Source: an uncultured bacterium
GTDB lineage: Bacteria > Patescibacteriota > Gracilibacteria > Absconditabacterales > Absconditicoccaceae
Direction of reading: 5' to 3'
Assembly: GCA_963552955.1 (NCBI GenBank)
Contig: CAUVLQ010000007.1
Coordinates: forward strand, 1,200-65,199
DNA length: 64,000 nt
Shown: positions 1 to 64,000 of the stretch, piece by piece
Numbering within the stretch: position 1 is the stretch's first letter
Layout: the number at the start of each line of letters is the position of its first letter
Notes under the pieces: generated by a model
The model's input: the letters and a program-made list of their open reading frames with translations, nothing else
Databases searched by the model: none
Told to the model about the DNA's origin: nothing
Position numbers and translations under genes: made by a program

Positions 1-49
1 AAAATCATATTTTGAATTCGATACTTTTATATTCTCATGTATAATTATT

Positions 50-1714
50 ATGTCAGAAATGAAATTTAATGCGAATTTACCTTTGTGTGAACAAGAAAAA
101 CAAAATAATATTGTGAATAAAATTTCTGAAAATTCAGAGAGCACAGGAAGTGAGGTTTTTTTGATTTTATGATTTCTTGGAGCTGGGAAAACGACTTTGC
201 TCAAGGATTTGGCTGGATATTTGGCAAATCAGTGAGAGCAATTTAAAGTCATTGTAAATGATATTGGGAAATACAATATTGATGCTGAGAGATTGAAGGA
301 TTTTTCTCCGGTTGCTTTAACAGACTGATGTATTTGTTGTCAGGATTTAAGCTGATTGAAAAGTGCTTTGGAGGATTTGAAAGGTAGTAATGAAAAAATT
401 CTTATCGAACCTTCTGGAATCGCTGATGGGAAAGCTATCAAGAGAGTTATTGAGGAGTTAGGAATGCAGGGAAGAGTGATTACCCTAGTGAATGCTCAGT
501 CTTTCCCAACTATGTCGAAAGCTGAAGAACAGATTGCTTCTACACAGCTTTCTTTGGCGAATGTTATTGCGCTTACGCATCTTCCTACTGATAAAGAAAA
601 GAATCAAGAGTTAAGATCTCAGTTATCTCAGAAATATCCTCATCAGCCGGTTATTGAAGCGCCTTATACAACTAATAGTGAGGATTTTATGAAAGATGAT
701 AGTTCGTATGAAACTATTGTAAATCTTATGAGAAAACATTCTCAGCATAGTCATGCTGAGTGCGATCACGATCATGACCATGACCATCATGACCATCATC
801 ACGAGCATGACCACGAACATGACCACGAGCACAATCATCACGATGAACATGAACATAATCATCACCATCATCATGAACATTCAAAATTTTTTACAAAGAG
901 TATTGCTTTGTCGGAAGAGACTTCACTCGACCAGTTGAAGGGGCTTATTGCTCAGCTCGGTGAAGATGCGCTTCGTGTAAAGTGAGTTATTAAATACTGA
1001 CTTCAGGCTTTTGAATTTGATTATGTGAGAGGAGGTGAGTTAGAAATCTGAAATATGACGACACTTCAGCCTCATCTTAATGTTATTACTCAACGTTCTT
1101 TATCTCCAGAATTGATAGCTATGATTTCTTCGGGTTCAACTTCTTCTGAAAAACTTTCTTATGTTCCAGAAAAGAAAATTTACTCTCCAATAGAGGTTTC
1201 TGCAGCGGTTTCTGTTCTTTTGAACCAATATAAGGACTATATGAATATGTATAATGAAAAACTAGCTTTAGAGACTGAATATGCTAAAAATCAGGATTCT
1301 AAATTGGCTCAAGAGATTCAGCAGCTTGATATTGCTCTGGACAAGCTTTGAGATGATATGAAGTTTGATAATCCATTGATTTGGATTGGCTATAAGAGGC
1401 TTGCATATGCAAATAATTCTGAAAAAAAGGTAGAAACTATTTGAGAACTCAAAAAGCATTGTGAGAGAAAAACGGATATTTGCCACAAAAGATTAGATTT
1501 TTTGAATGAGCATCTCAAGTCAGACTTTTGAATTGATCTTTTTGATGAAAATCAGGTAAAAGCTGAGCAGTCTTTGGTTGATTTTATTAAGGAAAATGAG
1601 GCAATTAAAAAACTGAGTCAAGATGAGCAATTTATGACTCAGTGGCTTCAAAATGAGTATTTTCAGATTGATGGGAAAGTTGCAAAATGGCAGAACTATC
1701 AGTCTGTGCACTAA
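50..1714 (+). CDS. CobW/COG0523-type G3E P-loop GTPase (metallochaperone-like) with His-rich insert and long C-terminal extension
   Basis: With TGA=Gly, the unlisted N-terminal stretch 50-355 plus track ORFs 356-985 and 1055-1351 continue in one frame to TAA 1712-1714. Motifs: FLILGFLGAGKTTL (first G of GFLG is TGA 170-172), TDGCICCQ (G is TGA), IEPSGIADG. H/D/E-rich run about 755-880. Confidence 0.8.
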
Positions 1715-2463
1715 TAAGCTTCTACAAAGATATTTTTATATCCTCTTGCTCTTAAGTTTGTGAGGAATTCCTTGACCATAAGTGGTACTCAGCAGATATA
1801 AAATTCTGTTTCTGCTGGGAAATCAATATGATCGATGTTGATTCTTCCATATTCAAATCCCTCAACCTCTTCTCTAGAAATACTAATATGTGTTTCAGGA
1901 ATGTTGAGGTTTTTGATTTCTTCTACATAAAAAAGATCTTTTGCATAGGAAACTGAAAAGAAAAATCGTTTTTGGGATCAGCTTTTATCTTCTTTTGCCA
2001 TACGATAGCAAGGTGCTAATCCGCTTCCTGTTGAGAGGAATACTTTCGGATTTGTGGTATCTTTGAGGAGAAAGTGTCCTTTTCCTTCTTCGATTTGGAG
2101 TTCTGAGGCTTCTGGGAGCTGTTTTAGAATTTCTGATCCTTTCCCATTTTCAACGAGCTTGATCAAAAAAGTTAAAATGCTCACTTCTCCCTCAGTTTCT
2201 AGATTTGCCACAGAGTAGGCTCTTTTAATTGTTCCCTCATTGGTAGGGTAGTGGATAAATACTCGTGCTCAAGGTTGAAGTTCCATCTTGGAAGTTTGTA
2301 TTTTTAGTTCTATGATATGATCGTTTAGCATTTTTTTGCTGAGAATTTTTCCGTTTAGCATTTTTTTATTTGTATGAAATAAACGAGGATAATTGTAATT
2401 TTTTTTTGATTTTTTGCAAATGTTTGAGTGATAGATTATTTTGTAGTTTTTTATATTTGACAT
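1711..2463 (-). CDS. ferredoxin-NADP reductase-like FAD/NAD(P)-binding oxidoreductase
   Basis: ORFs 2269-2463 and 1978-2211 are in frame and join through TGA. Motifs: LQPG-ARVFIHYP, RAYSVA (RxYS FAD motif), FLSTGSGLAP (NAD-binding), YICGVPLMV (G is TGA). TAG stop 1711-1713 overlaps the convergent CobW stop. Confidence 0.7.
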
Positions 2464-2521
2464 TTCTTCATAAATGTGTATAATATATTTTATGCGGATT
2501 TATATTTTAATTATTAGAATA

Positions 2522-3499
2522 ATGAATATTAATCATTCTAGGGAATCTAAGAATACAATATCAGAGGTGCAGAATATTCCATTTAGCTCAATCGCTCTTT
2601 GACCTTCGGGGGAGAGAAACAGCCCTCAGGTTACAATTGATGAGCTTAAACAGGTCTACCTTGATTCAGTTGAAGCAAATATTCGTGTGATGGGGGTGAG
2701 AAATCCTGACTCTATACGTGTAAGTTTGTATCATGCTCAGAGTATTGAGAATATTTTTAGGATTGGAAGACAATACATTAGTCAGCCTGTTCATAAGGCT
2801 GAGTGAAGTTGTGGTATTAAACTTTCTAATTCTGGTAATTTTAAGTTTGATCCGGTTATTTCTTTTGATCCCCAAGCGTTCACAGATAAGCAAAGCCTTC
2901 TTGATGTTGTTTATCATGAAGCTTCTCATTTGGTGTTTCAGTGTGATTATCTTCTTAATAAAATTGATCAAGATTCATCTGGTCTTCCAGCGATCGAGAT
3001 CATTAATAATGCAATTAATCAGTATAATGGAGATGTTAATGCTAGATTTAAAACTGAGTTTTTTGCTCGTGTTGTTTCTGCTGATTATGTTCATAAGGAG
3101 GGGGAGAACTGAAGAAGAGTTTGGGAGGCAACGGGAACCTCACCTATTCAATGACAATCTACTGAATATAATGATTCAATCCTTTATGCTAAAGAGTTTA
3201 CTCATATGAAGATTCAGCTTTATAATCTTTTAGCTAGACAGTATGGAATGGATCCTAATAGGGAAAGAAATAGTCAATTGATTCCTGCTGCAGATCAGCT
3301 CTTTCAATCGTATCTTAGAGATCTTTTGCATATTTTTATGAGGGATGATTGTACCATGGAAAGGATCAAGGATCTTATAAATCATGCTTCTAGTATCTTG
3401 TCCCGTGTTGTGCAGAATCCTCACTGAACCTATGAGAAGTTTTATGCTGATTTTTCAGCTACTATAGGGTATTGAAATAGCTGAACTTTTAGCAGATAA
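2522..3499 (+). CDS. hypothetical protein with HExxH motif (possible zinc metallopeptidase)
   Basis: ATG 2522. One frame through ORFs 2930-3112 and 3206-3427 with several TGA=Gly, ending TAA 3497-3499. VVYHEASHLVF contains HExxH. No other recognisable family signature. Confidence 0.5.
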
Positions 3500-3680
3500 A
3501 AGGTAGTGTGCTCTTATATTATATGTATATTATCCGTTTCTATTCACTCGTTCCCTTGTATGTTTAATTCAGATTTCTTGAGAAAAATGCAATAAAAGAA
3601 AAAACTGAATATAAAAAAACGTTTGTTTTAGGGATAAAAATCGCTATAGATAATCAGAGTTTTTATTCTTTTGAAATGAG

Positions 3681-5126
3681 GTGATGGAGTATGTGATTAC
3701 GGTTGGGCTGGAGATTCATTTGAAACTAGCGACAGCGACCAAGATTTTTTGTCCCTGTAAAAATGAGCAAAATCTGGATGATAATCATCCAAATACAACA
3801 GTATGTCCAGTATGTACTGCGCAGCCTGGTGCTTTGCCGCAGTTGAGTGAAGAAGTTGTAAAAAAGGGATTGCTTTTAGGGAAAGCGCTCAAATGTGTGG
3901 TTCAAAATCCTTCATCATTTGATAGAAAGTCGTACTTTTATCCAGATTTGCCGATGGGATATCAGATTACGCAGTTTTATCGTCCGATCAATGTTAACGG
4001 TCAGCTTTCTTTTTTTTCTGAGACCTTTGATGAGGAGAGAACCGTAACGATTACTGACGCTCATCTGGAATGTGATACTGCTAAAGTATTGCATTATAAT
4101 GGTAAAATGTTGCTAGATTTTAACCGTGCAGGGACGCCATTGATAGAAATCGTAACGGGGCCAGATTTTCAGAGCGCTGATGAGGCTGTTGCTTTTGCAA
4201 AGGAGATTCAGAGGATCGCAAAATATAATCAGATTTCTGATGCAGATATGGAGAAGTGACAGATGAGAGTTGATGTAAATGTTTCGATTAGACCTTCACT
4301 TGATGCTCCGTTTGGAACGAGAGTTGAGCTGAAAAATATTAATTCATTTTCTGCGATCAAAAGAGCGATTGAAACTGAGGTAAAAAGACAGCTTGCATGC
4401 CGAGAAACAAATGAGCCAATCAATCAGGAGACAAGAAGACGAGATGATCTGAAAGGAATGTCCTTTACGATGAGGAGCAAGGAAGATGCGCTTGATTATA
4501 GATATTTTCCAGAGCCTGATTTGCCAGAGCTTCAGTTAAAAAAAGAGCTCTTGGATGAGGTGAATGCTAGTGATATCTTGCTTCCTTATGAAAAAATTAA
4601 AGAAATGAAATCTGATTTCGGTTTTCATAAGGAGTTTATCAATGTTTTGATCAATGATAAGGAAGTATTAGATTTTTTCTATGACTTGGTGAAAATGGGC
4701 TTTTGACCGAAGCTTGTAGCGAAGCGGATTGCAGGTCCGATCAGTGCCTATATGACTGCGAATGCAGTTGCGATCTCTGAATTAAAAATTGATAGGGAGC
4801 AGTTAATCAGCTTTTTTAAGCTTGCAGAAGAAGGTAAATTGATAGAAAATCAGTTGAAGATTTTGATGGATGAGTTGCTCAATCAGTGAGGTGATTTGCA
4901 GGAAATTATCAAGGAGAAAGGATTTGATGCTCCTCCTGTTAGTGAAGATGAGATTATTGAAGTTGCGAAGGGGGTTTTAGATGTGAATCCTCAGATTGTT
5001 GAGCAGTATAAAGGTGGAAAAGTTACAGTGATTGGGTTTTTTGTTGGGCAGGTGATGAAACAAACGCAATGAAAGGCGAATCCAAAGCAGATTCAGGAGA
5101 TTATGACAAGATTGTTGTCGGCTTAG
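3681..5126 (+). CDS. gatB: aspartyl/glutamyl-tRNA(Asn/Gln) amidotransferase subunit B
   Basis: VITVGLEIHLKL, CPVCTAQPGALP, FDRKSYFYPDLP, DMEK-G-QMRVDVNVS (G is TGA 4257-4259). C-terminal GatB/YqeY domain VIGFFVGQVMK. Four in-frame TGA. TAG stop 5124-5126. Start is GTG 3681 or ATG 3684. Confidence 0.95.
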
Positions 5127-5926
5127 TTATTTTGTTTTGTTTTTAGATAGTTGTCAGACTTGAGGAAGTCTGGCAATTTTTGTGTTGAGAGATATTCTTT
5201 TCAGATGGTTTTATCTCTGAAGGTTGCAGTTGAGAGAATTTTGATATTTTCTTGTGGGATCTTTTCTCAAGATGGGCAGATTTGTATTGTGGTTTGTCAG
5301 GTGTTTGAGAGAATGAAATAGCTATTGGTATTCGAGGTTTTTTCGCCTTCCCATTCTTTTAGTGTGAGGGTGTTATTTTGATCATAGGTTGCAATCGTCT
5401 TTTTTAGGCTATTGCTGTCTCATTCGATGGCGATGGTTGAAATTTTTACTTGTCCCATTTGATTTCATCATAATCATACCTTGTTTGCATAAAATGCGGG
5501 GATAATGATTGATTGTCCTCAGCTGAGTGTGATTAGCTTATCATTAGATGTGATTAGCTTATCATTAGAGCAGTTGTTTAGAGAATTTCAGAGTCAGATA
5601 ATCTTGAGATTAAGGCTAAAATCTGTACAAATTCAGTTTTCTTCTTTTTCTCTTTTACAGGTAAAGTTGTCTAGAATGCTCTTTTTATCTTCTTTCTCTA
5701 GAGTATAGTCAAAGTTTGCTTTTGTAGTGTTGATAAGGAGAAATCATACTTCAGCTCCAGCTTTTGCCAGATATGAGGCCTTTTGGTAGCTGGCGATATC
5801 TTCACTATATCTCAAAAAACCTCTCATTATCATACTGATCAAAAGCCCAATCAAGGAGCTTGCAAAGAGGACAAAAAGTGCGAGGAGAATGATATTACCT
5901 CTTGGATTAGTCAGTTGGTTTCTCAT
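5123..5926 (-). CDS. minor pilin/pseudopilin-like membrane protein, last gene of pilin operon
   Basis: ATG 5926 overlaps the end of the upstream pilin gene. N-terminal hydrophobic anchor RGNIILLALFVLFASSLIGLLISM (GspK/PilX style). Many in-frame TGA. Frame length checks out to TAA 5123-5125. Contains a perfect 2 x 21 bp tandem repeat at 5528-5569. Confidence 0.5.
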
Positions 5927-6656
5927 TTTTTACTGGAGAATAAATACTAGGAGTTGTTCACTGCAGTGAAACAAATGTTTGGAGTGGTAATACGACATTA
6001 TTGCTTCGTTGGCTCGGTGTATAATGTTTGCTCGTGAGTGTAATAAAGAGCCAAAAACCTGGTTTCCCTGCAGGTGGAAGTTTACTTATATTAGAATCTT
6101 GGTTTTCGATTTCATATATTTTCTGTAGATCTTGGTTAGAGATGAAAGGGATAATTTTAAACTGGGCTTGGCTAATATTGAATTTTTTGCTGTCTAGAAG
6201 CGTGATTGTCTCTCAGTTTTTTTTAAGTATGAGTTTGCAATTGGAATTTCTGATGGTTTTGAGTGTTTCTTCGTTTTCCACTGGGAGAAGTTCTGAAGAT
6301 AATCAGTTTTCTTTTTCCTTTCGGAGCTCAGAGGCTTGGAAACAAGTTCCGGTAGTGTTTATGGTTATTCCTTGATTTTTCTCATCTTTGAGGTGGAGTT
6401 CAGAGACGATTCCTCCTGATGATTGTAGATCAGAATAGCTATATTCTGGTTTTGAGTAATCGATTGTGTATGTCTGAGCGAGGTTTTCTAATACTTGTGT
6501 AAAAACAAGGGCTTCTTTTGCGATTTCTTTTTCCTGCTGGATACGATAGGAAATTCTAGAGATAGTGGTATAGGTTTGGAGAATAATCCCAGAAAGGAGT
6601 CAGAAAAGTCAGACTACAATCAGAATTTCAACGAGAGTAAATGCTTTATTTTTCAT
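5907..6656 (-). CDS. type IV pilin-like protein (prepilin-type N-terminal methylation motif)
   Basis: N-terminus MKNKAFTLVEILIVVGLFGLLSGIIL is the class III signal/methylation motif (the two G in VVGLFG are TGA). Frame is continuous 6656 to TAA 5907-5909. Confidence 0.75.
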
Positions 6657-6693
6657 AGGAATGTGAGGACTAAAGAAAATGGAAATCAGATTT

Positions 6694-7329
6694 TTATCTT
6701 TCTGAATCTCTAGGTCAGAGGAGGCTTTCTAGGATAACTTCTCCTGTGAAACTTCATCTTTTATAAATCACATGAGAACTGACTTTTAGAAGCTCTAAGT
6801 TTCCAATCTTGAGGGGAATAAATTCAATTCGTCTAGCATAGCCTTTGTTTGGAGTTTCGGTTGTTGCTTTATAGGTATAGGGAGTGAGGGTAATATTTTC
6901 TTGGGGTTTAAGTTTTGTGAGTTCAAGAGCAAAAGTTTTGAAATACTCATCAAAAGTATCAGCTGTGTATTCTCAGATTTCTGTCTTTTCTAGGAGATAA
7001 TAGGGATTTTGATCTTTATTGACTGAAAGTCCGATTTTGAAGGTGGTATTTCAGTCTTTTCAGAGAAACTCTTCTTTTCCTCACTCTTTATTTTGATTTT
7101 CAATTCGTGCGTAGTAGTCCCGAGGATAACCTTGTTCGAGATTACTATCTCTATGATGAAATGCAAGATCGATTCCTTCTTTTGCTAAAAGTGTAGCTCT
7201 TGTCTGCATATTGATGGTATCAAAGTTTTTGACGCTATTAGCCATGATCGAGAGAATCGCTAGGATTCCAACTCAGAAAATCACGATAACGATCAGAATT
7301 TCTATGAGGGTAAAAGCTTTTTTTCTCAT
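6694..7329 (-). CDS. type IV pilin-like protein (prepilin-type N-terminal methylation motif)
   Basis: N-terminus MRKKAFTLIEILIVIVIFGVGILAIL (G is TGA). 211 codons to TAA 6694-6696. Missing from the standard-code ORF track because of frequent TGA. Confidence 0.8.
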
Positions 7330-7536
7330 CAGAGGAATAGTTGTGTAAAATATAGATTATATATAGGTATTGTAAGCAAAAAATCAAATATATTATTGAT
7401 TGAATCAGATTTTCTCTTGATTTGTTGGTATGGTTTTATACCATTTCTTAGTAAGTCGATAGAAAAATAGGGAAAATCTGGATAAAATGGGAGTTTACCC
7501 TTTATAATAGTTCTTATTTCTAATATATCTTGTATC

Positions 7537-8259
7537 ATGAAGAAAATGCGTTCGCTAGCTGTGCTAGCACTCGTTATGGTAGCATTCTATTTCGTTGGAT
7601 GCAGTGCTTCAGATGAGCAAAATATTCAAGCTCCATCTAAGCCAATGGCTAGGTACAAAGCTCAGGAAGTGGTAAAGGAAACTTTGCCCCTCATTGATGC
7701 ATTTATAGATGCGCAATATCGCTATGCCTTGGGCAAAGATAGTATTCCCCTGTGGGATCAATATTTGATTAATCCCGAGCCAAATCTCAAGCAGAGAATA
7801 GACCATGCTGTCTATAACAGGAAAGGAGGTGCTGAAATACTCTCTTATTCTGGATATTTTAAAACGACTGAATATAGTAAAATATCATTTAAAAAAGATA
7901 GATGGGTACTCGATAATGTTGTTCTTTGGTATGAACTTCCTCAGGGAAAGCCGAGTAATCCAATTAGAGAGCAAGGTGGAATGAGCTATTGGTTTAGTGT
8001 CCAAAAAAATGCTCAAGGAGAATGGAAAATTCTCAGCTGGAGAGATGATGTGGATGTTTTGCCTGGCTCTGCGTGGGATTATCCAGAGATAGATGGAAAT
8101 GCTCCTAATGTTGATCGATCATCCTCGGCATCAGCAAGCTATTCTTCTTGATATGATTGTTATCTGGCTATTGAGAGTCCACTTTGGCACTGGAATAGCC
8201 AACGATTAGGTTTTGGTGTTGAGTGGAACTTGTTTTGATTTCCTTGAAGAATGTTTTAG
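7537..8259 (+). CDS. lipoprotein, copy 1 of tandem pair
   Basis: Signal peptide plus lipobox: MKKMRSLAVLALVMVAFYFVGC. The ORF continues past TGA 8149 to TAG 8257-8259. The extension is conserved in copy 2. Confidence 0.7.
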
Positions 8260-8382
8260 AAATCTTATTCTTCTCTTGAAGATATTGGGTAATTTTATTT
8301 CCTTATAAAAAGGTAGGGAAAATCTGCATAAAATGTGAGTTTACTGCTTGTAATAGTTCTTATCTCTAATATATTTTGTATC

Positions 8383-9108
8383 ATGATGAAAAAAGTGCGT
8401 TCGCTAGTAGTACTAGCACTCGTTATGGTAGCATCCTATTTCGTTGGATGTAGTGCTTCAGATGAGAAAAATCTCCAAGCTCCATCTAAGCCGATCGCTA
8501 AGTACACCTCTCAGGAGGTGATAAAGGAAACTTTGCCCCTTATTGATGCATTTGTAGAGGCTCAGTATAATTATGCCTTGGGCAAAGATAGTATTCCCCA
8601 GTGGGATCAGTATCTGGTCAGTCCCGAGCCAAACCTCAAGCAGAGAATAGATCGTGCCGTCTATCTCAGGAAAGGAGGTCCTGAAATGCTTTCTTATTCT
8701 GGACATTTCAAAGCTGTAGAGTATAGCAAGATTTTCTTTGAAAAGGATAGATGGATATTGGATGATGTTGTTCTTTGGTCTGAACTTCTTCAGGGAAATC
8801 CGAATAATCCCAGTAGGTCACAAGGCGGGATGAATTATTAGTTTAGTCTCAAAAAAAATGTTCAAGGGGAGTGGAAGATCCTTAGTTGGAGAGATGATGT
8901 TGATATCCTTCCTTATCCAAGATGGGACTATTGGGGAACAGATGAAAATGCACCCAAAGTTGAGCGATCATCCTCAGTATCTTCGAGAAATCTCTCTTGG
9001 TATGATCGTTATATGGTTATTGAGAGTTCGCGTTGGCACTGGAATAACCAACGATTAGGTTTTGGTATTGCGTGGAACTTGTTTTGATTCCCTTGAAGAA
9101 TATTTTAG
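8383..9108 (+). pseudogene. lipoprotein, copy 2 of tandem pair, interrupted by in-frame TAG (8839-8841)
   Basis: Collinear with 7537-8259 over the whole length. TAT-TAG-TTT aligns with TAT-TGG-TTT (Trp) of copy 1. The frame stays conserved for another 89 codons to TAG 9106-9108. Confidence 0.6.
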
Positions 9109-9168
9109 AAATCATATACTTGTATTCTGAATATGATTCTTTCTCTTTTATCTCAATCTAAAAAAAAG

Positions 9169-10500
9169 ATGAAAAATCTGATTTTTGTTTTATTTTTAGT
9201 CTTTGGGTTTACTTTTTCATTCACTTTTGCGCAATTTTCTGATAGTGAGCAGAGTCCCTATGCGAGTGCAATTGCTCAGTTGGCGAATCGTAATATTGTA
9301 AAGGGGTATCCAGATGGGACTTTTAAGCCTCAGCAGGCTATTACCCGTGCTGAGCTACTAAAGATTATTCTCTTGGCGGCGAATGTTGAGCTTTCAACTG
9401 GGCAAGAGAGTTGTTTCTCTGATGTTCCAAAGGAGGAGCGGTATGTAGATATCGTGTGTTCTGCAAAGGCGATGGGAATTGTGAAGTGATATGATGATTG
9501 AACCTTTAAGCCCAATCAGACAGTTACTTTTGTGGAAGGGCTGAAAATGGCGATTGAGGGATTTAAGGTGCAGACCAGAGATGTGAAATCAGATTTTTGG
9601 TATGCGAGGTATTTGGATTTTGTCCATCAGAACTGAATTTTCTCTCAATATGCTTATTATCCAGAGCAGAAGTTGACTCGTGAGATGATGGCGCATTTGG
9701 CGATCAAGCTTTTGGAGGGGCTTTCTGGCAGCTGGAATTATACTAGAAATGTGGAATCTCTTGGCTGTGGAAAATCTCAGCCTTCAACTCCTCCTTCTGC
9801 TGTTATGGTCAATGGAGTAGAGAGGCATTTTATCACTAGTGTTGGGAGAAGCTATTCCTCATCAAAACCCGCAAAGCTTGTATTTGCTTTTCATGGTCGC
9901 ACGAGTGATAATGCGAGTCTTGGATATTATGGGATAGAGGGGGCGTCTGATGGAAATGTGATTACGGTCTATCCTGCAGGTTTACCAGAAGAAGGACCTC
10001 AGAGAAATCGAAGAGATCCATGAGATAAAGTTTCAAATCTTAGGGATTATCAGCTTTTTGATGAGATAAGAAAACTGATTTCAGAGCAGTATTGTATTGA
10101 TCCAGGAGAAGTATATGTGGTTGGACATTCACTGGGAGGTTGGTTTACGAGTATGCTTGGATGTGCTAGGGCTGAGGCGATTCGCTGAGTTGGGATTGTA
10201 GCGGGAAGTCCAATGCGTTTTCCTACCTGTTTAGCTCCAACTCCTGCGATTATTTTTCATAATCCAAGTGATAATCTTGCCTCTTTTGCCTGAGGAGAGC
10301 AAATTCGTAATCAGTATCTCAAGCAGAACCAGTGTTGAGCTGATACGATAGTCTATGAGAATAGTTATGGGATGGAGTGTGTAAAGTATACAAGCTGTCT
10401 TCCAACTTCTCCTGTAGTGTTTTGCAAATATTCTGAGGGAAATCATATGCGGCCAAGTTGAGCAGAACAGTTGATGCGAAAATTTTGGAGTGAACAGTAA
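9169..10500 (+). CDS. secreted SLH-domain protein fused to PHB-depolymerase/LpqC-type esterase
   Basis: Signal peptide MKNLIFVLFLVFGFTFSFTFA. SLH-like repeats IVKGYPDGTFKP and VK-G-YDDGTFKP. Esterase part AFHGRT, VVGHSLGG (GxSxG nucleophile), EGNHM-CGG-PSG matching the GGGHtWPG motif. Alternative start 9133. Confidence 0.75.
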
Positions 10501-10612
10501 GATGATATCATGTGTATAAGGGAGAAAAAATCTGATTTTTCTCTCTTTTCTCTTGAAATAAAGCGGAATTCGGCTATAGTTTTGCTCACATTTTACTCAT
10601 GTAGAAAAGAGA

Positions 10613-11068
10613 ATGAACCATATAGGATGGCAGTTGAAAATTGCTGATATGCTCCAGACTAATGTTACTGATGAAATAGTAATTGAAAATGAGGATTTGG
10701 ATATGATAGCAGGGCTCTCAGAAGAGGGAATTTCAGCCAAAATTAGACTTCAATCTTTGTGAAAAGATGCTATTTTTGCTGTGATTGAGGAGCTTGAGTG
10801 TGAGATTACTGAGATTTGTGACAGTTGTGGAAAGGAATATCAGACAGCGGTAAGTGTTCAGGACTATAGTGCAAAATATGTCTTATCTGTTGATGAAGAT
10901 GAGCCTGAGGAAGAAGTGCTTTTGATTGATCAGAGAAATGGAATTATTGATCTTTGAGAGTTGGTGTATCATGCGATTAAAATGCAGGAGCCTTTTGTAA
11001 AGCTTTGTCCTGATTGTGAAAATAAGGAAATCTCTGATGATGATCAAGATTTGGAAGAACGGGAATAA
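10613..11068 (+). CDS. YceD/DUF177 family protein
   Basis: Acidic 151 aa protein with the paired Cys motifs CDSCGKEY ... LCPDCENKE and the IDL-G-ELVYHAI segment typical of DUF177. Two in-frame TGA. Confidence 0.7.
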
Positions 11069-11137
11069 AAATCTGATTTTTCTTTTTTGATATTAAAAAA
11101 TCCCTTATATAAGGGATTTTTTTCTGTTCTAAATTTA

Positions 11138-12691
11138 TTATTGAGTACAGAGTGACATGTTTTTAAGTTCTCTATAGATTTCAAATTTTTTGATCATCTG
11201 GTTGTAAGGAGAGAGTCTATCAAATTCTTCAATTTGAGATGTGAGAGAGTCTTTAAGTTCTAGAAGATTTGAAAGAAGTGCAACCTTACCGTCTGAAGTA
11301 TCAGTACTTGCTCCGATGATTTTCATCTTTTCATTTACCTTATCTAGAGCACCTTGTACTGTTAGGTCCGTAGAACTTCCGCTACCAAAGCATGCTTCCT
11401 TGAGTAGTGTTGAGATTTCAGTAGATTCTTCAGTAGAGATTCCTCTTCCATAGATGTTAAAGCTTACATTTCCTAGGTATTCACCATCATCAGCGAGTGA
11501 GAATCCTTGCGCCTTTGCTTTATCAAAGGTAAAAGACTGAATGGCGATCAATGGTGGTATTGAAGCATAAAAATCTTTGAGCAATGTTGCTTTATCTGCT
11601 GTTGATTCCACTCAAATCGAGTAGGCTAGTCCTGGAATAGTTCTATATTTGTCTCTAAATCTAAAGTAACATGTAGCTGAAGATTCTTTTTCTCCACAGA
11701 CGATACTTTGTTTGATGACCTTGTCTACGAGTGCGTTATCTATCAGGAGATTTACTTCATCAGATTTACTTTCTAGAAAGTTATAAAGATAATGTGCAAT
11801 AATCTGATTTTTGAATGTTTTTTCATCCATAGTATCGCTTTTTTTTGCACCATAGGTTTGAATCAGATTTTTGATTTCTTCTGCTTTTTCTTCTCTAATA
11901 GTGTCAAAGAGATGGTAGGTGAAATCATTTAAAAGTCAGATATTGTTGATGTTTGATGTGAGTGAGAGTTTGTCTACCAGTAGGAGAAAGGCTCTTTTTG
12001 AGTTTGATTTGAATGAGATGGAGATTGGTATGCTAAAAAATCAGTTTTCTCCTTCTTTGATCTCTCAGATTTGCATATTTACGACTTCATTGGTTCCGAT
12101 ATCCTTACCACTTTCTCTGATGATACTACTCCATTGAGAAAGGAGAGAGATGTCTTGGTATGGATTTTTTTGGAGATATTTTTTACCAAGAATACTTAGA
12201 TCAATTTGTTGAGTATATGGATCCTTCCAAATATTGAGTGATGGAAGGAGAAAATTTCTCAAAAAGTCTGAATATACACTTTTTTTGAAGTTGAGCTCTG
12301 CTTCAACTCTCTCTTTTGTAGTTTTTGTAGTAGTGTAGAGCTCCAGCATCTCATTGAAGTTGGTTGGAAGCTCGTCTTTAAGATCAGCCATAAGCTCATC
12401 GTTTTTGAAGGTGTTGAGTTGATAGTTTTTGAGTTGTTCAAGTTGAGAGAGTCTTTGATTGAGCGCATGGTTTCTATAAAATGCTAATCCGATAAAGATT
12501 AGTGTAGTCAGCAAAAGTGCTCCGAAGATTCCAAGCATAATAAGATAACTTTCTTTCTTCACTCAAAAGGCGAGTATTTCTCAGTTTTTTCACTTTTTTT
12601 TACCGCTTAGATTGAGCCAGAGATTTTTTGCCCATTCGATTATAGCTTTCATGTCAAATGTTCATTTTGTGCTTCCAATATTGAATTCCAT
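11138..12691 (-). CDS. hypothetical membrane-anchored protein (517 aa)
   Basis: Track ORFs 12065-12562, 11612-11830 and 11138-11611 are one frame joined by TGA. First ATG is 12691, after an upstream TAA. One TM helix, LIMLGIFGALLLTTLIFIGLAF. Confidence 0.6.
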
Positions 12692-12729
12692 TGTAAATAT
12701 GTAGATATAAAGCTGATTTTTGTTTTAGA

Positions 12730-14388
12730 TTATTGATTTTCTAGAGTAGCATTGTCTCCTGATTCTGTTTCAGAATCTGTTAGGAATCCTCAAATTTCAT
12801 TTTTATTTGTTTCCTCAGAGTTTGCTTGTTCTGATAGAGGCGTATTATTTGTTGGTAATTGATTTTCTGTTTCTTGTGTAGGCATAAGATTTGACTGATA
12901 CTTATCTACGTAGTCAAAGATTTCTCTTTCAGTATTTTTTTGGATTGGAAGAGTGAATGTTTTGACTGAATTGTTTACCATATATTTTGAACCTCAGATT
13001 GTGATAGGTTTTGAAGTTACTCTGATATCCTTTGCATCAATTGCTTTTCCCACAATGAAGGTACTTTGCTTGAGGAGTTGGATGAGCTCTGAAACGATGA
13101 AGATATGCGGACTCTTGATGCCTTGTTTGAGGAGTACGTATTCATCTTCTTTCAAGGTGTTTACCTCAACAGTAAATGCGATACTATTACTCTTTCCATC
13201 AAAGCTATTGAAGGTGATTGAGAAGCTTGGTACATTGCTGTATTCTAGTTTTTTATCAATATGCTCCATGAGTTTCTTGAAAAAGCTAGTATTAAACGGC
13301 TTTTCTCCAGTTGATTTTTCTCTGAGTTGATAATACTTATCGAAGTCTCAGATAATGTTACATTGCACTGGTTCGTATGGATTATTATAACAATAGTTAA
13401 GATAATTCTGAATATCGTTTTCACCTCTTTCAATAAGTTCATTCAGGATTTTTTTGATTTCTGATTGTTGGTATCCGAAGTCACTTACCATTGATGAGAG
13501 GAAGGTATCCATTAGAGAGAAAACCTTGATTGCACTTGAGAATTTTACTACTTCAAGTGAGAGGAGACTTCTTTGGATTGATCCAACAGCATTATCTTGC
13601 TTGAGGATTCATACGAGTTCTTCTGGGAAAAATCAATCTTTATTGAGAGCATTAGTATCTTGCTGGATCTTTCACTTGAGGTCAAGAATGCTTGTTCCAA
13701 TCTTGTTTGCAACAGATTGAAGGATATCTCTTTTCTGGACGTAATTTAGAGAGAAGTCTTTGATGATTTTAGTGATTTTTTCTTTTGCTCATTCATCAAC
13801 ATTCAGATTTTCGTATTTTTGGAGATCAAAAAGTCCGAGTGTTTGTCAGTATTCATCATAGTTTTCGGATGTTTTTTCCGTGATGGGTGAAAGATGGGAA
13901 ATATCTGTTTGAGATTTTTCTCCTAAATACTTCCAAAATGCAAATGAAGCAAATCCTAAAATCCCTAATATAATTGATCCTACGAGCAAAAGCAAAAATT
14001 TTTGATTGTAAGACACAATTTTTGTCGGATGAACTCCATGGGCTCCAAGTCCTGCGATATTATCATTTAGGAGATCAAGAGTTGTGCTCACTCCAGCTGC
14101 AGCAATGTGCATATTGCTATCATCTTCAGGATCAGCTTTTTGTTCTACTAGTTTCTCCTCGCTTTTGAGTTCTGGAGCTTTGTCAGTAGCAAGTTGAGCT
14201 TGAAGAGATTGTTGAGGCTTAGACTGAGGAGCTGGCACTGTTGGAATAGCTTCTCAGTCTTGAGCTTGCTTTACTCCTGCATCAGTTGGAACTGGGATCT
14301 CTTGCGGTGAATTTTTTGCGGCTTTTTCAAGCTGTGATGCTAGAGATTCCTCTAAAAGTGGATTTGTGCTATCTTCTGCAATTGCCAT
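12730..14388 (-). CDS. hypothetical membrane-anchored protein (552 aa)
   Basis: I translated 13270-13848 codon by codon and found only TGA, no TAA/TAG, joining ORFs 13846-14238, 12994-13269 and 12790-12981. Acidic/Pro-rich N-terminus, then TM helix FLLLLVGSIILGILGFASFAFW. Confidence 0.6.
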
Positions 14389-14600
14389 AAATGATGAGCA
14401 TTAAGGTATAAAAATGTTCTCTTAAGTATAGTTGATTTTTTTTAAAAGTCAAAAAAGTCAGATTTTTTTTGTTTTAGAAGTTTGCTTTTTTGCTTGAAAT
14501 TTTCAGTTGCATTTAGCTGTCAAAATTTTATACTTGAGTGCAAAAATGCGGAATTTTTTCGCTGAAATCAGAATTTTATGATCTTAAATATATATAAATA

Positions 14601-16106
14601 ATGCCACTACGAGGAGCAATCGTTTCGGCGGCTATTTCTTTAGCGATTGGAGGAGCTGCTGGTTTTTATGGATATAAAAAATCGCTTACAGAAAAACAGC
14701 TTCGTTACAAGAAGAAGATGGAAAGAGTAAAGGAAATTGAAGAGGAAATGCTTGATGAAGCAAAGAAGAAGGCTGAAGTTATCCTTGAACAGGCAGAGGT
14801 TAAAGCTCAGAAGATTGAGGATCAGAGGCTTGCTAAGATGGAAGAGATTCAAAACAGGCTCTTATTGAGAGAAGAAAAGATGGATCAAAAGCTTGAAAAG
14901 CTTGAAGAAGAAAAAATGAAAATTGTCGAGAAACAAAGAGAAGCTGATCAGTTGATTGACCAGCAAAAGATGAAACTCTCTGAAATTGCTGGAATTAAGC
15001 CGGAGGAAGCTAAACAGCAAATTATGGAAAGGATTGAGGCTGAGCATCAGGAAGAATTGATTAGGTATATTGAGAAGTTTAAGACAATTAAGGCTGAGGA
15101 AGCTAGAAAAGAAGCAGCAATTATTATTTCTCAGGCTTTGCCTAAGGTTGCTGCTGATACCGTGAGCGAATTTACCTCAAAGATGATTGACTTGCCAAGT
15201 GAGGAATTTAAGGGAAAGCTAATTGGAAGAGAGGGAAGAAATATTTCGCTCTTTGAAAAATTGACAGGAGTTGAATTATTAATTGATGATACGCCTCTTT
15301 CAGTCAGAATTTCATCTTTTGACTGTGAAAAGAGATTTGTTGCTGCAAAAACCCTTGAACTTTTGATCAAAGATGGAAGAATTAATCCTTTTTATATTGA
15401 AAAGGTCTTTAATCAGGTGACTGCTGACTTGCAGACTACTTTGATGGAAAAAGGAAAGGAGGCATTGACTGTTTTGAATATCCCCATGATGAAACCTGAA
15501 GTAGTAAGAGCTATTGGTCAGTTTTTTCTAAGGTATAGTTATGGACAAAATTTGTGGATTCATTCTCTAGAGGTGGCAAAAACTTCAGAGATGATTGCTA
15601 TTGATCTTGGATTGGATCCAGTTTTGGCAAAAAAAGCTGGTTTGCTTCATGATGTTGGAAAAGTACTGGCTGGAGCTGGGGAATCGCATACGAAAGTTTG
15701 AGCAGATATGTTGCGTAAATGGTGAATGGATCCTGTGATTGTTAATGCTGCAGAATCTCATCACTATGATGTAGAGATGACACATCCAATCTCATGGATT
15801 GTGGCCGCTGCAGATGCGATGTCGGCTTCTAGGCCTGGAGCTAGATTTGATACCAAGGAGTTCTTTATTGAAAAGATGGGAGAGCTTGAGAAGTTGATTC
15901 GTGAGGTTGAAGGTGTTGAGAAAGTGCATATTATGCAGGCGGGAAGAGAAATTATGGTCTTTGTAAACCCAAAGATGATCTCAGATTTGCAGGTTGAAGG
16001 ATTGCTCCAAACTGTTGGAAAGAAGATTGAGGAACAGCTTGACTATCCAGGAATTATTAGACTTACAGCGTTAAGAGAAACAAAACTCATACAATATCTA
16101 AGATAA
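14601..16106 (+). CDS. rny: ribonuclease Y
   Basis: N-terminal TM helix, Lys/Glu coiled coil, KH motif LIGREGRNI, HD domain LLHDVGKV ... ESHTKV-G-ADMLRKW-G-MDP ... AESHH (both G are TGA). Confidence 0.95.
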
Positions 16107-16131
16107 GTTGTTTATATCTTTTTTGATTTAC

Positions 16132-16899
16132 ATGTATCCATTTATTGAGGTATTTGGGACAAAGATGTATATGACAGGTGTGGGAATTGTTCTCTCCTGT
16201 ATTGTCTTTCTAGTGACAACCTATTATCTTTGTAAAAAATACAATCAGGATTTTATTAAGCTTTTCAACTGGTTGCCGTGGCTTATTATCCCAGCTTATG
16301 TTCTCGGGCTTTATGCGTCTGCGGTGCTAGATGGAGGCTCAATTATTCCTTCTTCACTAAAGTTTTTGAGTCCGTATGGCTATCGCTTTAGTATGATAGG
16401 AGTGCTTGTTGCAATTGTGTTTTCTATGGTTTTGTTTTTGAGAAACTTTAGAAGGAGTGAGACGAAAAAGGTCTGGGTTGATATTTTTTTCTTTGGATTT
16501 GTAAATGCTTTGACGGTTTTGGGAATTTTCCTTTTGCTCTGAGATAATTTTATAGGAAAGGAATATTCAGGTTTTTTGCATGTTACTGCATTGAGACCTG
16601 AGAGTGCGCTTGTAAAATTTGAAGGAGTGTATCCTATCGGTCTCTTCCTTTCAGTTTGAGCTGTAATTGTAAATGTAATTGTGAGTGTATGGAGATTTAT
16701 GACTAAGAAGGTTGGCCATTGAATTGTTTGATTTATTCTGCTTTTTGTGCTGTTTTTGGTCTTGTTATCATTTTGGAACTATCCTGCACATGGTGTAGTT
16801 GCCTTGGGAAGGTTTACACTTGATATTAACTATTTTGTGTTATTATTTTTGATTTTGTATTTTGGACTTATTCGAAGAAAACTGAGAAAACCGTATTAA
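16132..16899 (+). CDS. prolipoprotein diacylglyceryl transferase-like polytopic membrane protein
   Basis: Multiple TM helices. LLL-G-DNFIGKE resembles the Lgt RxGNFxNxE motif (G is TGA). Several further TGA=Gly inside TM segments. TAA 16897-16899. Confidence 0.5.
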
Positions 16900-16932
16900 C
16901 ATTTTATTTGGGTTTGATGTGAACTGTAGCTG

Positions 16933-18465
16933 ATGAAGTTCTATTTTGCCAAGACTGAGAGCTTATATAAAATATTCAAAACTCTTGAAAGAATCCCACC
17001 TCAAAAGGCTGCTGAGATCTTTATTGATCCCGAGCACTCTTTTTTTGAAAATCAGCGATGGGGAAAGGAAGCATTGAATATTATCAAGAATAGAAATCTG
17101 AATATTACTTTTTTGGCAGAGAAACCTTCGAGTAGAATTTATTTTCAGCAGATCGGAGCACAGGTTCAGTATAAGGAAGAAAGACTTATTCTGAAGGTGC
17201 TAAAAACAATTTCTCTTTTTTTGTTTGATATCAAAAAGTTTCACCTTCATACCTACAATAAGCAAAAGTATCTGTTTTATATGGTATTTTTCTTTGAGAT
17301 TTTAGCGGGGCTTGGTATTGTCTGGCTTTTATTTTTATTGATCTTACCAAGTGCGAGTATTACCTTAAAAGTATCTCAGCAGACTGAAAATATTATTTAT
17401 AACTTTCGTTATTATCCTGCGAGTGATCAACAGTATTTAGGGGCTATCAAGCAGCTGAGTATTCCTTATTATACAGGGAAGGTGGACTATGAGTATACGC
17501 TTTCTATTAGTACGGAAAATATCAAGCATATTATTAACCCTTCTGCTGGTAATGTAAAAATCTACAATAAAACGCCAAATGAGCTCAAACTTGTATCTAA
17601 TACCAGGTTTGTAACTGCTGATGGGTTAACATTTCTTACAAGAGAGCCTATTGTTATTCCTCCAGCAATTAATGGTAGTACCTCAGAACTTAAAGTGAAG
17701 CTTTATGCAGCTGAATATGATGAGTCTGAAAATATCATTTGAGTAAGAGGAAATATTCCAGCTAAGACACAGTTAACAATTAGAAATGTGAAGGATAGCT
17801 ATTATCTCAAGCAAATCTGGGCTGAGACGATGGAAAATTTTACTGGAGGTGCTATGAAATCACTTGGTATGGTCTCGGAAAAGGATCGTGAGCTTTTAGC
17901 AAAGAAGATAAAAGATGCTGTCTATAAAGATAAACTTAATATTGTAACGAGGCAGTTTTCTCAGAAAAATGCAATGGTGCTGCTCTTTGATCCGTTGATC
18001 AAAACAAAGTTTAATGCACTTTCAATAGATTGAAATATTTGAGATAAGACAACTTCTCTTAGAGGAATGGCTCAGGTTTCTTTTGATTTTTTGTATCTCA
18101 AATGGGATGATGTGGTCAGTGCGTTTAGCACCTATGTTAAGCAGAGGCAATCGGATAGTATTCAGCTTATTAGTCTCGATCCCAATACTTTTTGATTTGT
18201 TGGAGATCTTGGTCGAGTGATTCAAAATAAGGTTTTTATGCTGCCGACCAAAATTACTATTTTGCAAGGATATGATTTCTCCAGAGATACGAAGGGAATT
18301 CTTGGTCAGATTAAGACCAATATTGTTGGGAAGAGTATTGATGAGACAAGAAAAGAAATTCTGACATATCCAGAGATTTCTAGTGTGAAGATTGATCTTT
18401 GACTTTTGTGAGGTCAGACTTTGCCTGATATTCGCTCAAGAATCAAACTGAATGTTGAACTTTAA
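16933..18465 (+). CDS. hypothetical membrane protein (510 aa)
   Basis: ORFs 16933-17742, 17788-18033 and 18217-18402 share one frame joined by TGA. TM helix FYMVFFFEILAGLGIVWLLFLLIL. Followed by a canonical terminator. Confidence 0.6.
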
Positions 18466-18481
18466 AATAAATAAGAGAAAA

Positions 18482-18510
18482 ACTCCTGTAAAAAACAGGA
18501 GTTTTTTTAA
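18482..18510 (+). terminator. rho-independent terminator
   Basis: actcctgt / acaggagt stem followed by a T-run. A second hairpin (aggtagaac...gttctacct, about 18545-18572) serves the convergent gene. Confidence 0.8.
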
Positions 18511-18589
18511 AAAATGTGATATGCAAACTATGGGGATAGAAGAAAGGTAGAACGCTGATTTGTTCTACCTTATAATAATACATATAAAC

Positions 18590-19441
18590 TTAGTTTTCAT
18601 CTGTTAGGTTTTTGCAATTTTGTGCGAAGAAATTTGAATAGTTTTCATCACTAGGAATGGTTTCATCATAAGTATCATTTACGACATCATACTCTTTAAT
18701 CTCTCAGGTTTTTTTGTTTACTTGGAAACGATGATACTTTAGAACTCTATTTGGATATTCCTCGGCTAGGGCAACTCAATAGCCTTGATCATCAATCTGC
18801 TCCAGATCTAAATAGTATCCTAAGAGAGGCTCTCACTCGCTATTTGAAGTGTTGAGAGCTTTGTCGTATGCTGATTTTACTCCAGAGAACTGAGGAGACG
18901 CAAGGATTTGTTTTTCAATCTCTGCGAGGCAAAGCATTGTCTGATTTTCAGGTTTTTGATCTTTTTTGTCAGCTGTTGTTTGTGTTACTCATTTTTTTCC
19001 GCAAGTTAGGAGAAGGGTGTGCGGGATATCTTCAGGGAAATGAGCATCATCGTTGATTTGTTCAAGAGATGCTTGAATATGGCTCTCGCTCAAACAGATT
19101 ATCCCATCTTTTTCATATCCCATAAAGTTAACAGAGCCTCATCCTTGTGTGTTTTCTTCATTTTTTTCCCACTGCTGAAAGAAGCTTTCTACTGTGTCAT
19201 CAGGATTCTCTTGCAATCATGAAAGTGAGAGTCCTCGTCACTGGATAGTCAGTATTTTTTCTCCTTCTTGCCATTCAAATGAATGAGGTTTTATTTGTGG
19301 AGTTGTGAGTTGATTTTGTTTAGCGAAATCTTGGAGAATAGAAACTTCATACGGCTCTGTGTTTTCTACAGGTGTCTGTTTGCAAGCGATAAGCAGTGTA
19401 GACAGTCCTAAAATCATGATTCCTAATGTAAGTTTTTTCAT
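18590..19441 (-). CDS. lipoprotein
   Basis: MKKLTLGIMILGLSTLLIAC lipobox. Frame continues through 8 TGA to TAA 18590-18592 (852 nt). Confidence 0.65.
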
Positions 19442-19502
19442 ACTATTGTTTCTAAAAGATAAAACAATAATTCTGATTTTTCATTTTTTATTTTATATTG
19501 TT

Positions 19503-20678
19503 TTAGCCTCTTGGACAGCTATTGAAAATTCCAAAATCCATTAATCCAGGGACTTCCACATATTTTTCACAGGTATCGGCATCTACAGGGATTTCTCCTT
19601 GCCAATAGGTCTCTCGTCCATCATCAGTCTTTCCAAGGACGAGATATTCTGTATGTTCTTTACCTTTTTGCGTTAAGAAAATCTCTAGGAGATTTCCTTT
19701 TGTTTGAATTTCGCTATAGAAGGTAGTTTTTGTATCAAACTTCCCACGATAGTTGTTATAGTTAATCTTTTTGAAGAGATTTTCTGCTATTCCTTTTCTT
19801 CCTTCTACTAGAAAGTTATCTACTTTATCAGCGCAGCCCTCAAATATGGTAGCTCAGAAGCGAATCTTTGCTTTGTATTCATGTGTATTGCCGATTCCGT
19901 TATCAGTACAGGTTTCTTTGCTGATTTCTCCTTCGATTTCACCGAGATTGTATTTTTCTCCAGTGAAAATCAGATTTTCTCCTGATATTCCCCAAGACCA
20001 GATATAGGTACTATCAGTATCAAACTGATGAGTTTCATCGTTTAGAATCGTGTATGTCAGCGTACTCACTCTTAGTTCTGCATTCCAAAAAGGCTCCTCT
20101 CCGAATAGATCAAAACTAAATTCGAGTGGAGATGGATTTTTTTCATTAAATTCCGCACAGTGAATTTCAAAAGATTGAGTGTTTTCGGTGGAAATTTTCT
20201 CTAGTTCGTTGCTTGTTTCCTTTTTTTTATTAGAATCTTTTTCGTCTGAAGATGCAGTTTTTGTAGTTTCTTCTGGATTATAATTGACCTTTGAGTATAC
20301 AGAACAAATTAGGTTATCTTTTAAATACTCAACATAACCTTCTCCTATACCATCTCCTACGCTTTTTTCTACCCAGCCTTCAAATGCTTGATCGATTTTT
20401 TCTTGCATTCCGCTGTTTGATTTAATGTTGGTATTGCTAAGGAGGTAGCCAGAGAGTTCTCCATTGATTGATCCTCAACTGAAGGCTTGAGCAGTAATGT
20501 CTTTTGCTGTTTTTTCAAGTGTTGGTGCTAGAGTCTCTAGGAAGGCTTTTGCACTAATTAATCTCGTAGTCTCATTGTCTTCATTTGCTATTTTGGGACT
20601 TTTGATATTAGTGCATCCTGATAAGAATGCTACACATGGAATGAGTAGTATGAGACTTAGTTTTGATCGTTTTCACAT
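19503..20678 (-). CDS. lipoprotein
   Basis: M-G-KRSKLSLILLIPCVAFLSGC lipobox. In frame with ORF 19854-20408 on both sides via TGA. 1176 nt to TAA 19503-19505. Confidence 0.65.
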
Positions 20679-20942
20679 GAGTATGGGTATAAAAAAATAA
20701 AGAGTTATCTTCTATCGCATAATAGCCTTAAAGTAGTTAAAGTCAAGACTATATGAGATATTAAGTAGCAAGGAGAAAAATCAGATTTTTTATGTTTTTA
20801 AAGAGATAGCCTAGAGAGCTATCTGATTTTTTATCATCTATTCCCTTTTTGTTAATTTTTTTTAATCTAATTAGATATTTATAGATATTATACATATTAG
20901 AAATTATTTTTTACATGTGAGAAATACTATCTAAAATTTTAT

Positions 20943-22067
20943 TTATCTATTTATTATTTCTTTATTTGTTTTGAGCTTTATTTCGTTATAAATAGCTACA
21001 TCTTTGATTACAAGTTTCTGAATTGCTCATATAAATTTTTCCATAAGTTCATAGTCAGGTTTTCAATTTTTAATTGGAATACTAATATTTTGACTTTCAA
21101 TGATTTTTGTATTAAAGCTTGAATTTCACCAAGAAAAAGAAGAAAATATTTTTGTCATAGCCGTTATCAAGAACAGAGCATTGAATTTATTAAAACGATT
21201 GTTTTTAGGGCTCAAAATTTTTATTTTATCTCATGTAAAATATGACTCCTCTTGGTAAAACATTGTTGCTGTATCTTGTCAAAAAGAAATTGTATTTCAA
21301 TTATTCAAAAAATCTGTATTTTCATTAATAAGCCCACGGATTCAGTTATTTAAACTTGTTCTAACTATATAATTATGTCAATTTTCTCAAATGTTTACTT
21401 TATTTGCATCAAATTTCTTTTTTGAAGAATTTATGTTAAACAATCAATTTTCTCATCAAATTTGAAATTTTCACCACTCAATTTTTCAGTCTTTAAACTC
21501 TTTCAATAGTCCTAGTTCAGAACTGGTTAATTCATGATTTTCAAGTCAAGTCATCCTCAGATACGCTTCAAGCTCCGCTTGATGCGTAGCTTCAAGCTCC
21601 GCTATAAACCTATTAATAAATTCAAAATCGATATGTCAGTTTTTTATTGGCAATTTTATTATAGTATTATTCATCGTCTCACGATTAAATTTATTTCAGT
21701 AATCATACTGTTTATTTGATGTTGCTGTTCTACAAGCAGAAATAATGATTAATGCAAGCGCTTTATTGAAAGGAGTAATTTTAGGAACTAGATGTTGTAT
21801 GTGAGAATATCAAATAAAATCTTTTTCTTGGTAAAACATCGTATCACATCATATTGTGGTATCAGAACATGTTATTGAATTTCATCTGTTGTTTGGTTCT
21901 AAATTAGAGAATCCCATAACTCCGTTATTAATTGATCAATTAGAAATTAAAGGAGTTTTTCATCCTTCTGAAATTATTTCTTCATTTGATAATCTATAAT
22001 ATTTGGTTGGATTAATATCAAATAACTCTCAGAGCTTGAATTCGCCCCACTCAGTTTGCTCTAACAT
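20943..22067 (-). CDS. restriction-modification specificity (S) subunit with two target-recognition domains
   Basis: Absent from the ORF track (about 20 in-frame TGA). Two half-repeats each starting W-G-xFxL/I-G-ELF / GENGLF. Central helical spacer RFIAELEATHQAELEAYL. ATG 22067 overlaps the stop of the upstream methylase (ATGTTAG). Confidence 0.85.
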
Positions 22068-24127
22068 TTTTCTAAGTGGGGCTTCTCTTTTCCCAGGCAG
22101 TCATCCTCTCCTTTATTTTTTAAAAGATTAGAAACTTCCCAAGCAAGGTAATCTGCAACCGTCTTTTTGAAGTCTTTCAAAGTCGGTTTGGTATCTATTG
22201 GTGCGGTTTGATTCCAGTCAGCTCCATTATTGGGATCAATAGTTCCTTCATAATATTCTTGATCAGTAAAGATTTTTAGTTTAGACTTTCAAAATCTGAC
22301 TAAATTCACAAGTTCTTCATATCTTCATTTTGCATTGTCAGTATCTTTAAGGTTATTACTTGCTTTTTTACGAGCTGTTCTTGTATAACCATCATTTGAG
22401 AAATCAATAAATTTTACAATTTCATCTTTTTCATGCTTTTCATTGACCTTGAAAACATAAATATAAGTCTGAACACTTGATTTCCCTACAAAAAGATCAA
22501 GAGGCATCTTGATACTAGCAAGGAGTGTATGCTTTTTTAAGATTTTCTGATTATATTCTTTCGCTTTCCCATTTCATGCTGATCCTTGGATGATAATTGC
22601 AGCATACCCTTTGTTCATCATATTAAGTGCCTTTTCTACAAAGACCATTCAACATCCACTTGCAGAATAGGGCGGATTAAGTACGAAAGCATCTGCTGGA
22701 AACTCTTTATTTGTTTCTCAATATCAATATTTTCCATCAAAATCTAATAATGAATCTTTATTGAGAATATTTGAACTTCCATCTCCCATCAGAATCATAT
22801 TCAAAATAGCGAGCATATAGACACTAGGCAAGATTTCAATTCAAAGCAGTTGTTCAGCTTTTATTTTTAGTTCTTTTTGAAGTAATTTATCTGGAGAAGT
22901 TATAGTATTTTTTGCATCAATTAGCATTTCATTCATTGCAGATACCAGTAATCCGGCAGAACCGGTAGCAAAATCCCAGACATAAGAATCTTTATTTACC
23001 CTGGATAATTTTACTAGTAAATTTGCTACATATGAAGGCGTTAAAACAACATCATTAAGCTTATCTTGACTAAATCCAAGCCAACCATACATTTCATTAA
23101 AAAGTTTTCCTGTAAAATCAGTTGTTAAGCCGATTTTATAATAAATTCATAAATCATCTATAATTTTAGTAAAAACTCTTTTTAGCTGAGTCTCTCCATT
23201 ATGGACTCTATTTATATTGCTATTTTCAAGGGTGTTTTGTAAAGTTCTAATAATTAGGTTTTTCTTTTCCTCTGGTAAATCCTTTTCTTGCATAAATGCT
23301 TTAATTTTTCTGATAATAATTTCTCAGTCAGTATTTCATTTTTCATTAGAAGATTTTAAATCGGATTTTTCAAGTGGTGCAACCTTCCCATCAATTCAAA
23401 GAGTTGCAATAATTGATGATGCTACTAAATAAACACGATCATTTTCTCATAGTCATTTTTCATTTTGATAAATATCATTATTTAGCTTTACCAAGCTTGC
23501 ATCTATTTCTTTTTCTCTTTGTTCTTTGATCTGAGCAAGCTCTTCATCAGTTAAACTTAAACTTTTTACTTTTTCTATAAATTCATCAAAATGCTTTTTT
23601 GCTAAAAAAGAAAAATCTGAATACTCTCAAATTTTTTGTCCAATTCAGAGATTACTTTTGGAAACATAATATACACCAATTTTGTGATGAATATTTCAGA
23701 GTCCGTCTCTATGCCCAGTCATTCAGATAGCAATAATGTCTGAATAATTTGTGTAATGCAAAATTCCATTCGCATAATGTACTGCTCCATTTACCGCAAA
23801 AGAATTTATATTTTTAAAGTTCCATTCATTTTTTGCGTTTTTATTTTCTACTTGCCCATGAGTATCGAGTTTTATCAATTTGTCTTGATACCCCTTATAC
23901 TCTATCAAAATAGGCCAGTCTTTTTGATTTTTATCACGGAGAAGGAGTTTTACATCAGGACGATTTTTCCCATTTCCTCCATTTTTAGAAAAATAATCAG
24001 CAAGTGCTTTGTCTATATCAGTATTTAGGAACTCTTGCTCTAACTTATAATCTAAATGGTAAGATTTTAGCCAACTGTTCGCTAAATCAGCAATATTGGG
24101 TTCTATAGATTGAATTTTTTGAACCAT
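22061..24127 (-). CDS. fused PD-ExK endonuclease / N6-adenine DNA methyltransferase (BcgI-like type IIB/IIG RM subunit)
   Basis: I translated 22508-22843 and 23093-23725 codon by codon: no TAA/TAG, so ORFs 23723-24127, 22841-23092 and 22325-22507 form one 688 aa protein. N-terminus [11 protein letters not shown]...WPILIEYKG (PD...ExK). [12 protein letters not shown] (motif I). FVLNPPYS (motif IV). Confidence 0.8.
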
Positions 24128-24297
24128 TTTATGTTATATGACGAATAAAATTCGTATTATTGTAAAATACTTTTTTAGTTTCAAGTTTTTTTGTAATATT
24201 TAATTAATTTTATTCTCATTCTATGCTGTTGAGGTGTGTTCATAGAATCGGCTGGATTTTTTAATTTAGAACTGTGATTATGTTTGTTTTTTCTCTT

Positions 24298-25044
24298 TTA
24301 TGCTTTTTTTCACTGATTTGCAACTGCCTGAATAAGTGCTGCAATTTCTTCAGGATCTCCAAGAAAATAGTCTTTAATAAGGTTCATCTCATCATCAAAC
24401 TCAAATACATAGGGCACAGCAGTTGGAAGATTGAATTTAAGGATTTCTTCCTCAGAAAGGTTTTTGAGGATTTTGATTACTCCTCTGAGACTATTTCCAT
24501 GTGCAGCAACGAGAATTTCTCATTCCTGTTTGAGGGTTGGGAGTATTGTCTCCTCTAGATAAGGGAGTGTACGAGCAATACAATCCTTGAGCGATTCAGT
24601 AAGTGGGAGATCGGCTGGATTGATAAGTGCATAGCGAGGATCTAGTAGTGGTGAACGAGGATCCTGTGGATCAAGTGGATCTGTTGCAATATCATAGCTT
24701 CTTCTCCAGAGAAGTACTTGTTCTTCTCAGTATTTTTCCGCTGTTTCGGCTTTATTGAGTCCTTGGAGGGTTCCGTAATGTTTTTCATTGAGTCTTCGGC
24801 TCTTTTCAACTGGGATTCGGTCAAGATCCATTTGATCAAGAACAGTATTTAGTGTTTTTACAGCTCTTTTTAGATATGAGGTGAATGCTTTTTTGAAGAA
24901 GAAACCTTCCTTTTTTAGCGTTTGACCAGCTTTTATTGCTTCTTGCTGTCCTTTTTCAGTGAGGTCAACGTCTGTCCATCCAGTAAATCTATTTTCTTGA
25001 TTTCGGGTGCTTTCTCCGTGGCGGATCAAAACGAGTCTTTTCAT
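24298..25044 (-). CDS. gpmA: 2,3-bisphosphoglycerate-dependent phosphoglycerate mutase
   Basis: [18 protein letters not shown] catalytic His motif. [17 protein letters not shown]. Three in-frame TGA. ATG 25044, TAA 24298-24300. Confidence 0.9.
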
Positions 25045-25180
25045 ACTTTCTATTGTGTTAGTGGCTAAAACTTTGAAAAAGTATAGGAAAAAGCTTTTTG
25101 AGTTCAAGAGTTTATCAAAAAACCCTCTTGCAATTTCTCTTAAAAACCCTAGACTAAGGGCAGTTTATTCAACTATCAAG

Positions 25181-26788
25181 ATGAAAAAAATCTGATTAGA
25201 AGTCGCTCGTCCTTCGCAATCTTCTTCTCGTCGTTTATGGGTACTTCGTTGAATATTTGGAGTGCTGGTTTTTTTTGCATTTGTATTTTTTTCTCTCTAT
25301 GCAAGGTTGACTTGATGGTTCCTTTCTCCCAATAAAATTGATATTTTTAATGATTTGGATCAGATTTCTTTTTATTTTTGGGTCATTGATCCTGAAATCT
25401 CAAGGCAGTTATTGACCTTGGATGATGTGGTAAAGTCCTATCTGAGGGGAGAAAATGTGCTAAAAAGCAAGGAAGAAGAGCTTCTTCAGCTCTGGCAGTA
25501 TGCAAGGTCTCAGAAAACCTATCTTTCCAAGATGGGGTTCTCAAATTATGAGAGAATATTTCAAATGCTTGATGATGCTTGGCCTTTGAGAGAGGAGATT
25601 TTTCAGCTCTTGGGAAGAGATAAAAACTATAACTATCTGATTCCGCTCCAAAATAGTAATGAGGCTCGTCCAAATTGAGGTTTTTTTTGATCTTTTGCTT
25701 TTGTGAGTCTTTCTGGTGGACATATTGAGGATCTGCAAGTAGTGGATTCGTATTTGCCAGACTATATCTCTCCAAACTCTCGCGTGAATTTGCCAGGTTG
25801 GATAGTAGATATTCTCTGATCAAGGGCTGTTTGATTTATTGCTGGAAATAAGTTTGGATTTACAGATAAAGATGGTCAAAATCTGAAGTTATTGTATGAA
25901 AAAATCTTTCATACTGATTTTGACCCAGAGAAAAAAGCCAGACTTTTTAAACCTGATGAGCGAAATAAACTCTTTAAAAAGGATATTAAGGGGGTAGTGT
26001 TTTTGGATTCAGAGCTAATTACTTATTTGTTGCCATCGTTTCGTCAAAAGGCATGGGAGTGGCAGTTTGTAAATGCGAATATTGATCTGATTAGGGGAGC
26101 TGTTTTGAGCAATAAAAAGGATCTGTATATCAAAGATCTTAACTCCTATCTCAAACAGAATGCACTTCGTATGGCTTCAGCAGCGATCAATACTGTGCAG
26201 GAGCTTTTGCATAAGGGATATGTTAATGTGTATCTCTCAAATGTCTCTGCACAGATGTGGGGGTTTTTGCAGGCATATGATTTGACGACAGTATATCAGC
26301 CAGATATGCTCTATCTCTGGAATATCAATACGGCATTTAATAAATCAGATGGTTTTTTGAAAAAGCAGGTCGAGATTCAGGATTTGAATGGCGTGGTAGT
26401 TGCCTCTTCAGATCAAAAGAAGTTTTCTATCAAAAATATTGCCTCTGGGGAATATAAACTTGTGATTACCTATACTTTTGATCTTCCAAAGAGTTATCAG
26501 GATGAGATGTTAGCTTTGCAGGAGAAGTATCATATTAATATGACTGATAGGGAGAGATATATTTTGTCGTTGCAGGATTTTTCTGCCGATCCTAGTATGC
26601 CTCGTCACTGGCGAGAAACAAGGGAGATGATCTATTTTCCTCCAGAGTGGAAGATTTGAGCTATACATGGAGATTTCCGTGAATACGCTAGTTTTAATGC
26701 TGATTTTACTCATGGGGTGACGTATTTGACTGAGATTACTCAAAATCCTCATACTAATAGGGTAGAAATTCAGATTTCTGTTCCTTAA
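25181..26788 (+). CDS. DUF4012-like membrane-anchored protein
   Basis: N-terminal TM helix. Hallmark NEARPN-G-GFF-G-SFAFV (GGFxGS motif, both flanking G are TGA). ORFs 25355-25678 and 25892-26659 lie in the same frame. Confidence 0.6.
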
Positions 26789-26809
26789 TTTATATTTTTT
26801 GTGAGAAAG

Positions 26810-27514
26810 ATGCTTAGATTGATTCAGGGGTATTATCACTTTCTCATGCTGGGAAAGTTTATGGAGCAGCTCATGTTGACCAATGATTTGTCTGATTTGG
26901 CGATGGATTATCCTCTTAGAACTGGGAAAAATACCTCATTTATGCTCAAGGAACGTATGCTCAAGAGGCTCTTTACTTCTTTTTATGGGCATCAGGAGCA
27001 GAGGAATGTTTATGGCTATTTGACTGAGATTAGTGCATTTAGAGGGATTTTCTCAGTAATGAGGGAAATGATCGAAAATGATCCGAATTTTCGTGGATAT
27101 CTCAAGGATTTGCTCAAAGATCAGTATTTCCCATTTGAGCAGTTAATCAGGTTTTTGAGGAATGTACTGAATCATACTACTACCTCAAGTCTTAAGCTTA
27201 AACTTGAAGATTATGAGGTACAGAGGGATTTTATTCTCTCTCCCAAAGTGCAAAGAGTTCAAAAGCTGAATGGTTCAGCAAGGATAACCTTGAATTTTCA
27301 TTATTCAAAATATGTTGCTCAGCGAAAGGGGAGTCCAGAATACTGAATTCAGCTTTCTATTGATTTTAAAAAGTTAAAGCCTAATCTTCAGCTCGAGAAA
27401 TTGGTGAGTCGGCATCAGTTATATTTACTGTCTGAGCTCTGCTTTAATATTGCTCAGCTCGCGGATCAGCACTTTAAGCCTAAAAAACCAAAAACTAGAA
27501 CTAAAAAGTCCTAG
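26810..27514 (+). CDS. hypothetical protein
   Basis: ORF 26801-27346 continues through TGA to TAG 27512-27514. Basic C-terminus KPKKPKTRTKKS. Confidence 0.5.
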
Positions 27515-27540
27515 TTTAGATCAGATTTTTTATATGTTTT

Positions 27541-28248
27541 TTATTTTTCTTCTCGTTGAGCTTGTGTAGAGTCTAGAAGTGGATTGTATACTGAAAAGAG
27601 GAGCGAGATAACATCTTTGGTATTGAGCTGAGTAGTACGAATACCGAGTCCAGCAAGGCCCTCTTGGATGAGGGCGATTCTGGTATTGAGCATTTTTTGT
27701 CCTTTGACAAAGTTTCTGTATCTAGAAACGATAGTTTCTACATCATCTTTTGCATTGAGGGTATCCATGAATTTGCTTCGCCATGGTTTTTTGATTTGGT
27801 CAGTGTCCTGCTCGTTGACATAATAAGGCACAACAACATAAAATTCTTTGACGAAGATGAGCCCTTGTTTCATATTGATATCTTCCAAAAAGCTGAGATA
27901 AGATTGGCCTTGTTGTTTGAGTGCTCAGGGATCTAGCTGTTCAATATTCCTTGAAACATACTGGAGATATTCTCTGAGGTCTAGATAGGTGTTTCTTATT
28001 AGAAATTGTAGAGGAAACTCGAGTCCATTAAGAAATCTCTTGTATTGTTCTAGGATTGTTTGGATTTCATCAAAGTTTTTGAGGTCGAGATTGATACCAT
28101 CAGCTCTAAGAATTGCTCTGATTCCTCCGTCTTTGAGAATGCAGTAACCATCTTTGATTTCAGAAATAGGAAGCATTGTCTCAGTATTAAACTGAGATTC
28201 TTGTTTTCCTTTCTGGATTTGTTTATTTTGAAGGTTATCAAACAGCAT
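27541..28248 (-). CDS. hypothetical protein resembling the N-terminal domain of Gram-positive VirB4/TraE-type conjugation ATPases (no ATPase domain)
   Basis: ORFs 27925-28248 and 27541-27888 join through one TGA. Pattern ISEIKDGYCILKDGGIRAILRADGINLDLKNFDEIQTILEQYKRFLNGLEFPLQFLIR is typical of the VirB4 N-terminal region. No Walker motifs. Confidence 0.4.
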
Positions 28249-28294
28249 ATCTATGCATTAAACAAGAAGTAAAAGTCAGATTTTTTTGTTTTTT

Positions 28295-28822
28295 TTATGG
28301 ACGGGATTGAGTTTGAGAGGTTGGTGAGTCTTTTTGAGCTGGATTTTCATAGATCCAGAATAGTGCTGAGACAATAAGCCATGAGAGTGACATTGAGATG
28401 ATCGCGATTGCGATTCCTTTGAGGGTAGATTTGACTTTGTCTCGTCCCTTTTCTCCATCACCAATGAGCATCATATAGAATCCATACAAAAGTAGCATAA
28501 ATGCAATAAAACTCACAAAAGCTAATGCATAATTGAGAATACTCTTGATGTAGTAAAAAGCCTTTTGAGGACCTTTATATTTATTGTTGATATCAAGCTT
28601 GAGGACTTGCATAATTTTTGTAAGAAGTCCATCATCTTGTTTGACGGCATCGGTTGTGATGAGTGCTCAGTAGTTGGTATCTTGGGTACTCCCTACGATT
28701 CTTTCTGTATTTTCGTAGTAGAAAGGGTTTTGACTATTTGAAAAGTTTGAGTTTCCGAGACACATGCCTGATATTCCTGTTAGTCAAAGGAAGAGAACCA
28801 TTAGTTTCCATCAGCTTTTCAT
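28295..28822 (-). CDS. secreted protein with C-terminal two-helix hairpin (type IV secretion pilin-like, VirB2/TrbC style)
   Basis: Signal peptide MKS-G-WKLMVLFL-G-LTGISG. C-terminal AFVSFIAFMLLLYGFYMML-IGDGEKGRDK-LKGIAIAIISMSLSWLIV. Confidence 0.5.
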
Positions 28823-28850
28823 GTTTTTCTTTTAATAGGTAAAGATACTA

Positions 28851-29351
28851 TTATACATTTTTAGTAATGACTTCAATAATCCAGAAGATGAAGTTGATAA
28901 TCAGCCATGAAACTGCGATTCATCAGATGGCTCTTGCCACTTTGAGAAGAGAAGCTTTCCCAGCTCAAAATTTCTTGTCATCTCCAGCGGCTGTTGCCAT
29001 TTGAAATCCAGCGATGAGTAAGATAATTAACGCGATAAGAGATACTAATCCTAGTGCATAATTAATGAGTCTCTTGATGAGTTTGAATGTCTTTTTTTCT
29101 GCATCTTTTTGTGTCTTGATCTGATCATTGCTATTGATCAGGTTTTTTATCTTGTGATTGTCCGAGTGGATAGCATTGTAGGCTCATTCCCTCAGGGCAT
29201 CCTGATCTCAGATATCTTTAATAATTTCCTTTTGATCAGTAGTTAGGATTTGATTGAGCTTAGTGTCAGTTAGGAGGTTATTAGCAAAAGTGCTTACTGA
29301 GACTGAGCTGAGAAGTAGGAAAATACTGATTTGAAAAAGTCTTTTAAGCAT
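28851..29351 (-). CDS. secreted protein with C-terminal two-helix hairpin (type IV secretion pilin-like), paralog
   Basis: Not in the ORF track. MLKRLFQISIFLLLSSVSVSTFA signal. C-terminal GLVSLIALIILLIAGFQMATAAGDDKKF-G-AGK..IAVSWLIINFIFWII. 501 nt, frame checked. Confidence 0.5.
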
Positions 29352-29812
29352 TATGTTTTGTTTGATAGAATAAACTCACTCTAAGTATAGTCATAATGTG
29401 TTTTTTTGCAAATTTTTGGAGGTTATTTTGTGATTGTTAATGCTTTCTTGTCCTTGCCGTTTTGTGGATATCTCTTCGCTGATGGTCGTAATGATACTTG
29501 GTCATCGCGAAGCGAATGAAATGAGCTGTGATATCTAGTAGAAAGTAGATTTATTTATTGTAATAGGTATCTCTAAAAACTCTTCTCATTTCTATTCTAA
29601 ACGATGAGTCTGTTTTTACAGATAATTCAAAGTGGATGCATAAAGAAGAGAAGGAGTTAGATCTGCTGTTTATATTTATTATAGGAAAGTCTGATTTTCT
29701 TTGATGAAGTCAGTTTTTTCTTTTTTTTCTTCAAAAAAACTAAATCAGACTTGCATTTTTACTCAAAAACTATAAAACGGAGGCGACTTTTATTAGCCCA
29801 TAGATCGGGTAG

Positions 29813-30349
29813 ATGAATTTGGAAAAACTCTTTTGAAGCAAAACCAAGGTCGACATACTCAAATATCTGATTTTTAGGAGACAATGAGTATCTATGAGAG
29901 CATTAGAGACAGATCTCTGATGGACTTTCCCAGCGATTAAAAAACAGGTTGATGTTTTGGAGGAGGCTCAGTTGATTAGTATTCTTAAGGAGTCTACTGG
30001 ATGGTCAATTAGTCTAAGGAGCGAATTTTGATCTCTGCTTAAAGAGTTATTTTTTTTGGCATTAAAACAGCAGTTGATTGATAAGTTCCAACAGCAGGGA
30101 GAACGAATTTTGCAGTATTTTTGGGGAGATAAGTTTGGAAAGCCAATTGGGATGGATATTATCCTGATCTATGATGAGGAGAAAAAATGAAATATTGATG
30201 CCTTGAAAACGGCGATTAGTGAGATATTTAGAGAGTATCGAATAGAGTCAGTCTCGGTTGTATTTATGGGAGCTGATGAGCGAGAGAAGAGGTATAGATT
30301 AGCAGATAGGTTTGTACTTCAGGTAATGAGGCATTATAATACACATTAA
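29813..30349 (+). CDS. winged-helix (ArsR/MarR-like) DNA-binding protein
   Basis: SKTKVDILKYLIFRRQ-G-VSMRALETDL-G-WTFPAIKKQVDVLEEAQLI is an HTH plus wing. Five in-frame TGA. 537 nt to TAA 30347-30349. Confidence 0.55.
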
Positions 30350-30392
30350 AAAAACAAAAAACTTTTTTACATATCACAAGCTTGTATCTAGA

Positions 30393-31109
30393 ATGAATTA
30401 TGAACAGCTACTTGATGAAATTATGGTTAATACGGTTTCTGCACAGGAATTGATTTGATTGCCACAGAGGGATTTGCGTTATGGGGTGTGCCCTGGTGTG
30501 TTAGAATTTCATACTTCGCTTTTTTTGGCGAGTGCATTATTGGCTTTTGATCAGCATAAACCTATTATCTTTTTGGTGCAAGTGGAGGAGCTTCCTCATG
30601 ATGCTATGGTGTATACAGGTCAGATTTGACCTCATTTTGGTAGGGTGTGGAATCAAAATTCTGAAGATTTGTCTGCTGTTCGTAAACTTCAACTAGAGGA
30701 AACTAATCAGAATTTCTATCCTTATTTGGACAAGCTGTTTGCATATTTGGCAGTGATCAATATGCATCAGGAGCACGTAGTAATATTTGTAAAAACAGGA
30801 GCAAAAATCTGCTCTTTATTGGAACATATTAAGCCACTTTTGGAGCAGTGATATTCTCTGATGGTGATGAATGATTGTTATGCTGGTCTTTCTATGGAAT
30901 CTTGTAAGGAGAAGACGGCTCAGTTGATCGCTTCGTGTAAACATCAGTCGATGACTGAGGAACAGCAACATGATTATCCGGCTTTGGCATGTTTGAGTAA
31001 TTTACTAGCGCAGAGGCAAGATAGCCAGGAAATTGAACATTTGATCAATACTGGGGATCTTGGGCTTGATGAGGAGCGTTCGACTTCTCTTTGGTTTATG
31101 ATAGTGTAG
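30393..31109 (+). CDS. hypothetical protein
   Basis: ATG 30393 is in frame with ORFs 30645-30851 and 30861-31109 via TGA. Composition is richer in H/Q/C/A than the neighbouring genes. Confidence 0.45.
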
Positions 31110-31114
31110 TTGGA

Positions 31115-32047
31115 ATGAGGAGTTTTCTCGCGTTATATAAAAGTTCTCGTGCGTTTTTTCTCTTGATGGTAAGTGGATTGCTGATTGCGTTCAGCTTTTT
31201 TCTTTTGTTGAAATTTGAGATGAACTGAGGAAGCTGAGATGAGAATAATACAGATCAGAAGCTAGATTTCTCTGAAACGGATACATTGAGCTGAGGGCAG
31301 TTTTCTTGAGTGTATTTCCCTAGATTTGATGAAGCGAAACTTCAGATTACTCCTGAGATGAAAAAGATGAAATTCAGGATTCCGATTTTGATGTTTCATT
31401 ATATCAAAGATATTCCCTCAAATACTGATGATCAGCTTTGATACAAACTATCGTATGCTCCACAGAAACTTGAGGCGCTTTTTGAGTATTTAGATAAAAA
31501 TAATATAAAAACGCTGACGTTCTGGGATGTGAAGGCGATTTTGGAAGGGAAGATGTTGTTGCCAGAGAGGGCTGTGATACTGACTTTTGATGATGGACAT
31601 CGTGAGCATTATACTACGGTTTTGCCTCTTCTCAAAAAATATAATCTCAAAGCTGTATTTTTTATCATTTCAGGGAAGGCTGATACGGATCCGCTATTTG
31701 TGACTTTGGATGAGATTCGCAAAATAGCAGAACAAGGCTCAGAAATCTGATCACATTCTGTTAATCATTATGCAATTTCTACACTTTCTCTCTCTGGGGT
31801 TCGTCATGAAGTGATTGATTCAAAAAAACAACTTGAGGCTGGGCTTGGATTGCCGATTATTAGTTTTTGCTATCCGATGGGGAGGTATGATGCTCGTGTT
31901 TTGAGAGAGGTAGAGAAAGAGTATCTGTTTGCTCGTAGCACAAAATGAGGTGATCTCTTCCGTTTTGCAAGGAGGTTTGAGATTCCAACGATCCGTGTAT
32001 TCCCAACGACAAAGATTGGAGAATTAGCAAAGTATTGGTGATTATAG
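31115..32047 (+). CDS. polysaccharide deacetylase (NodB homology domain) with N-terminal membrane anchor
   Basis: AVILTFDDGH (motif 1), EI-G-SHSVNH (motif 2, G is TGA), ISFCYPMGRY. TM helix at the N-terminus. Confidence 0.85.
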
Positions 32048-32120
32048 AGGAAAGTTTCAGTTATCTAGGACTATTTAGATTACCTCACCGTGTTTGCAAT
32101 GATGAATTTTGTGGATAAAT

Positions 32121-32154
32121 AAAAAAAGAGTTAGCTTTATGCTGACTCTTTTTC
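32121..32154. terminator. bidirectional rho-independent terminator between convergent genes
   Basis: 11 bp stem aaagagttagc / gctgactcttt flanked by an A-run and a T-run. The TAA stop of the minus-strand gene (32137-32139) lies in the loop. Confidence 0.7.
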
Positions 32155-32541
32155 AATAGTTTCAAGATTGATAAGATCTCACTCCATTTCCAGTTGTTCA
32201 AATTTCTTTTCAATATTTTCTCAGAGGTAAAGCCAAGTATCCATCCCTCAAACTTCATCGAGTTCTAGGACATCCGCTGATTGAATGATTCAGAATTTTT
32301 TATTTTTTCATTGAATTAGATAATTAAGTTTATTATTTTTCCCTAGTACTGCTTTGATAAATCGTCATTTAACATCATACTCTCCTGGATAATCAATGAT
32401 AATGATTTCGGGTTCATTGTATCTCATGGCTTCGCCGAGTTCAGAAGAAAGGTTGATCAATCCTGTATGTGTATAGGTATATCAAAAGAAAAGTTCCTTC
32501 TCGATTTGATATCCTCCATCAATTCTGATTTGTACTCCCAT
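32137..32541 (-). CDS. hypothetical protein (134 aa)
   Basis: ATG 32541. Nine in-frame TGA. 405 nt to TAA, frame checked codon by codon. No family recognised. Confidence 0.45.
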
Positions 32542-32631
32542 AATTTACTAATTGTAAGATAAAAAAGTCTGATTTTTTTGTCGTTTTTACTTACGCTAGT
32601 ATAGGAGTTTGGTCGCTTATTGCAAGGACAA

Positions 32632-33231
32632 CTAAGTAAAAAAGTTTGGATTGATCAGTTTTAGGATAACTCCAGATGCTCCAAGAAGAGCGAGTCCAGT
32701 AGCAACTTTATTGATGAGATCAAGTCCCTTTTTATAGTTTCCTGAGTCGTATCCACTTGAGGTTACCATTACTCCTGCTATGATGATAATAATCAGTGAC
32801 ATAAGCATGATAACCGAGATAATCAGTTTCATTAAACTTTTTACCATTCTAGGAAAGACGTTAATTTGATTGGTTTTCCCTCACTCAAAACCGATGCAGC
32901 TTCCTACAAATGGAAAATTGGTGTTGAGTTTTATTCCATTGCAGATTGGCGCGTTTGGTTTTTTATTAAGTTCTTCTGTTTTTTTCTTACGTTCTTCTTC
33001 TTGTTTCCTGAGTTGGCATTCTAAATCGCAGGTTTTTATTCATGCTGTTTTTGCCTCTACTTTTTGTATACGTTCTCTTCCCGCTGGAGTTATTGGTCCG
33101 CAATTTTCTCCTCTTAACGTACAAGCAGTTGGTGGTAGATTATTTTTGAAATTATTCGCGCTAACGAACGGGATACTTCCTAGTACTCAAAGTGACAATA
33201 ATCAAATAGTCAGGATTTTTGTTTTTTTCAT
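32632..33231 (-). CDS. secreted Cys-rich protein with C-terminal pilin-like two-helix hairpin (third paralog)
   Basis: Signal peptide MKKTKILTI-G-LLSL-G-VLGSIPFVSA. Cys-rich middle region. C-terminal part equals ORF 32632-32847 (LIISVIMLMSLIIIIIAGVMV..GLALLGASGVIL). Confidence 0.5.
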
Positions 33232-33256
33232 CTTATATTTTTAGCTGGATAAAGGA

Positions 33257-33694
33257 TTAGAGCATTGTGTTGATAAGTGCGTTGAGGAGTGCTGGATCTA
33301 ATTCTGTTTTGTGCGTTGCCATAAGCTCTTTTATCAGTAGTCCTCTTTGAGTTTTGAGGTCCGTGATGTTCAGATTTCTAATTGCACTTTCTATAAGGGA
33401 TTTTGTTTGTTCCTCATTAAGAGTTGCTGGTAGATAGTGTTCAAGGACCAGTTTTTTCTCTTTTTCTTCCTGAAGTTCTTCAGGTTTGTTTGCCTTTTCT
33501 AAAAAACTGATTGCCTCATTTAGGGATTTGACCTCCTTTTTGATAATAGAAATGATCTCTTCATCATTAGGATCTCTCTGGAGTTCAATCTTTTTATTCT
33601 TAATCTGTGCGATCAAGTAGTTTAAAGCTGATTTTTTGAGTGTTTCTTTGTTTTTCATTGCTTGGATGTAGTCTTTTTGGATTTTTTCAAACAT
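33257..33694 (-). CDS. GatB/YqeY domain-containing protein
   Basis: MFEKIQKDYIQAMKNK..LKKSALNYLIAQIKNKKIE...LPATLNEEQ...G.LIKELM is the typical YqeY layout. No TGA. Confidence 0.8.
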   Translation of the reverse strand: MFEKIQKDYIQAMKNKETLKKSALNYLIAQIKNKKIELQRDPNDEEIISIIKKEVKSLNEAISFLEKANKPEELQEEKEKKLVLEHYLPATLNEEQTKSLIESAIRNLNITDLKTQRGLLIKELMATHKTELDPALLNALINTML

Positions 33695-33813
33695 GAGTAC
33701 GGTTTTCTATAGGATAAATCATATTTTGTGTTTGCTAGATATACCCAATCCTTTCAAAAATACAAATCTTTCTTGCAATTGATAAGCAAATCGCTATAGT
33801 GGTGATGTTATAT

Positions 33814-33894
33814 GCTGAGGTGATGGAATTGGTATACATGTACGCTTGAGGTGCGTATGCCTTTGGCTTGAGGGTTCGAGTCCCTTCCTCAGCA
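33814..33894 (+). tRNA. tRNA-Leu(GAG), class II
   Basis: Acceptor GCTGAGG/CCTCAGC, anticodon stem TACGC/GCGTA, loop TTGAGGT, long variable arm, T-arm GAGGG-TTCGAGT-CCCTT. CCA not encoded. Confidence 0.85.
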
Positions 33895-33966
33895 TTTTTT
33901 TGTATCTTAATTTTTTTAGGAGAGGAGTCCGGAGGTATCAAGTTTGTTGATATTCTCTAGTTCAAT

Positions 33967-34356
33967 TCAGGTTTTGTATTCTATTTTTTGTTTGGTATTT
34001 TGATGTTTAGATTTTTCTAGGAGGATTGCCATTTTATCATTTTTTGTATAATTAGCCTGATATTTTTGAGTGGTATCAAAAAACTGATTTTGAATAAACT
34101 TTACGATAAAGGCCAATAGATTGAGTTCTGAAATTTTGAAAAAAGCTATTACCGCAAAGAGAAGAAAGATCAAAACTGCAAAAAATATTCCAACAGCTTT
34201 ACTACTTTGTGCGAACTGATTAAATACGACAAAAGCTATGGCAATTCCGATTGCCAAGATAAAAAGCTGAAAGACCGATACCGTAAAAGGTCAGATGTTG
34301 AAGTTCATTCCCGCTAAGATTCCCTTTTGAATATTCTTTGGAAAGACGGCTTTCAT
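33967..34356 (-). CDS. small membrane protein, PrgI/VirB3-like
   Basis: MKAVFPKNIQKGILAGMNFNI-G-PFTVSVFQLFILAIGIAIAFVVF followed by a second TM helix. This layout is typical of the PrgI family. Confidence 0.4.
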
Positions 34357-34490
34357 CTCATTTGTCAGTAAATAAAAGATATTTAATTATAATTTAAACT
34401 CTAAAAAAAGCAAATTTTCTGAGGGAATGTTGCTTTGTTCAATAAAGAAAAAAGACTCTTCTCTGAGATTCAGAAAAGAGTCTGATTTGT

Positions 34491-35276
34491 TTAATGTTTT
34501 TGTATAAGATACTCGATTTCCATTTCTATTACCTCTTTTGTTAGTGCATTCCTTTCTAGTGTTCTAAGTATCCACTCGTAAAGCGAATCACTTGATATGA
34601 GGTTGATAGGGACATCTTCCCAGTCTGGAAGTGCTAGATATAGCTTATTGTTGCTGGATTGCGGGAGGAGTATTCCTCCATAATTGTTATGCTCTCTAAC
34701 CATAATTTCATCAGGTAAATATGATATCTTTTGCAATCCTGGTTCTAGTCTTATGGGAACTGTCTTGTAGAAAAAGAGTTTACGTCCTGAGTCGATTAAC
34801 TTCCAGTAGCAGTTTTGTTTGTGCATGAGTTCACAGAACTTTTGTTGATCGAGGATATCTTTCTTTTTCTCTTCGTAGATAAACTCAATGCTATTTAACT
34901 GTTCTCTTAGAAGTTGCTCTTCTTCTGCTTTTGCAACTTCAAATCTCTTGCTGAGTTGTTTGATTTTTGCAAAAAGTGCATCTCCCTCTTCATATTCTTC
35001 CTTTGTCGTTGGAACATGATTGATTTTACTCTCGAAGTAATCCTTTTTCTGGGTATATTTCATTTCTAGCAGACTAAGATACTGTTTCGAGTTTAGACGA
35101 TACTCTGTAACTAGTGCAATTTTGTTTAACCGTAGTTGGTAGAGTGCTTGCTCAAATTTACTTCGCATTTTCATCATGCTGATTGTTTCGAGCGGTGATT
35201 CTAGAAGTAACATTGCGACTTTTTTGTGAATATCATTTCCCCTCTCTTCTGTTTCCGTTTGTTTTTTTGTTTCCAT
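34491..35276 (-). CDS. hypothetical protein (261 aa)
   Basis: Uninterrupted ORF. Lys/Glu-rich helical N-terminal half. Followed by hairpin agactctt/aagagtct (34453-34483). Confidence 0.55.
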   Translation of the reverse strand: METKKQTETEERGNDIHKKVAMLLLESPLETISMMKMRSKFEQALYQLRLNKIALVTEYRLNSKQYLSLLEMKYTQKKDYFESKINHVPTTKEEYEEGDALFAKIKQLSKRFEVAKAEEEQLLREQLNSIEFIYEEKKKDILDQQKFCELMHKQNCYWKLIDSGRKLFFYKTVPIRLEPGLQKISYLPDEIMVREHNNYGGILLPQSSNNKLYLALPDWEDVPINLISSDSLYEWILRTLERNALTKEVIEMEIEYLIQKH

Positions 35277-35495
35277 GTTTTTCTATTTTTTTATTTTCTC
35301 GTATTTTATAATATTTTTTGAGGAAATGTCAATGTCTTCTTTTTTGAAAAAAGAAAAAAATCAGATTTCTTTCTTTTTTGCCTTTTCTTCTTTTTGCTTG
35401 ATTTTTAATACTGAATTCTTATATACCCATTAGTTAATGGGAAAATGGAGAAAGTTTTTACTTTCTCCATTTGTTTTATTCTTTTATCTTTATAT

Positions 35496-36113
35496 ATGCG
35501 AAAAATTTGCCTTGGAGTCGGTGGAATCTTAGCTATTGTTTTTTTTTCTTCTTTCTTCCCTTTGTTCAAAAAACACCAATCAGACCTTAGAATTTGAAGT
35601 TTTTCTGAATATGCAGTCGAAAATCCTCTTGTTATATTATGGAATAATTATTTTATTGAGCTCGATTCTCCAGTAGTTAAGGTTTCAGATTTTTTTTCTT
35701 TTGAGCTCCCTCGTGAACTAAAAGATGTGAAATTTTCAGATTATGGCGAAAGCTTTTCATTGCGTTTTTTTAGCTTAGATGATCAAAAGGGGATCACACT
35801 CAGAAATGAAATCTGACAGGACTTATCTGTTCTACAGCAGCTTGAAACAGTATGTAAAACGGGAATAATCCCTTGATCTGCTCGTATTGAGCAGGTTTTT
35901 ACAGGGGAAAGAATAATTGATAATAAACTCGTTCCTTATTTTATATTTCTGCAGGATACTATAGATGCAAAGCAGGAACTCATTAAGAAATCTGATCAAA
36001 ATGCTCATTATTATTTCTGTTTTTGGAATGTGAAAGGAGTGCTATATCTCCAATTTGATGGTTATGCGAGTGGAGTAATAGAAAATATTATAGATACGAT
36101 TAGCTTTTTATAG
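35496..36113 (+). CDS. hypothetical secreted/membrane protein
   Basis: N-terminal hydrophobic ICLGVGGILAIVFFSSFF. Three in-frame TGA. 618 nt to TAG 36111-36113. Confidence 0.45.
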
Positions 36114-36193
36114 TTTTTCTTTGATTAGTCCTTGAAAAAATAGAGAAAATAGCTAAGCTCAGATTTAGGATTTTTACTAATAATTGTAATGAT

Positions 36194-37837
36194 ATGAGCC
36201 AAATAACTTTGTCAGAAAAGGAAGTGAGAACACAAAAAACTCATAAAATGAAAAAGATGGGGATTCATCCCTATGCTCAGAGTTTCCAGAAGAAGGATCT
36301 TATTAGCGATATTATTGCACAGTATGAGGGGCAGACACTTCGTGATAGTGAGGAGGTGGTTTTGAATCCTCAGGTGCAAGTTCAGACTGCCGGTAGAGTA
36401 ATGCTTTATCGTTCTCATGGGAAGCTTGCGTTTGCTAAAATTTTGGATAGTAGTGATCAGATTCAGTTAATGTTTCACAGAGATCACTGTAAGATTCTTA
36501 AGACGATTACCAATTCTAATGGGAAAAGTGAGGATGTTGCTGTTGATGTGCTTGAAAATGCTGATACTGAATCAGGAGAACTTTCTGCATATAAATTCAT
36601 GGAGAAGATGGTTGATCTTTGAGATTTTATCGGAGTAAAGGGAGAGGTTTTTAAGACACATAAGGGAGAACTTACGATTTTTGTTTCAGAATTCAAATTT
36701 TTGTCTAAGGCGATCAGACCCTTGCCTGAAAAGTTTCATGGACTCAATGATCAGGAGGAGCTTTATAGAAAGAGGTATCTAGATATGACGATGAATCCTG
36801 AAACCTATCAGAGATTTTTGTTTAAGTCAAAGTTTTATCAGGTTTTGAGAGATTTTTATAGATCTAGAGGATTTACTGAGATTCAAACTCCAATCTTAGA
36901 TAATGCAGCTTCTGGAGCTGCAGCAAGGCCTTTTATTACGCATCATAATGATTTTAATACTGATGTATATTTGAGGATTGCCTTTGAAACTTCTCTTAAA
37001 AAAGCAACGGTTGGTAGGTTTGAAAAGGTTTTTGAGATAGGTCAGGATTTTAGAAATGAAGGATCGGATCCTTCTCATGTTCAGGAATTTACTCAGGTAG
37101 AGCATTATGCTGTGTACTGGAATTATGAGGATAATATGAAGTTTACTGAGGAGATGTTTGATTATCTTTTTGAGCATCTTGGGCTAGAAAAGAAGCTTAA
37201 GGTAAAAGATAAAGACTGAATTGAGAAAACGGTTGATTTTACAACTCCTTGGAAGAAAATTGATTATACTCAAGGGGTAAATAAGGCTAGTGGACTTAAT
37301 ATCTCTAAGTATGGGATTGATGATGCAGATAGACTTAGAGCAGACATTCAGGCAAAGGGAATTACTTTTGAGGGCATGGAAAATATGGGAACCACTACGC
37401 TTATTGACTATTTGTACAAAAAGGTGTTGAGACCAAAGATTGTAGGTCCAGCATTCATCTATAATTACCCAGTGATTATGCAGCCTTTGGCGAGAGTTTC
37501 AGATGCTGATGAGCAGATTGTTGAGCAATTTCAGCTTTTGGTGAATGGATGGGAAATCTGTAAGGCATATTCTGAACTTGTAGATCCAATTTTGCAGCAG
37601 GAGAACTTTGATCTTCAGGCTGAGGCAAGTAAAAAATGAGATGATGAAGCTACAAGTGGAGATGACGCATTTGTTGAGGCGATGGAATATGGAATGCCTC
37701 CTCAGTCAGGATTTGGTATGGGACTTGAGAGGATTTTAGCGATTTTGACAGAACAGGAAAACCTCAGAGATGTTGTGATGTTCCCACTTATGAAGGCTAG
37801 AAATCAAGATATTACCTCAGAAGATGAAGAAAAATAG
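36194..37837 (+). CDS. lysS: lysine--tRNA ligase (class II)
   Basis: OB-fold N-domain. KRYLDMTMNPE, FTEIQTPIL (motif 1), FRNEG (motif 2), FGMGLERI (motif 3). Three track ORFs in one frame joined by TGA. Confidence 0.95.
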
Positions 37838-37971
37838 CTTTAAAACAACAAAAAGAAGTCTGAAGTCAGATTTCTTTTTTTATTATTCTACATAGTCTTG
37901 TTTTTTATTTTCTCTTGACTCTTTCTTTTAGATATGTATTATCTGTTTTGTGGAAATAAAAAATTAATCAT

Positions 37972-38634
37972 ATGAAATATAAAAAATTACCAATTGGGAA
38001 AAAAAAGAAGCGTTCTTTTCTTAAAAGACTCTTGGATCCAGAGAGATTTCAGGATTTTAAGTTTATTATTCAAGAAAAGTCCTCCTATTTTCTTCGTAGG
38101 CATTCGTTAAAACAATGTCTCAGAAGAGATCTTGCAAAGGTTAGAATGATGCGGGATCAAGATCGAGCTATCTTTGGAATGTATGCAATGTTTAGAAAGT
38201 CTCCTTTTTTTCAGGAGTTTGAGAACTATTTCGTCGTTATGAGAAATGTTAAGGAATGGTCTCTTCCCAAAAAGTATCAGACTAAAATTGAGCAGTTAGA
38301 TCTTGAGTTTCAGAGAAAGTTGCAGGTGTATCGTATAGCTTGTACTTGGAAAAAGACTGAAAAGGGATTTGTTTATTATCAAGCTTCTTTCTACGATCAA
38401 AAGGATGTTTCTGTTGAGCCTCGTGGCAAGTGGTATCAGCTTGCACAAGACAAGTTTCTTTATCTTGTAGAGATTCATTGCATATTTTTGGATGAGGAGT
38501 GTGAACCTATACATGATGAGACGCGTTTTTGGAATGCTTTGAAGAAGGAAAATGAAGTTGTTGCTTTGTTAGTAAAAGCAGAGCGTTGATGGAGAAATTG
38601 CTCCTGTCTGATGTGGACAGGAGTTTTTTTATAA
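37972..38634 (+). CDS. hypothetical basic protein
   Basis: ORF 37972-38589. Under TGA=Gly it runs 15 more codons through the terminator hairpin to TAA 38632-38634. Confidence 0.45.
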
Positions 38635-38687
38635 AAAAAGGAGAAAAGCCAGATTTTCTCTTTTAGAAAAACTCTACCATAAGATGC

Positions 38688-38966
38688 TTAGGTAGAGTGT
38701 TTGTTTTTGCTCTTTTGGTGAATGTCGGGAGCTACTTTGATGTTTGCCAGATAGAGCACTAATAATAGTGCAGAAAGTCCTATCAGAACCAGAAGTTCTA
38801 TTGTATGGTTGCTCATGTGGGACCAGAGCTTATTTTCAAAGCTTATTGCCCAAAGGTCATAGATGAGATAGGTCAAGTACATATTGGTGATAAAGAGCGC
38901 GGTATCTAATTGCTCATACCAAAATAGTGCAATAAGCACAATACCTATAATAATGATAAATATCAT
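38688..38966 (-). CDS. small integral membrane protein
   Basis: Three predicted TM helices. Ends at a genuine TAA. Confidence 0.45.
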   Translation of the reverse strand: MIFIIIIGIVLIALFWYEQLDTALFITNMYLTYLIYDLWAISFENKLWSHMSNHTIELLVLIGLSALLLVLYLANIKVAPDIHQKSKNKHST

Positions 38967-39040
38967 AGCTAAATTATTTTTTGTTTGTTGTTTTTTACTA
39001 TATCTAAATGTTTTAAAAAGTCAAATAAGAATTTGCACTT

Positions 39041-40027
39041 TTATACATAATCAAAGAGGATCTCTTGATCTGGGAGTTCTTCTCTAAAGATTTTGAGGAA
39101 GTGTTCTCGAGTTGATGTAGGGATCTTGATAAGTCAGTTTTCTTGAGGACTGATAAGTGGTCGTAGGTCAGAATTTGGATTCTTTTTCTGCATAATTTTG
39201 AAATCTCAAGGATTGTAGATGAGAGACGCGATAAAAATCGAAGAAATCTGATTAAAATTGAGTTCAGATTTTAATTTTTTTAGCAGTTCACGATAAAGAA
39301 AATCATAATTTTCAACGGGTAAAAGAGGAAGAAATCTGAGTCAGACTCTGTAGCCTTTTTCTATAAGCGTTTTGATGGCAGAGATTCTCGCCTCTAGAGT
39401 TGCGGTTCCTTTCTCATATTTTTTGATAATGGATTCTGGATTGAGAGAGAATGAGAATTCTGTATTTTTAGGAGGAATCCCATTATTGCAGCTGAGAATT
39501 GAGGAAATATTCGGAGACTTAGTTCTAGTCTCCATCAGTACGTTCTCAAATTGCTCAAAGAATGAGATAAAAGTCTGATTGAAATCAGTTAAGCTATCGA
39601 CTCCTTGGATATCTGAATAATTGCTTGCATAAAAACTTATTGGTCATTGGTATTTTTCCTTTTCTCTGAGAAAGTTGATTTTTTCACTAATCGCTGATTT
39701 TATCTCTTCATAATTGACAAAAAGTACGGAATACTTTGTTTTGAAGTTCCCTTTGAGGTAGCAGTATTCGCAGTCATAAACGCAGTTAAGGCTTGTTTTA
39801 AAGAAGAAGGATTTCCCTGTTCGTCCGTAGTTTTCTGGGACTGGTAAAAGTGGGATATGCTCTTGTTTTGCAATGATAAAGGCTGGAGCGAGGTTTTGAT
39901 CTCAGATATTTTTATCAAAAATATTTTTGTAGTGGTCGATTTCTAGGATTTGAGCATTGGGGAATTTGCTCAGGATTCTTTGAGTTTGTGGATAGGATTT
40001 TGCTTTTTTTTCAAGATAGATAAGCAT
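39041..40027 (-). CDS. spore-photoproduct-lyase-family radical SAM protein (SplB/COG1533-like)
   Basis: LNCVYDCEYCYLKG is a CxxxCxxC radical-SAM cluster motif. N-terminus MLIYLEKKAKSYPQTQRILSKFP is typical of the family. ORFs 39902-40159 and 39341-39535 are in frame via TGA. 987 nt, frame checked. Confidence 0.8.
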
Positions 40028-40174
40028 GAGAGTGTATACAAAAGGAGATGAAAAGTCAGATTTTTTGATTGTTATTAGGATAGTGATTTGCTTTATTGAA
40101 TGCAAGAAGAAAAGTCTTGACATTTCTCTTAAAAGAACTATATTGAGTGGGTTAAACATAAAAAACTAAAAATC

Positions 40175-40429
40175 ATGATCCAACAAGGTGCAATTCCGTC
40201 TGTGTTTGACCCAGTTCTGGGGCAAACGTTTATTTTTGGAGCGCGAGGAAAGGTCTCCTCCGATCAGCAAATTATTAGACAGAAAAAACAGATTCCTGAT
40301 GGAGTCGCTGTATTGAGGAATCAGCTTCGAGTTGAATCTCTTAAGGCGATTGAACTTCAAAAAAGAATGAAGTTTCTTCCTAAAGGCATTCGTAAATCGC
40401 AAACAATGCGAAATTCAAGGAGAGGTTAG
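40175..40429 (+). other. 84-codon ORF of atypical composition, or a structured RNA; unresolved
   Basis: Locally GC-richer. Open in frames on both strands. Several hairpins (tttgaccca/tggggcaaa, gattcct/aggaatc, tcgca/tgcga). Ends in a strong terminator with the TAG in the loop. Confidence 0.3.
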
Positions 40430-40443
40430 CCTCTCCTTTTTTT
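40419..40443 (+). terminator. rho-independent terminator
   Basis: ggagagg-ttag-cctctcc followed by T7. Confidence 0.8.
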
Positions 40444-40483
40444 GATCGGTTTTCCTCTTGTATTAGGCATCGAGTTTTGTAGA

Positions 40484-41005
40484 ATGAGGAAGGTTTTATT
40501 TAAGTATAAAAGTTTGATGCAGTCTATTATTATTTGTGTTTCTGCTGAGGAATTGATCCCTGAAAAAAAGTCTCCTGAAGCGATGTGTTGGGATATTAAA
40601 GCAGATGAGACGTTTACTCTGCAGCCTGGAGATGTTAAATTAGTAAAAAGCTGAATTAAGACCTTTATTCCTACGGGATGGTGTGCTAAGATGTATGCGA
40701 GGAGTTCTCTTCCGCTTAAGAATGGACTGTTGCTAGCAAATAGTGTTTGATTGATTGATTCGGACTATAGAGGAGAGTATTTGATGCAGTTGTATAATTT
40801 TACTCAAAATCCAGTAACTATTCAACAATATACTAGGCTTTGTCAACTAGAATTTGCCCCGCATTATTGGTGAGTAGCACAGTATGGAACTGCTGAGATT
40901 CCTCAGGTAGAGATCAAGGTTGATAGTCAGCTTTTTGATATTTTTGATCAAGTATATAGTTCTGAGAGATGAACTGGTGGGTTTGGTTCTACAGGTTCTC
41001 ATTAG
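40484..41005 (+). CDS. dut: dUTP diphosphatase
   Basis: ARSSL, -G-LIDSDYRGE (motif 3, G is TGA), RLCQLEF, GGFGSTG (motif 5). Alternative start 40517. Confidence 0.9.
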
Positions 41006-41050
41006 TGCTATTCCCTAATTTTTAGTGTGTTTATTTTTGTGTTTTAAAAA

Positions 41051-41827
41051 ATGATAAAAAATCTGATCAAAACTCCTGAACAAATCAGGAATATCACTGA
41101 TTCTTGTAAATATCTCAATGAGCATCTCTACTATCTTAAGGACCATACTAAGGCTGGAATGACGCTTTTGGAACTTGAGGAGTTGGCTCAGGCTTGGCTT
41201 GATGAGAGGAATTTGATTTGAGCATTTAAGGGATATGAAGGCTTCCCTGCGAATCTTTGCTTATCTGTAAATGACTGTGTAGTACATGGGATCCCTGATC
41301 ATACTATCTTGAAGAATGGAGATTTGCTTAAAATTGATGCTGGGATTATTTATAAAAAGTGAGTTTCTGATTCTGCTATTAGCTTGATTGTTGGTGATGC
41401 AAGTGCAAATCCTTTGGGAGCTCAGTTGATTAAGGTTACTAAAGAAGCACTAGATCGTTGAGTTGCGACTATCAAGACTGGAGGTTTCGCGTACGATTAT
41501 TCTAAAGCAGTCTATAATCATATTACTAATGAAGGATTTAGCGTCTTGAAAAGCTTGAGTGGACATGGGGTGTGAACAGATGTTCATGAGATGCCGTATT
41601 TTATGAATCATCCTACTGCTGCTATGAAAAAAATCCAGTGGAAACCTGGTATGGTGGTGGCTTTAGAGCCTATTACAGCGGTAGAGTCTGATGATGTGGT
41701 TTATCATGAAAGTGATTGGAATCTTTATTGTAAAAAGGGAGATTTAGGAGCTCAGTGGGAATATACGGTTTTGATTACTGAGAATGGACCTGAGATTTTG
41801 GCAGGAATTCAGGAAGATTGGTATTAA
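41051..41827 (+). CDS. map: methionine aminopeptidase type I
   Basis: [43 protein letters not shown] metal-ligand motifs. Five in-frame TGA. Confidence 0.95.
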
Positions 41828-41845
41828 TTTATTTTGTCTTGTGGA

Positions 41846-42637
41846 ATGAAAATTATTTCTCGAAATGTTAATGGGATTAGAGCTGTGCTTCAAAAGGGCT
41901 TTCTTGATTTTATAAAGCAGGAGAACCCTGATATTCTCTGTCTGCAGGAGGTAAAAGCCTTTGAACATCAACTGCCAACTGAGGTGAGGTTTGCTATGCA
42001 AGAGTATGAGTATATTTGGCATCGTTCAGACAGGCCTGGGTATGCGTGAACTGCTATCTTTTATAAAAAGTCGCTTCCAATTTCAGTAAAGCATAATGCT
42101 TTTCAAAATCCTGCATGTTTTAACGATGATGGGAGAGTAACTGCCGTTGAATGGTCAGATTTTTTGCTTTTGAATATTTATTTTCCCAATGGAGGAGATA
42201 GAGCGGATGGAACAGAAATGCTTAGCTATAAGCTCGATTTTTATAAACAGTATCAAGGGTTTGTTGCTCAGAAAGTTAAAGAATGAAAAAAGGTAATCAC
42301 AACCGGTGATTTTAATATCTGTCATCGTCCGATTGATATTGCGAGACCAAAGGAAAATGAGAATTCAATTTGATTTCTACCAATTGAGAGAGTTGAGATG
42401 GACAAAATGGAAGAAAGCTGACTTATTGATGTTTTTAGGCTTCAGAATCCTGATTTAGGAGAGAAGTATACTTGGTGGAGTTATAGGGCTGGAGCGAGAC
42501 CAAGAAATGTTTGATGGAGATTGGATTATTTTTGGGTAAGTGAAAATTGTTTAGATCAGATCTGAAAAATGGTGCATTACGATCAAGTTTTGGGTTCTGA
42601 TCACTGTCCCATCGGAATTGAGATAGGGTACTCCTAG
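41846..42637 (+). CDS. xth: exodeoxyribonuclease III
   Basis: [51 protein letters not shown]. Confidence 0.9.
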
Positions 42638-42687
42638 TTCTGATCTTTTTTTCAAGCGATAGAAAGGATAGTGGTGTTTTTCTAGAT

Positions 42688-42714
42688 AAAAATCCCTCAT
42701 TTGTGGGATTTTTT
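42688..42714. terminator. bidirectional A/T-flanked hairpin terminator
   Basis: aaaaatccc / gggattttt 9 bp stem between convergent xth and tmk. Confidence 0.7.
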
Positions 42715-42715
42715 A

Positions 42716-43306
42716 TTACAGGTATTTTTCTGAGATGATTTTTTGCAGCTGGGATTGAATTTCTTCGATGGAAAGATTTGCATTGATTGGTTCTCGAGAG
42801 AACTTTTGAGCGAGGTTTTGATGAACAAATCTTACTTTATTCATTAGCTCGTTATTTTGTTCATGTTGGTGAACTTTTTCAATTCCAGAGCTGAAGCGTT
42901 CTCCATCAAAGAAGAATGCAAGGTCTTCTTTGTGTAAGTGAGAGTTGATTTTTTCGAGGAAAGCTTGGTCTCATCAGGCTCCAGTTCCTCGTGCGATACC
43001 AGTTCAAGTATAGTCTTCTGCGATGATCCAAATTCAGTTTTCTAGCTTATTTTTTACTGTAGAATCGTATTGTGTGCGGTTGATGACTTGTAAAAGTTGA
43101 AATTCTGATGAAGAAAGCTGGTTTGGATTTCCTTCTCTGAGATAGGCGTTGAGTAATGGTCAAGAGGGAGCTAAGTCATAAATCGGGTATTTAAGATATT
43201 CGGCTTGAAGTCCTTTTTCTCTTAATCGGTCGATGAGGAGGTGGGCTTGTGTTGTTTTTCAGAGGTTATTGATACCGTAGAGGACGATGAGTTTTCCCTT
43301 TTCCAT
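42716..43306 (-). CDS. tmk: dTMP (thymidylate) kinase
   Basis: LIVLYGINNL-G-KTTQ P-loop (G is TGA). Layout and size (196 aa) fit Tmk. Not in the ORF track. Confidence 0.8.
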
Positions 43307-43387
43307 ATTGTGGTTTTTGATATAAACTATTATAGTATACCATACTGATCTCTATGCGAAAAACAATCAAAAAAAATCAGATTTTTT

Positions 43388-45250
43388 TTAATTTTTCATT
43401 TCATCAAACCCTCTCTCAAAAGAGTGAAAAACTGTGAGTTTTTTCTCTTTGATGACTCGGAGGAGATCTGAGGTCGCTTCTAGAAAATCTCTATCATGGG
43501 AAACGATCAAGCTCACTCCATTAAAATCTGCAAGCATTGTTTTTATTGCTTCTTTTGAGCCGAGATCCAGGTGGTTGGTTGGTTCATCCATTACAACGAT
43601 ATCTGGGTGTGCAAGCAGCATTTTTGCTAGTGCCACTTTTGATTTTTCTCCTCCTGAGAGACTTCAGATTTTTTGCTCAGCTTTTTCTGGATCGAGGAGT
43701 AAGGCTCAGAGGAAGCTCATTGCTTCTTTGAATGAAACCCCAGGTCAGACAAGTTCTTCTGTGACGGTTGCGTTAAAGTCTAGATCATCTGCGATCTGGG
43801 AGTAAAATCAGATTTTTACTTTTTCATGGATCCAGATATCTCAGTATTGGGGTTTTAATGCTCATAAAATTGTCTTTAAAAGCGTTGTTTTTCAGGCACC
43901 ATTTTTTCCAATGATTCAGATCTTCATCGTTTTTGTAATTTCAAGGTTTTTTGGTAAAGAGACGAGTGTGTTTTCTCAGTATCCAACTTGAAGCTCAGAA
44001 ATTCTGATCAATGTTTCTGGGAGTCTTCGTGTGACCTGAAGTTTTGGTTTATGGACTGATGATTCTAGTTCTGGAGCCTCGATTTTATCCATTTTATCAA
44101 GCATTTTGATTCTGCTCTGGACTTGCGAGGCTTTACTGGATTTGTAGCGGAATCTTTCGATAAATCTTTCTTGCTGAGCGAGGTATTTTTGTTGGGCAGT
44201 ATAGTTTTTGAGTTGAATTTCTTCTCTTTTTTCTTTTTCTAGTAGAAAATCTTCATATCAACAAAAATAGAGATTCAGTTTTTTATTTTTTATTTCTACA
44301 GTTTTATTGAAGGTAGAACCTAGGAATTTTCTATCATGAGAAATACAGATTAGTGCCTTATTTCGCATTTTACAGAAAGCTTCAATAAAGAGAATTCCCT
44401 CAATGTCTAGATGGTTTGTTGGTTCATCAAGAATTAAGAGATCGACGTCCTGGAGCAAAAATTTGGCGATTTGGACTTTTGTTTGTTCTCCTCAGGAGAG
44501 TTGCGAAATTTTGAAACTCAATTGTTCTTTGCTGAATCCGAAATATTTGAGAATCTCTTGCTGTAGATCATATTTTTGATAGGCTTCATTGATGAGCATT
44601 CGCTCGATAATTTCATTTTGTACCTCAATGAGTTCGATTGAGTTTTCTGGATTTTCGTCCAAAAGTCTTTTGATTTCCTCGAGCCTTTGGACTTTTTTTG
44701 TGATCTCTGGGAATGTTGTTAGCATCTCGTCTGCTACTGTTCTTTCTCTGGATTCTCGAAATAAATCTTGTGAGAGAAATCAGATTTTTGTATCCTTTAA
44801 AATGTCAATGTCTCCGTGATCAGCCAGTTCTGGATTGAGAAGTATTTTGAGAAAAGTTGATTTTCCTGCGCCGTTTTTCCCTACAAGTGCGATTTTATCT
44901 TCAGGTTTAATTCTTAGCTCGGCGTCTTCAAAGAGGATTGTTGAGCCAAGCTGTTTGCAGAGCCCTTTGATGGTTATGAGATAATCAGCAGATTTTTTGT
45001 TGGTGTAATTGAAAAGGTGTCTTGGGATAGAGGAGAATGAGTTTAGTTTTTCAGCATTTTTTTCTGGTAAACCTTCTCGCTGAACTCAAAATTCTCTTGT
45101 AAGATATTTTTTGAGGCTTTTTTCTTTCGTTTCTTCCTTGGTCTTTTCTGAAAATTGTGCGAGATATTCATAGCAAACTTCTGCAATTTCATCAAAAGAA
45201 AAATCTGAATGAAGCTCCTGAACTTTATTGATGATTGCTGATAAATCCAT
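43388..45250 (-). CDS. ABC-F family ATPase (two ABC domains, no TM domain)
   Basis: Walker A GKNGAGKST and GKNGAGKTT. Signatures LS-G-GEQTKV (TGA 44492-44494) and LSGGEKSKV. LLILDEPTNHLD and VVMDEPTNHLD. Four track ORFs in one frame. Confidence 0.9.
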
Positions 45251-45390
45251 TGAAAATAGTCTAAAGTTAAACAATAGTGCTCAATAGTGTAGTGATTGAC
45301 TAGGGATTTACAAGGGGAATAAAAAAACTATCACTTCCTCTTGAAAATCAAAGTGAAAAAGATATAAAGCAAATCGTCATCATATATGGA

Positions 45391-45461
45391 TGGGGAATCG
45401 TCTAATGGTAGGACACCGGACTTTGACTCCGTTTGTCCAGGTTCGAATCCTGGTTCCCCAG
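45391..45461 (+). tRNA. tRNA-Gln(UUG)
   Basis: U1-A72 acceptor TGGGGAA/TTCCCCA, anticodon loop CTTTGAC, T-loop GGTTCGAATCC. CCA not encoded. Confidence 0.85.
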
Positions 45462-45471
45462 GGAGTGTGAT

Positions 45472-45546
45472 TGCGGAGTAGAGAAACGGTATCTCGTCGG
45501 GCTCATAACCCGAAGATAGGTGGTTCAATTCCATCCTCCGCAACCA
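45472..45546 (+). tRNA. tRNA-Met(CAU), initiator-like
   Basis: Acceptor TGCGGAG/CTCCGCA. Anticodon stem TCGGG/CCCGA carries three consecutive G-C pairs. Loop CTCATAA. CCA encoded. Confidence 0.8.
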
Positions 45547-45552
45547 AATTAA

Positions 45553-45625
45553 TCGGGAGTAGCTTAATTGGTAGAGCATCAGACTCTGAATCTGAGGGTT
45601 ATAGGTTCGAGTCCTATCTCCCGAG
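45553..45625 (+). tRNA. tRNA-Gln(CUG)
   Basis: U1-A72 acceptor TCGGGAG/CTCCCGA, anticodon stem TCAGA/TCTGA, loop CTCTGAA. Confidence 0.8.
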
Positions 45626-45659
45626 TATCTTGATTTTTATGTATAAGGTAGTCAGTTAT

Positions 45660-45741
45660 GCCGGGATGGTGGAACTGGTAGACACGCTTGGCTTAGAACC
45701 AAGTGCCTTACGGTGTGCAGGTTCAAGTCCTGTTCCCGGTA
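45660..45741 (+). tRNA. tRNA-Leu(UAG), class II
   Basis: Acceptor GCCGGGA/TCCCGGT, anticodon stem CTTGG/CCAAG, loop CTTAGAA, long variable arm. Confidence 0.85.
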
Positions 45742-45891
45742 TTTGATTATCTTATGAGTATAAAAATCTGAACTTCGTAGTTTGGTAGACTCAGACTTTG
45801 GAAACTCGACATTGAATGAAAAAAGTCGTATAAAAAGTAAAAAATCTCTTGAAAATGGGTCTGATTTCAGTATAGTAATCACCATCGCCAA

Positions 45892-45964
45892 TCCGAGATA
45901 GCTCAGTCGGTAGAGCAAGTGGCTGTTAACCACTGGGTCGTGGGTTCGAGTCCCACTCTCGGAG
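45892..45964 (+). tRNA. tRNA-Asn(GUU)
   Basis: Acceptor TCCGAGA/TCTCGGA, anticodon stem AGTGG/CCACT, loop CTGTTAA. Confidence 0.85.
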
Positions 45965-45997
45965 AGTTGATACTCTTTATATTTGATAATTTTTTCA

Positions 45998-46261
45998 ATG
46001 CCAATTAAGAAGTCAGCAATCAAAGCTATGAATAGATCTCAAACTCTTGCTAAGAGAAACTATGATTTCAAACTTAGAATGAAGATGGCTATGAAAAAAT
46101 TCCTTAAGGGAGTTGAAGCTAAAGAGGCTTTGACTGTTGAGGATCTAGCAAATGTTTACAAGGCTATTGATAAGGCTGCAAAGGTTGGTGTTATCAAGAA
46201 GAGAAATGCCTCAAGAAAAAAGTCTAGAATTTCAAAAGCATTTGATACTTTGAAGAAATAG
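45998..46261 (+). CDS. rpsT: 30S ribosomal protein S20
   Basis: MPIKKSAIKAMNRSQTLAKRN...KAIDKAAKVGVIKKRNASRKKSR is typical bS20. Embedded in the tRNA array. Confidence 0.9.
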   Translation: MPIKKSAIKAMNRSQTLAKRNYDFKLRMKMAMKKFLKGVEAKEALTVEDLANVYKAIDKAAKVGVIKKRNASRKKSRISKAFDTLKK

Positions 46262-46288
46262 AGATCTAAGTCCAGTATTGGACTTTGT

Positions 46289-46364
46289 GCCAGCTTAGCT
46301 CAATAGGTAGAGCAACCGCCTTGTAAGCGGTAGGTTGTCGGTTCAATTCCGACAGCTGGCTCCA
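46289..46364 (+). tRNA. tRNA-Thr(UGU)
   Basis: Acceptor GCCAGCT/AGCTGGC, anticodon stem ACCGC/GCGGT, loop CTTGTAA. CCA encoded. Confidence 0.9.
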
Positions 46365-46396
46365 TTTGTACTTTAAGTTAGATGATAGTTATAGTT

Positions 46397-46473
46397 GGGG
46401 TGGTAGTTCAGCCGGCTAGAACGCCTGCCTGTCACGCAGGAGGTCGAGGGTTCGAGTCCCTTCCATCCCGCCA
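46397..46473 (+). tRNA. tRNA-Asp(GUC)
   Basis: Acceptor GGGGTGG/CCATCCC, anticodon stem CCTGC/GCAGG, loop CTGTCAC. CCA encoded. Confidence 0.9.
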
Positions 46474-46487
46474 CTTCTAACTTTAGT

Positions 46488-46562
46488 GGTCTTATCGTCT
46501 AACGGCTAGGACAGGAGACTTTCAATCTTCTAATCGGGGTTCGATTCCCCGTAAGACCGCCA
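46488..46562 (+). tRNA. tRNA-Glu(UUC)
   Basis: Acceptor GGTCTTA/TAAGACC, anticodon loop CTTTCAA. CCA encoded. Confidence 0.9.
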
Positions 46563-46569
46563 TTTTAAT

Positions 46570-46646
46570 GGGTGATTAGCTCAGTTGGCTAGAGCATCTG
46601 CCTTACAAGCAGGGGGTCATAGGTTCGAGTCCTATATCACCCACCA
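46570..46646 (+). tRNA. tRNA-Val(UAC)
   Basis: Acceptor GGGTGAT/ATCACCC, anticodon stem TCTGC/GCAGG, loop CTTACAA. CCA encoded. Last host feature before the phage-like element. Confidence 0.9.
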
Positions 46647-46676
46647 TTTAAGACTGTTGACTTCTTAAAATAGAAG

Positions 46677-46707
46677 GTCGTACGAATTGTTTCGTGCGGC
46701 TTTTTTT
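46677..46707 (+). terminator. rho-independent terminator of the tRNA array
   Basis: 10 bp stem gtcgtacgaa / ttcgtgcggc followed by T7. Confidence 0.75.
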
Positions 46708-46851
46708 GTGTACAACGAATAGAGCTCTCCGCATAGTATTGAATCTTACCAGTGCTACACAATGCAGAGAATCTGCACCCTAAAGGTCTTATTAAATTGC
46801 ATTGTGGTGAGAGGTAGCACCTCATCGCTATGCAATCTAATAAGACTTTTT
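46708..46851 (+). other. candidate structured non-coding RNA ending in a long terminator-like hairpin
   Basis: tgtgta...tacaca enclosure. gcaga-gaa-tctgc hairpin. Then a 9+7 bp helix gtcttatta-a-attgcat ... atgcaat-c-taataagac (46786-46845) followed by T6. No credible ORF. Confidence 0.3.
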
Positions 46852-47291
46852 TCAAATTTGCAATCTCAAAGACTTTGTCGCCTCCAATAAGGAGATAAGA
46901 GAGAGCATCACAGTTAAAAGAGTTGTTAGGTTGCGACTCTTTATATCTGCTTAGGCTAATACTGATGGTTAAGTACACAATTTTCTTAGTAGTAAAAATT
47001 CTGAGTGCAGTAATGATTGTACTTTGGATCCGGTTTAATCTTTCTGTGCTCCTACTGATTGGTGTGCCTTGTATCATTAGTATTGCTTGATCAGAATGAT
47101 GGTTGCCTCAACCAAAAAAGAGGCAGAGAACTTTATTTGTTAAGAATTACCTATGCAAATAAAGTTCATGTATAGAACTGAAGATTGAGATTATATCTTC
47201 AAGTTCTCAGGAGAATATGTGGGGTGCGTATTTGTACCGCCCCACAGAGTACAGAAATTCATCAAACTTTTAGGTCAATACTTGGTATAAG

Positions 47292-48314
47292 ATGAGAAAA
47301 CTCAAGGGACAAAAAGACCTTGTGAATTACTCAGCCAAGATAGCCTTAGAGTTTGGGAATGTAGCTCGTGCAATTCTCTACTCGCAGATTATCTATCGGC
47401 GAGATATTAAGCAAAGGTCTGAATTTTATAAGACAGACAAAGAACGATCTTTAGAGTTATGATTATGATTATCAGAAATCAAATATACAAAAAAACGGCT
47501 GAAAGATAACTGATATATCATAACTCAGCATAAAAGATTAGATCATTCCACAAGTTATATTGTGGAAGAAAATCAGCTCAATACCTTATTGATAAAGCTG
47601 TATTGAGAAACTTATCAGAACAGGGAGCATTGTCAAAATTGACTATCGGTAAAGTCAGAATTGGCTATCGGTAAAGTTAAATCTGACGATAGCGAAAGTC
47701 AAAATTGACTATCGGTAAAGTCAGAATTGACGTTCGATATAAGAACAGAAACTACAACAGAGATTACAACAGAGAGTGTAGAGAGAGTAGAGCAACCTCC
47801 ACCCACACAATTTGATAAAATCGAATTTGTTGGGAAAATGAGAGATGCAGAAAAAAGAGGAAGTGTTTATCTCTCGACCTGGAACAAAATCACTGGTAGA
47901 AATGATTTCCTTACTGAGGAGATTAAAAAGAAACTTTTCAATTTTTCAAATCTGAGTTTGCAAGATTTCGCTCTCAGAGCAGAAAAATTTGAAGTTATTA
48001 AATCGCTTATTCTAGCGAAAAAAATGGAAAAATATTTCTTCAGCAGGATTCGAGAGCGAGATTTTGGACAGTTTCTAGCAAAGTTTAACGACTTTTGAGG
48101 AACTGACGAGGAAATTGTTTCCAAACTCGCAATCTTTACTGAGGTTAAGAAAGCTTTGAGAATCCTTGCTACTCCTGAAGCTTCGCCAGTCCCAGAGCAA
48201 AAACCGCTGAGCGAAGAAGAGAAACAAGAACAAAAAGCAAAGCTAGAACAAGCAAAACAGCAACTTTTATCCAAGTTATCCATTTCTTATGACAACAACA
48301 CAATTAGCCACTAG
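47292..48314 (+). CDS. phage replication initiator / replisome-organizer-like protein containing internal iterons
   Basis: ATG 47292 is in frame with ORF 47727-48098 (only TGA between them) and ends at TAG 48312-48314, overlapping the recT start. N-terminal HTH-like NYSAKIALEFGNVARAILYSQIIY. Internal DNA repeats encode QN-G-LSVKSEL twice. Confidence 0.55.
47632..47729. repeat. iteron-like repeats (candidate replication origin) inside the initiator gene
   Basis: Perfect 32 bp direct repeat gtcaaaattgactatcggtaaagtcagaattg at 47632-47663 and 47698-47729. A third ctatcggtaaagt copy at 47665-47677. Inverted repeat gctatcg/cgatagc at 47664-47670 and 47687-47693. Confidence 0.7.
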
Positions 48315-49107
48315 AGACTTCTTTCAGAGGGAAGATGTCGTGCAGAAATTCCAAGAATTGCTTGGGAAAAGAGCAAGTTCGTTTTTAACCTCAGTTTTGT
48401 CAGTAGTAAGTCAGAACGATTCGCTCGCTAAAGCAGATCCAAAAACAGTATATATGGCTGCACTTACCTCAGCTACGCTTGATTTACCTATCAATCAGAA
48501 CTTAGGTTTTGCCTATATCGTACCATACAATGGGCAAGCACAATTCCAGATGGGGTATAAGGGGTTTATCCAGCTTGCATTGAGGTCAGGACAATTCCTC
48601 ACAATCTCAGCAGCTCCAGTGTATGAGGGGCAATTGATTGAGGAGAATCCTCTTACTTGATTTGTTTTTGATTGGAAGGCAAAAAAATCTGAAGTCGTGA
48701 TTGGATATGCTTCTTATTTCAAGCTTCTAAACTGATTTGAGAAGACTTTCTACATGACCAAAGCCGAAATTGAGAAGCATGCAAACAATTATTCAGCACA
48801 ATTCAGGAAGAGCCAAAGCGGACTTTGGAAAGATAAGTTTGACGAAATGGCGACAAAGACCGTGATTAAGCTTCTGCTTTCTAAATTTGCTCCACTTTCG
48901 GTTGAGATGCAAAAAGCAGTGATTGCAGACCAGGGGGTGTTGCAAGATGAGAATTTTGATAGCGTAGAATACCCAGACAACGATCAAAATGAGATCATTT
49001 CTGTTGATCTTGATGAACAGATGAGGGGAATGACCGCTACGAATGAAGTGAATAAAAATACCGTCACTGAGGAACAATCAGAAGCCGAAAAATCAAAATC
49101 ATTTTAA
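48289..49107 (+). CDS. recT: RecT-family single-strand annealing recombinase
   Basis: SFLTSVLSVVSQN, LDLPINQNLGFAYIVPY, FQMGYKGFIQLALRSGQ, IGYASYFKL, KTVIKLLLSKFAP. Two ORFs joined by TGA. Confidence 0.85.
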
Positions 49108-49126
49108 CCTTTAAGCACTAAAAATC

Positions 49127-50032
49127 ATGTGATACGTTGAAGATAACAGAGGCTACATTACCGCCTCGAAAATTAAGCTCTTCATGAAATCAAAGGAAGC
49201 TTATAAAAAAGTTTATGTAGATGAGGTAGATACCTCGTTTATCAAAGAATCTAAGAGCCTAGAGAATGGAACAATCGTTGATAGCTATATTCTCACTCCT
49301 CAGCAATTTGTTCAAGATTATGCAATCCTTGAGGGGACAAAAAAAGATGATCTTATCAGACAGTGCCTTGAACAGAATATCCCTGTAGAGAAATCTGATA
49401 AGGTTGATGATCTCAAGGCAAAACTCGTAGGGAATAAGCAAGTTTTGACTGATGGAGAAGTTGATATGGTGAAAGGCATTGAAGCTGAACTCAAGAGACA
49501 ACCACTCTTTGATTTCTTCGGAAGAACTGAGAATCAAAAAGAAATCATCGTTGAATACAAAGGCTTCAAACTCAAGGCAAAGATGGACCGCTTAGATCTT
49601 GAGAACAAAAAAATCAGAGACCTCAAGACAAGTAAAGATATTGAATACCGCCCAATGATTGATATGTCGCAGATGGAGTATAGCTTAATCAATTCAGACG
49701 AGTATCAGTATGGATTCCAGCTCTCATTCTATGCAGTCTTGTGTTATATTCAGTATTGAGAGTGGTTTGATGGAATTTTGGATTGTGTAAAGACGAGTGG
49801 AAACTATGCTTACGAGGCTTATTTTTACCACAAAGATACCCTCAAAAGAATTGCCAGCTCAATACTTTTCCCAGCTCTTGATGCGTTGATTACTTGCCAT
49901 CAGAAGAATAATTTTGAAGACTCTGAGGAAAGAAATTCTAGAGGGGAACTATTGAATGAGAGATACTATCCAATTCTGGACTCAGCAATCCAAAAGGACT
50001 TTAGAATCATAGAACCAGCTTTTATTTGCTAA
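49127..50032 (+). CDS. PD-(D/E)xK exonuclease (phage recombination exonuclease)
   Basis: Directly follows recT. KAKMDRLD ... IRDLKTSK forms a D...D/ExK motif. ATG 49127 is in frame with ORFs 49184-49759 and 49778-50032. Confidence 0.65.
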
Positions 50033-50044
50033 TTTTACAAGAAA

Positions 50045-51370
50045 ATGAGCCAAAAAATTGAATATATTGCTGTAAAAAACTTCAAGTGAATAAAAGAACT
50101 TGAAGTCAGCAACCTTTCTCGCTTCGTAGCTGTTTTCGGAAAAAACGGAGCTGGGAAAACCAGCTTTATCGAAGCCATCAAGTCAGCAATCAAAGCTGAT
50201 AAGTGAGTCAATTCTAAGGTTAGAATTGGAGAGGCGAAAGGCGAGATTGAGGTTAAATTTGAAGATTTCGTGATTAAGAGGATTGTTTGAGAGAATGGGA
50301 AACTTATTGTAGAGCATAATGGAGAACTCGTAGCTAAACCTCAAGCTTGGTTAGACTGAGTTTTTAAGGGGACGATTGGTGATCCGCAGAAGTTTATCAA
50401 CCTCCACAACAAGGAGAAAATCAAATATCTCCTTGAGACGCAAGGTAAAAAGCTCGAGTATGATGCTTTAGAAAAGCAAAGAGAAGTAAAATTTGAGGAG
50501 AGAACTAATCTTCATAGAACCTACCTCGCAAAAAAAGAAGAGGTAGATAAAACTGATACTTCTGCTTTTGAAGTCCTCGAGAATGCTATGGTTGATCCTA
50601 CCGCTCTCCAGAATCAACTTAAAGAAGCCGAGACCCACAACTCAGGTTGGCATGAACTCAAGGCAAGAGTAGAGAAGTGAGAAACGGTAATTGATCAGAC
50701 CAATTCGGAGATTAAGGCGATGATTGATGGTATTGAGAGCATAGATCGTCAGATCGAAATGCTCCAAAAAAAGAAAGCAGAAGCAGAAAAAAATCTGACT
50801 ACAAAGCAAGAGTTCCTTGATAACGCTTCTTGTCAATTGGCTGATTTGAGAGACAAATACGAGAATTTTGACAAGATTGATACAACCGAAATTCTTGCTC
50901 AGCTTGAAGCTCACAATCAATCGCTTGCAAAAAATGCAGAGATTAAAGCCAAAAAAGAGCTTTATACTCAGCAAGTGCAGGCGAGGAATGATTTACAGGC
51001 TCAGTGGAAAGAGCTTGATAATATGGTCAAGGAGATCGAACAAAAACAGAATGATCTCATCAAAGACCTTAATTTGAGCTATCAGCTCAAGTTGGAAGAG
51101 GGGATCATGTATGTATTTGTCCATGATAGCCGAATCCCACTTGATGAACTCAATACTGCTCAGCAGTTAGAAATCGGCGTTGATATTTGCCTCTCTTGAC
51201 CTAATGAGATCAAAATCATCACAATAGAGAATGCTAATGCTCTTGACCCCAATACTCTTGAGAGAGTAAGGGAAAAGATAGAATCCAACCAAGCACAATG
51301 CTTCTTAGAGACGGTATATAGCACAGGGTATGATGAGATAACTATTGAGGATTGAGAACTCAAGAACTAA
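50045..51370 (+). CDS. SMC/SbcC/RecF-like AAA ATPase with central coiled coil
   Basis: N-terminus IEYIAVKNFK-G-IKELEV...VAVFGKNGAGKTSFIEAI (Walker A). Long coiled coil. C-terminal ITIENANALD (Walker B-like). Confidence 0.7.
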
Positions 51371-51501
51371 TTCAGAATTTTATTCTTATTCAAAAGAATG
51401 ACCCACTGAATGATTATAACCTTAGTATTCTTGGTTATTTACATATATCTCATTCGGAAAATTCTCGATGAGAAGTAAAATTTTATTTATTATGTATTGA
51501 A

Positions 51502-52623
51502 ATGAAACTAAGCATAAAAAGAAAGGAGCTCCTCACTATGTTAGAGTTCGCAAAAAGATTTATTGAAAAACAATGAACATTGCCAGTCCTCAAGAATGTC
51601 TGTCTTAGAGCTAGTGAAGAGTGACTGAGATTGAGGACATCAGATATGGAGAAAGATTTTTCTGCTATTCTCAGAGAGGCAAAAGTCTCTGAAGAATGAG
51701 CGATTACGGTCAATGTAAACCAGCTCTACAACCTTCTCAAGAAAGACAAGAGTTATATGCTCCAACTAAGCAATAACGATGATGGTCTCGTAGTCCAATG
51801 AGACGAGCTCAAAAGCGTCCTCTATGGTATCCCTGCTGGAGAATATATCGCAGAGATTGATAGACCTGACTGTACGATCTCTTGTAGCACTTCACTACTC
51901 TTGGAGGCTATAGAGAAAGTGAGCTATGTGATCACGGAGAAAAGTTTCTCGCCTGTTCTTACAGGAATGTTGATCAAGCAAATAGATAACCTTGTGCATT
52001 TCGTTGGAACAGATAGTTTTAGGCTCGTGAGATATACCGCAAAAGCTGATCTTGGAGAGATTGAGGCAATTGTTCCAGTAGATGCACTCAAAGCCATAGC
52101 TCCTATTCTAAAATATGCGATCAGCATTGGAGCTACAAAAATAATGCTTTGAATAGATTATCAGAAGCTTTCAATCAGTATCTCAGGGGGAGATCAGGAG
52201 ATTGTAGTCACTACATTGCTGATTCAAGGGAATTATCCTAACTATGATAGAGAGGAGATTATTCCTACTAGTTATAGTGGATATATGACTGTTGATAGAC
52301 AAGAATTTTTGCAGAAATTACCTCAGATTATGGCTCTTACAACACCTTATCTCAACTATCCAGTAAAGCTTGAGGTAACGGATAATCAGCTTACACTATC
52401 AAGTGGAAAGACAGACAATGGAGAGCTGAATGCTACCTTATCTTGTCATTGTTTTGGACGGGTTGGGAACTTTTCAGTCAATGGTAGATACCTACTAGAC
52501 TTTATAAAAAATGACTCTTCTCCTCAGATTAAAATTGAGATAGTAGGAGGCGAAAAGCCGATCAGAATAACAGGTATGAATGACAATAATGTAGAGTATA
52601 TTGTCAGACCGCTTGTAAACTAA
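51502..52623 (+). CDS. DNA polymerase III beta sliding clamp-like protein (phage-encoded)
   Basis: 373 aa. LPVLKNVCLRA, SFSPVLTGMLI, FVGTDSFRL, LIQGNYPNY, FSVNGRYLLDF follow the DnaN domain pattern. Three frame-consistent ORF pieces. Confidence 0.8.
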
Positions 52624-52729
52624 TCTTGATCTATCAGGGCAACTCACCTAGCAGTTATGAAGTTCTGCTGGGTAAGATGCCCTTGATGGGCGGTATTAAA
52701 CTTTATTTTTATTTCTTATTTGTATTGAG

Positions 52730-52930
52730 ATGGAAACTTTTGAGACAAAAGAGATTCATGAGGATGATATTCCATACACTAGTGGTTGGGGATATGACTT
52801 ATTTGAATGAGGGTATTTAAAACCTGAGAATATTCTAAAGAACCAAGAGGATATTGATGAAGTCAATAATGCGATAAAGGTTCTTGAAAAATACAAGGCT
52901 ATATGGGATAAAAACAATTGGTATTTATAA
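52730..52930 (+). CDS. small hypothetical phage protein (66 aa)
   Basis: ATG 52730. One TGA. Acidic. Ends at TAA 52928-52930, just before the hairpin tctcccc/ggggaga. Confidence 0.35.
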
Positions 52931-52958
52931 TCAGCTTTCTCCCCTGATGGGGAGATAT

Positions 52959-53066
52959 GCAGAGGTGGCGGAATAGGTAGACGCTTTTGGGTAACGCATA
53001 ACTACAAGGGGAGATAGTGCCTGAGGAATCAGCCCCTATGCGAGGTGCAAATCCTCGCCCTCTGCT
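52959..53066 (+). ncRNA. aberrant 108-nt tRNA-like gene (Leu-type D-arm, oversized central region)
   Basis: Perfect acceptor GCAGAGG/CCTCTGC. D-arm GCGGAATAGGTAGACGC (Leu-like). T-arm (G)CGAGG-TGCAAAT-CCTCG(C). 56 nt in between do not fold into a normal anticodon arm plus variable arm. Confidence 0.5.
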
Positions 53067-53129
53067 CAATTTTGATTTCTACTTTTGTAGATTTGTATTA
53101 TTTTTACCTAGTCCTTTTAGACTAGGTGT

Positions 53130-53187
53130 GCAACAGTAGCTCATTGGTAGGGCGCTAGAGGTGTTGGTTCGATTCCAACCTGTTGCA
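53130..53187 (+). ncRNA. 58-nt tRNA-like gene lacking an anticodon arm
   Basis: Acceptor GCAACAG/CTGTTGC. D-arm GCTC-ATTGGTA-GGGC. T-arm GTTGG-TTCGATT-CCAAC. Only 9 nt (GCTAGAGGT) lie where the anticodon arm and variable loop should be. Confidence 0.5.
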
Positions 53188-53340
53188 ATTGATGATCGAC
53201 ACTAGTGTTATGTGGCGTGCACACTACATAATACTAAGGTTGTTCATTTTCGGAGGGGACGCCCTCCTGTATACAGAGGACGGCTAAGCCAAGAGAGCGA
53301 GTAAGCTCTCCCTCTGGAGATTTTAGATGAAAGTATCAGA

Positions 53341-53832
53341 ATGAAAAAAATACTAGACGTCTGCTGTGGTGGCCGCACCTTTCGGCGAGATAAGAATAAT
53401 CCACTAGCTGAGTATATGGACATAAGAAGAGAAGAAGCCTGATTTATCACTGCGAGACCTAACTTTGTTGTGGATCCAGACTTTGTGGCCGACTTCCGTG
53501 CTATCCCAAGACCCGACAATTCTTATAAGCTCGTAGTATTTGACCCTCCGCATTTAATTCATGCAGGAGAAAAATCTTGGCTGAAAGGTAAGTATGGTAA
53601 GCTTACCAAGGAGAGCTGGCCAGCCGATCTTAAGCAGTGATTCAGAGAGTGTATGAGAGTATTAGAGCCGTATGGAACTCTCGTATTCAAGTGGAACGAG
53701 AATCAAGTTAAGCTCCATGAAGTCCTCAGGGCTATAGACTATACTCCACTCTTCGGAACGAGGAGCGGTAGGAATGGAACGACAATACGACTAGTTTTTA
53801 TGAAGATACCAAAAGAAGAATGCAACCAATAA
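53341..53832 (+). CDS. small SAM-dependent DNA methyltransferase (DPPH motif)
   Basis: ILDVCCGG (motif I), LVVFDPPH (motif IV, DPPY-type). One TGA. Segment TF-CGG-CGA-DKNNP. GC-richer than its surroundings. Confidence 0.7.
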
Positions 53833-54839
53833 CAGTTCTCTCCCTCTTCGATGGGATGAGTTGTGGTAGATTAGCTCTAGAGAGAGCTGGAATACCTGTT
53901 GAGAATTATTGGGCTTGTGAGATTGATAAATATGCAGCCCAAGTAAGTCGTAATAATCGAGATGATGTGTTCCACCTATGAGACGTGAGCGATCTCAGCT
54001 GATGGGACTTCTCAGAGGATGTCTGTTGAGAACCAATTGATCTTCTCATCGGAGGAAGTCCTTGCCAGTGATTCAGCAATGCAGGTAAAGGGCTGAATTT
54101 TGAGGATTCTCGCTCAAAACTCTTCTTTGAGTTTGTTCGCATTCTTAATGAGGCGAAGCCGAGATGTTTCCTATTGGAGAATGTAAAAATGAAGAAGGAA
54201 TGGCAGAATATCATCTCAGAGAATCTATTCTGAATACAGCCAGTGGAGATTGATTCTGCTCTCGTCTCAGCTCAAAGGAGAAAAAGACTCTATCGAGTAG
54301 GGAAAAGGAATGAAGACTGATCATATTCTCAGGTTGTAGTTAATCAGCCAGAAGATAAAGGGATTTTGCTTAAAGATATTCTAGAGGACAAAGTTGAGGA
54401 ATCGTACTATATCAACCAAGAAAAAGTCCAGAATACGGATACTAAGCAGTCAAACTTTCTTAAGAAAATTTTGTTCAATATAAACCCTAGTGGTAAAGGT
54501 ATGAATGGCAATGTTTATAATCCTGAGCATAAAAGCCCAACGCTTACTACGAACAAAGGAGAATGAATTAAAATAATTCAGCTTCCTAGAGGCAAGAATA
54601 TCTGAGGGATTATAGACAGAAAAACACCTACTTTGTCAGCGAATTTGTGGCAACATAACAATCTACTACAGGAATGATACAGAGTAAGGAGACTCACGCC
54701 GATAGAATGCGAGAGGTTGCAGACATTGCCTGATGATTATACCACAGGAGTCAGCAACTCTCAGCGTTATAAGATGCTAGGGAATGGATGGACGATTGAT
54801 ATAATTGCCCATATCTTTAGGGAGATGTTCCACGATTAG
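53820..54839 (+). CDS. dcm: DNA (cytosine-5)-methyltransferase
   Basis: LSLFDGMSCG (I), GGSPCQ-G-FS (IV), LLENV (VI), QRRKR (VIII), TPIECERLQTLPDDYT, GNGWTI (X). Overlaps the upstream gene by 13 nt. Confidence 0.9.
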
Positions 54840-54922
54840 CTTTTCGGTATTACCGAAAAGGTCAGAGATGTACGAGAATTTCGTACAGCTGAAATCAGAT
54901 TTATTTATTATTATTTTTACAA

Positions 54923-55192
54923 ATGACAAGAGAAGAGAAGTTAGAAGCCATATACGATGAAATTGATAGAACTATTGTATTTTTTAATCAGTTTTGAGGT
55001 ATAGAATTTGATTGAGAATGAGATGATTATACATTCCTCCCAATTGTGATTGGTGATATTATGGAATACTTCAAAAATTCACGATGATATGTTGACTGTA
55101 TTATTGGGCTTTGGAATGATTACGCAAATCCCCTATATCTACAATCAGATGAGTGTATAGACTATGTTTATTCACTGATACCGAAATCATAA
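54923..55192 (+). CDS. hypothetical phage protein
   Basis: 89 codons, four TGA, frame checked to TAA 55190-55192. Confidence 0.4.
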
Positions 55193-55225
55193 GTCAGATT
55201 TTTTATCTTTTTTTTACGAAAGCAG

Positions 55226-55501
55226 ATGAATATAGAAGTAAAAACTCTCCCAAATGGACTAAGATACATACCAATGACAATGGTTGAAGCAATGAAAATT
55301 TTTTGATGATTGTGAATTTGTGATAATTGTAATTCAGGGAATTTTGGAAAATGAAACGCTTATATACCAGTTCTTAATAAATGGTATTGTAAAAAATGCT
55401 TTGAAGGATGGAAAAAAAGAGCAAAATTTTATCCTGATGATGTCAAATTTGAGGAAAACAACATTCAGTATGTCATTTCTGTAACTCAAAATAAATCTTA
55501 G
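55226..55501 (+). CDS. hypothetical phage protein with CxxC...CxxC (zinc-ribbon-like)
   Basis: ICDNCNSGN...WYCKKCFEG. 91 codons to TAG 55499-55501. Confidence 0.4.
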
Positions 55502-55550
55502 AGTAAACAAAAACGATAAATCAGAATTTTATTTCTTTATTAACTATAAG

Positions 55551-55943
55551 ATGAATGAAAATTTATTACAAAAACTAACTGAGGTAGGAGATAAGATTGT
55601 CACAGCTATTCAAACAGGACTCGACCAAGCGCCAGCGTATATTCAAGACTTAGCTCATAGGCGAGTATCTTTACAGTTATGGAAGAAATCTGTATCCTTG
55701 TTTATTTTGTTTGTTATATTCTGTCTTATTATATGGCGAGCCGTATACCTAATCAAGGCAGGAAGAGAAGAAAAGTGTGACTACGGAGACCCATCTGGAT
55801 ATTATGTAGGGGCATTCTTTGTTTTATTGATTCCTGGTACTATTCTTCTTATTTGTATCTATAGTGACATCTCTACTATCCTTTGATATTCTATGGTCCC
55901 AGAACTATATATTCTGCAGGATATTAAGCAGTTCTTGCAGTAG
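55551..55943 (+). CDS. hypothetical phage membrane protein (two TM helices)
   Basis: ORF 55551-55886 extended through TGA to TAG 55941-55943. TM helices SVSLFILFVIFCLII and VGAFFVLLIPGTILLICIY. Confidence 0.45.
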
Positions 55944-55975
55944 ATGATTTATTTTATCCTTTATGTAATTTAACA

Positions 55976-56344
55976 ATGCAAGAACTAGAAACCTTACTTA
56001 ACTCTCTTATACAGAGAGGGTGGAAACCGTTTAACTACATTTGAACAACTGAGAAAATAGAGGTAGGCGATAATTTTGAGATTGCTATAGTCTTTATAAC
56101 TTGAGAATTCTCCTATCATACCCTCCGTGATTTGGTAGTTCTCGAGAGCTGATTCTGGCAGTTTATATGTAGGAACAAACTATATAAAAATAACAAAGAA
56201 AAATTTTGGCAGAACGTGTCTAAGGTATCAGTCAATATCTGATGGTTTCCTCGTAATTATGAATACCGACTCCTAGAATCAGCACTGATTCCTGAGGAGG
56301 AACTGGGACAGTTTTTAGTTGATAATATTAAAATACAATGATAG
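55976..56344 (+). CDS. hypothetical phage protein
   Basis: 122 codons, five TGA, frame checked to TAG 56342-56344. Confidence 0.4.
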
Positions 56345-56479
56345 CAAACCAAATACTATGAACATTTGTATGAGTTACATTATGCTTATTTATGTATTCA
56401 CTAGCAACAGAAGATAGGGCTTGAATATTTGCAACTACAATTGCCTTGGTTGTACTTATAATTACTTACATTATTGTCA

Positions 56480-56695
56480 ATGGCAATGGAGGAATTTAAG
56501 GTATGAGATAAGGTAAGATACACTCAAGACTACCTCGATCAGCGAGAGCTTGTAGTTGGGATACCCTATCCGTTTCAGGATACCTATACCATCAAGGAGC
56601 AGCTTACAGCAATCTCCTACTTGGCAGACTGAGAGAAGCCTGAGCATAGGGGGAGAATAGTCCATCCTCGAGGGATGGAGAAAATAGAAGAATAA
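56480..56695 (+). CDS. hypothetical phage protein
   Basis: 71 codons, two TGA, two CGA, frame checked to TAA 56693-56695. Confidence 0.35.
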
Positions 56696-56726
56696 TTCTG
56701 ACTTTTATTTACTTTCTATACTTAGA

Positions 56727-56954
56727 ATGAAATTAAGAATTGTCCAACTTCCCACTGGAGAATACGAAGTTCAGAAATTCTATGATAACAAAAAAGATTC
56801 TCCTTATTGGGCTCACTACTACCATAAAGAACCTTGATGACCTTTCCCGATGCCTGACCCAAATCAATCAAGATTTTTTACTCTAAAAGCAGCAGAAGCG
56901 TTTATTAAAATGCTTTTAGAAAAACTGAAGATTGTAAAGGAATTTGAAATTTAA
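56727..56954 (+). CDS. hypothetical phage protein
   Basis: 75 codons, MKLRIVQLPTGEYEVQKFYD..., two adjacent TGA (KEP-GG-PFP). Confidence 0.4.
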
Positions 56955-57080
56955 AAAATCTGATTTGTCGCCTTCAAGTATCTAAAAACTCTTAAGGGTT
57001 GACTTTCTAAAAGATAAGAGTATAAGAAAACCACTATATTGATTTTCCAGTGGTTTTTTATTTTTATTTTCAAAATACTC

Positions 57081-58112
57081 ATGAAAAGATTTCTAACACT
57101 CCTTCTTGTAGGGATTTTTAGCTTTGGGATGCTTAGCTTTGCTCAGACCCCAGTAGAGCAAAAGGCTGACGAGTTAAGAGCTGTTGTAAAACTCATACTT
57201 AATCAATCAAAAGATAAACAAAAAGATACTCAATTCGTAAAAGCTCTTTTTGCATGATGCGAACAAACTTGCTCTGATTCTACAATTAAAGAAGCGGCAA
57301 AACTTATAAATACTACCTTTGATAAGGATTTTTGACTTACAGCTACTGAGGCAAAAAATCAGACTTATAAACTTATTGAGGTTGTGGATTGAGACACTGT
57401 AAAAATCGAGAAAGATGGACAAGTAGTATCTGTTCGTATGATTGGGCTTGATGCTCCAGAAAGCACAACTATGAGATATGGTCATATGGAGTGTTTTGGT
57501 AAAGAAGCAGCAGCTCATCTTACTCAGCTCCTAAGTTGAGTTTCTCAGGTTGAACTAGAGGTTGATCCTACTCAGACAGCAACTGACAAGTACTGAAGGC
57601 TTCTTGGGTATGTAATAGCAAACGGAGTAAATCTGAATCAGAAGATGATTGAAGATGGATATGGATTTGAATACACCTACAATCTCCCTTATAAATATCA
57701 ATCTGAATTTAAATCTGCTCAAAAAATAGCTTCAGAAAAGAAATTTGGACTTTGGGCTGATGTAGCATGTAAAGGCGAAAGAAAAGCTATTGAAGAGGAA
57801 TCTAAAAAAGAGACTGAAAAACCATGAAGCTCTGAAGATAACATTTCAAAAGAGGAATATTTTTCATACAAAACATACTACACTTGACCAAAATGAGGTT
57901 GCTATTATTGGAATGGAAATGATAAAGTTTATGTAGATAGGAGTTACTGTTGAAGAAGCACAAGTACTACGACAAGTTCCTCATATAATTATTCATCTAG
58001 CTCCTCATACAGCTCTTACTCAGATTCTTCATCAGGGAGAATTTGCTATACTGGACCAAGAGGAGGACGCTATTACTATAATAGTAAAGGGAAAAAAGTT
58101 TATGGGTGCTAA
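57081..58112 (+). CDS. secreted thermonuclease (SNase-like) with C-terminal Ser-rich linker and two YTGP(K/R)GG repeats
   Basis: Signal peptide MKRFLTLLLVGIFSFGMLSFA. SNase motifs VVD-G-DTVKI, VRMIGLDAPES, DKY-G-RLLGYV, EDGYG. C-terminal YT-G-PK-G-GCYYWNGNDKVY and CYTGPRGGRYYYNSKGKKVYGC. Confidence 0.85.
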
Positions 58113-58123
58113 GTAAATTCAAT

Positions 58124-58163
58124 AAAAAAAGAAGTCGGATACCAGACTTCTTTTTCTTTTTTT
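58124..58163. terminator. bidirectional terminator between the + and - strand modules of the element
   Basis: A-run, then stem gaagtc/gacttc with an 8-nt loop, then a long T-run. Confidence 0.75.
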
Positions 58164-58171
58164 ATTCAACT

Positions 58172-60121
58172 TTATTCAATCAATGGAATCATATCGCATC
58201 TACAGTTTGGATGGAGAGGACTACCAATCACATTTTCATAATCTAGTCTTAATCTTCCTCAGTTATTACCACTCATAATAGATCATTGTTTGAAAAACTC
58301 CTCTTGCAGTCAGATTTTCTTTCAGTGCATCTTACCGCAATACTCACAAACCCTCTCATCTATTGCTGTTCGCCACTGTTTAGATTTAACAACTCAAGAC
58401 TGCTCTCGTGCTGATTGCTCAGCATAAGTCCCAAATCTGATTGCCTCCGTTCTGACGATGGTTTCTAACCTGCGACCTTGGAGTTCATCAAAGACTTTTA
58501 TGAGCTCTTGCTTGATCTCTTCAGGTTGCATATTTCCAGCAAGCCCCATCTCTACGACCTTTCCGATTTTCTCATCAGTTATTGTATCAACATTTTTTGC
58601 GATGAGCTGGATTTTTTGCTTCAGTTCTTTTTTGATTTTGTCTGTATTAAGATTGAACTCAATATCTACATTTAATTCGCTCATTGCTCTTACTCATTCC
58701 TCACTAATAAGCGTCTCCAATTCTGGTCTAAGATAAATATGATAGAGAGCATAGTATTTGAGTAAAAGTTGATAATCATATTTTTTGAATCCTTTTTTAT
58801 GCTCTTGCTCAAATTTTTTCAATATATCTTGCTTTTGCTTTTCAAAAATTTTCATAAATCAGACTTTTAGTCTTTTTTCGTATTCATCATTTTTTTTCTG
58901 TTTTTGTATCCATCTTTTCTGCATCCATTCTTCAGATCGCTTAATATTCTCCTTTACAATCGTCTGAAAATCTACCGATTTCATACTTATTCAGATGCTT
59001 TCTTTTTGTACTTCTTGTACTATTTCTGCATCTGTTCCGTCCACAAAGACATCTCCTCATTTGATAGGCTTATATCAAAGTTCTTGCCTGTACTCATTTC
59101 TTGTTATTCATCCTGCAAAATAATGATTCCTGATTTCCTCCTCGTCGGTTGGCAATACATTCACAAATTCAAAATTTCCGATCCCTTGGAATAACTGGTC
59201 ATTGAATACACGAGCAATCTTTTTCGCTAACGGCTCAATGCAACGAGATGCAAAAACCTGATTGAAAGCTTTTACGTTACCAACATTTACTCCTTCTCCG
59301 ATACCCAAAACTGCTTTTGGGACTTTATAAATTGCGAGAATTTTATCTCTATCTCGAGATTGCTGAGCAATAAATTCCATCTCCTTTGGTGAAGATTGGA
59401 GATTTGCTGGTTTGATACCAAATGGTAAAATTGCCAGCTTTCCAGCATTATCAGCTCAACTATGACGAGCTTCTCGGGAACTTCTAACTTTTTCTATTTG
59501 CTCCTTACTCATTGCCTGTTCTGTTGTGAGTATCATACCTGGAGGAGTGTCATGATTAAGGAGTGCGTAATTCCATTTTTCAATCTCTTTTTCCCCCCTG
59601 ATTGTCATTGCAATCGCTTGAATCGGACTATAACCTCTTGTGATATACGGATACCTTTGACTAGGATTAAACTCAGCAAAGACCATAACTTCTTCCGGTT
59701 GGAGGATGATTTTATTACTTCACTCTCGATAAATCCAATTTTTTAAGTATCAGTTACTATCTATTTGAGGGCTGATATTCCATGGCAAAAGCATACTCAA
59801 ACCAAGCACTTTTCTGTTATTCATCACCTTCCAAACATAAGCAGTTCCCGTCATCTTCATAAAGATTGCAATATTTTGCAAAAGCTCAGGAGTGATAAAG
59901 TCTGAATATTCGTGCTTAATCTCTTTATCTTGTTTGTCTGCAATTCTCCAATTTAAGCCTGAAAGACTATCGGAAATTGCTGTAATTGCTGCATATTGCC
60001 AACCGACGAAAAAATTTACATACTCATGATTCTTAATTGCTTTGTCTCAACCAAAACCTCAAAAAAGGGTTAAAAAACCTGTTTCAGATTTCTTAAAAAT
60101 ATTTTTTAGTCGAGCAAACAT
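58172..60121 (-). CDS. phage portal protein (HK97 family) fused to a Mu-F/SPP1-gp7-like head morphogenesis domain
   Basis: I translated 58685-59110 codon by codon with no TAA/TAG. ORFs 59456-59686, 59108-59380 and 58394-58684 are one 649 aa frame from ATG 60121. Portal-like IAQQSRDRDKILAIYKVPKAVLG. C-terminal RRLETIVRTEAIRF ... ERVCEYCG ... PLHPNCRCD. Confidence 0.75.
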
Positions 60122-60125
60122 TTTT

Positions 60126-60536
60126 TTACATTGAAAGAATAAAATCAGTATGGATTGCCAGTAAAACAATTGCATGGAGTGTTGGTCCACTTTCAGTCTC
60201 TACACTCTGAATATCTCAACCGACCGCATCAATTTTTAATGCCAATCAGTCTAAATCTGAACGATCAAATCTTTCTATTACTTCATCCAAAATGTCACAA
60301 AGATTCAACTCTGATTCCCTATTTCCAAGAGTTGTTGTCTCTTGAAAAATATTGATCTGGAAAAAATATTGTCTCTGATGATGGTTGCTATCCAGATTCT
60401 GGCTTTCCACTCTATCAAAATTAAAAAAGATTGACGGAAACCCTCCGAATTTTTTTGGTATCCCATCAAAAATTCCTGCAACTCATTCAATCTTTTGTAA
60501 TTCTAAAAGAATTTTTGCTCTCAATTCGTTTATCAT
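60126..60536 (-). CDS. phage head-tail joining / neck protein (DUF3168-like)
   Basis: 136 codons. Start overlaps the upstream stop (ATGATAA). The position after the gp10-like gene and its size fit neck/tail-terminator proteins. Weak motif support. Confidence 0.4.
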
Positions 60537-60979
60537 GAGAATCTATTATTGGCTAAAGTATCAATAATTTCTGAAAACCTCTTTTGGATCCTACTTTGAG
60601 AATTTTCCAGAGCCCTAGTAAAAAATGGATTTGCCTTAGTTCAAGGATGTCTGACTGATTTGACAGGGTGGTTTGCACCGTTCCAAAAAAGTCCTTTTTT
60701 CTCCTTTGGTTTAATGAGATGAGTCTTTGTTCCCTCATGGACATAGAGAGCATAAGCGATATTATTATAAATCATAGCATAGTCTGTATAGACTTTACTT
60801 CTGATATATTTTCTCAGTATTCATTTATCTACAGGGGCCTCCTTTTTTGCCTCTCACTCAATGAATATTGCAGATTCTTTAAGCCACTTTTCTCTTGCAT
60901 TTTTTAAATCAAGTTCTCCAAAAGTCTGAAGTTTTTTTGCTACTTCTTCAGCTCAAACAATTTTTAGTGTTATATTCAT
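60530..60979 (-). CDS. HK97 gp10-family head-tail connector protein
   Basis: EAPVDK-G-ILRKYI ... YALYVHEGT ... ANPFFTRAL matches the gp10 family pattern (ap.dtG.Lr.si ... Ya..vE.Gt ... a.pFl). Confidence 0.65.
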
Positions 60980-61269
60980 TTCTCCAAAATTACTGTTGTT
61001 AAAGCCAAGTTTCAGCCTCTCCTCTGTGCGACTCCTTGCACAGAATATTCTTGTCCATCAATTACGATAGTATCGGATTCTCTAACATCTACCCAAGCAG
61101 TAATGCTCAGCTTATACATTTTCCCAAATTTCCCAGCTTCCATCAAGCGGGAGTTCTCACTTACTGCGGTCAGGTAGGCAGGATGTGTAGCAATGGTTTG
61201 TTTCTCTCTCGCTATCTTCCCCTCATAGACAAGCCTTTTTACCTCAGCGTTGCAATTAAATAACATCAA
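60970..61269 (-). CDS. phage head-tail adaptor (head closure) protein
   Basis: ORF 61012-61269 extended through TGA to TAA 60970-60972. Size and position between the gp6-like and gp10-like genes. SDTIVIDGQEYSVQGV motif. Confidence 0.5.
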
Positions 61270-61576
61270 TAACTCTATATCTATCTAAAAGCACTTTTAC
61301 TGCATTTGGCACTTCTTCATTACTGAATGTGATTGAATAATCACTTAATCTTTCCGAACTAATACCGAGTTTTTGTGTCGCTTTAATCTTTACGAGATCA
61401 ATTACTGCAAAAAAGATATCTTGAGGAATTTTATCAGCTTTATCTAAGGAATAGTCTTGGAAAGTGTAGGAATTAACAAATGCAAAAGCTGACTGAACTA
61501 AAAGTTCAATCGTTGCTTTGTCTCGTCCACCTCCCAAGACCGTAATACAATTTTGTATCAACTGCTCCTTATTCAT
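61256..61576 (-). CDS. phage gp6-like head-tail connector protein
   Basis: About 106 aa helical protein directly downstream of the capsid block. Start ATG 61576 overlaps the upstream TAA. Confidence 0.45.
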   Translation of the reverse strand: MNKEQLIQNCITVLGGGRDKATIELLVQSAFAFVNSYTFQDYSLDKADKIPQDIFFAVIDLVKIKATQKLGISSERLSDYSITFSNEEVPNAVKVLLDRYRVIDVI

Positions 61577-61778
61577 CCTTAGTTTCTGCATCTTCAGAAG
61601 TTAAAGCCTTATTCTTTGCTTTTTTAACAGTCTTAGTTTCTGCATCTTCAGAAGTTTCCTCTTCTTCAATGAGTTTAACATATTCCTCTCCATAGCTTTC
61701 AGCGACTTCTTGTTCAAGTTCTACAACTTCTCCAGCCACTTTACCATCAATTCTACCTTTAATTACTTCGTATTTCAT
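61569..61778 (-). CDS. small acidic phage protein with internal 24-bp repeat
   Basis: MKYEVIKGRIDGKVAGEVVELEQE... The C-terminal TSEDAETK duplication corresponds to the direct DNA repeat cttagtttctgcatcttcagaagt (two copies, about 61578-61601 and 61633-61656). Confidence 0.45.
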   Translation of the reverse strand: MKYEVIKGRIDGKVAGEVVELEQEVAESYGEEYVKLIEEEETSEDAETKTVKKAKNKALTSEDAETKDE

Positions 61779-61848
61779 GATATTTCTTATATTAAGAATA
61801 AAAAAGAAGGGAGAAATCAGAATTTTATACCTCATTCTCCCAAAAAGA

Positions 61849-62997
61849 CTAAGCGTGAGTCTTGATTACAGCGAACGCTTCATCAGCAAGAGAAATTCCG
61901 CATACTCTAGCAGATCCCTTGATTGATTGAATATCTTTCTCCCACTCTCCAGACTTATATCCAACTTCAAAGCTGAGTCCCTTTCTGATTCCAAGAGCAA
62001 AATGCTTCAATGCTCCAAATGCGATGAATGGAGTATTAACTGCGATTGATCCACTAGGCATCACATCTGTCAGCTTTACAGGATATCCGAGCAAGAATCC
62101 TCTTTCTCCGTTATCAAGTGTTCTATAAAGAGGTCTACCATCACTATCTTTAAGCTTCTCAATAATAGCAATTGCATCTTGGCTAAGGTACCAAGCAGGC
62201 TTTGCATTCTCCTTATACTTAAGAGGAACTTTTCTCACTGCATCAATCAAGTTGTCTGCTGTTAATGTTGCAGCATTACCAGTAGTCGTGATCACATTTA
62301 CATTTTGGAGATTACAAATTCCTTTGATTTTAGAATTTCCACTAGCTGTTCCAGTCAATACTTCTTTATCCAAGAAAGCAGCAAAAGCTTCAGCAAATTC
62401 TTCTTGAGCCTTATTCCAAATCTCATCTGCTTCTGCACTATCAGCAATGAGTTCATAGGTTGCTGAGAGAATTGCACCGATCTTTTTAGCTGTCAATTCT
62501 TTTCTCTCGTAGTCCATTTTAGTATCTTGGTATGCACCAGCTTCATCTACATAGAATACTTTGAGTCCTGTTTTTCTGAGAATAAAGTATTTTGTGTTAG
62601 AGTTCATTTTAGAGATATTACAATCTTTCCAGATTCCGTAGTTTTCCATAAATCTCAATACTCCTTTTTCAAACTCAGGATGAACAAGATATCCACCATC
62701 TCCATCAGTGCCAGTATTCATTGCCTTCATTACTGAATCATCTCCACTTCTGAGAGCAACTAATGCACCAATAAAGTCTTTTTTGGTCTGCTCAAGATTT
62801 TCTTCAGCATTACCAAATTTTGACTTTTCTACCAAGGTTTTAATCTGTTCCTTGATTTCTTTGATGTCAGTATTTTCTGACAAGTTTAATTCTTTGAGTT
62901 TTGCATCTACTGCCGCTTCTACTGCAGCAGGAACTGAATCCTCTAAAGATTTTGCCAACACTTCAGCGATTTGTTTCATTTGTGCTTCGTTCAACAT
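61849..62997 (-). CDS. HK97-family major capsid protein
   Basis: 382 aa uninterrupted ORF. N-terminal helical delta-like region, DGDGGYLVHPEF, and the typical length and position after the protease. Contains no TGA codon at all. Confidence 0.85.
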   Translation of the reverse strand: MLNEAQMKQIAEVLAKSLEDSVPAAVEAAVDAKLKELNLSENTDIKEIKEQIKTLVEKSKFGNAEENLEQTKKDFIGALVALRSGDDSVMKAMNTGTDGDGGYLVHPEFEKGVLRFMENYGIWKDCNISKMNSNTKYFILRKTGLKVFYVDEAGAYQDTKMDYERKELTAKKIGAILSATYELIADSAEADEIWNKAQEEFAEAFAAFLDKEVLTGTASGNSKIKGICNLQNVNVITTTGNAATLTADNLIDAVRKVPLKYKENAKPAWYLSQDAIAIIEKLKDSDGRPLYRTLDNGERGFLLGYPVKLTDVMPSGSIAVNTPFIAFGALKHFALGIRKGLSFEVGYKSGEWEKDIQSIKGSARVCGISLADEAFAVIKTHA

Positions 62998-63032
62998 GTT
63001 TTTTTACAAAATAAGAATAAAAATCAGATTTT

Positions 63033-63764
63033 TTAGCCTCTTACGGCTTTTTTGAACATTGAAATCCCCTCGTTAGCGGCTTTTGCAATGTTCTGTAGGG
63101 TTTCTTTTGCGATGTAATTTGCCTCGTCTGCCCCTTTGCTCTTTCCATCGAGCAAAGCTTTCAGAAGATTCTTTACCTCAGCTACTTCCCCCAATATCTC
63201 AGCTTTAAAAGCTTCTAATTCAGGTATTTCTTCCTGTAAGATTCCAGCCTCGATCCCCTTTTTCATAAGCTGTTTTTGATCAAGACTAAGAGCATTCGGA
63301 TTGCATGGAACTGCCACAAATGAGAGCTCCAAGAGTTCTGCACTTGTGATAATTCTGCGATTGTCCTCTTGTCTCTGCTTAGGTATAAAACCTACAGAAA
63401 CCGTTTTTACCATCCCTTCATCATAGAGATCAGCCAACAATACTCCGAGTGGATTGCTCTTACTGAATACTCATTCAATAATCAATTTTCCATCTTCTAC
63501 TCAAATTTTTGTAGCTTTACCTACGATATTTTCTATTTGATAATCGTGATTTGCGATTATGACAGGATTTTTCATATAATTTTCCCAGTCCCATCCAGCA
63601 ACTTTGATTACTTCTCAGCTTCTATCAGTATCCTCAGTCGAAGCGACAACTCTGAATTTTCTATCAGAATTTTCCTCTTTTATTTCAAGAGAAGCAATCT
63701 GATCCTTGATTGATTTTGCCTGTTCCTCACTAATAGAGAGGAACTTTGCTTGCAATTCATTCAT
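63033..63764 (-). CDS. HK97-family prohead protease (S78/U35) with C-terminal helical (scaffold-like) tail
   Basis: VVASTEDTDRS-G-EVI, NPVIIANHD, VSVGFIP. ATG 63764 is in frame with ORF 63033-63440 through TGA. Confidence 0.8.
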
Positions 63765-63787
63765 TTTTTGATAGCCAGAATATAAAA

Positions 63788-64000
63788 TTAGTAGTTCTTT
63801 TGAGTATTTTTAAGTAAGATTTCAATTGCCTTTCTGGTCTTTACATCGTAATGACCTTTGAATTTGACTGATTGCTTGGTAAAGTCATCTACCGTATATG
63901 CAGGTGTCCAGTCTGTAATCTGAATCTTACTCAAATCGAGTTGGAAAGTATTGTTGTGACTCGCATTGATAGGATGCTTTGTGTCTTCAGCCAGCATTCT
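63788..64000 (-). CDS. hypothetical phage protein, possibly 5'-truncated by the window edge
   Basis: ORF 63788-63997. The frame stays open to position 64000. Confidence 0.35.
   Translation of the reverse strand, partial: RMLAEDTKHPINASHNNTFQLDLSKIQITDWTPAYTVDDFTKQSVKFKGHYDVKTRKAIEILLKNTQKNY

Follow-up and report, generated by a model that had tools for sequence, protein, structure and literature searches.

UGA as a glycine codon and CGA/CGG as probable tryptophan codons in a human oral SR1 chromosome segment and its integrated phage

The DNA analyzed here (positions 1 to 64000, the whole of which we call the window) comes from the chromosome of a bacterium of the human mouth that belongs to candidate division SR1 (Absconditabacteria), and includes an integrated phage. 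Its LysRS is 97-98% identical to those of oral metagenome-assembled genomes labeled 'candidate division SR1 bacterium' and 81% identical to that of SR1 HOT-345, and human oral metagenomes contain exact copies of window proteins. These LysRS identities place the source in the lineage to which NCBI translation table 25 applies (SR1/Absconditabacteria or Gracilibacteria). Genes were represented by a greedy, non-overlapping set of frames delimited by TAA and TAG. The main features are as follows.

1-64000, no strand assigned: whole window; 68 TAA/TAG-delimited frames covering 91%, with 350 in-frame TGA, 76 CGA and 25 CGG codons
45391-46646, plus strand: nine clustered tRNA genes (Gln, Met, Gln, Leu, Asn, Thr, Asp, Glu, Val), rpsT lying among them
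46650-64000, no strand assigned: prophage-like element by Pfam annotation, running past the right end of the window
53130-53187, plus strand: 58-nt tRNA-like gene (Rfam tRNA model, 50.8 bits; synteny)
58172-60175, minus strand: portal-MuF gene, with 16 TGA and 7 CGA codons
61849-62997, minus strand: major capsid gene, with 0 TGA among 28 Gly codons and no CGA or CGG

Only TGA fragments the reading frames. Stop-to-stop frames that reach 300 residues number two when all three stops are applied and 25 when TGA alone is read through; opening TAG alone or TAA alone leaves two in each case. This bears out the preliminary description of the locus, which held that genes are chopped at TGA into pieces sharing one frame. 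Its further claim that only TAA and TAG are real stops agrees with the ends of the 68 frames (44 TAA and 24 TAG) and with their full-length matches to homologues, as in GatB (residues 3-478 of 480) and exonuclease III (1-260 of 263). Full-length conserved genes were checked for in-frame TAA or TAG codons and for frameshifts, and none were found. TGA accounts for 1.8% of codons; the 350 occurrences refer to whole frames and become 332 when counted from assumed start codons.

Several lines of evidence identify the amino acid. When residues were substituted at 35 TGA sites and scored against Pfam models, Gly reached 690.4 bits, followed by Ala (627.5), Ser (622.9), Arg (610.0), Cys (604.3), Trp (586.6) and Leu (<578), and Gly was the top residue in each of the seven families. 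A second set of 18 TGA sites gave 249.7 bits for Gly and 227.3 for the best of 13 other amino acids, and of all 20 amino acids Gly scores best. Among 43 TGA sites aligned to solved structures, 25 stand opposite Gly and none opposite Trp. The remainder, about 40%, face non-Gly residues; these are variable columns and therefore provide no argument for another amino acid. In the DNA of relatives with 70-90% identity, the window TGA sites are occupied by TGA 129 times, by GGN 91 times and by other codons twice, meaning that 91 of 93 changes lead to GGN. Gly content rises from 4.2% with GGN alone to 6.0% when TGA is added, and TGA makes up a fraction of 0.297 of Gly codons in host and prophage genes alike. 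The central claim of the preliminary description, that UGA encodes Gly throughout, is thereby fully supported on sequence evidence for every gene, prophage included, with TAA and TAG as the sole stops. Individual sites are listed below.

170-172, plus strand: CobW/COG0523-like GTPase, P-loop Gly of GFLGAGKT; Gly in E. coli YjiA
326-328, plus strand: same gene, second TGA, G of GCICC
1789-1791, minus strand: FNR-like reductase, motif YIC-G-VP; Gly in a methane monooxygenase (MMO) reductase structure
4257-4259, plus strand: GatB, motif DMEK-G-QMRVDVNVS; Gly in the A. aeolicus and T. maritima GatB structures
15699-15701, plus strand: RNase Y HD domain, first TGA; Gly in an HDOD structure, weak match
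15723-15725, plus strand: RNase Y HD domain, second TGA; Ser in the HDOD structure, weak match
31748-31750, plus strand: NodB-type polysaccharide deacetylase, motif EI-G-SHS; Gln in the best structure
40748-40750, plus strand: dUTPase, motif G-LIDSDYRGE; Gly in a dUTPase structure
42512-42514, plus strand: exonuclease III, motif RNV-G-WRLDY; Gly in Mth212
43259-43261, minus strand: thymidylate kinase, P-loop; Gly in P. falciparum TMPK
44492-44494, minus strand: ABC-F protein, ABC signature LS-G-GE; aligned to E. coli YheS

TGA is present in the proposed frame at all five positions for which the preliminary description gave coordinates (one each in the CobW-like GTPase, GatB and the ABC-F protein and two in RNase Y); 44492-44494 reads TCA on the plus strand, hence TGA on the minus strand. 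The glycines that it assigned within motifs fall opposite Gly in a solved structure for both CobW sites, GatB, exonuclease III, the thymidylate kinase P-loop, dUTPase and the FNR-like reductase, and opposite Gly in E. coli YheS for the ABC-F signature. In exonuclease III five of six TGA codons align to Gly of Mth212, and in the ABC-F gene 8 of 12 aligned sites are Gly in YheS. Two assignments are less secure. Of the RNase Y pair, the first site matches Gly but the second matches Ser, in an HDOD structure that aligns weakly. The NodB site faces Gln in its best structure, although Gly tops the six residues tried there by Polysacc_deac_1 score (96.9 bits). Finally, TGA codons are few or absent in the capsid, RNase Y and LysRS genes, which are highly expressed or highly conserved.

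The Arg codon box deviates as well. The frames contain 101 in-frame CGA and CGG codons, at frequencies of 40.8 (CGA) and 13.4 (CGG) per 10,000 codons compared with 87.5 for TGG; read as Trp, they would constitute about 35% of all Trp codons. The sites that are most informative are these.

4401-4403, plus strand: GatB CGA codon 240; V or M in structures
4440-4442, plus strand: GatB CGA codon 253 (ETR-R-[CGA]-D); W in T. maritima, F in A. aeolicus
4725-4727, plus strand: GatB CGG codon 348; W in T. maritima and A. aeolicus
41861-41863, plus strand: exonuclease III CGA codon 6 (MKIIS-[CGA]-NVNG); conserved Trp of SWNVNG in Mth212
42794-42796, minus strand: thymidylate kinase CGA codon 171; Trp in P. 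falciparum TMPK
42989-42991, minus strand: thymidylate kinase CGA codon 106; Tyr in P. falciparum TMPK
59474-59476 and 59354-59356, minus strand: portal-MuF CGA codons 234 and 274; TGG in relatives
58406-58408 and 58370-58372, minus strand: portal-MuF CGA codons 590 and 602; TGG in relatives

Fourteen CGA/CGG sites could be aligned to structures, where they face Trp (four), Tyr or Phe (five), Val, Met or Leu (three), Glu (one) and Arg (one). Trp, Tyr or Phe thus occurs at nine of the 14 and an aromatic or hydrophobic residue at 12; codon 27 of thymidylate kinase is also opposite Tyr in P. falciparum TMPK. With six residues tried at 12 sites, the Pfam scores are 876.1 bits for Trp, 866.6 for Tyr, 864.1 for Phe, 859.8 for Leu, 850.5 for Lys and 850.2 for Arg. 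The Trp variant of exonuclease III lifts its Exo_endo_phos score from 90.4 to 98.1 bits, and for thymidylate kinase Tyr scores marginally above Trp. Relatives provide DNA-level evidence. Across about 60 SR1-clade loci, CGA and CGG lie opposite window TGG and almost never opposite Arg codons, the exceptions being three near-identical loci, each with a single site that faces a window Arg codon. Within this clade they exchange with TGG and not with AGA or CGT, and the three GatB sites (codons 240, 253 and 348) are TGG or TAT in relatives. In Gracilibacteria-labeled and outgroup loci, by contrast, each locus has 2-14 CGA/CGG codons opposite window Arg codons and none opposite TGG. A survey of all codons over about 3,600 aligned sites finds that only TGA, CGA and CGG depart from the standard code, with a tie at CCC (nine sites). 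To judge from these alignments, CGA and CGG behave as tryptophan codons here.

The prophage follows its host. Among its genes are those for a PD-(D/E)XK nuclease, an AAA ATPase, DnaN, a C5-methylase and an SNase, and those for the capsid, the prohead protease, head-tail proteins and a portal-MuF fusion. That the element obeys UGA = Gly had been proposed earlier, and the TGA fraction of 0.297, equal to that of host genes, agrees. Both codon fractions and codon exchange indicate that it also uses CGA and CGG as the host does. In the portal-MuF gene the exchange runs in both directions, since window TGG codons 147, 417 and 601 are CGA or CGG in relatives, and TGA sites alternate with GGN. The capsid gene, also present on more than 21 contigs, avoids TGA (binomial p = 5e-5 against the window-wide fraction of 0.297).

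We consider it very probable, on the comparisons above, that host and integrated phage are both written in the SR1 lineage code, with UGA as Gly, UAA and UAG as stops, and CGA and CGG as Trp. Keeping UGA as a stop, and explaining the interrupted frames by a decaying genome, sequencing or assembly errors, or selenocysteine or programmed read-through, has the in-frame TGA codons and nothing further in its favor. It is contradicted by the 350 in-frame TGA codons against zero in-frame TAA/TAG or frameshifts in full-length conserved genes, by the retention of the same TGA sites in independent assemblies from many samples, by TGA at functionally essential glycines such as those of P-loops, and by a TGA frequency far above any selenoproteome. 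This explanation is refuted by dozens of independent assemblies, in which the reading frames stay conserved through TGA, and its probability is close to nil. The code of Mollicutes and endosymbionts (table 4), in which tRNA-Trp(UCA) reads UGA as Trp, would restore ORF lengths equally well, and many database translations of relatives do carry Trp at TGA columns, because the gene callers chose table 4. Nevertheless, over the 35 sites Trp scores 104 bits below Gly and falls short of it in each family, no structure-aligned TGA faces Trp, and TGA exchanges with GGN 91 times but with TGG once. Trp content would reach an implausible 2.7%, and the lineage is SR1, not Mollicutes. The alignments refute table 4 too, and we assign it a negligible chance.

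The remaining alternatives concern how far the reassignments extend. The preliminary description had labeled the code as table 25, in which UGA is Gly, CGA and CGG stay Arg and the rest is standard. The UGA half of that label, with TAA and TAG as stops, is fully supported, but retention of CGA and CGG as Arg does not stand, as these 101 codons behave as Trp; owing to them, the other 61 codons are not all standard. Codon 166 of g01, a CGA, does favor Arg, being Arg in the structure and Lys in the outgroup, as do three more sites that relatives show opposite Lys (g26:98 and g32:49) or Arg (g35:61). Yet at the 12 Pfam sites Arg comes last or almost last among the six residues, 25.9 bits under Trp; 12 of 14 structure sites carry aromatic or hydrophobic residues, among them invariant Trp in exonuclease III, GatB and thymidylate kinase; SR1-clade CGA and CGG swap with TGG rather than with AGA or CGT; and Trp content would be just 0.84% without these codons, compared with 1.29% with them. 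We regard plain table 25 as very unlikely. Because some CGA/CGG codons do occupy basic positions, reassignment may fall short of every such codon, with room for some ambiguity. An unfinished reassignment, in which UGA encodes chiefly Gly but some Trp owing to tRNA-Trp wobble, and/or CGA and CGG are both Arg and Trp, would accommodate these few sites, and error-prone codons would be expected to be missing from the capsid gene and scarce in other conserved genes; U34 wobble could make UGA and UGG ambiguous (PMC8629427). Ordinary codon bias also explains avoidance in highly expressed genes, however, and TGA and CGA lie at invariant catalytic Gly and Trp residues (P-loops, SWNVNG), which are intolerant of frequent misincorporation. 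Ambiguous decoding is thus unlikely in our estimation, and we retain the SR1 lineage code with all three reassignments.

Tests for the decoding machinery were confined to the window, 64 kb of a genome of about 1 Mb. The decoder expected under table 25 is a tRNA-Gly with anticodon UCA, G1:C72, C2:G71, G3:C70 and U73. Anticodons UCA, UCG and CCA are lacking from the nine-tRNA cluster, UCA from all 10 tRNAs and the one tRNA-like gene of the window, and tRNA scans of the 64 kb detect no tRNA(UCA), tRNA(UCG) or tRNA-Trp. A Pfam scan of the window's open frames yields no release-factor domain. Because the window holds neither a tRNA(UCA) nor a release-factor gene, we infer the machinery from the literature. 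SR1 genomes combine UGA-to-Gly reassignment with a tRNA(UCA) gene and a reported absence of RF2 (PMC3812714). By analogy with published SR1 genomes, UGA decoding would fall to a specialized tRNA-Gly(UCA) that GlyRS charges; release factor 2 would be missing, leaving no competitor at UGA, and RF1 would terminate at UAA and UAG. CGA and CGG would be read by a tRNA(UCG) that, according to published work, has lost the Arg identity element A20 and carries the Trp discriminator G73. A tRNA(UCG) in the relatives L021 and L023 (81% LysRS identity) has G73 and U20 if its acceptor stem is read as 7 bp. The sparse TGA in the capsid, RNase Y and LysRS genes would fit a decoder of lower efficiency or accuracy.

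The UGA = Gly code was discovered in candidate division SR1, and table 25 was set up for this lineage (Campbell et al. 2013, Rinke et al. 2013 and Kantor et al. 2013; PMC3812714). The window resembles that system in its UGA = Gly, UAA/UAG stops, human oral SR1 source, low G+C content (36%) and genes that shatter under table 11, and differs in that CGA and CGG, Arg in table 25, behave as Trp. Given the 97-98% LysRS identity to oral SR1 genomes, the UGA finding was already known; this reassignment has been established since 2013 and is nothing new for biology. Table 4 systems (Mycoplasma/Spiroplasma and insect endosymbionts) likewise read UGA as sense in small genomes rich in A+T; the difference is that here UGA is Gly rather than Trp and, by published accounts, depends on an extra tRNA-Gly(UCA) instead of a changed tRNA-Trp. 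The closest counterpart is the code that Codetta predicted for Absconditabacteria, UGA as Gly plus CGA and CGG as Trp, from Pfam column statistics and tRNA features, with part of the Gracilibacteria clade retaining CGA/CGG as Arg (Shulgina and Eddy 2021, PMC8629427). The window agrees in all three reassignments, in the order of abundance (CGA above CGG, both below TGG) and in the Arg usage of Gracilibacteria-labeled relatives, and departs from it at the few sites opposite basic residues. It adds synonymous CGA/CGG-TGG exchange at the DNA level, in close relatives and in a prophage gene. As CGA/CGG reassignment to Trp is so far only a computational prediction, this constitutes independent support for the less familiar part of the code, which the integrated phage obeys. 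If true, the host-phage pair would be a ready test bed for sense-codon reassignment. For annotation, the genes fall apart under table 11, and table 4 places Trp at about 330 glycines; table 25 gives correct ORFs, but about 100 tryptophans in 64 kb, including several with a catalytic or structural role, would come out as Arg.

Absconditabacteria prophages written in code 25 have been described (Liu et al. 2023, mBio, PMC10746230). The present element is similarly integrated, has portal, capsid and protease genes with dense in-frame TGA, and matches the host code; it adds CGA/CGG reassignment to Trp, a capsid gene avoiding both types of recoded codon, and relatives with their own tRNA(UCA). The latter occupies a fixed position in the phage family, upstream of the C5-methylase gene. 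By synteny, related phages have a conserved tRNA(UCA) at the site where the window has its 58-nt tRNA-like gene, and these phage-borne copies on related contigs are the sole tRNA(UCA) found. Most family members fill the slot with this tRNA(UCA), which is unusual in build (long variable arm of 6 bp, U73, G1:C72, C2:G71); in the window and one other contig the slot contains the 58-nt RNA, which retains acceptor, D and T arms but has no anticodon arm. The latter could be a tRNA mimic or decoy, and we found no description of an anticodon-less one in the literature. It is a tentative and rather doubtful proposition that both CGA/CGG reassignment is complete enough to be common to a temperate phage and the slot RNAs, if functional, act on UGA decoding. 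Functional slot RNAs would mean that the phage supplies or manipulates UGA decoding where UGA is already Gly in the host. The phage tRNA(UCA) and its anticodon-less counterpart are minor clues to the ways in which phages adapt to a recoded host or take advantage of it.

The open reading frames of the window depend on how TGA is treated. At a G+C content of 36%, the window contains 1,866 TGA, 1,181 TAA and 880 TAG trinucleotides, and when stop-to-stop frames are counted in all six phases with all three stops kept, only two reach 300 residues. Reading through TGA alone yields 25 frames of at least 300 residues, 10 of them above 500, while reading through TAG alone or TAA alone still leaves two, so only TGA has this effect. 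A greedy, non-overlapping choice of 68 frames delimited by TAA or TAG covers 91% of the window and carries 350 in-frame TGA codons, with 44 frames ending in TAA and 24 in TAG. The preliminary description had held that TGA breaks the genes into fragments; this is borne out by the frame counts, and the five codons that it had located are all TGA, in frame with the gene named. Pfam annotation was carried out with X placed at every TGA, and the features that orient the analysis are as follows.

50-1714 (+), CobW/COG0523-like GTPase
33813-33895 (+), tRNA-Leu(GAG), a tenth tRNA outside the cluster, called by ARAGORN
45391-46646, cluster of nine tRNA genes with rpsT embedded
about 46.6 kb to the window end, phage region identified from Pfam
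53130-53187 (+), 58-nt tRNA-like gene, Rfam tRNA model at 50.8 bits, no ARAGORN call

In addition to the GTPase, the host genes encode an FNR-like reductase, GatB, type IV pilin-like proteins, an SLH-domain esterase, YceD, RNase Y, a restriction-modification methylase, a NodB deacetylase, a YqeY-like protein, LysRS, a spore-photoproduct-lyase-like radical SAM protein, dUTPase, methionine aminopeptidase, exonuclease III, thymidylate kinase (Tmk), an ABC-F protein and S20. The GTPase has a His/Asp/Glu-rich tract of 45 residues (HDHDHDHHDHHHEHDHEH...), and about 200 residues at its C-terminus form an extension with no family match. The tRNA-Leu(GAG) is absent from the Rfam list at the gathering threshold.

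The amino acid at TGA was evaluated with a Codetta-like test, in which all TGA codons of concatenated conserved domains were set to one amino acid and the variants scored against Pfam. Summed over 35 sites in six genes and seven primary families, Gly scores 690.4 bits, followed by Ala (627.5), Ser (622.9), Arg (610.0), Cys (604.3), Trp (586.6) and Leu (below 578), and Gly is top in each of the seven families. The remaining 13 amino acids, scored over 18 sites, reach 202.6 to 227.3 bits compared with 249.7 for Gly. Taken together, the two tests make Gly the best of all twenty amino acids. The Trp reading of table 4 scores worse than Gly and was rejected, as were Cys, Ser, Arg, Ala, Leu and the other 13 residues, all of which fall below Gly.

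Residues of ten window proteins were also aligned one by one to solved structures. These structures come overwhelmingly from standard-code organisms, so the comparison is not circular.

Aligned TGA sites opposite Gly in solved structures
ABC-F protein (E. coli YheS), 8 of 12
GatB, 3 of 4
ExoIII, 5 of 6
Tmk, 3 of 6
dUTPase, 2 of 2
CobW (YjiA), 2 of 4
NodB, 0 of 3
FNR, 1 of 2
RNase Y, 1 of 2 (a weak check, with almost no solved relative in the PDB)
C5-methylase, 0 of 2

Overall, 25 of the 43 aligned sites are Gly, and none of the 43 is Trp. Among the sites that are Gly in the structures are those of the Walker A loops, the ABC signature and GCICC, together with the motifs of ExoIII and dUTPase cited in the preliminary description.

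The third comparison maps the codons of 80 loci around lysS from relatives onto those of the window. Across relatives that share 70-90% protein identity, the codon opposite a window TGA is TGA 129 times, GGN 91 times and a different one twice, and opposite a window GGA it is TGA 185 times. Counted per site, GGN occurs in some relative at 24 TGA sites, and TGG at one. The composition of the window agrees: GGN alone would give 4.2% glycine and TGG alone 0.84% tryptophan, and adding TGA raises glycine to a normal 6.0% or tryptophan to 2.7%. Pfam substitution, structures and DNA codon exchange are thus three independent lines, all drawn from sequence comparison, in support of UGA as glycine, and the claim of the preliminary description to that effect is upheld.

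The window LysRS shares 97-98% identity with its counterparts in MAGs titled 'candidate division SR1 bacterium ... ORAL', 81% with that of SR1 human oral taxon HOT-345 and 73% with that of the complete SR1 genome RAAC1, and window proteins free of TGA have exact copies in human oral metagenomes. Table 25 was written for the SR1 lineage. The window thus belongs to the oral SR1 bacteria (Absconditabacteria), and UGA as glycine was first demonstrated in SR1 of the human mouth (Campbell et al. 2013, described in PMC3812714). The main claim is thus right but not new: a known genetic code, met in the lineage already known for it. The value of the case lies in corroborating a CGA/CGG to Trp change and in adding a phage tRNA slot.

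[quoted passage not shown] The window has 76 in-frame CGA and 25 in-frame CGG codons. In the structure alignments, ExoIII codon 6 falls on the Trp of S-W-NVNG, the CGG at GatB codon 348 is Trp in both bacterial structures, and Tmk codon 171 is opposite Trp. Other sites face Trp or Phe (GatB codon 253), Val or Met (GatB codon 240), Tyr (Tmk codons 27 and 106, ABC-F codon 296), Leu (ABC-F codon 598), Phe (C5-methylase codon 47) and Met (C5-methylase codon 159). FNR codon 166 is the only CGA/CGG site opposite Arg. Pfam substitution at 12 sites ranks Trp highest (876.1 bits), followed by Tyr (866.6), Phe (864.1), Leu (859.8), Lys (850.5) and Arg (850.2); the last five were rejected as falling below Trp overall, with Tyr marginally above Trp in Tmk alone.

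Codon exchange follows the phylogeny. Every SR1-clade locus has CGA/CGG opposite window TGG and almost never opposite window Arg codons (one site in each of three near-identical loci). Gracilibacteria-labelled and more distant loci place CGA/CGG opposite window Arg codons at 2-14 sites per locus, and never opposite TGG. Exchange between window AGA and CGA was never seen within the clade in the lysS-region loci. When every codon is surveyed, across about 3,600 aligned sites, the meanings are standard except for TGA (Gly at 19 of 30 sites), CGA (Tyr, Trp) and CGG; CCC gives a tie over only nine sites. The table 25 label of the preliminary description is therefore accurate for UGA and fails for CGA/CGG, which act as Trp in structures, Pfam scores and codon exchange. 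Four CGA/CGG sites, namely FNR codon 166 at 1966-1968 (-), codon 98 of gene g26, codon 49 of g32 and codon 61 of g35, align to Lys or Arg in relatives, and because of these the completeness of the reassignment is unproven. Codons of this minority may lie at variable positions, or they may be relics of the codon's former arginine meaning.

At the sequence level, codon meanings in the window are shown by conservation and synonymous exchange; the decoding machinery is the part for which the literature supplies expectations. The markers expected of this code are the presence of tRNA-Gly(UCA) and the absence of RF2 (PMC8629427). Judging from the SR1 literature, UGA would be read by a dedicated tRNA-Gly(UCA) rather than by wobble (PMC3812714), and termination would proceed through RF1 only. 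Within the window, tRNA scans find no tRNA(UCA) and a Pfam scan finds no release-factor gene; across 90 loci, 80 of them from relatives and together about 1.3 Mb long, the sole tRNA(UCA) match is on a phage contig. A tRNA(UCG), not found in the window, occurs in two relatives with 81% LysRS identity (L021, 3276-3348, and L023, 2815-2887). ARAGORN folds it with an acceptor stem of 8 bp and takes it for a tRNA-Arg. It has G73 and U20, and so lacks the Arg determinant A20, which fits the Trp-acceptor rule of Codetta's authors (PMC8629427). This tRNA probably reads CGA/CGG as Trp.

The phage region encodes a PD-(D/E)XK nuclease, an AAA ATPase, DnaN, a C5-methylase, an SNase, a portal-MuF fusion, an HK97 gp10-like protein, a capsid and a prohead protease. 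The prophage (46650 onward) starts directly after tRNA-Val, the last gene of the nine-tRNA cluster, and a tRNA gene may therefore have served as the attachment site. No integrase is present within the window; the related phage contig L001 carries an integrase gene at the far end. As the preliminary description proposed, the prophage follows the UGA rule: TGA makes up 0.297 of Gly codons in host and phage genes alike, and where phage contigs with an identical capsid differ from the window at its TGA sites, the change is to GGN in 30 of 39 cases. The CGA/CGG share of Trp codons is likewise similar (host 0.353, phage 0.365). Database versions of the portal protein show almost only R and W at the seven CGA columns. 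Since table-4 gene callers also write W at TGA, and W can thus hide a TGA, the portal DNA of three relatives (51-55% identical) was compared. Portal CGA codons 234, 274, 590 and 602 are TGG in relatives, and TGG codons 147, 417 and 601 are CGA or CGG. By these exchanges and the TGA to GGN changes, the phage obeys both rules. Absconditabacteria prophages are described as written in code 25 (PMC10746230); the window prophage agrees on UGA and extends the rule to CGA/CGG.

Alignments of database proteins are themselves partly circular, the residue at TGA being set by the caller's code. The database relatives of the portal protein (P0001-P0086) show W and G mixed at TGA columns, from table 4 and table 25 callers, and R at CGA columns. 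Protein databases therefore contain systematically mistranslated SR1 and SR1-phage proteins.

Use of the recoded codons is uneven. The major capsid gene, 61849-62997 (-), has TGA at none of its 28 Gly codons (p = 5e-5) and no CGA/CGG, and neither of the two small adjoining genes (61256-61865) contains TGA. TGA is scarce too in RNase Y and LysRS, as it is in a lipoprotein gene and in the gene at 19503-20711. This avoidance probably reflects codon bias against recoded codons in highly expressed genes. At the other extreme, a restriction-modification specificity gene (probable specificity subunit) in a low-G+C island uses TGA at 23 of 29 Gly codons. The island, 20943-24127 (-), has a G+C content of 27-31% and reversed GC skew, and also encodes an N6-methylase whose N-terminal region is VRR-NUC-like. 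It looks like a restriction-modification module acquired from another organism with UGA as glycine.

The 58-nt tRNA-like gene has perfect acceptor, D and T arms, and its 17-nt anticodon stem-loop is replaced by CUAG. A copy 98% identical lies in phage contig L004 (12769-12826). Its junction was not found among IMG/VR viral contigs, and a DnaN query returned only two IMG/VR relatives, neither with a tRNA. The syntenic site of phage contig L005, 13180-13273 (-), holds a tRNA of 94 nt whose anticodon is UCA and whose variable arm is long. A metagenome scan places this type of tRNA(UCA) on 14 more contigs (15 hits, within L100-L114). The DNA beside it is in nearly all cases homologous to window 53.3-54.9 kb, and since the contigs reach 234 kb in length they may be prophages. 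Across relatives the tRNA measures 93-95 nt. Nine distinct versions fold as a cloverleaf whose variable arm has 6 bp, and three of the helices show compensatory changes. The ARAGORN label is tRNA-SeC, yet the acceptor/T architecture is 7/5. This tRNA resembles tRNA-Gly in U73, G1:C72, C2:G71 and C35, and differs in C3:G70 and its class II shape. Because the phage TGA sites are Gly sites, our guess is that this tRNA carries glycine.

Follow-up and report, generated by a model that had tools for sequence, protein, structure and literature searches.

[quoted passage not shown] According to the 2021 paper, ambiguous translation can be excluded by experiments alone, and the literature that we found, both papers included, contains no peptide or tRNA-charging evidence for Trp at CGA or CGG. 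The nearest parallel is the reassignment of CGG only to Trp in Anaerococcus and the RFN20 order of Bacilli (PMC8629427, PMC13092985; the RFN20 genus is called Onthovivens in the latter), where likewise an Arg codon of the CGN box passed to Trp in a low-GC lineage and the tRNA for CGG as Trp also lacks A20. There, CGA stays Arg through tRNA-Arg(ICG) and no tRNA(UCG) is present, whereas in the DNA analyzed here most reassigned codons are CGA, and relatives possess a tRNA(UCG). NCBI translation table 25 (SR1 and Gracilibacteria) shares UGA = Gly with our sequence but keeps CGA and CGG as Arg. Prophages and phages of oral Absconditabacteria with code 25 have also been described (mBio 2023, PMC10746230); like the prophage reported below they are SR1 elements dense in in-frame TGA, with portal, capsid and related genes, but that study assessed TGA only and makes no mention of CGA or CGG.

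We analyzed a stretch of 64,000 nucleotides from an Absconditabacterales contig, here called the window. The SR1 bacterium from which it stems and the virus integrated in it very probably read CGA and CGG as Trp rather than Arg and UGA as Gly, and appear to write Arg with AGA, AGG, CGU and CGC only. This codon meaning rests on comparative evidence. The reassignment itself, noticed in the initial annotation of the window, is correctly observed but already known, since it was predicted for the Absconditabacteria group in 2021; the Codetta screen named in that annotation does contain the prediction (PMC8629427). What we add is modest, namely the use of the code by SR1 phages and the mistranslation of Trp as Arg in public protein records.

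The window resembles the code of the 2021 paper in clade and in all three reassigned codons, its GC content of 0.36 falls within the range of 0.26–0.38 given there, and in both cases Arg is mainly AGA and CGA is commoner than CGG. The tRNA(UCG) with G73 and without A20 of that paper is matched in relatives of the window, which itself represents an additional oral species. Compared with a published ceiling of <37 CGA per 10,000 codons, the host ORFs (37) and prophage ORFs (43) lie at or slightly above it, although the figures are not strictly comparable because the paper counted Pfam-aligned codons only. Codon-level exchange statistics and an integrated prophage, which the paper did not treat, are added here.

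The source is a human-oral Absconditabacterales (SR1) species. Its lysyl-tRNA synthetase (LysRS) is 97–98% identical to that of oral 'candidate division SR1' MAGs, 81% to SR1 HOT-345 and 73% to RAAC1_SR1_1, which agrees with the suggestion of the initial annotation that the contig belongs to the clade with CGA/CGG as Trp. ORFs with TAA and TAG as the only stops cover 91% of the window and TGA is read in frame as a sense codon throughout; in relatives it stands opposite GGA 164, GGT 54, GGG 42 and GGC 31 times, so that the assumed background of UGA = Gly holds. The species occurs in many public metagenome assemblies, and identical CGA and CGG codons are found at identical sites in many independent ones.

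CGA and CGG in host genes

The host genes that carry the informative codons are the following.

3684–5126, + strand: gatB, with CGG at 4725–4727 and CGA at 4401–4403 and 4440–4442
9133–10500, + strand: esterase with SLH domain, with CGG at 9439–9441 and 10450–10452 and CGA at 10009–10011 and 10477–10479
24298–25044, − strand: gpmA, with CGA at 25003–25005, 24817–24819 and 24796–24798
41846–42637, + strand: exonuclease III (Xth), with CGA (aa 6) at 41861–41863
42716–43306, − strand: tmk, with CGA at 43226–43228 (LLID-CGA), 42989–42991 and 42794–42796

The accepted ORFs of the window contain 86 CGA/CGG codons, 13 of them CGG, which therefore offers fewer supporting sites than CGA. For 30 of the 86 sites, an alignment with homologues of standard-code organisms was possible. 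Ten of these fall in columns with a Trp majority, whereas about 0.4 would be expected if Trp columns make up ~1.3% of positions (binomial estimate ~4e-12); about nine fall in Phe/Tyr columns and none of the 30 in a column with an Arg majority. The codons AGA, AGG, CGT and CGC of the same proteins fall in Arg columns. The alignment thus yields Trp or aromatic columns, and the dominance of Arg or Lys that would speak for the standard meaning was not seen. Conserved Trp columns are occupied by CGA in GpmA (aa 14 and 83), Xth (aa 6), Tmk (aa 171), the esterase (aa 293) and, in the prophage, the DNA methyltransferase (aa 150) and portal protein (aa 234), and by CGG in GatB (aa 348, W in 4/4) and the methyltransferase (aa 15, W in 6/8). 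If CGA and CGG are counted, Trp makes up 1.29% of host and 1.47% of phage residues, as opposed to 0.86% and 0.97% with TGG alone. Alignments of ABC-F and DnaN were tried as a further test; their CGA/CGG sites are uninformative rather than contrary because the columns are variable.

The codons singled out in the initial annotation (GatB, esterase, methyltransferase, Dcm, MuF, Tmk) all proved to be in place, and the positions named there as requiring Arg are written AGA or CGC. Its first example, the CGG after PKLVAK where the GatB/YqeY domain begins (4725–4727, + strand), indeed lies at a conserved Trp: aa 348 is Trp in all four solved GatB structures, its codon in relatives is CGA, TGG or CGG, and the GatB_Yqey Pfam score drops from 124.8 bits with W to 118.8 bits with R. 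The other two GatB sites correspond to V/M/L/L (aa 240; TAT or TAC in relatives) and F/W/F/F (aa 253; CGA or TGG in relatives) in the PDB structures. In GpmA, aa 14 is Trp in 106 of 108 and aa 83 in 103 of 113 homologues, and aa 76 is a variable column (D 39, W 29). These homologues, mostly long multi-domain proteins containing a GpmA domain, came from a joint query with four proteins that gave few matches for Xth and none useful for Tmk or SPL. Xth aa 6 is Trp in 7/7 homologues, and in GpmA and Xth the AGA, AGG, CGT and CGC codons in conserved columns align with Arg. The three Tmk sites, in the order listed above, are Y/A, Y/F and W/W in the Plasmodium and human thymidylate kinases. For the esterase, the proposed match of EGNHM-CGG to the GGGHtWPG motif stood as far as position and resemblance to HSHWP/GHTWP are concerned, but it is not decisive, as aa 440 (10450–10452) is Trp in only 2/5 homologues. 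Its CGA at aa 293 is Trp in 4/5 (GWAN motif), and aa 449 probably aligns with the Trp of IWxFF after a shift of one residue. The sole recoded codon within the SLH repeats is aa 103.

Profile scores point the same way: replacing R by W at CGA/CGG raises the Pfam scores by 44 bits summed over 10 proteins, in contradiction to table 25. With W, Exo_endo_phos of exonuclease III rose from 94.5 to 102.2 bits, SLH from 100.8 to 106.3 bits (+5.5) and Phage_portal by 8.7 bits. R was preferred by MuF (−3.4 bits for W) and, by 0.9 bits, by the SPL profile.

Codon exchange within the clade

A test that does not depend on translation compares the codons at sites of the window with those of relatives in the clade. 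Of 102 TGG sites in the window, 21 have CGA or CGG in a relative, compared with 3 of 396 Arg sites (AGR/CGY; Fisher p = 6.9e-13). Conversely, the 58 CGA/CGG sites of the window are TGG in relatives at 13, an Arg codon at 3 and TAT or TTT at 4. Exchange between CGG and TGG was seen in g24, g36, g28, g66 and g68. A few sites behave unlike Trp: relatives have CAA, CGT and AGA at portal aa 150, CAA at g70 aa 23, and CGT at g39 aa 61, which is CGG in the window.

LysRS served as a ruler across the clade, although its gene is without CGA and CGG in the window.

36194–37837, + strand: lysS (LysRS)

In 82 related loci, three invariant Trp columns of LysRS hold TGG, CGA or CGG, and in loci with at least 63% identity the 16 conserved Arg columns are all free of CGA and CGG. 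L076 and L078, at ~59% LysRS identity, follow the clade pattern with CGA/CGG at Trp and not at Arg columns. The other 12 loci at 50–60% identity have these codons at Arg columns only and are labelled Gracilibacteria, Peribacteria or Parcubacteria.

An integrated prophage beside tRNA-Val

The right part of the window is formed by the following elements.

45391–46646, + strand: host tRNA array with Gln, Met, Gln, Leu, Asn, the S20 gene, Thr, Asp, Glu and Val (ARAGORN, Rfam)
46649–64000, continuing past the end of the window, no strand assigned: integrated prophage
53341–53832, + strand: prophage DNA methyltransferase, with CGG at 53383–53385 and CGA at 53386–53388 and 53788–53790
53820–54839, + strand: prophage Dcm cytosine methyltransferase, with CGA at 53958–53960 and 54294–54296
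58172–60175, − strand: prophage portal-MuF fusion, with 7 CGA, e.g. at 59474–59476, 59354–59356, 58406–58408 and 58370–58372

The prophage sits directly beside tRNA-Val, and other strains lack it: identity to prophage-free strains ends at 46648, and in these strains tRNA-Val is followed by tRNA-Met and host genes. It encodes RecT, a PD-(D/E)XK nuclease, an SMC-like ATPase, DnaN, two methyltransferases, SNase, portal-MuF, capsid and protease. A 'tRNA-Val with 157-nt intron' called by ARAGORN at 52800–53500 with introns allowed is an artefact, a chimera of two separate tRNA-like elements.

Codon usage of the prophage matches that of the host, with CGA/CGG accounting for 0.34 (34%) of Trp codons in each. 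The proposal that it shares the host code is borne out by the columns of methyltransferase, portal and Dcm and by exchange of CGA/CGG with TGG among related phages. Among 8 phages of standard-code hosts, methyltransferase aa 150 is Trp in 8/8; aa 15 is W in 6/8 (Y and H in the others) and aa 16 is F in 8/8. The two Dcm codons (53958–53960 and 54294–54296) correspond to F and M in M.HhaI. The second, after LY, was claimed to sit at a hydrophobic or aromatic position; in a phage Dcm homologue with 61% identity (L008) its place (aa 159) is taken by TGG, and two TGG positions of the window are CGA there, but the site is not decisive given the Met in M.HhaI. In portal-MuF, CGA exchanges with TGG among related phages, and database homologues mix R and W at exactly the CGA columns; distant homologues show W5/F3/L2, F5, Y4 and L4/Y2. 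The annotated KQW-CGA of MuF (58370–58372, − strand) has W in family members, yet L/Y in distant homologues leave this site short of decisive.

It is nearly certain that this phage uses CGA and CGG as Trp. That temperate phages of oral SR1 do so beyond UGA = Gly is, judging from the open-access literature searched, rather likely to be undescribed elsewhere, and few, if any, viral genomes in a bacterial code with a sense reassignment may have been documented before that of the SR1 prophage. As a temperate phage it relies on the translation apparatus of its host, with which it shares code and codon proportions.

Decoding tRNA, alternative readings and consequences

Neither the host tRNA array nor the rest of the window contains a tRNA for CGA or CGG (ARAGORN, Rfam). 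Two related genomes, L021 and L023 (LysRS 81% identical), carry a tRNA(UCG) with G73 and U20, hence without A20. As a control, canonical tRNA-Arg(UCG) with the same anticodon arm, taken from a scan of metagenomes for this arm that returned unrelated bacteria, has A20 in 110 of 111 cases among the matches listed. The same scan, made with the arm of the relatives, gave no SR1 copy among the matches listed; no tRNA(UCG) or tRNA(CCG) lies within 10 kb of MraY of this species, as it does in L021, gene order not being conserved; and a longer tRNA(UCG) pattern had no match in viral contigs. A normal tRNA-Arg set, raised initially as possible counterevidence, was not borne out insofar as the sole tRNA(UCG) recovered, from L021 and L023 and not from this species, lacks A20. 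The argument rests mainly on this absence, because genuine Arg tRNAs also carry G73. In the likely mechanism, already proposed for the clade, tRNA(UCG) and a CCG isoacceptor would have lost the Arg identity element A20 and have G73 as discriminator, for which reason TrpRS rather than ArgRS would charge tRNA(UCG). The species of the window would possess such a Trp-type tRNA(UCG), CGA would be free of competition from an inosine-type tRNA-Arg(ACG), and tRNA-Arg(GCG) would read CGU and CGC. The tRNA(UCG) seems to derive, though this is less certain, from tRNA-Arg(UCG) by a switch of identity, given that all 19 nt of its anticodon arm match the canonical Arg arm; descent from tRNA-Trp is not favoured.

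The most serious rival is mixed decoding, in which CGA and CGG are mostly Trp and partly Arg, or CGG differs from CGA in its meaning or is read with lower efficiency, as in an unfinished reassignment. It could account for the minority of sites at which relatives show Arg or Gln codons (portal aa 150, g39 aa 61, g70 aa 23), for the slight preference of the MuF profile for R and for the thinner support of CGG compared with CGA, and the 2021 paper leaves the exclusion of ambiguity to experiments (PMC8629427). However, partial Arg would be costly at the invariant functional Trp sites of GpmA, GatB, Xth and the relatives' LysRS, the 16 conserved Arg columns of LysRS are kept free of both codons in loci at least 63% identical, and CGG itself is Trp in GatB (4/4), the methyltransferase (6/8) and the SLH domain and exchanges with TGG at several sites. 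We therefore consider mixed decoding improbable.

Far less probable still is Tyr, Phe or another aromatic or hydrophobic residue in place of Trp. About 9 of 30 sites are Phe/Tyr in outgroups, the Tmk profile prefers Y (60.8 bits) to W (57.6), and TAT/TTT exchange occurs at 4/58 sites; but the summed profile score of five proteins is best with W (973.2 bits; Y 961.2, F 956.7, R 940.9), a lead of 12 bits on Y and of 16.5 bits on F, ten columns are specific for W, and TGG is the main exchange partner in both directions (13/58 and 21/102). The standard meaning, with relaxed constraint, misalignment or errors of assembly as the source of the pattern in a reduced genome, could appeal to an AT-rich, fast-evolving genome and to some variable columns. 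The recurrence of identical codons at the same sites across many independent assemblies, the frequent CGA/CGG at Trp columns and never at Arg columns, the exchange statistics (Fisher p = 7e-13) and the 44-bit preference for W effectively refute it already on comparative data, and we give it hardly any credence. Trp remains our preferred reading of both codons.

Since the reassignment is already published, the main value of the analysis is practical. Gene calls with table 25 (or 11 or 4) and the database proteins, HMMs, structure predictions and phylogenies built on them misplace Arg for Trp in Absconditabacterales and their phages at roughly one third of Trp positions. Suitable target peptides for metaproteomics of dental plaque or saliva are GpmA RHGEST-W-NQENR, Xth MKIIS-W-NVNGIR and GatB KLVAK-W-IAGPISAYM, and further GpmA HGESTWNQENR and Xth MKIISWNVNGIR. 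That an oral SR1 species and its prophage make full use of the code also matters for the host range of phages and for horizontal transfer in the mouth microbiome; if the reading is true, the code of the phage would be an added barrier to host switching and to gene exchange with oral phages of standard code. The prophage methyltransferase is 42–56% identical to homologues in Fusobacterium, Porphyromonas and Streptococcus phages. The misplaced Arg can be seen in the NCBI and ENA proteins for the prophage of the window, where columns flip between R and W among near-identical sequences.

Reading of CGA and CGG in the window

The reading of CGA and CGG as tryptophan instead of arginine, proposed in the initial annotation on top of UGA as glycine, is right. 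The 64-kb window has a GC content of 36%. If TAA and TAG alone terminate translation, 91% of it lies in 75 non-overlapping ORFs, nearly all with in-frame TGA. Since these TGA codons stand opposite GGA, GGT, GGG and GGC of relatives in codon alignments, UGA encodes glycine in the window, as in NCBI table 25, under which CGA and CGG are arginine. The accepted ORFs hold 86 CGA/CGG codons (73 CGA and 13 CGG). All codons and coordinates quoted initially were exact, including GatB CGG 4725-4727 and the AGA and CGC codons at cited arginine positions. The following features are discussed:

3684-5126 (+), GatB
9133-10500 (+), esterase
24298-25044 (-), GpmA
36194-37837 (+), host lysyl-tRNA synthetase (LysRS)
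41846-42637, Xth
42716-43306 (-), Tmk
46649-64000, prophage
53341-53832 (+), small methyltransferase of the prophage
53820-54839 (+), Dcm of the prophage
58172-60175 (-), portal-MuF fusion of the prophage

In alignments with standard-code homologues, GpmA CGA codons coincide with tryptophan at residue 14 (106/108 homologues) and residue 83 (103/113), the column of residue 76 varies (D 39, W 29), and the AGA, CGT and CGC codons of this gene lie in arginine columns. GatB CGG at residue 348 (4725-4727) corresponds to tryptophan in all four solved structures, which have F/W/F/F opposite CGA 253 and V/M/L/L opposite CGA 240. Xth CGA at residue 6 is tryptophan in 7/7 homologues. The three CGA codons of Tmk are opposite Y/A, Y/F and W/W, the first being the case that had been held equally compatible with arginine. 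In the esterase, CGA 293 is the tryptophan of the GWAN motif in four of five homologues, and CGA 449 probably matches the tryptophan of IWxFF after a one-residue shift of the alignment. The proposed tryptophan motif at esterase CGG 440 (10450-10452) holds for two PHB-depolymerase-type esterases, but others have G, A or P there. Sites in ABC-F and DnaN lie in variable columns and are uninformative in either direction. Overall, the 30 evaluable sites comprise 10 with a tryptophan majority, about 9 with Phe/Tyr, 3 aliphatic and 6 variable ones; arginine-dominated columns, named initially as evidence against tryptophan, occur at none of the 30. We estimate from these counts a binomial probability of ~4e-12 for 10/30, taking tryptophan columns as ~1.3% of positions.

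In a small analogue of Codetta, 10 window proteins were scored against Pfam with CGA/CGG as W and then as R. Summed over all domains, W exceeded R by 44 bits. Summed scores for five proteins were 973.2 (W), 961.2 (Y), 956.7 (F) and 940.9 bits (R), so that tryptophan is the best among the plausible meanings.

Table. Pfam score with W minus score with R (bits)
GatB_N: +6.5
GatB_Yqey: +6.0
His_Phos_1: +2.5
Exo_endo_phos: +7.7
Thymidylate_kin: +4.3
ABC_tran: +0.2
SLH (repeat containing esterase CGG 103): +5.5
DNA_methylase: +3.1
Phage_portal: +8.7
FAD_binding_6: +1.6
NAD_binding_1: +2.2
Phage_Mu_F: -3.4
SPL: -0.9

Codon exchange is independent of translation. The relatives compared were 100 loci from the reassigned clade, to which window proteins were aligned with tblastn under code 25 and with CGA/CGG masked; the underlying codons were then examined per site, a site being scored if at least one relative shows the codon. 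CGA/CGG replaced TGG at 21/102 sites and arginine codons at 3/396 (Fisher p = 6.9e-13).

Table. Codons of relatives at aligned window sites
TGG sites (n=102): CGA/CGG 21; Arg codon 0
Arg (AGR/CGY) sites (n=396): other Arg codon 144; CGA/CGG 3
CGA/CGG sites (n=58): TGG 13; sister codon 12; Tyr/Phe 4; Arg 3; Gln 3; Lys 2

A few sites are exceptions: portal residue 150 exchanges with CAA, CGT and AGA, residue 23 of window gene g70 with CAA and residue 61 of g39 (CGG) with CGT. They can be explained by common non-synonymous substitution where constraint is absent, and the column of portal residue 150 is variable in all homologues; a low level of ambiguous CGA/CGG decoding is less likely but would be compatible with them.

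Code and integration of the prophage

The prophage shares the code of its host, as had been proposed. CGA/CGG make up 0.34 of tryptophan codons in the host and phage parts alike. The small methyltransferase was aligned with its counterparts from eight phages, whose hosts are Fusobacterium, Bacteroides, Enterococcus, Acinetobacter, Streptococcus, Porphyromonas, Gordonia and Vibrio: CGG 15 stands opposite W in 6/8, CGA 16 opposite F in 8/8 and CGA 150 opposite W in 8/8. In Dcm, CGA and TGG trade places relative to a 61%-identical homologue. Portal homologues in databases that belong to the same phage family show pure R/W mixtures in exactly the CGA columns, admixed R in TGG columns and R/K in true arginine-codon columns; distant homologues have W/F/L, F, Y and L/Y at the CGA sites. 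Public portal records, including P0121 and P0126, carry arginine at CGA positions, one of them under the NCBI name [quoted passage not shown]. As a result, near-identical proteins disagree in R versus W, a systematic mistranslation under table 25.

In its phage part, the window codes for RecT, a PD-(D/E)XK nuclease, an SMC-like ATPase, DnaN, two DNA methyltransferases, an SNase-domain protein, the portal-MuF fusion, a capsid and head proteins. Exact copies of the capsid protein are present in IMG/VR and on at least 21 contigs. The window matches conspecific strains without a prophage up to 46648, directly after the tRNA-Val gene; in these strains the genes that follow are tRNA-Met(CAU), a tRNA methyltransferase, pilin, SLT, TGT and IF-2, and in others the locus is occupied by the same or a different prophage. 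The insertion is polymorphic (window 46570-46700; L231-L236 ~10570-10760): five strains lack it and pass from tRNA-Val to tRNA-Met(CAU). In the window, L229 and L230 the prophage directly follows tRNA-Val and the tRNA-Met copy is missing there, and L236 retains tRNA-Met followed by a different prophage with an ERF recombinase.

Organism, clade boundary and earlier work

A TGA-free YqeY-like protein (33257-33694) has verbatim copies on human oral metagenome contigs, and ribosomal protein S20 matches same-species contigs of up to 1.03 Mb. LysRS shares 97-98% identity with several oral "candidate division SR1" MAGs, 81% with SR1 human oral taxon HOT-345 and 73% with RAAC1_SR1_1. A near-identical portal protein is named Candidatus Absconditicoccaceae (order Absconditabacterales) at NCBI. 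In all loci with at least 63% LysRS identity, TGG, CGA and CGG are mixed in the three invariant tryptophan columns, and CGA/CGG occur in 0 of 16 conserved arginine columns. Fourteen remoter loci (50-60%) are labelled Gracilibacteria, Peribacteria or Parcubacteria; in 12 of them CGA/CGG are frequent in arginine columns and never found in tryptophan columns. LysRS by itself marks the boundary of the reassigned clade. The other two, L076 (Candidatus Peribacteria) and L078 (labelled "bacterium" only), both ~59%, show the reassigned pattern: CGA/CGG are absent from the 16 arginine columns, and L076 has CGA at one invariant tryptophan column. This hints that reassignment, or codon avoidance, may reach beyond core Absconditabacterales. 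Reassignment has been suspected in some Gracilibacteria (PMC8629427).

The reassignment in Absconditabacteria is already known. The prediction of Shulgina & Eddy (eLife 2021), cited initially, proposes exactly this code, based on Pfam column counts, BUSCO alignments and tRNA features, with the remark that only experiments can settle the meaning of CGA/CGG (PMC8629427). In a 2026 NAR paper the reassignment is accepted as fact (PMC13092985); our full-text literature search turned up neither further papers on it nor confirmation by experiment. Oral SR1 prophages were shown from TGA to use code 25 (mBio 2023, PMC10746230); CGA/CGG are never mentioned in that study. With the window, the known range of the reassignment grows by one oral species and by an integrated prophage with its relatives, codon exchange is cleanly demonstrated, and an annotation problem becomes visible in public databases.

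Candidate decoding tRNA and minor observations

ARAGORN and Rfam found ten tRNA genes in the window and none for CGN or UGG. ARAGORN searches of ~1.4 Mb of related loci revealed a tRNA(UCG) in two genomes with LysRS 81% identical to that of the window (L021:3275-3347 and L023:2815-2887). Assuming a standard 7-bp acceptor stem, its discriminator base is G73 and its position 20 is U, in line with the features that Shulgina & Eddy provisionally take as marks of a tryptophan tRNA (PMC8629427). Its whole 19-nt anticodon arm (CAUCGGUCUUCGGAACCGA, G37 included) is that of canonical bacterial tRNA-Arg(UCG) of many phyla, and the rest of the tRNA differs from them throughout; A20 is present in 110/111 canonical tRNA-Arg(UCG) with the identical arm among the matches listed. 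No resemblance to the clade's tRNA-Trp(CCA) was seen. The shared arm suggests, with moderate confidence, that this tRNA arose from tRNA-Arg by loss of arginine identity (an identity switch) and not from tRNA-Trp.

The prophage contains a 58-nt tRNA-like element (53130-53187, +) with acceptor, D and T arms and no anticodon arm (Rfam tRNA 50.8 bits, model positions 1-71, 13 positions deleted; not called by ARAGORN), 99% conserved in the related phage contig L008. Just upstream, a second cloverleaf-like element (52959-53067, +; 96% conserved in L008) has a 7-bp acceptor stem, a Leu-type D arm (GGCGGAATAGGTAGACGC), a T arm, and an unstructured stretch plus long hairpin in place of the usual anticodon arm; it is not recognised by Rfam and folds with unremarkable energy (z = -1.0). 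A related SR1 phage (L009:13180-13273, - strand of the locus) has, at the corresponding place upstream of the methyltransferase, a 94-nt tRNA with anticodon UCA, a long variable arm, G1:C72, C2:G71, C3:G70 and U73, a Gly-like acceptor with a type-II shape unexpected for tRNA-Gly. Prophages of other relatives carry tRNA-Met (L229:15056-15129) and tRNA-Asn (L236:16406-16478).

Elsewhere in the window, 7537-8259 (+) and 8383-8841 (+) hold two lipoprotein-like paralogues in tandem, which are nearly identical in their N-terminal halves (MKKMRSLAVLALVMVAFYFVGCSASDE... in one, MMKKVRSLVVLALVMVASYFVGCSASDE... in the other); the latter is the shorter copy and the former is unusually tryptophan-rich, with 10 TGG codons. 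Window genes 28851-29351 and 29813-30349 are separated by a spacer of only 460 bp (29351-29813), but their homologues in the closest GTDB representative genome (L011:1998-4425) lie ~2.4 kb apart, pointing to a strain-level insertion or deletion. Two related oral SR1 contigs (L241:12360-16517 and L242:12379-16515) contain a 1,380-residue gene call joining IleRS-type tRNA synthetase, NUDIX and His_Phos_1 domains, an unusual fusion if not a gene-calling artefact.

Follow-up and report, generated by a model that had tools for sequence, protein, structure and literature searches.

An abundant eight-base word behind an intergenic palindrome in an oral SR1 bacterium: a candidate DNA-level signal

Introduction

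The DNA stretch analyzed here (64 kb, in the following termed the window) originates from a human-oral SR1/Absconditabacteria genome and repeatedly carries a palindrome composed of an A-run, the sequence TCWGA and a T-run. A sequence-only reading regarded this motif as essentially intergenic and proposed a promoter or transcription-start element, a bidirectional A/U hairpin terminator or a protein-binding site. The locus thus raises the question of which unit is recognized, and at which level.

Results and Discussion

Identity, frequency and strand balance of the motif

The A-run/TCWGA/T-run palindrome is only the visible part of the eight-base word AAATCTGA, and among the forms of this lineage-specific, genome-wide word, 5'-(A)AAATCTGA(TTT)-3', the palindrome between genes is under the least constraint. 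With 63 copies (0.98 per kb), AAATCTGA outnumbered every other 8-mer of the window; in dinucleotide-preserving shuffles of the window, 10.9 copies were expected and the largest value was 19. The same type of shuffling predicted 0.01 copies of the exact 15-mer AAAAATCWGATTTTT and 0.38 copies of AAATCWGATTT, for which 6 and 15 copies, respectively, were observed; enrichment over a composition-matched background was thereby confirmed. An unbiased k-mer scan of the intergenic DNA, using a third-order Markov background and disregarding tRNA-derived words among the shorter k-mers, yielded AAATCTGA (18 vs. 2.2 expected) and AAATCAGA (18 vs. 2.5) as top words, with AAATCWGA being the highest-ranked non-tRNA word. 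Furthermore, the one-mismatch variants AATTCTGA, AAAGCTGA, AAACCTGA and AAGTCTGA were likewise enriched in the window (2-2.7 times).

The word occurs approximately once per kb on both strands, in every reading frame and in every spacer type. Since its strands are balanced (27 copies on the plus and 36 on the minus strand; binomial p = 0.31, without skew), it is not Chi- or KOPS-like. Exact copies reached a density of 2.1 per kb in intergenic DNA vs. 0.8 per kb in genes, and half-sites 5.1 vs. 1.1 per kb. All sites at which the palindrome had been located by eye carry A-rich/TCWGA/T-rich sequence or a one-mismatch variant of it (GCTGA at 12707, TCAGT at 29706 and CCAGA at 38641), and the TCWGA core was near-invariant among copies. 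The intergenic copies and adjoining elements are as follows (strand in brackets where assigned).

3569..3576 (-), AAATCTGA
3649..3663, weak copy; GatB starts 28 nt downstream, at 3684
6681..6695, copy between two pilin-like genes that are 37 nt apart
7400..7414, copy between divergent genes (spacer 7329-7537)
10526..10540, copy AAAAATCTGATTTTT, 33 nt past the stop of 9166-10500 (+), enclosed by hairpin GAGAAAAA/TTTTTCTC (-10.7 kcal/mol)
11067..11081, copy between convergent genes, overlapping the 10613-11068 stop codon
11095-11122, GC-stem terminator, separate from copy 11067..11081
12707..12721, variant AAAGCTGATTTTT, within an operon spacer 38 nt long
14453..14467, copy between divergent genes, immediately upstream of TTGACT-16-TATACT, a promoter-like match preceding 12730-14388 (-)
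14563..14577, weaker copy, 31 nt ahead of the start at 14601
19467..19481, copy between tandem (-) genes 61 nt apart
20776..20790, copy AAAAATCAGATTTTT between tandem (-) genes 264 nt apart
20817..20831, half copy TCTGATTTTTT
27516..27530, half copy in a convergent spacer
27517-27492 (-), separate terminator beside half copy 27516..27530
28271..28285, copy AAAAGTCAGATTTTTTT, within an operon spacer 46 nt long; exact word at the aligned site of genome L016
29685..29754, three copies or variants, centred at 29692, 29712 and 29747, between divergent genes 461 nt apart
32563..32577, copy between tandem (-) genes 90 nt apart; centre base T or A across related strains
34453..34490 (-), terminator-like hairpin, inverted TCTGA/TCAGA pair; includes a copy centred at 34483, just past the stop of 34491-35276 (-)
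35356..35370, copy midway between divergent starts (87 and 82 nt); A/T arms of about 14 bp
36159..36166 (-), AAATCTGA, overlapping a -10-like box upstream of LysRS
37850..37879 (+), LysRS terminator AAAAAGAAGTCTGAagTCAGATTTCTTTTT, inverted word pair (-13.6)
38644..38658, variant copy in a convergent spacer, within a GAGAAAA/TTTTCTC hairpin; core CCAGA in the window, TCAGA in 5 of 7 relatives
40051..40065, copy, 31 nt before the probable start (40027) of an SPL-family gene
43372..43386, best copy (A8-TCAGA-T8), 9 nt past the stop of the ABC-F gene (-)
45764..45771 (+), AAATCTGA, tRNA genes on either side
51367..51381, weak copy, phage-like block, directly past the stop of 50045-51370
54890..54904, copy, phage-like block, 26 nt upstream of the start at 54923
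55189..55203, copy, phage-like block, 4 nt past a stop and 30 nt upstream of the start at 55226
55516..55530, copy, phage-like block, 28 nt upstream of the start at 55551
56692..56706, copy, phage-like block, 736-nt spacer
56954..56968, copy AAAAAATCTGATTTG, phage-like block, same 736-nt spacer
61812..61826, copy in the loop of a GGGAGAA/TTCTCCC hairpin past the capsid gene
63019..63033, copy AAAAATCAGATTTTT between capsid and protease/scaffold-like genes

Copies within genes

The assumption that the motif is essentially intergenic, with two in-gene copies noted, did not hold: approximately 45 exact AAATCTGA words reside in coding DNA, among them six full 11-mers (at 4608, 9174, 9586, 19967, 43805 and 44777). 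The in-gene copies are listed below.

1044..1051 (+), AAATCTGA
4229..4236 (-), AAATCTGA
4608..4618 (+), full 11-mer AAATCTGATTT, within GatB
6973..6980 (-), AAATCTGA
9174..9184 (+), full 11-mer, encoding signal-peptide MKNLIF
9586..9596 (-), full 11-mer
11760..11767 (-), AAATCTGA
11863..11870 (-), AAATCTGA
12065..12072 (-), AAATCTGA
13803..13810 (-), AAATCTGA
15981..15988 (-), AAATCTGA
17094..17101 (+), AAATCTGA
19967..19977 (-), full 11-mer
22292..22299 (+), AAATCTGA, HsdM-like gene
23613..23620 (+), AAATCTGA, HsdM-like gene
25188..25195 (+), AAATCTGA, directly past the start codon
25360..25367 (-), AAATCTGA
25879..25886 (+), AAATCTGA
26770..26777 (-), AAATCTGA, close to the gene end
30620..30627 (-), AAATCTGA
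31743..31750 (+), AAATCTGA, invariant in 6 relatives
33370..33377 (-), AAATCTGA, relatives vary
35685..35692 (-), AAATCTGA
35809..35816 (+), AAATCTGA
35988..35995 (+), AAATCTGA
39244..39251 (+), AAATCTGA
39264..39271 (-), AAATCTGA, invariant in 7 relatives
39332..39339 (+), AAATCTGA
41059..41066 (+), AAATCTGA, invariant in 7 relatives
42155..42162 (-), AAATCTGA, invariant in 7 relatives
43664..43671 (-), AAATCTGA, ABC-F gene
43805..43815 (-), full 11-mer, ABC-F gene
44777..44787 (-), full 11-mer, ABC-F gene
45201..45208 (+), AAATCTGA
47679..47686 (+), AAATCTGA, phage-like block
47948..47955 (+), AAATCTGA, phage-like block
48685..48692 (+), AAATCTGA, phage-like block
49391..49398 (+), AAATCTGA, phage-like block
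50791..50798 (+), AAATCTGA, phage-like block
57629..57636 (+), AAATCTGA, phage-like block
58310..58317 (-), AAATCTGA, portal gene
58433..58440 (+), AAATCTGA, portal gene
60084..60091 (-), AAATCTGA, portal gene
60253..60260 (+), AAATCTGA, phage-like block

Across all coding DNA, AAATCTGA was again the commonest 8-mer (45 vs. 12.3 expected). Its excess amounted to 3.0-4.6 times the prediction from synonymous-codon shuffles in the three frames and both orientations, with 30 sense copies vs. 6.5 expected (z = 10), distributed over the reading frames as 10, 9 and 11 in-gene copies, and 15 antisense copies vs. 5.1 (z = 4.8). The centre-swapped AAATCAGA was not enriched in genes in these shuffles (O/E 1.2), indicating that the recognized unit is asymmetric. 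In the phage-like block, AAATCTGA reached 0.83 per kb vs. 1.04 per kb in the host part, with an in-gene O/E of up to 7.8. The word is read at the DNA level and is neither an RNA element nor part of a promoter. Of the roles proposed before, that of a protein-binding site survives, namely as DNA-level recognition of a genome-wide word that includes coding DNA.

Conservation and distribution in related genomes

Among relatives with 93-98% identity, the in-gene copies of AAATCTGA diverged by 1.4%, whereas 8-mers drawn at random from coding DNA diverged by 4.9% (P = 0.002; 0.01 when GC-matched). Third codon positions within the word were changed in 9 of 238 comparisons, the background rate being 0.102 (p = 2e-4). 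The motif is present in related genomes: AAATCTGA is the commonest or second commonest 8-mer of the closest oral SR1 genomes (93-98% nucleotide identity) and also of L011, L014 and L046. The most distant (Gracilibacteria-type) genomes and many environmental SR1 genomes contain only 0-0.1 copies per kb. Based on approximately 20 kb per genome, different abundant words were detected in other SR1 lineages, namely AAAGCTGA in L032 (0.88 per kb, both orientations, all frames), AATCCTGA in L015/L017 and ATCTGAC in L077/L038/L084, all of which have CTGA in common.

A candidate DNA uptake sequence

AAATCTGA may represent a DNA-level signal of the DUS/USS type, a reading that we favor tentatively and with somewhat less than even confidence. 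To our knowledge, a DNA uptake sequence has never been reported in these uncultured SR1 bacteria. The type IV pilus/Com machinery would include a DNA receptor at the cell surface with a preference for DNA carrying AAATCTGA, self DNA would preferentially be taken up and recombined, and the resulting bias would maintain the abundance and conservation of the word. Some copies, as inverted pairs or self-complementary A-run/T-run copies, may have been co-opted as terminators, similar to the situation in Neisseria and Pasteurellaceae.

Two type IV pilin-like genes are encoded in the window. Com and type IV pilus genes were reported to be conserved throughout CPR phyla, and natural transformability was reported for Saccharibacteria (PMC10633639). 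The SR1 lineage words sharing CTGA resemble the Neisseriaceae DUS dialects, all of which keep a CTG core (PMC3630211). Furthermore, the published anatomy of USS/DUS (PMC1852404; bioRxiv 10.1101/2025.10.24.684340) is matched by the A-run that opens the extended motif, by its AT-rich flanks, by the excess in intergenic DNA and by the inverted pairs in terminators.

Several observations count against an uptake function. The peak of AAATCTGA is less sharp than that of a DUS, because its one-mismatch variants are enriched too. Uptake sequences tend to be rare in recently acquired DNA, and the near-host density in the phage-like block is therefore unfavorable. Similar statistics would be expected from a word driven by repair or methylation, which has been proposed for HIP1, and some hints of a link to transcription were obtained, as described below.

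Placement in spacers and relation to promoters

The motif was verified in tandem, convergent and divergent spacers, and intergenic copies avoid the 5'UTR and core promoter. In short operon spacers, it lies less than 10 nt from the stop codon in nine cases and never less than 23 nt from the start codon. The intergenic copies fill whatever DNA is not taken up by stop codons, core promoters and 5'UTRs, and acquired long A/T runs there. In spacers of 100-600 nt, 19 copies were located 60-90 nt upstream of start codons vs. 6.9 expected (P = 1e-4), i.e., just upstream of the -35 box. Several non-orthologous copies adjoin a -35 hexamer, and the arrangement A-run TCTGA N TTTT TTGACT-16/17-TATACT is repeated at non-orthologous promoters (window 14460, L012/L016 12641 and L015 5185). 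This clustering and the -35-adjoining copies could reflect a transcription-linked role.

Accordingly, AAATCTGA with bent A/T-tract flanks might be the site of an abundant sequence-specific DNA-binding protein (nucleoid-associated, a global regulator or UP-element-like and promoter-flanking) that organizes the nucleoid or modulates many promoters, which we consider rather unlikely, yet worth weighing. The quasi-palindromic 7-1-7 sites with A-tract and T-tract flanks, the position upstream of -35, the presence of copies in four of the seven divergent spacers and the use of the word by the phage-like block would fit such a protein. However, the spacing from motif centre to the start of the -35 hexamer is not fixed (7 to 31 nt), and copies also occur in convergent spacers, 4-9 nt past stops and about 45 times in genes. 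The 60-90 nt peak is equally expected if copies simply occupy the only stretch available, which runs from a stop codon or an opposing promoter to the -35 box. We know of no nucleoid or regulator site representing the single commonest 8-mer of a genome, which also argues against this explanation.

An iterated word comparable to HIP1, without a direct cellular role and maintained by a biased process, linked to repair, gene conversion or methylation, that acts on all DNA resident in the lineage, appears unlikely. It would account for the frame- and orientation-independent enrichment, the conserved copies, the similar density in host and phage-like parts and the enriched one-mismatch relatives; moreover, the palindromic TCWGA core resembles many methyltransferase targets, and putative DNA methyltransferase genes were read from translations in the window. 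Nevertheless, the unit enriched in genes is AAATCTGA and not AAATCAGA, an asymmetry that a palindromic methylation site would lack, and neither the A/T-run flanks nor the intergenic excess is predicted by such a process.

Folding and terminators

A weak bidirectional A/U hairpin terminator or another RNA-level element, in which the A-run pairs with the U-run around a TCWGA loop and transcription ends or RNA is processed, is improbable as a general explanation, although it applies to a minority of copies. Approximately 5 of 31 copies fold at -6.8 kcal/mol or below, among them those at 10533 (-10.7), 38651 (-10.1), 37868 (-9.5; -13.6 extended) and 32570 (-6.8). Two terminator-like hairpins consist of inverted word pairs (34453-34490 and 37850-37879), the LysRS terminator arrangement being the same in L013 and related in L011, and a stop codon precedes 14 of the 17 copies of tandem or convergent spacers by 4-33 nt. 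In contrast, most copies fold at -3 kcal/mol or weaker (means of -2.8 and -1.8 on the plus and minus strands vs. -1.3 for shuffles), and the arms show no G/C covariation (9 compensating G/C pairs vs. 9.2 expected). The T-run is the longer tail on the plus strand in tandem+ (6.0 T vs. 4.67 A) and tandem- spacers (6.55 T vs. 5.36 A) alike, irrespective of gene direction, whereas the tails in Neisseria follow the direction of genes (PMC1852404). GC-stem terminators exist separately beside the copies at 11074 and 27523, copies also occupy divergent spacers and genes, and the near-invariant TCWGA is left unexplained.

A promoter or transcription-start element approximately 30 nt upstream of start codons is highly improbable: the distances of 23-41 nt read previously are numerically right and apply to 13-14 copies, but these lie almost all in operon spacers of 33-90 nt, whose geometry mostly explains the clustering, spacers of at least 80 nt show no enrichment of the 24-35 nt class (6 vs. 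3.9 expected), canonical sigma-70-type promoters (TTGACT-16/17-TATAAT) exist apart from the motif at variable -35 distances, and the motif is not oriented with respect to the gene and is found within convergent spacers and genes as well.

Finally, TGA encodes glycine in the source genome, and standard-code ORF calls are therefore misleading here.

Genetic Code and Gene Map of the Window

When TGA was read as a sense codon, the ORFs of 150 or more codons in the window added up to 73 kb instead of 14 kb; ORF calling under the standard code, which yielded almost no long ORFs, was rejected in favor of the TGA-as-sense calls. Furthermore, Walker A motifs appeared as GKNGAGK or GKNGAGKT only when TGA was translated as glycine. 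TGA is a glycine sense codon, i.e., code 25 is used, across the window. The gene map is hidden by standard-code ORF calling, and statements on intergenic placement require code 25, which was applied throughout for genic and intergenic assignment. A protein encoded in the window was also present on human oral metagenome contigs, and LysRS showed 97–98% identity to oral 'candidate division SR1' MAGs and 81% identity to SR1 oral taxon HOT-345. Together with the reassigned TGA, these matches indicate that the host is an oral member of the Absconditabacteria (SR1) using code 25. The following features are referred to below:

5123–7329 (−), pilin- or pseudopilin-like operon of three genes (5123–5926, 5907–6656, and 6694–7329), two of them with the type IV N-methylation motif (PF07963)
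45391–46646, cluster of nine tRNAs directly before the phage-like block
47292–63764 (47.3–63.8 kb), phage-like block with RecT-like, clamp-like, methylase, portal, and capsid genes

Enrichment of the Palindrome and of Its Core Word

The sequence-only reading had described a recurrent palindrome composed of an A-run, TC(A/T)GA, and a T-run, and all of the positions it named carry A-rich/TCWGA/T-rich sequence or a one-mismatch variant thereof. Compared with dinucleotide-preserving shuffles of the window, the exact 15-mer palindrome AAAAATCWGATTTTT was observed 6 times (0.01 expected), AAATCWGATTT 15 times (0.38 expected), and the 8-base word AAATCTGA, counted on both strands, 63 times (10.9 expected). 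An unbiased scan of intergenic DNA under a third-order Markov model placed AAATCTGA and its center-swapped counterpart AAATCAGA at the top of the 8-mers, with 18 copies each versus 2.2 and 2.5 expected, respectively, and in the corresponding 6- and 7-mer lists, tRNA words alone outranked the motif words. The k-mer enrichment over a composition-matched background, named as a check by the sequence-only reading, is far beyond chance, and the recurrent palindrome is genuine. One-mismatch variants of AAATCTGA are likewise enriched in the window.

The palindrome had been regarded as essentially intergenic, which did not hold for its core: approximately 45 copies of AAATCTGA are located within genes. 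At 0.98 copies per kb, this word is the most frequent 8-mer of the window, above all A/T homopolymer-like words, and is distributed over the plus strand (G-rich, presumed leading; 27 copies) and the minus strand (36 copies) without significant bias (p = 0.31). When synonymous codons were shuffled within each gene, keeping the protein and its codon usage, sense copies exceeded expectation 4.6-fold (30 versus 6.5, z = 10) and antisense copies 3.0-fold (15 versus 5.1, z = 4.8), and the sense and antisense pair ranked first among the 8-mers of all coding DNA (45 versus 12.3). Since the sense copies use the three reading frames equally (10, 9, and 11), codon pairs, peptide motifs, and TGA context fail to explain the excess and were rejected as its origin.

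The counterpart AAATCAGA showed no enrichment in genes (O/E 1.2), and outside of full palindromes, 48 copies of AAATCTGA were counted versus 19 of AAATCAGA. The recognized unit is therefore asymmetric and corresponds to AAATCTGA, after which a T is preferred; what looks like an intergenic 'palindrome' consists of this word with a T-run behind it, on one strand or the other. Half-sites reach 5.1 per kb in intergenic and 1.1 per kb in coding DNA, the overall intergenic excess being 2.6- to 5-fold, and the density of AAATCTGA amounts to 0.83 per kb in the phage-like block versus 1.04 per kb in the host part. A search for a REP or MITE unit of at least 20–35 nt found no information in the flanks beyond the A- and T-runs, and a repeat of this type was dismissed, no conserved unit extending beyond the core.

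Location of the Intergenic Copies

Intergenic copies were called with a 21-nt weight matrix (score ≥12), resulting in 26 copies, one of which lies in a 37-nt spacer between two genes of the pilin-like operon. They were distributed as follows:

Tandem spacers with a copy, 16 of 35
Divergent spacers with a copy, 4 of 7
Convergent spacers with a copy, 2 of 7 (3 of 7 when counting copy 27523, score 12.0)

The distance to a stop codon was below 10 nt in nine cases, and the distance to a start codon was never below 23 nt. Within spacers of 100–600 nt, positions 5–22 nt (0 versus 4.0 expected) and 36–59 nt (2 versus 5.4 expected) upstream of starts were avoided, and positions 60–90 nt upstream were favored (19 versus 6.9 expected; P = 1e-4), placing the copies outside the 5'UTR and the core promoter. 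The cluster of copies 23–41 nt upstream of start codons that had been pointed out is present, but as a positional signal it reflects the geometry of short operon spacers, because copies lie outside the 5'UTR and core promoter. The 24–35 nt class was not enriched in spacers of 80 nt or more (6 versus 3.9 expected), and once spacer length was taken into account, a fixed distance between motif and start codon was rejected.

Canonical TTGACT-16/17-TATAAT promoters are present as features apart from the motif. An arrangement of A-run TCTGA N TTTT TTGACT -16/17- TATACT/TATAAT, in which the T-run of the motif passes into the −35 box, recurs at 14425–14467 (−) of the window, near 12641 (−) in L012/L016, and near 5185 (+) in L015, all three being loci from SR1 and related genomes. 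The flanking genes of window copy 14460 and of the L012/L016 copy are unrelated; the latter was rejected as evidence of conservation, not being orthologous to 14460.

Conservation and Distribution among Relatives

Conservation was evaluated in seven relatives with 93–98% nucleotide identity, covering 22–50 kb of the window. Copies within genes diverged by 1.4% versus 4.9% for random coding 8-mers (P = 0.002; GC-matched P = 0.01), 13 out of 17 were invariant (7.4 expected), and third codon positions within the word were changed in 9 of 238 comparisons versus a background rate of 0.102 (p = 2e-4). Intergenic cores were modestly conserved (4.3% versus 6.0%). At site 32570, the center base is T or A depending on the strain, and site 38651, represented by the degenerate CCAGA in the window, reads TCAGA in five of the seven relatives. 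For relatives at 81–84% LysRS identity, only 3 of 29 sites could be aligned at orthologous positions, synteny and nucleotide similarity being too low.

The distribution of the word was surveyed in 80 loci of approximately 20 kb each, rather than whole genomes, from SR1 and related organisms. AAATCTGA ranked first or second among 8-mers in the closely related oral SR1 loci as well as in L011, L014, and L046, and was among the top three in L012, L013, L045, L062, and L065 when only words with at least two G/C were considered. Values of 0–0.1 per kb were obtained for the most distant (Gracilibacteria-type) genomes and many environmental SR1, and the intergenic density ran parallel to the overall word distribution. 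Other words were abundant in both orientations elsewhere, namely AAAGCTGA in L032 (0.88 per kb, all frames), AATCCTGA in L015/L017, and ATCTGAC in L077/L038/L084. All three contain CTGA, and AAAGCTGA and ATCTGAC, counted as 7-mers, reached 3.9–4.6 times the synonymous-shuffle expectation in genes. These findings, from about 20 kb per genome, are suggestive of CTGA-sharing dialects in other SR1 lineages. A capsid search of viral contigs recovered near-identical phages and one short divergent contig; the density of AAATCTGA was 0.58–0.84 per kb in the related contigs and 0 in the divergent one (L089, 4.5 kb).

A Possible DNA Uptake Sequence

As the traits of the word are those by which DNA uptake sequences have been characterized in the literature, a DUS/USS-type signal was ranked first among the explanations considered, and we tentatively propose that AAATCTGA may serve in uptake. 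The word is asymmetric, strand-symmetric in its distribution, frame-independent, and conserved in genes. It also shows an excess in permissive intergenic DNA, occasional terminator pairs, an A-run at the front, and AT-rich flanks; close relatives share it, and other lineages seem to use related words in its place. It is the top 8-mer of the 64 kb studied, at about one copy per kb, and ranks first or second in the ~20-kb loci of related oral SR1; strand equality, the coding excess, and the intergenic excess including terminator pairs were all observed. It is possible, at a similarly tentative level, that oral and animal-associated SR1 own a DNA uptake sequence, AAATCTGA with A/T-tract flanks, accompanied by sister dialects sharing CTGA.

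The DUS of Neisseriaceae (e.g., ATGCCGTCTGAA) and the USS of Pasteurellaceae (AAGTGCGGT with AT tracts) are likewise the commonest genome words at approximately one per kb, equally frequent on both strands, in excess over codon usage within genes and in excess in intergenic DNA, with inverted pairs acting as terminators. Their extended motif also opens with an A-run and has AT-rich flanks, and DUS dialects are lineage-specific variants sharing CTG(A) (PMC3630211, PMC1852404). The extended Neisseria DUS is aaatGCCGTCTGAAa, the CTG core needed for uptake is retained in all DUS dialects (PMC3630211), and about half of the uptake sequences reside within terminators (PMC1852404; PMC3630211; bioRxiv 10.1101/2025.10.24.684340). 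Regarding competence genes, the window encodes two pilin-like proteins with the N-methylation motif; Com proteins (ComEC, DprA) and type IV pili have been reported to be conserved across CPR phyla, and Saccharibacteria are naturally transformable (PMC10633639). A literature search retrieved no report of this motif or of uptake-type words in Patescibacteria, and no uptake sequence is mentioned in the publications consulted on CPR competence and transformation.

The word differs from the DUS and USS in several respects. Its host, a monoderm-like CPR bacterium whose genetic code is reassigned, is far from the Proteobacteria; AAATCTGA is shorter, AT-rich, and nearly self-complementary, so that a single copy makes a palindrome; and its peak is less sharp. 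Sharing with close relatives is clear, and the dialect words derive from about 20 kb per genome. Three points weigh against the uptake reading. Published uptake sequences tend to be rare in DNA of recent acquisition, prophages included, whereas the phage-like block is not depleted of the word. Moreover, one-mismatch variants are enriched as well, and copies cluster just upstream of the −35 box, with the A-run TCTGA N TTTT TTGACT arrangement located at non-orthologous promoters.

If the word is such a signal, uptake sequences would for the first time extend beyond the Neisseriaceae and Pasteurellaceae, and the Candidate Phyla Radiation would gain its first example. This would imply self-preferring natural transformation in these epibionts and a form of DNA self-recognition that arose, or arrived convergently at a CTG(A) core, at a great distance from the Proteobacteria. 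To our knowledge, SR1/Absconditabacteria are epibionts that are uncultured or barely cultured and have no genetic system; adding the word to donor DNA would offer a concrete transformation route if it is an uptake signal. Even otherwise, an 8-mer present once per kb and conserved in genes represents an unexplained DNA-level system in a reduced genome, and the word can be used as an inexpensive taxonomic marker when SR1 contigs and their phages are binned.

Alternative Explanations

The strongest competitor of the uptake reading is a site for an abundant DNA-binding protein, which we consider rather unlikely, but which is kept in play by the promoter-adjacent clustering, the density in the phage-like block, and the enrichment of one-mismatch variants. 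Known protein-binding sites offer partial parallels. The CodY box AATTTTCWGAAAATT of Firmicutes is a 7-1-7 palindrome with a CWG center and A/T arms, as is the motif, and UP elements are A/T tracts directly upstream of the −35 box. However, the half-site is AAAAATC here and AATTTTC in the CodY box, and unlike CodY boxes, UP elements, or IHF-type sites, the copies occur at a density far above that of a regulon, also within genes, and without a fixed spacing to the −35 box.

A word driven by repair or methylation, as proposed for HIP1 (GCGATCGC) of cyanobacteria, appears less probable still. HIP1 is short, lineage-specific, of unknown function, and present about once per kb in coding and non-coding DNA, which resembles the pattern described here, and the phage-block density, the one-mismatch enrichment, and the clustering near the −35 box are compatible with such a word. 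In contrast to HIP1, a strict GC-rich palindrome, the unit within genes is asymmetric, AT-rich, and flanked by A/T-runs, with a 2.6- to 5-fold intergenic excess. Chi and KOPS are also over-represented, frame-independent 8-mers; an element of this kind was ruled out by the lack of strand bias (27 versus 36 copies).

That some of the intergenic copies act as weak terminators is improbable. Like intrinsic terminators, the copies combine an A-run, a short inverted repeat, and a T-run, many lie just past stop codons, and a few belong to real hairpins. Two terminator-like hairpins consist of inverted TCTGA/TCAGA pairs:

34453–34483 (−), terminator-like hairpin
37850–37879 (+), LysRS terminator, arranged identically in locus L013 and in related form in L011

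Of the bidirectional A/U hairpin terminator suggested earlier, this part stood: about 5 of 31 copies fold at −6.8 kcal/mol or better. A stable stem is absent from most of them. Folding of 29-nt windows gave means of −2.8 (plus strand) and −1.8 kcal/mol (minus strand) versus −1.3 kcal/mol for shuffles. The arms showed no covariation, G/C-containing Watson–Crick pairs at mirrored positions numbering 9 versus 9.2 in shuffles. The longer tail was the plus-strand T-run in tandem plus, tandem minus, convergent, and divergent spacers alike; the T-tail tracks strand composition and not gene direction, unlike the tails of Neisseria USS/DUS terminators. Also unlike intrinsic terminators, which combine a stable stem and U-run only downstream of genes, the copies overall extend into divergent spacers and genes, and their 'loop' is invariant. 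GC-stem terminators are found separately at 11095–11122 beside copy 11074 and at 27517–27492 beside copy 27523. The stem AAAGAAGTC/GACTTCTTT is common to the terminators at 37850–37879, at 58124–58157 (bidirectional, between 57081–58112 (+) and the portal gene), and at 11660–11710 of L011, and looks like a preferred terminator stem in these genomes.

A promoter or transcription-start element is barely credible, as the spacing to the −35 box varies (a fixed spacing was rejected), copies are also found within genes and between convergent ones, and the fixed position relative to −35/−10 and gene direction that characterizes a sigma-70 promoter, UP element, or activator site was not found.

Further Features of the Window

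An Rfam scan of the window detected tRNAs only and no other family; a short (58-nt) tRNA-like piece at 53130–53187 inside the phage-like block, called by Rfam alone, may be an attachment-site remnant. The antisense ORF at 57555–58199 (−), with 214 codons including 11 TGA and overlapping the 3' half of the nuclease-like gene 57081–58112 (+), was treated as spurious. An HsdS-like gene (20943–22067, −), with 23 in-frame TGA among 374 codons, adjoins an HsdM-like gene (22061–24127), and this low-GC stretch (29–31%) may be an acquired island. The gene at 50–1714 (+) encodes a G3E/CobW-like GTPase with a long His/Asp/Glu-rich insert (HDHDHDHHDHHHEHDHEHDHEHNHH...). Finally, the paralogous lipoprotein-like genes at 7537–8259 and 8383–8841, the second being shorter, have near-identical N-termini and 90-nt upstream regions and look like a recent tandem duplication.

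Follow-up and report, generated by a model that had tools for sequence, protein, structure and literature searches.

A probable temperate tailed phage in the tRNA-Val(TAC) gene of an Absconditicoccaceae bacterium, encoded in the triply reassigned code of its host

In the 64,000-nt stretch of an uncultured Absconditicoccaceae genome analysed here (the window), cellular genes give way to phage functions directly after a tRNA array, which raises the question of what entered the chromosome at this point, by which route, and in which genetic code its genes are written. The initial annotation had proposed a phage-like element next to tRNA-Val that shares the recoded genetic code of the host. The switch in gene content is clear: window 1-46.6 kb is cellular DNA (GatB, RNase Y, LysRS, S20 and the tRNA array, together with MetAP, Tmk, ABC-F and a type I R-M system), and from 47,292 to the window end only tailed-phage genes occur, from an O-like initiator through a tube protein. 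The proposal of an integrated phage stands, with its extent corrected, as window 46,604-64,000 very probably comprises attL and the left half of a full temperate tailed phage of ~33-37 kb integrated in tRNA-Val(TAC).

Insertion site and attachment core

The features that define the junction are as follows.

46570-46646, plus strand: tRNA-Val(TAC), called by ARAGORN (Rfam tRNA 72.1 bits), carrying attL
46604-46648, plus strand: att core TACAAGCAGGGGGTCATAGGTTCGAGTCCTATATCACCCACCATT, 45 nt, from the anticodon through the tRNA 3' end plus TT
46649-47291, no strand assigned: non-coding phage left arm, shared with the prophages L011, L020 and L012 at the same site

The tRNA-Val(TAC) gene is the last in the host tRNA array of this strain, and it is identical in empty-site contigs, where the order is tRNA-Val, a 32-nt spacer, tRNA-Met(CAT) and an rRNA methyltransferase gene. 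Such empty alleles were found in related assemblies at L013-L017 and L019 and at least 13 more loci, and this comparison with genomes free of the insert establishes a real insertion that is polymorphic among near-identical host strains. Homology of the window to the empty site stops at 46,648, and the window, L011, L020 and L012 all depart from it at the same base, 2 nt past tRNA-Val; because the phage separates tRNA-Val from the tRNA-Met(CAT) that follows it, the latter is missing from the window. The insertion target is the 3' 43 nt of tRNA-Val, with a crossover region that begins at the anticodon. Among the related contigs, L091 displays an odd composite junction.

In L029 and L092-L097 the same 45-nt core recurs as attR behind phage DNA. 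A 323-aa tyrosine integrase stands before it, and after it come the host spacer, tRNA-Met(CAT) and the methyltransferase gene; this arrangement is repeated at ~25 further loci. The direct repeat of the tRNA-Val 3' segment and the integrase are thus documented in other lysogens, and the window's own copy would have them at its right end. Within the window the core, even its last 12 nt, occurs once, and tblastn with three related integrases and one terminase as queries found neither function in 46.6-64 kb, so that the initial annotation was correct in seeing no integrase or attR here and in placing the right boundary outside the window. Integration is accordingly proposed to have proceeded by site-specific recombination, with a tyrosine recombinase acting on the 3' part of the host tRNA-Val(TAC) and the phage-borne core regenerating the gene. 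Counting against this reading, integrase look-ups found the same enzyme in front of late-gene sets of at least four other kinds.

An assembly or binning chimera, in which tRNA-like sequence served to fuse the contig of a free phage with that of a host, has next to no probability: a 43-45-nt core identical to the tRNA in phages of the same family could mislead an assembler, and the L091 junction would fit such an error, but the host-to-phage junction of the window is identical in three further independent assemblies, which differ in sample and assembler, the reciprocal junction on the attR side is present in more than 25 assemblies, and the two junctions together give the exact attL/attR geometry expected of integration.

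Gene content and extent of the phage

Rightward early genes and leftward late genes converge at ~58.1 kb. The early region contains the following features.

47292-48314, plus strand: replication initiation protein, lambda O-like (phrog_9773)
48289-49107, plus strand: RecT single-strand annealing protein (PF03837, E = 4.6e-48)
49127-50032, plus strand: PD-(D/E)XK exonuclease, RecT partner (PF12684, PF12705)
50045-51370, plus strand: SMC/RecF-like AAA ATPase (PF13175, PF02463)
51502-52623, plus strand: DNA polymerase III beta sliding clamp (PF00712, PF02767, PF02768)
52958-53068, plus strand: tRNA-shaped element A, read directly from the sequence
53130-53187, plus strand: tRNA-like element B, 58 nt, lacking an anticodon arm (Rfam tRNA 50.8 bits)
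53341-53832, plus strand: DNA methyltransferase (phrog_954)
53820-54839, plus strand: C5 cytosine DNA methyltransferase, Dcm (PF00145, E = 2.2e-52; M.HhaI alignment; phrog_116)
54923-56954, plus strand: six small early genes of unassigned function, code 25 ORFs (54923-55192, 55226-55501, 55551-55943, 55976-56344, 56480-56695, 56727-56954)
57081-58112, plus strand: staphylococcal-type nuclease (PF00565; alignment to SNase structures)

The late region, as far as it lies in the window, contains these.

58172-60121, minus strand: portal fused to a Mu F-like head morphogenesis domain (PF04860, PF04233)
60126-61835, minus strand: five connector and small head genes (phrog_5, phrog_1161), among them a Neck1/tail-completion gene (60530-60979) and a head-tail adaptor (61256-61591)
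61849-62997, minus strand: HK97-fold major capsid protein (PF05065, E = 5.7e-38)
63033-63764, minus strand: prohead protease, S78 family (PF04586 on the identical product in L001-L010; DTDRS-g-EVI motif)
63788-64000, minus strand: major tail/tube protein, C-terminal part, cut at the window end and matching a 321-aa Phage_tube_2 gene of L006 and L001

The small early genes have counterparts called at the equivalent places of L007, with matches to phrog_22392 and phrog_23747, and the nuclease combines a signal-like N-terminal segment with a Ser/Tyr-rich tail. The portal has 85 close and more than 4,000 distant homologs; one close homolog is annotated Candidatus Absconditicoccaceae (NCBI), and a member of the integrase cluster is annotated candidate division SR1.

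The left arm carries a hairpin with a T7 run (~46678-46713) and then a conserved structured stretch (46706-46950), several of whose helices show compensatory changes in comparison with prophages at the same site; it has no match in Rfam. A minus-strand ORF at 46589-47077 was rejected as a gene, since it overlaps the tRNA and L011, with a gap of 32 nt in this region, does not conserve it. Element A, called by neither ARAGORN nor Rfam, has acceptor, D and T arms and a variable insert in place of the anticodon arm, with three variants of the insert in nine related phages and a compensatory D-stem change in L018. In the alignment of element B, 13 anticodon-arm positions of the Rfam tRNA model are deleted; in the same slot L018 has an intact tRNA-Asn and L107 a tRNA(CAT).

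Several contigs extend the picture to the right. L006, with 99.98% identity to window 59670-64000, runs 9 kb further through tube, endolysin, holins, receptor-binding protein, Dit and tape measure. L056 matches the late end of the window at 97% identity and, past its terminase, methyltransferase and NinG genes, reaches an integrase and att site 6.3 kb further. It sits in the adjacent tRNA-Met(CAT) and is the sole contig that joins window-type late genes to an integrase; none was found that joins them to the tRNA-Val-type integrase or recovers the right end of the window's copy. Three related IMG/VR contigs, picked out by their copy of element A, measure 34-38 kb. Read from left to right, attL is followed by the structured arm and then by an early operon that points right and holds the initiator, the RecT/exonuclease pair, the ATPase, the beta clamp, the tRNA-like elements, both methyltransferases, the small genes and the secreted-type nuclease. 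The late operon points left, and its tube, protease, capsid, connector and portal-MuF genes fall within the window. By comparison with the contigs above, its first genes (NinG-like gene, methyltransferase, terminase, tape measure, tail and lysis), together with the integrase and attR, would lie further right. The total length given above and a present ability to excise are likewise expected for this copy on the strength of its relatives.

Alternatively, the locus could be a defective or domesticated remnant, cryptic or akin to a gene-transfer agent, that truly lacks an integrase and cannot excise. Integrase, excisionase, repressor and terminase were all unrecognised in the 17.4 kb of phage DNA seen, neither an attP junction nor an excision product of the phage came to light, its right end was never captured, and the tRNA slot occupied by element B resembles decay. 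Against this, no ORF in the window is broken when read in the host code, near-identical strains differ in the occupancy of the site, the window-type head genes recur at 99.9% identity in at least five independent samples (the exact capsid protein in 31 blocks of the collection searched), relatives occupy phage-only contigs of 26-38 kb, and the contigs overlapping the right end bear complete tail, lysis and terminase modules; a remnant is therefore improbable, and integration of a full temperate phage remains the preferred reading.

Among the nearest known counterparts are lambdoid or HK97-like temperate siphoviruses that enter tRNA genes by a tyrosine integrase, with a core that spans the anticodon loop to the 3' end. 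Taken together with its relatives, the present phage resembles them in its HK97-fold capsid, S78 protease, portal, connectors, tube and tape measure, in its O-like initiator, RecT/exonuclease pair and NinG, and in an integrase that adjoins attP with a 45-nt core restoring the tRNA from the anticodon. It differs in its gene order (terminase, tail and lysis, tube, protease, capsid, connectors, with the portal last), in the fusion of the portal to MuF, in the structured non-coding arm that stands where cI/cro-type genes would be expected and none were recognised, and in a code with three reassignments. Among 50,697 deposited phage genomes there was no nucleotide match, and the best identity of the capsid was 28%.

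Genetic code of the phage genes

In-frame TGA falls on all three glycines that had been singled out, in the protease (STEDTDRS-g-EVIK), Dcm (SPCQ-g-FS) and the nuclease (VVD-g-DTVK), and in the last of these TGA codons align on the G of AIDGDTVK and DKYGR in solved structures. Among the 83 TGA sites covered by relatives, 38 vary, and the alternative codon is GGN in 43 of 48 cases. In the portal, eight TGA columns are dominated by G across 121 standard-code homologs, and the PHROG score is 271.3 bits with TGA as G and 247.5 as W. Portal residue 338, a TGA, aligns with W/Y in distant homologs; the closer relative P0026 has G there in a code 4 (TGA=Trp) translation, which implies a GGN codon.

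The suspected CGA/CGG pattern is equally real, with 22 CGA and 4 CGG codons at W-type positions of the phage genes, and the two or three reassigned codons suggested at the outset become three (TGA, CGA, CGG). That the phage shares TGA=Gly only, with CGA/CGG as ordinary rare arginine codons or ambiguously read, is very improbable. Three of the seven portal CGA codons do occupy variable columns, with R, K or N the most frequent residues among distant homologs, two CGA sites become AGA or CGT in relatives, and public translations give Arg at aligned positions. These two changes to Arg codons stand against 22 site-level exchanges with TGG among close relatives (16 from TGG to CGA/CGG, six from CGA to TGG), and none of 107 AGA sites changes to CGA. 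The other four portal CGA codons occupy W/F/Y columns in the 121 homologs, with R at most 8%. Reading CGA/CGG as W instead of R gains 9-17 bits in four proteins of independent families: the DNA methyltransferase (phrog_954, 234.4 vs 217.2), the initiator (phrog_9773, 69.1 vs 59.7), Dcm (phrog_116, 276.6 vs 265.2) and the portal (271.3 vs 259.5).

The phage genes thus use TGA=Gly and CGA/CGG=Trp at frequencies like those of the host: of the Gly codons, TGA makes up 29% in the host, 30% in the early phage genes and 23% in the late ones, and of the Trp-type codons CGA/CGG make up 34%, 40% and 29%, respectively. In the host itself, the three CGA codons of GpmA all correspond to W or Y when the protein is aligned with solved structures, and the reassignment is published for the clade as a whole (Shulgina and Eddy, 2021). 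The capsid gene is free of TGA, CGA and CGG, with TGA at 0 of its 28 Gly codons. Phage stops are TAA (18) and TAG (5), with no others. With such a code, correct expression would be confined to hosts with the same three reassignments, and since no working phage tRNA is present in the part seen, translation must be by the host apparatus.

Both components of this code have precedents. Liu, Jaffe, Chen, Bor and Banfield (2023, mBio; PMC10746230) describe prophages that use code 25 in human-associated Absconditabacteria and Gracilibacteria; these were identified by their portal, tail, terminase and integrase genes, are dense in in-frame TGA and were judged compatible with that code only. The window's phage resides in the same host group and is likewise integrated, with a portal and other such genes and dense TGA. 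Their study derives the code solely from coding density and counts of TGA and nowhere mentions CGA, and the sections covered here describe no att site or integration target. The present analysis defines the insertion site, the att core and the empty alleles, and demonstrates two sense-codon reassignments in the phage genes in addition. The passages of Shulgina and Eddy (2021, eLife; PMC8629427) covered here predict Trp for both CGA and CGG in Absconditabacteria, besides UGA=Gly, and take as their phage example AGG=Met in phages of recoded Bacilli, which mirror the sense-codon reassignment of their hosts, with no Absconditabacteria phage analysed. As in those phages, a sense codon whose meaning has changed in the host is used by a virus that lacks the cognate tRNA and therefore relies on host tRNAs; the evidence here consists of codon-exchange counts between near-identical phages and of profile scores, and not of Codetta predictions. 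No paper was found that reports CGA/CGG=Trp in an SR1 phage. The addition to the known recoded SR1 prophages is clean but largely expected, and less novel than first thought.

Some of the related contigs come from samples labelled Human Microbiome Project, and we assume that the source cohorts, these and others, are oral. The host intergenic motif that the phage had been said to carry, ATCWGAHTTT, occurs 48 times against 5.3 expected, and the statement holds for a few phage genes only: on the coding strand, the motif precedes the ATG by 31-34 nt in three host genes and in two phage genes, the small early gene at 55551 and the capsid gene.

Chromosomal context and attachment site

Read in code 25, positions 1–46,500 encode ordinary cellular functions, including GatB, RNase Y, LysRS, methionine aminopeptidase, dUTPase, thymidylate kinase, exonuclease III, an ABC-F protein, ribosomal protein S20, phosphoglycerate mutase, a type I restriction-modification system and pilins. 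The G+C content of the window is 35–40%, and the summed length of long open reading frames on both strands is about threefold larger in code 25 than in code 11 (108 kb vs 36.5 kb). From 47,292 to the window end all recognisable genes are phage genes, which bears out the claim of the initial annotation that gene content turns to phage functions after the tRNA array. The principal features are as follows.

46570–46646, tRNA-Val(TAC), last of a nine-gene tRNA array (ARAGORN)
46604–46648, attL, the window part of the attachment site
46706–46950, conserved non-coding stretch
52958–53068, plus strand, element A, tRNA-shaped
53130–53187, plus strand, element B, tRNA-like
57081–58112, plus strand, nuclease gene
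58172–64000, head block as compared with related phages
61256–61835, minus strand, the two genes after the capsid gene
61849–62997, minus strand, capsid gene

Exact-protein look-ups, for which the queries were the TGA-free genes (capsid, S20) and database matches, returned ten large host contigs for S20. Six of these (L013–L017, L019) hold the empty site: tRNA-Val, a 32–44-nt spacer, tRNA-Met(CAT) and a terminator, followed directly or after a 1.5–2.5-kb island by the gene for a 527-aa RNA uracil-methyltransferase. A metagenome scan with this methyltransferase gave 64 loci, most of which are empty where the site is in range, and at least 13 more empty loci thus supplement the comparison with insert-free relatives that the initial annotation had proposed. 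In the window and in three further contigs (L011, L020, L012), the match to the empty site ends 2 nt past tRNA-Val (46,648) and phage DNA follows; its first 300 nt in the window are common to L011 and L020, and the replication modules differ.

The reciprocal junction is seen in L029, a related lysogen contig, which runs from phage DNA through a tyrosine integrase gene, TACAAGCAGGGGGTCATAGGTTCGAGTCCTATATCACCCACCATT and host spacer to tRNA-Met(CAT). These 45 nt are identical to window positions 46,604–46,648, that is, to tRNA-Val from the anticodon to the 3' end plus two bases. Looking up the integrase and five exact variants (cluster members P0354, P0422, P0423, P0426, P0428 and P0430) showed an attR of identical layout in over 25 additional assemblies; in these related lysogens, none of which carries window-type late genes, 130 nt separate attR from a 323-aa tyrosine integrase. 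From the attL and attR geometry across assemblies, the attachment site is therefore polymorphic and belongs to the classical anticodon-to-3'-end tRNA type.

A far-end copy of the tRNA-Val 3' segment and a recombinase gene beside it are seen in related lysogens (L029 and the more than 25 assemblies). Within the window, no second copy of the tRNA-Val 3' segment or att core and no integrase or terminase homolog was found, in agreement with the earlier statement that neither integrase nor attR is visible there. We infer the integrase and attR of the window copy from other lysogens at the same site, the only ones in which an attR matching the window attL is observed. When IMG/VR was searched for three patterns (the tRNA-Val core, a 26-mer conserved in the left arm, and the element B T arm), none gave a match, and no attP was recovered.

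The tRNA-Val/tRNA-Met locus is an integration hot spot, and in L018 a related phage lies one tRNA downstream, after tRNA-Met(CAT). Integrase P0357 comes from another prophage, which is inserted elsewhere, and the 319-aa integrase of the L001 phage type has no tRNA-Val-like core nearby, so this type integrates elsewhere.

Several further arrangements were seen at this locus. The adjacent tRNA-Met(CAT) also serves as an attachment site, for which a separate 329-aa integrase is encoded, and small non-phage islands between tRNA-Met and the methyltransferase gene carry HATPase_c_3, DUF4365 and DUF4145 genes. On the right flank of the site in L109–L132, L091–L097 and L029, a single integrase (cluster P0354, at least 90% identical) and a single attR are combined with at least five late-gene sets that are unrelated to each other. 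At L091:3344–4243, the junction consists of integrase, tRNA-Val core, TTAATTATGTT, the tRNA-Met(CAT) core from its anticodon and the left arm of a tRNA-Met-type phage, and lacks the rest of the spacer and the tRNA-Met 5' half (55 nt); it could represent a composite attP or a rearranged tandem lysogen.

Based on the observed att and operon geometry and on general knowledge of tyrosine integrases, the circular form would carry the integrase gene followed by attP, the 45-nt core, in the predicted layout of right arm ...GGGACA, core and TTTAAGACTGTTGAC. The integrase would recombine this core with the identical segment of the chromosomal tRNA-Val; because the phage copy of the core restores tRNA-Val, the host would keep a working gene, and tRNA-Met(CAT) would be moved about 33 kb from the array. 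The early operon would read away from attL and the late operon from the integrase end to the middle, the two meeting at about 58.1 kb.

As to the origin of the related sequences, the NCBI annotation of a close portal homolog names a Candidatus Absconditicoccaceae MAG, one integrase-cluster member is annotated from 'candidate division SR1 bacterium', and samples behind some related contigs bear a Human Microbiome Project label; the source cohorts of related contigs, those with this label included, are assumed to be human oral samples.

Phage gene content and the right-hand modules

The rightward early block comprises an O-like replication initiator, RecT, a PD-(D/E)XK exonuclease, an SMC-like ATPase, a beta clamp, a phrog_954 DNA methyltransferase, a Dcm methylase, six small genes and a staphylococcal-type nuclease. 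The leftward late block contains a portal-MuF fusion, five connector genes, an HK97-type capsid protein, an S78 protease and the C-terminal end of a tube protein, so that tailed-phage structural genes (PF05065, PF04860, PF04233 and PF04586, with phrog_5 and phrog_1161) lie in the window, and tail and lysis genes are found on contigs that overlap its end. The capsid protein is unchanged in 31 blocks of the collection. Deposited phage genomes gave no nucleotide match and capsid identities of at most 28%, and a scan of GTDB genomes with the capsid found only one relative (83–85%), on a MAG. An ORF at 55018–55326 was rejected as lying in the wrong frame, the genes there being 54923–55192 and 55226–55501.

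The nuclease gene stands alone between the early and late operons. Its product has an N-terminal hydrophobic signal-like segment and a Ser/Tyr/Gly-rich C-terminal tail with a weak PBCV basic-adaptor match, and from these sequence features it looks like a secreted nuclease that would serve as a lysogenic-conversion gene.

The right boundary was placed outside the window in the initial annotation, and overlapping contigs indeed continue the late operon past 64,000. Five contigs match the right end of the window at ≥99.9%. One of them, L006, runs 9 kb past base 64,000 and encodes, in transcription order, a 637-aa tape-measure-like protein, a 273-aa Dit-like protein, a 328-aa tail protein, a 612-aa fibre, holin-like genes, a 380-aa lysin and the tube gene, which leads into the protease and capsid genes of the window. 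Contig L056 is 97% identical to the start of L006, reaches 6.3 kb further, and adds a 447-aa large-terminase candidate, a DNA methyltransferase, a NinG-like gene, a 329-aa integrase and an att site that corresponds to the 3' half of tRNA-Met(CAT). The 447-aa product has no Pfam match and is a candidate because in L001 its gene neighbours that of the GP3_package small subunit; in L056 it adjoins a tape-measure gene 97% identical to the late-operon continuation of the window. Taken together, the L006 and L056 continuation predicts a prophage length of about 33 kb; three related IMG/VR contigs, found by their copy of element A, measure 34–38 kb.

Among the integrase-cluster loci retrieved, checked for window-type late genes by BLAST (six loci) or from called gene sets (the rest), no contig joins such late genes to a tRNA-Val-type integrase. 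This integrase occurs behind at least four other late-gene sets, those with an SU10-type portal, Phage_capsid_4, GP3_package with a 451-aa gene, and Terminase_2, and one integrase behind so many sets indicates a highly mosaic phage family. Integration, replication and morphogenesis modules reassort within it, the replication modules varying between RecT, ERF or Sipho_Gp157 and between O-like or DUF6291 initiators.

In the window type, the late operon closes with the head block (tube, protease, capsid, connectors, portal), placed after the lysis genes; in L001, L002 and L021 this block is found between terminase and tape measure. Comparison of the window block with L001:7878–14570 and L056:7849–13679 shows a clean translocation of this head module of about 7 kb between phages that are otherwise 90% identical.

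The genetic code shared by phage and host

The initial annotation had proposed two or three reassigned codons in the host. The number is three, TGA as Gly together with CGA and CGG as Trp, and the phage uses all of them, as established by three independent tests on its genes: codon exchanges with related loci, alignment columns of portal homologs, and PHROG profile scores. For the portal columns, 121 homologs were collected by HMMER with a close portal homolog as query and were taken as standard-code from their normal Trp content.

The three TGA motifs quoted earlier from the protease, Dcm and nuclease genes are present with TGA at the glycine, and the TGA codons of the nuclease align to the G of AIDGDTVK and DKYGR in solved SNase structures. 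At the phage TGA sites covered by related loci, 38 of 83 vary and 43 of the 48 alternative codons are GGN; eight TGA columns of the portal are dominated by G, with 66–116 of the 121 homologs in each; and PHROG scores with TGA read as G exceed those with TGA read as W by 4.8–23.8 bits. The 23 phage stop codons are TAA (18) or TAG (5) and never TGA. A UCA anticodon is carried by none of the ten ARAGORN tRNAs in the window, and neither tRNA-Gly(UCA) nor release factor 2 is expected within 64 kb.

In the portal gene, TGA at residue 338 (59107–59109) is aligned with W/Y/I/F in 119 standard-code homologs. The residue of closer relatives at this position is G, encoded by GGN, so this is probably a lineage-specific Gly and not ambiguous decoding.

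The CGA and CGG codons of the phage exchange with TGG. Counted per site against related loci, 20 of 45 TGG sites vary, with 11 changes to CGA and 5 to CGG, and 10 of 20 CGA sites vary, with 6 changes to TGG, 2 to CGG, 2 to CAA, 1 to AGA and 1 to CGT; changes from CGA to an Arg codon thus number 2 vs 6 to TGG, and none of 107 AGA sites has changed to CGA. Four of seven CGA columns in the portal are W/F/Y/L with R at most 8% (121 homologs), the other three being variable and polar, and PHROG scores are higher with CGA/CGG read as Trp in all four proteins listed. In the host, changes to CGG are seen from CGA (5 sites) and from TGG (2 sites), and solved structures have W (or Y) opposite each of the three GpmA CGA codons. 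The three tests, together with host-like codon usage and GpmA, lead to three reassigned codons, all common to phage and host. No tRNA with a UCG or CCG anticodon was called by ARAGORN in the window; since the phage DNA seen is without a functional tRNA, its translation would need the host tRNA-Gly(UCA) and a Trp-type tRNA for CGA/CGG.

PHROG profile scores (bits) with CGA/CGG read as W or as R
Methyltransferase: W 234.4; R 217.2
Initiator: W 69.1; R 59.7
Dcm: W 276.6; R 265.2
Portal: W 271.3; R 259.5

Reassigned codons per 1000 codons
TGA: host 17.2; phage 17.7
CGA: host 3.7; phage 4.3
CGG: host 0.7; phage 0.8

The capsid gene has TGA at none of its 28 Gly codons, where about 29% would be expected, and CGA/CGG at none of its four Trp codons; the two genes after it are also without TGA, which suggests that the most highly expressed genes avoid reassigned codons.

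Public translations depart from this code. ENA/Logan metagenome translations of the portal relatives (P0001–P0085) use code 4 and place W at TGA, those of NCBI use code 25 and place Gly, and both give Arg at positions aligned to CGA/CGG of the window. Through these misreadings, public proteins are wrong at about 2–3% of residues, a practical warning that conserved Gly and Trp of such genes are mistranslated in public protein sets.

Fifteen Absconditabacteria prophages with dense in-frame TGA have been described and judged code 25-only (Liu et al., 2023; PMC10746230); the account of those prophages does not address CGA/CGG, whereas both codons are read here as Trp in phage genes. CGA and CGG as Trp have been predicted for Absconditabacteria, and the same study describes phages that mirror AGG as Met in recoded Bacilli (Shulgina and Eddy, 2021; PMC8629427). 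Full-text literature searches found no report of CGA/CGG as Trp in an Absconditabacteria phage, and this reading in the window phage is one modest, expected extension over the known code-25 SR1 prophages. That the phage uses the stop-codon change and both sense-codon changes at host-like frequencies points to long residence in the lineage. Furthermore, the shared code sets up a hard barrier in both directions: bacteria with the standard code cannot express this phage, and the host would mistranslate standard-code phages that are rich in CGA/CGG or have genes ending in TGA. Since its attB and both empty and filled alleles are known and the host is abundant and human-associated, the locus could be used to study code change and viruses together.

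Non-coding elements and the intergenic motif

Between attL and the initiator gene lies a 645-nt non-coding arm, in which three phage variants differ by compensatory changes. Within it, the stretch 46706–46950 is conserved, with multi-base compensatory changes such as GCTA..TAGC, TTCG..CGAA and ACTA..TAGT, and has no Rfam match. A minus-strand ORF at 46589–47077 was rejected as a gene, as it extends into the tRNA and a 32-nt gap interrupts it in L011. A hairpin followed by a T7 run after attL, read from the sequence, was not called by the consensus terminator scan. A repressor switch would be expected at the position of the conserved stretch, which separates integrase/attP from the replication gene; the phage DNA of the window has no recognisable cI/cro-like gene.

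Two conserved tRNA-shaped elements lie in the early operon. Element A, called by no tRNA finder or Rfam family, has a 7-bp acceptor stem, a type-II-like D arm and a T arm, with the anticodon/variable region replaced by an unrelated insert, of about 55, 105 or 115 nt depending on the related phage; its frame is near-invariant, with one compensatory D-stem change in L018. Element B (58 nt) matches the Rfam tRNA model at 50.8 bits, is missing the entire anticodon arm, is not called by ARAGORN and has the same form in L004, L007 and L012; elsewhere its slot holds an intact tRNA-Asn(GTT) (L018), a tRNA(CAT) (L107) or nothing (L108, L011). Two readings of element B are considered, decay of a phage tRNA and functional mimicry of a tRNA. 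The ARAGORN intron tRNAs at 52.9–53.3 kb, tRNA-Val(aac) and tRNA-Met(cat) with 'introns' of 100–157 nt, were rejected as artefacts that join halves of two different elements.

It seems rather improbable that elements A and B are functional RNAs and not decayed tRNA genes; if true, the two elements, with the covarying non-coding arm at the place expected for a repressor switch, would point to RNA-based control in SR1 phages. Their roles could then be to sequester, as decoys or sponges, host factors that bind or cleave tRNAs, or to provide handles for processing or aminoacylation, in a phage wholly dependent on the translation system of a recoded host.

The motif ATCWGAHTTT has 48 matches in the window vs 5.3 expected, an excess of about ninefold, and is probably a host transcription or translation start signal. 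It lies 31–34 nt before the ATG of three host genes and two phage genes, one of them the capsid gene; the earlier claim that phage genes carry the host intergenic motif is borne out for these two phage genes. The motif often takes the form of the palindrome AAAATCWGATTTT; examples stand at 14567–14576, 28272–28281, 32564–32573, 55520–55529 and 63020–63032.
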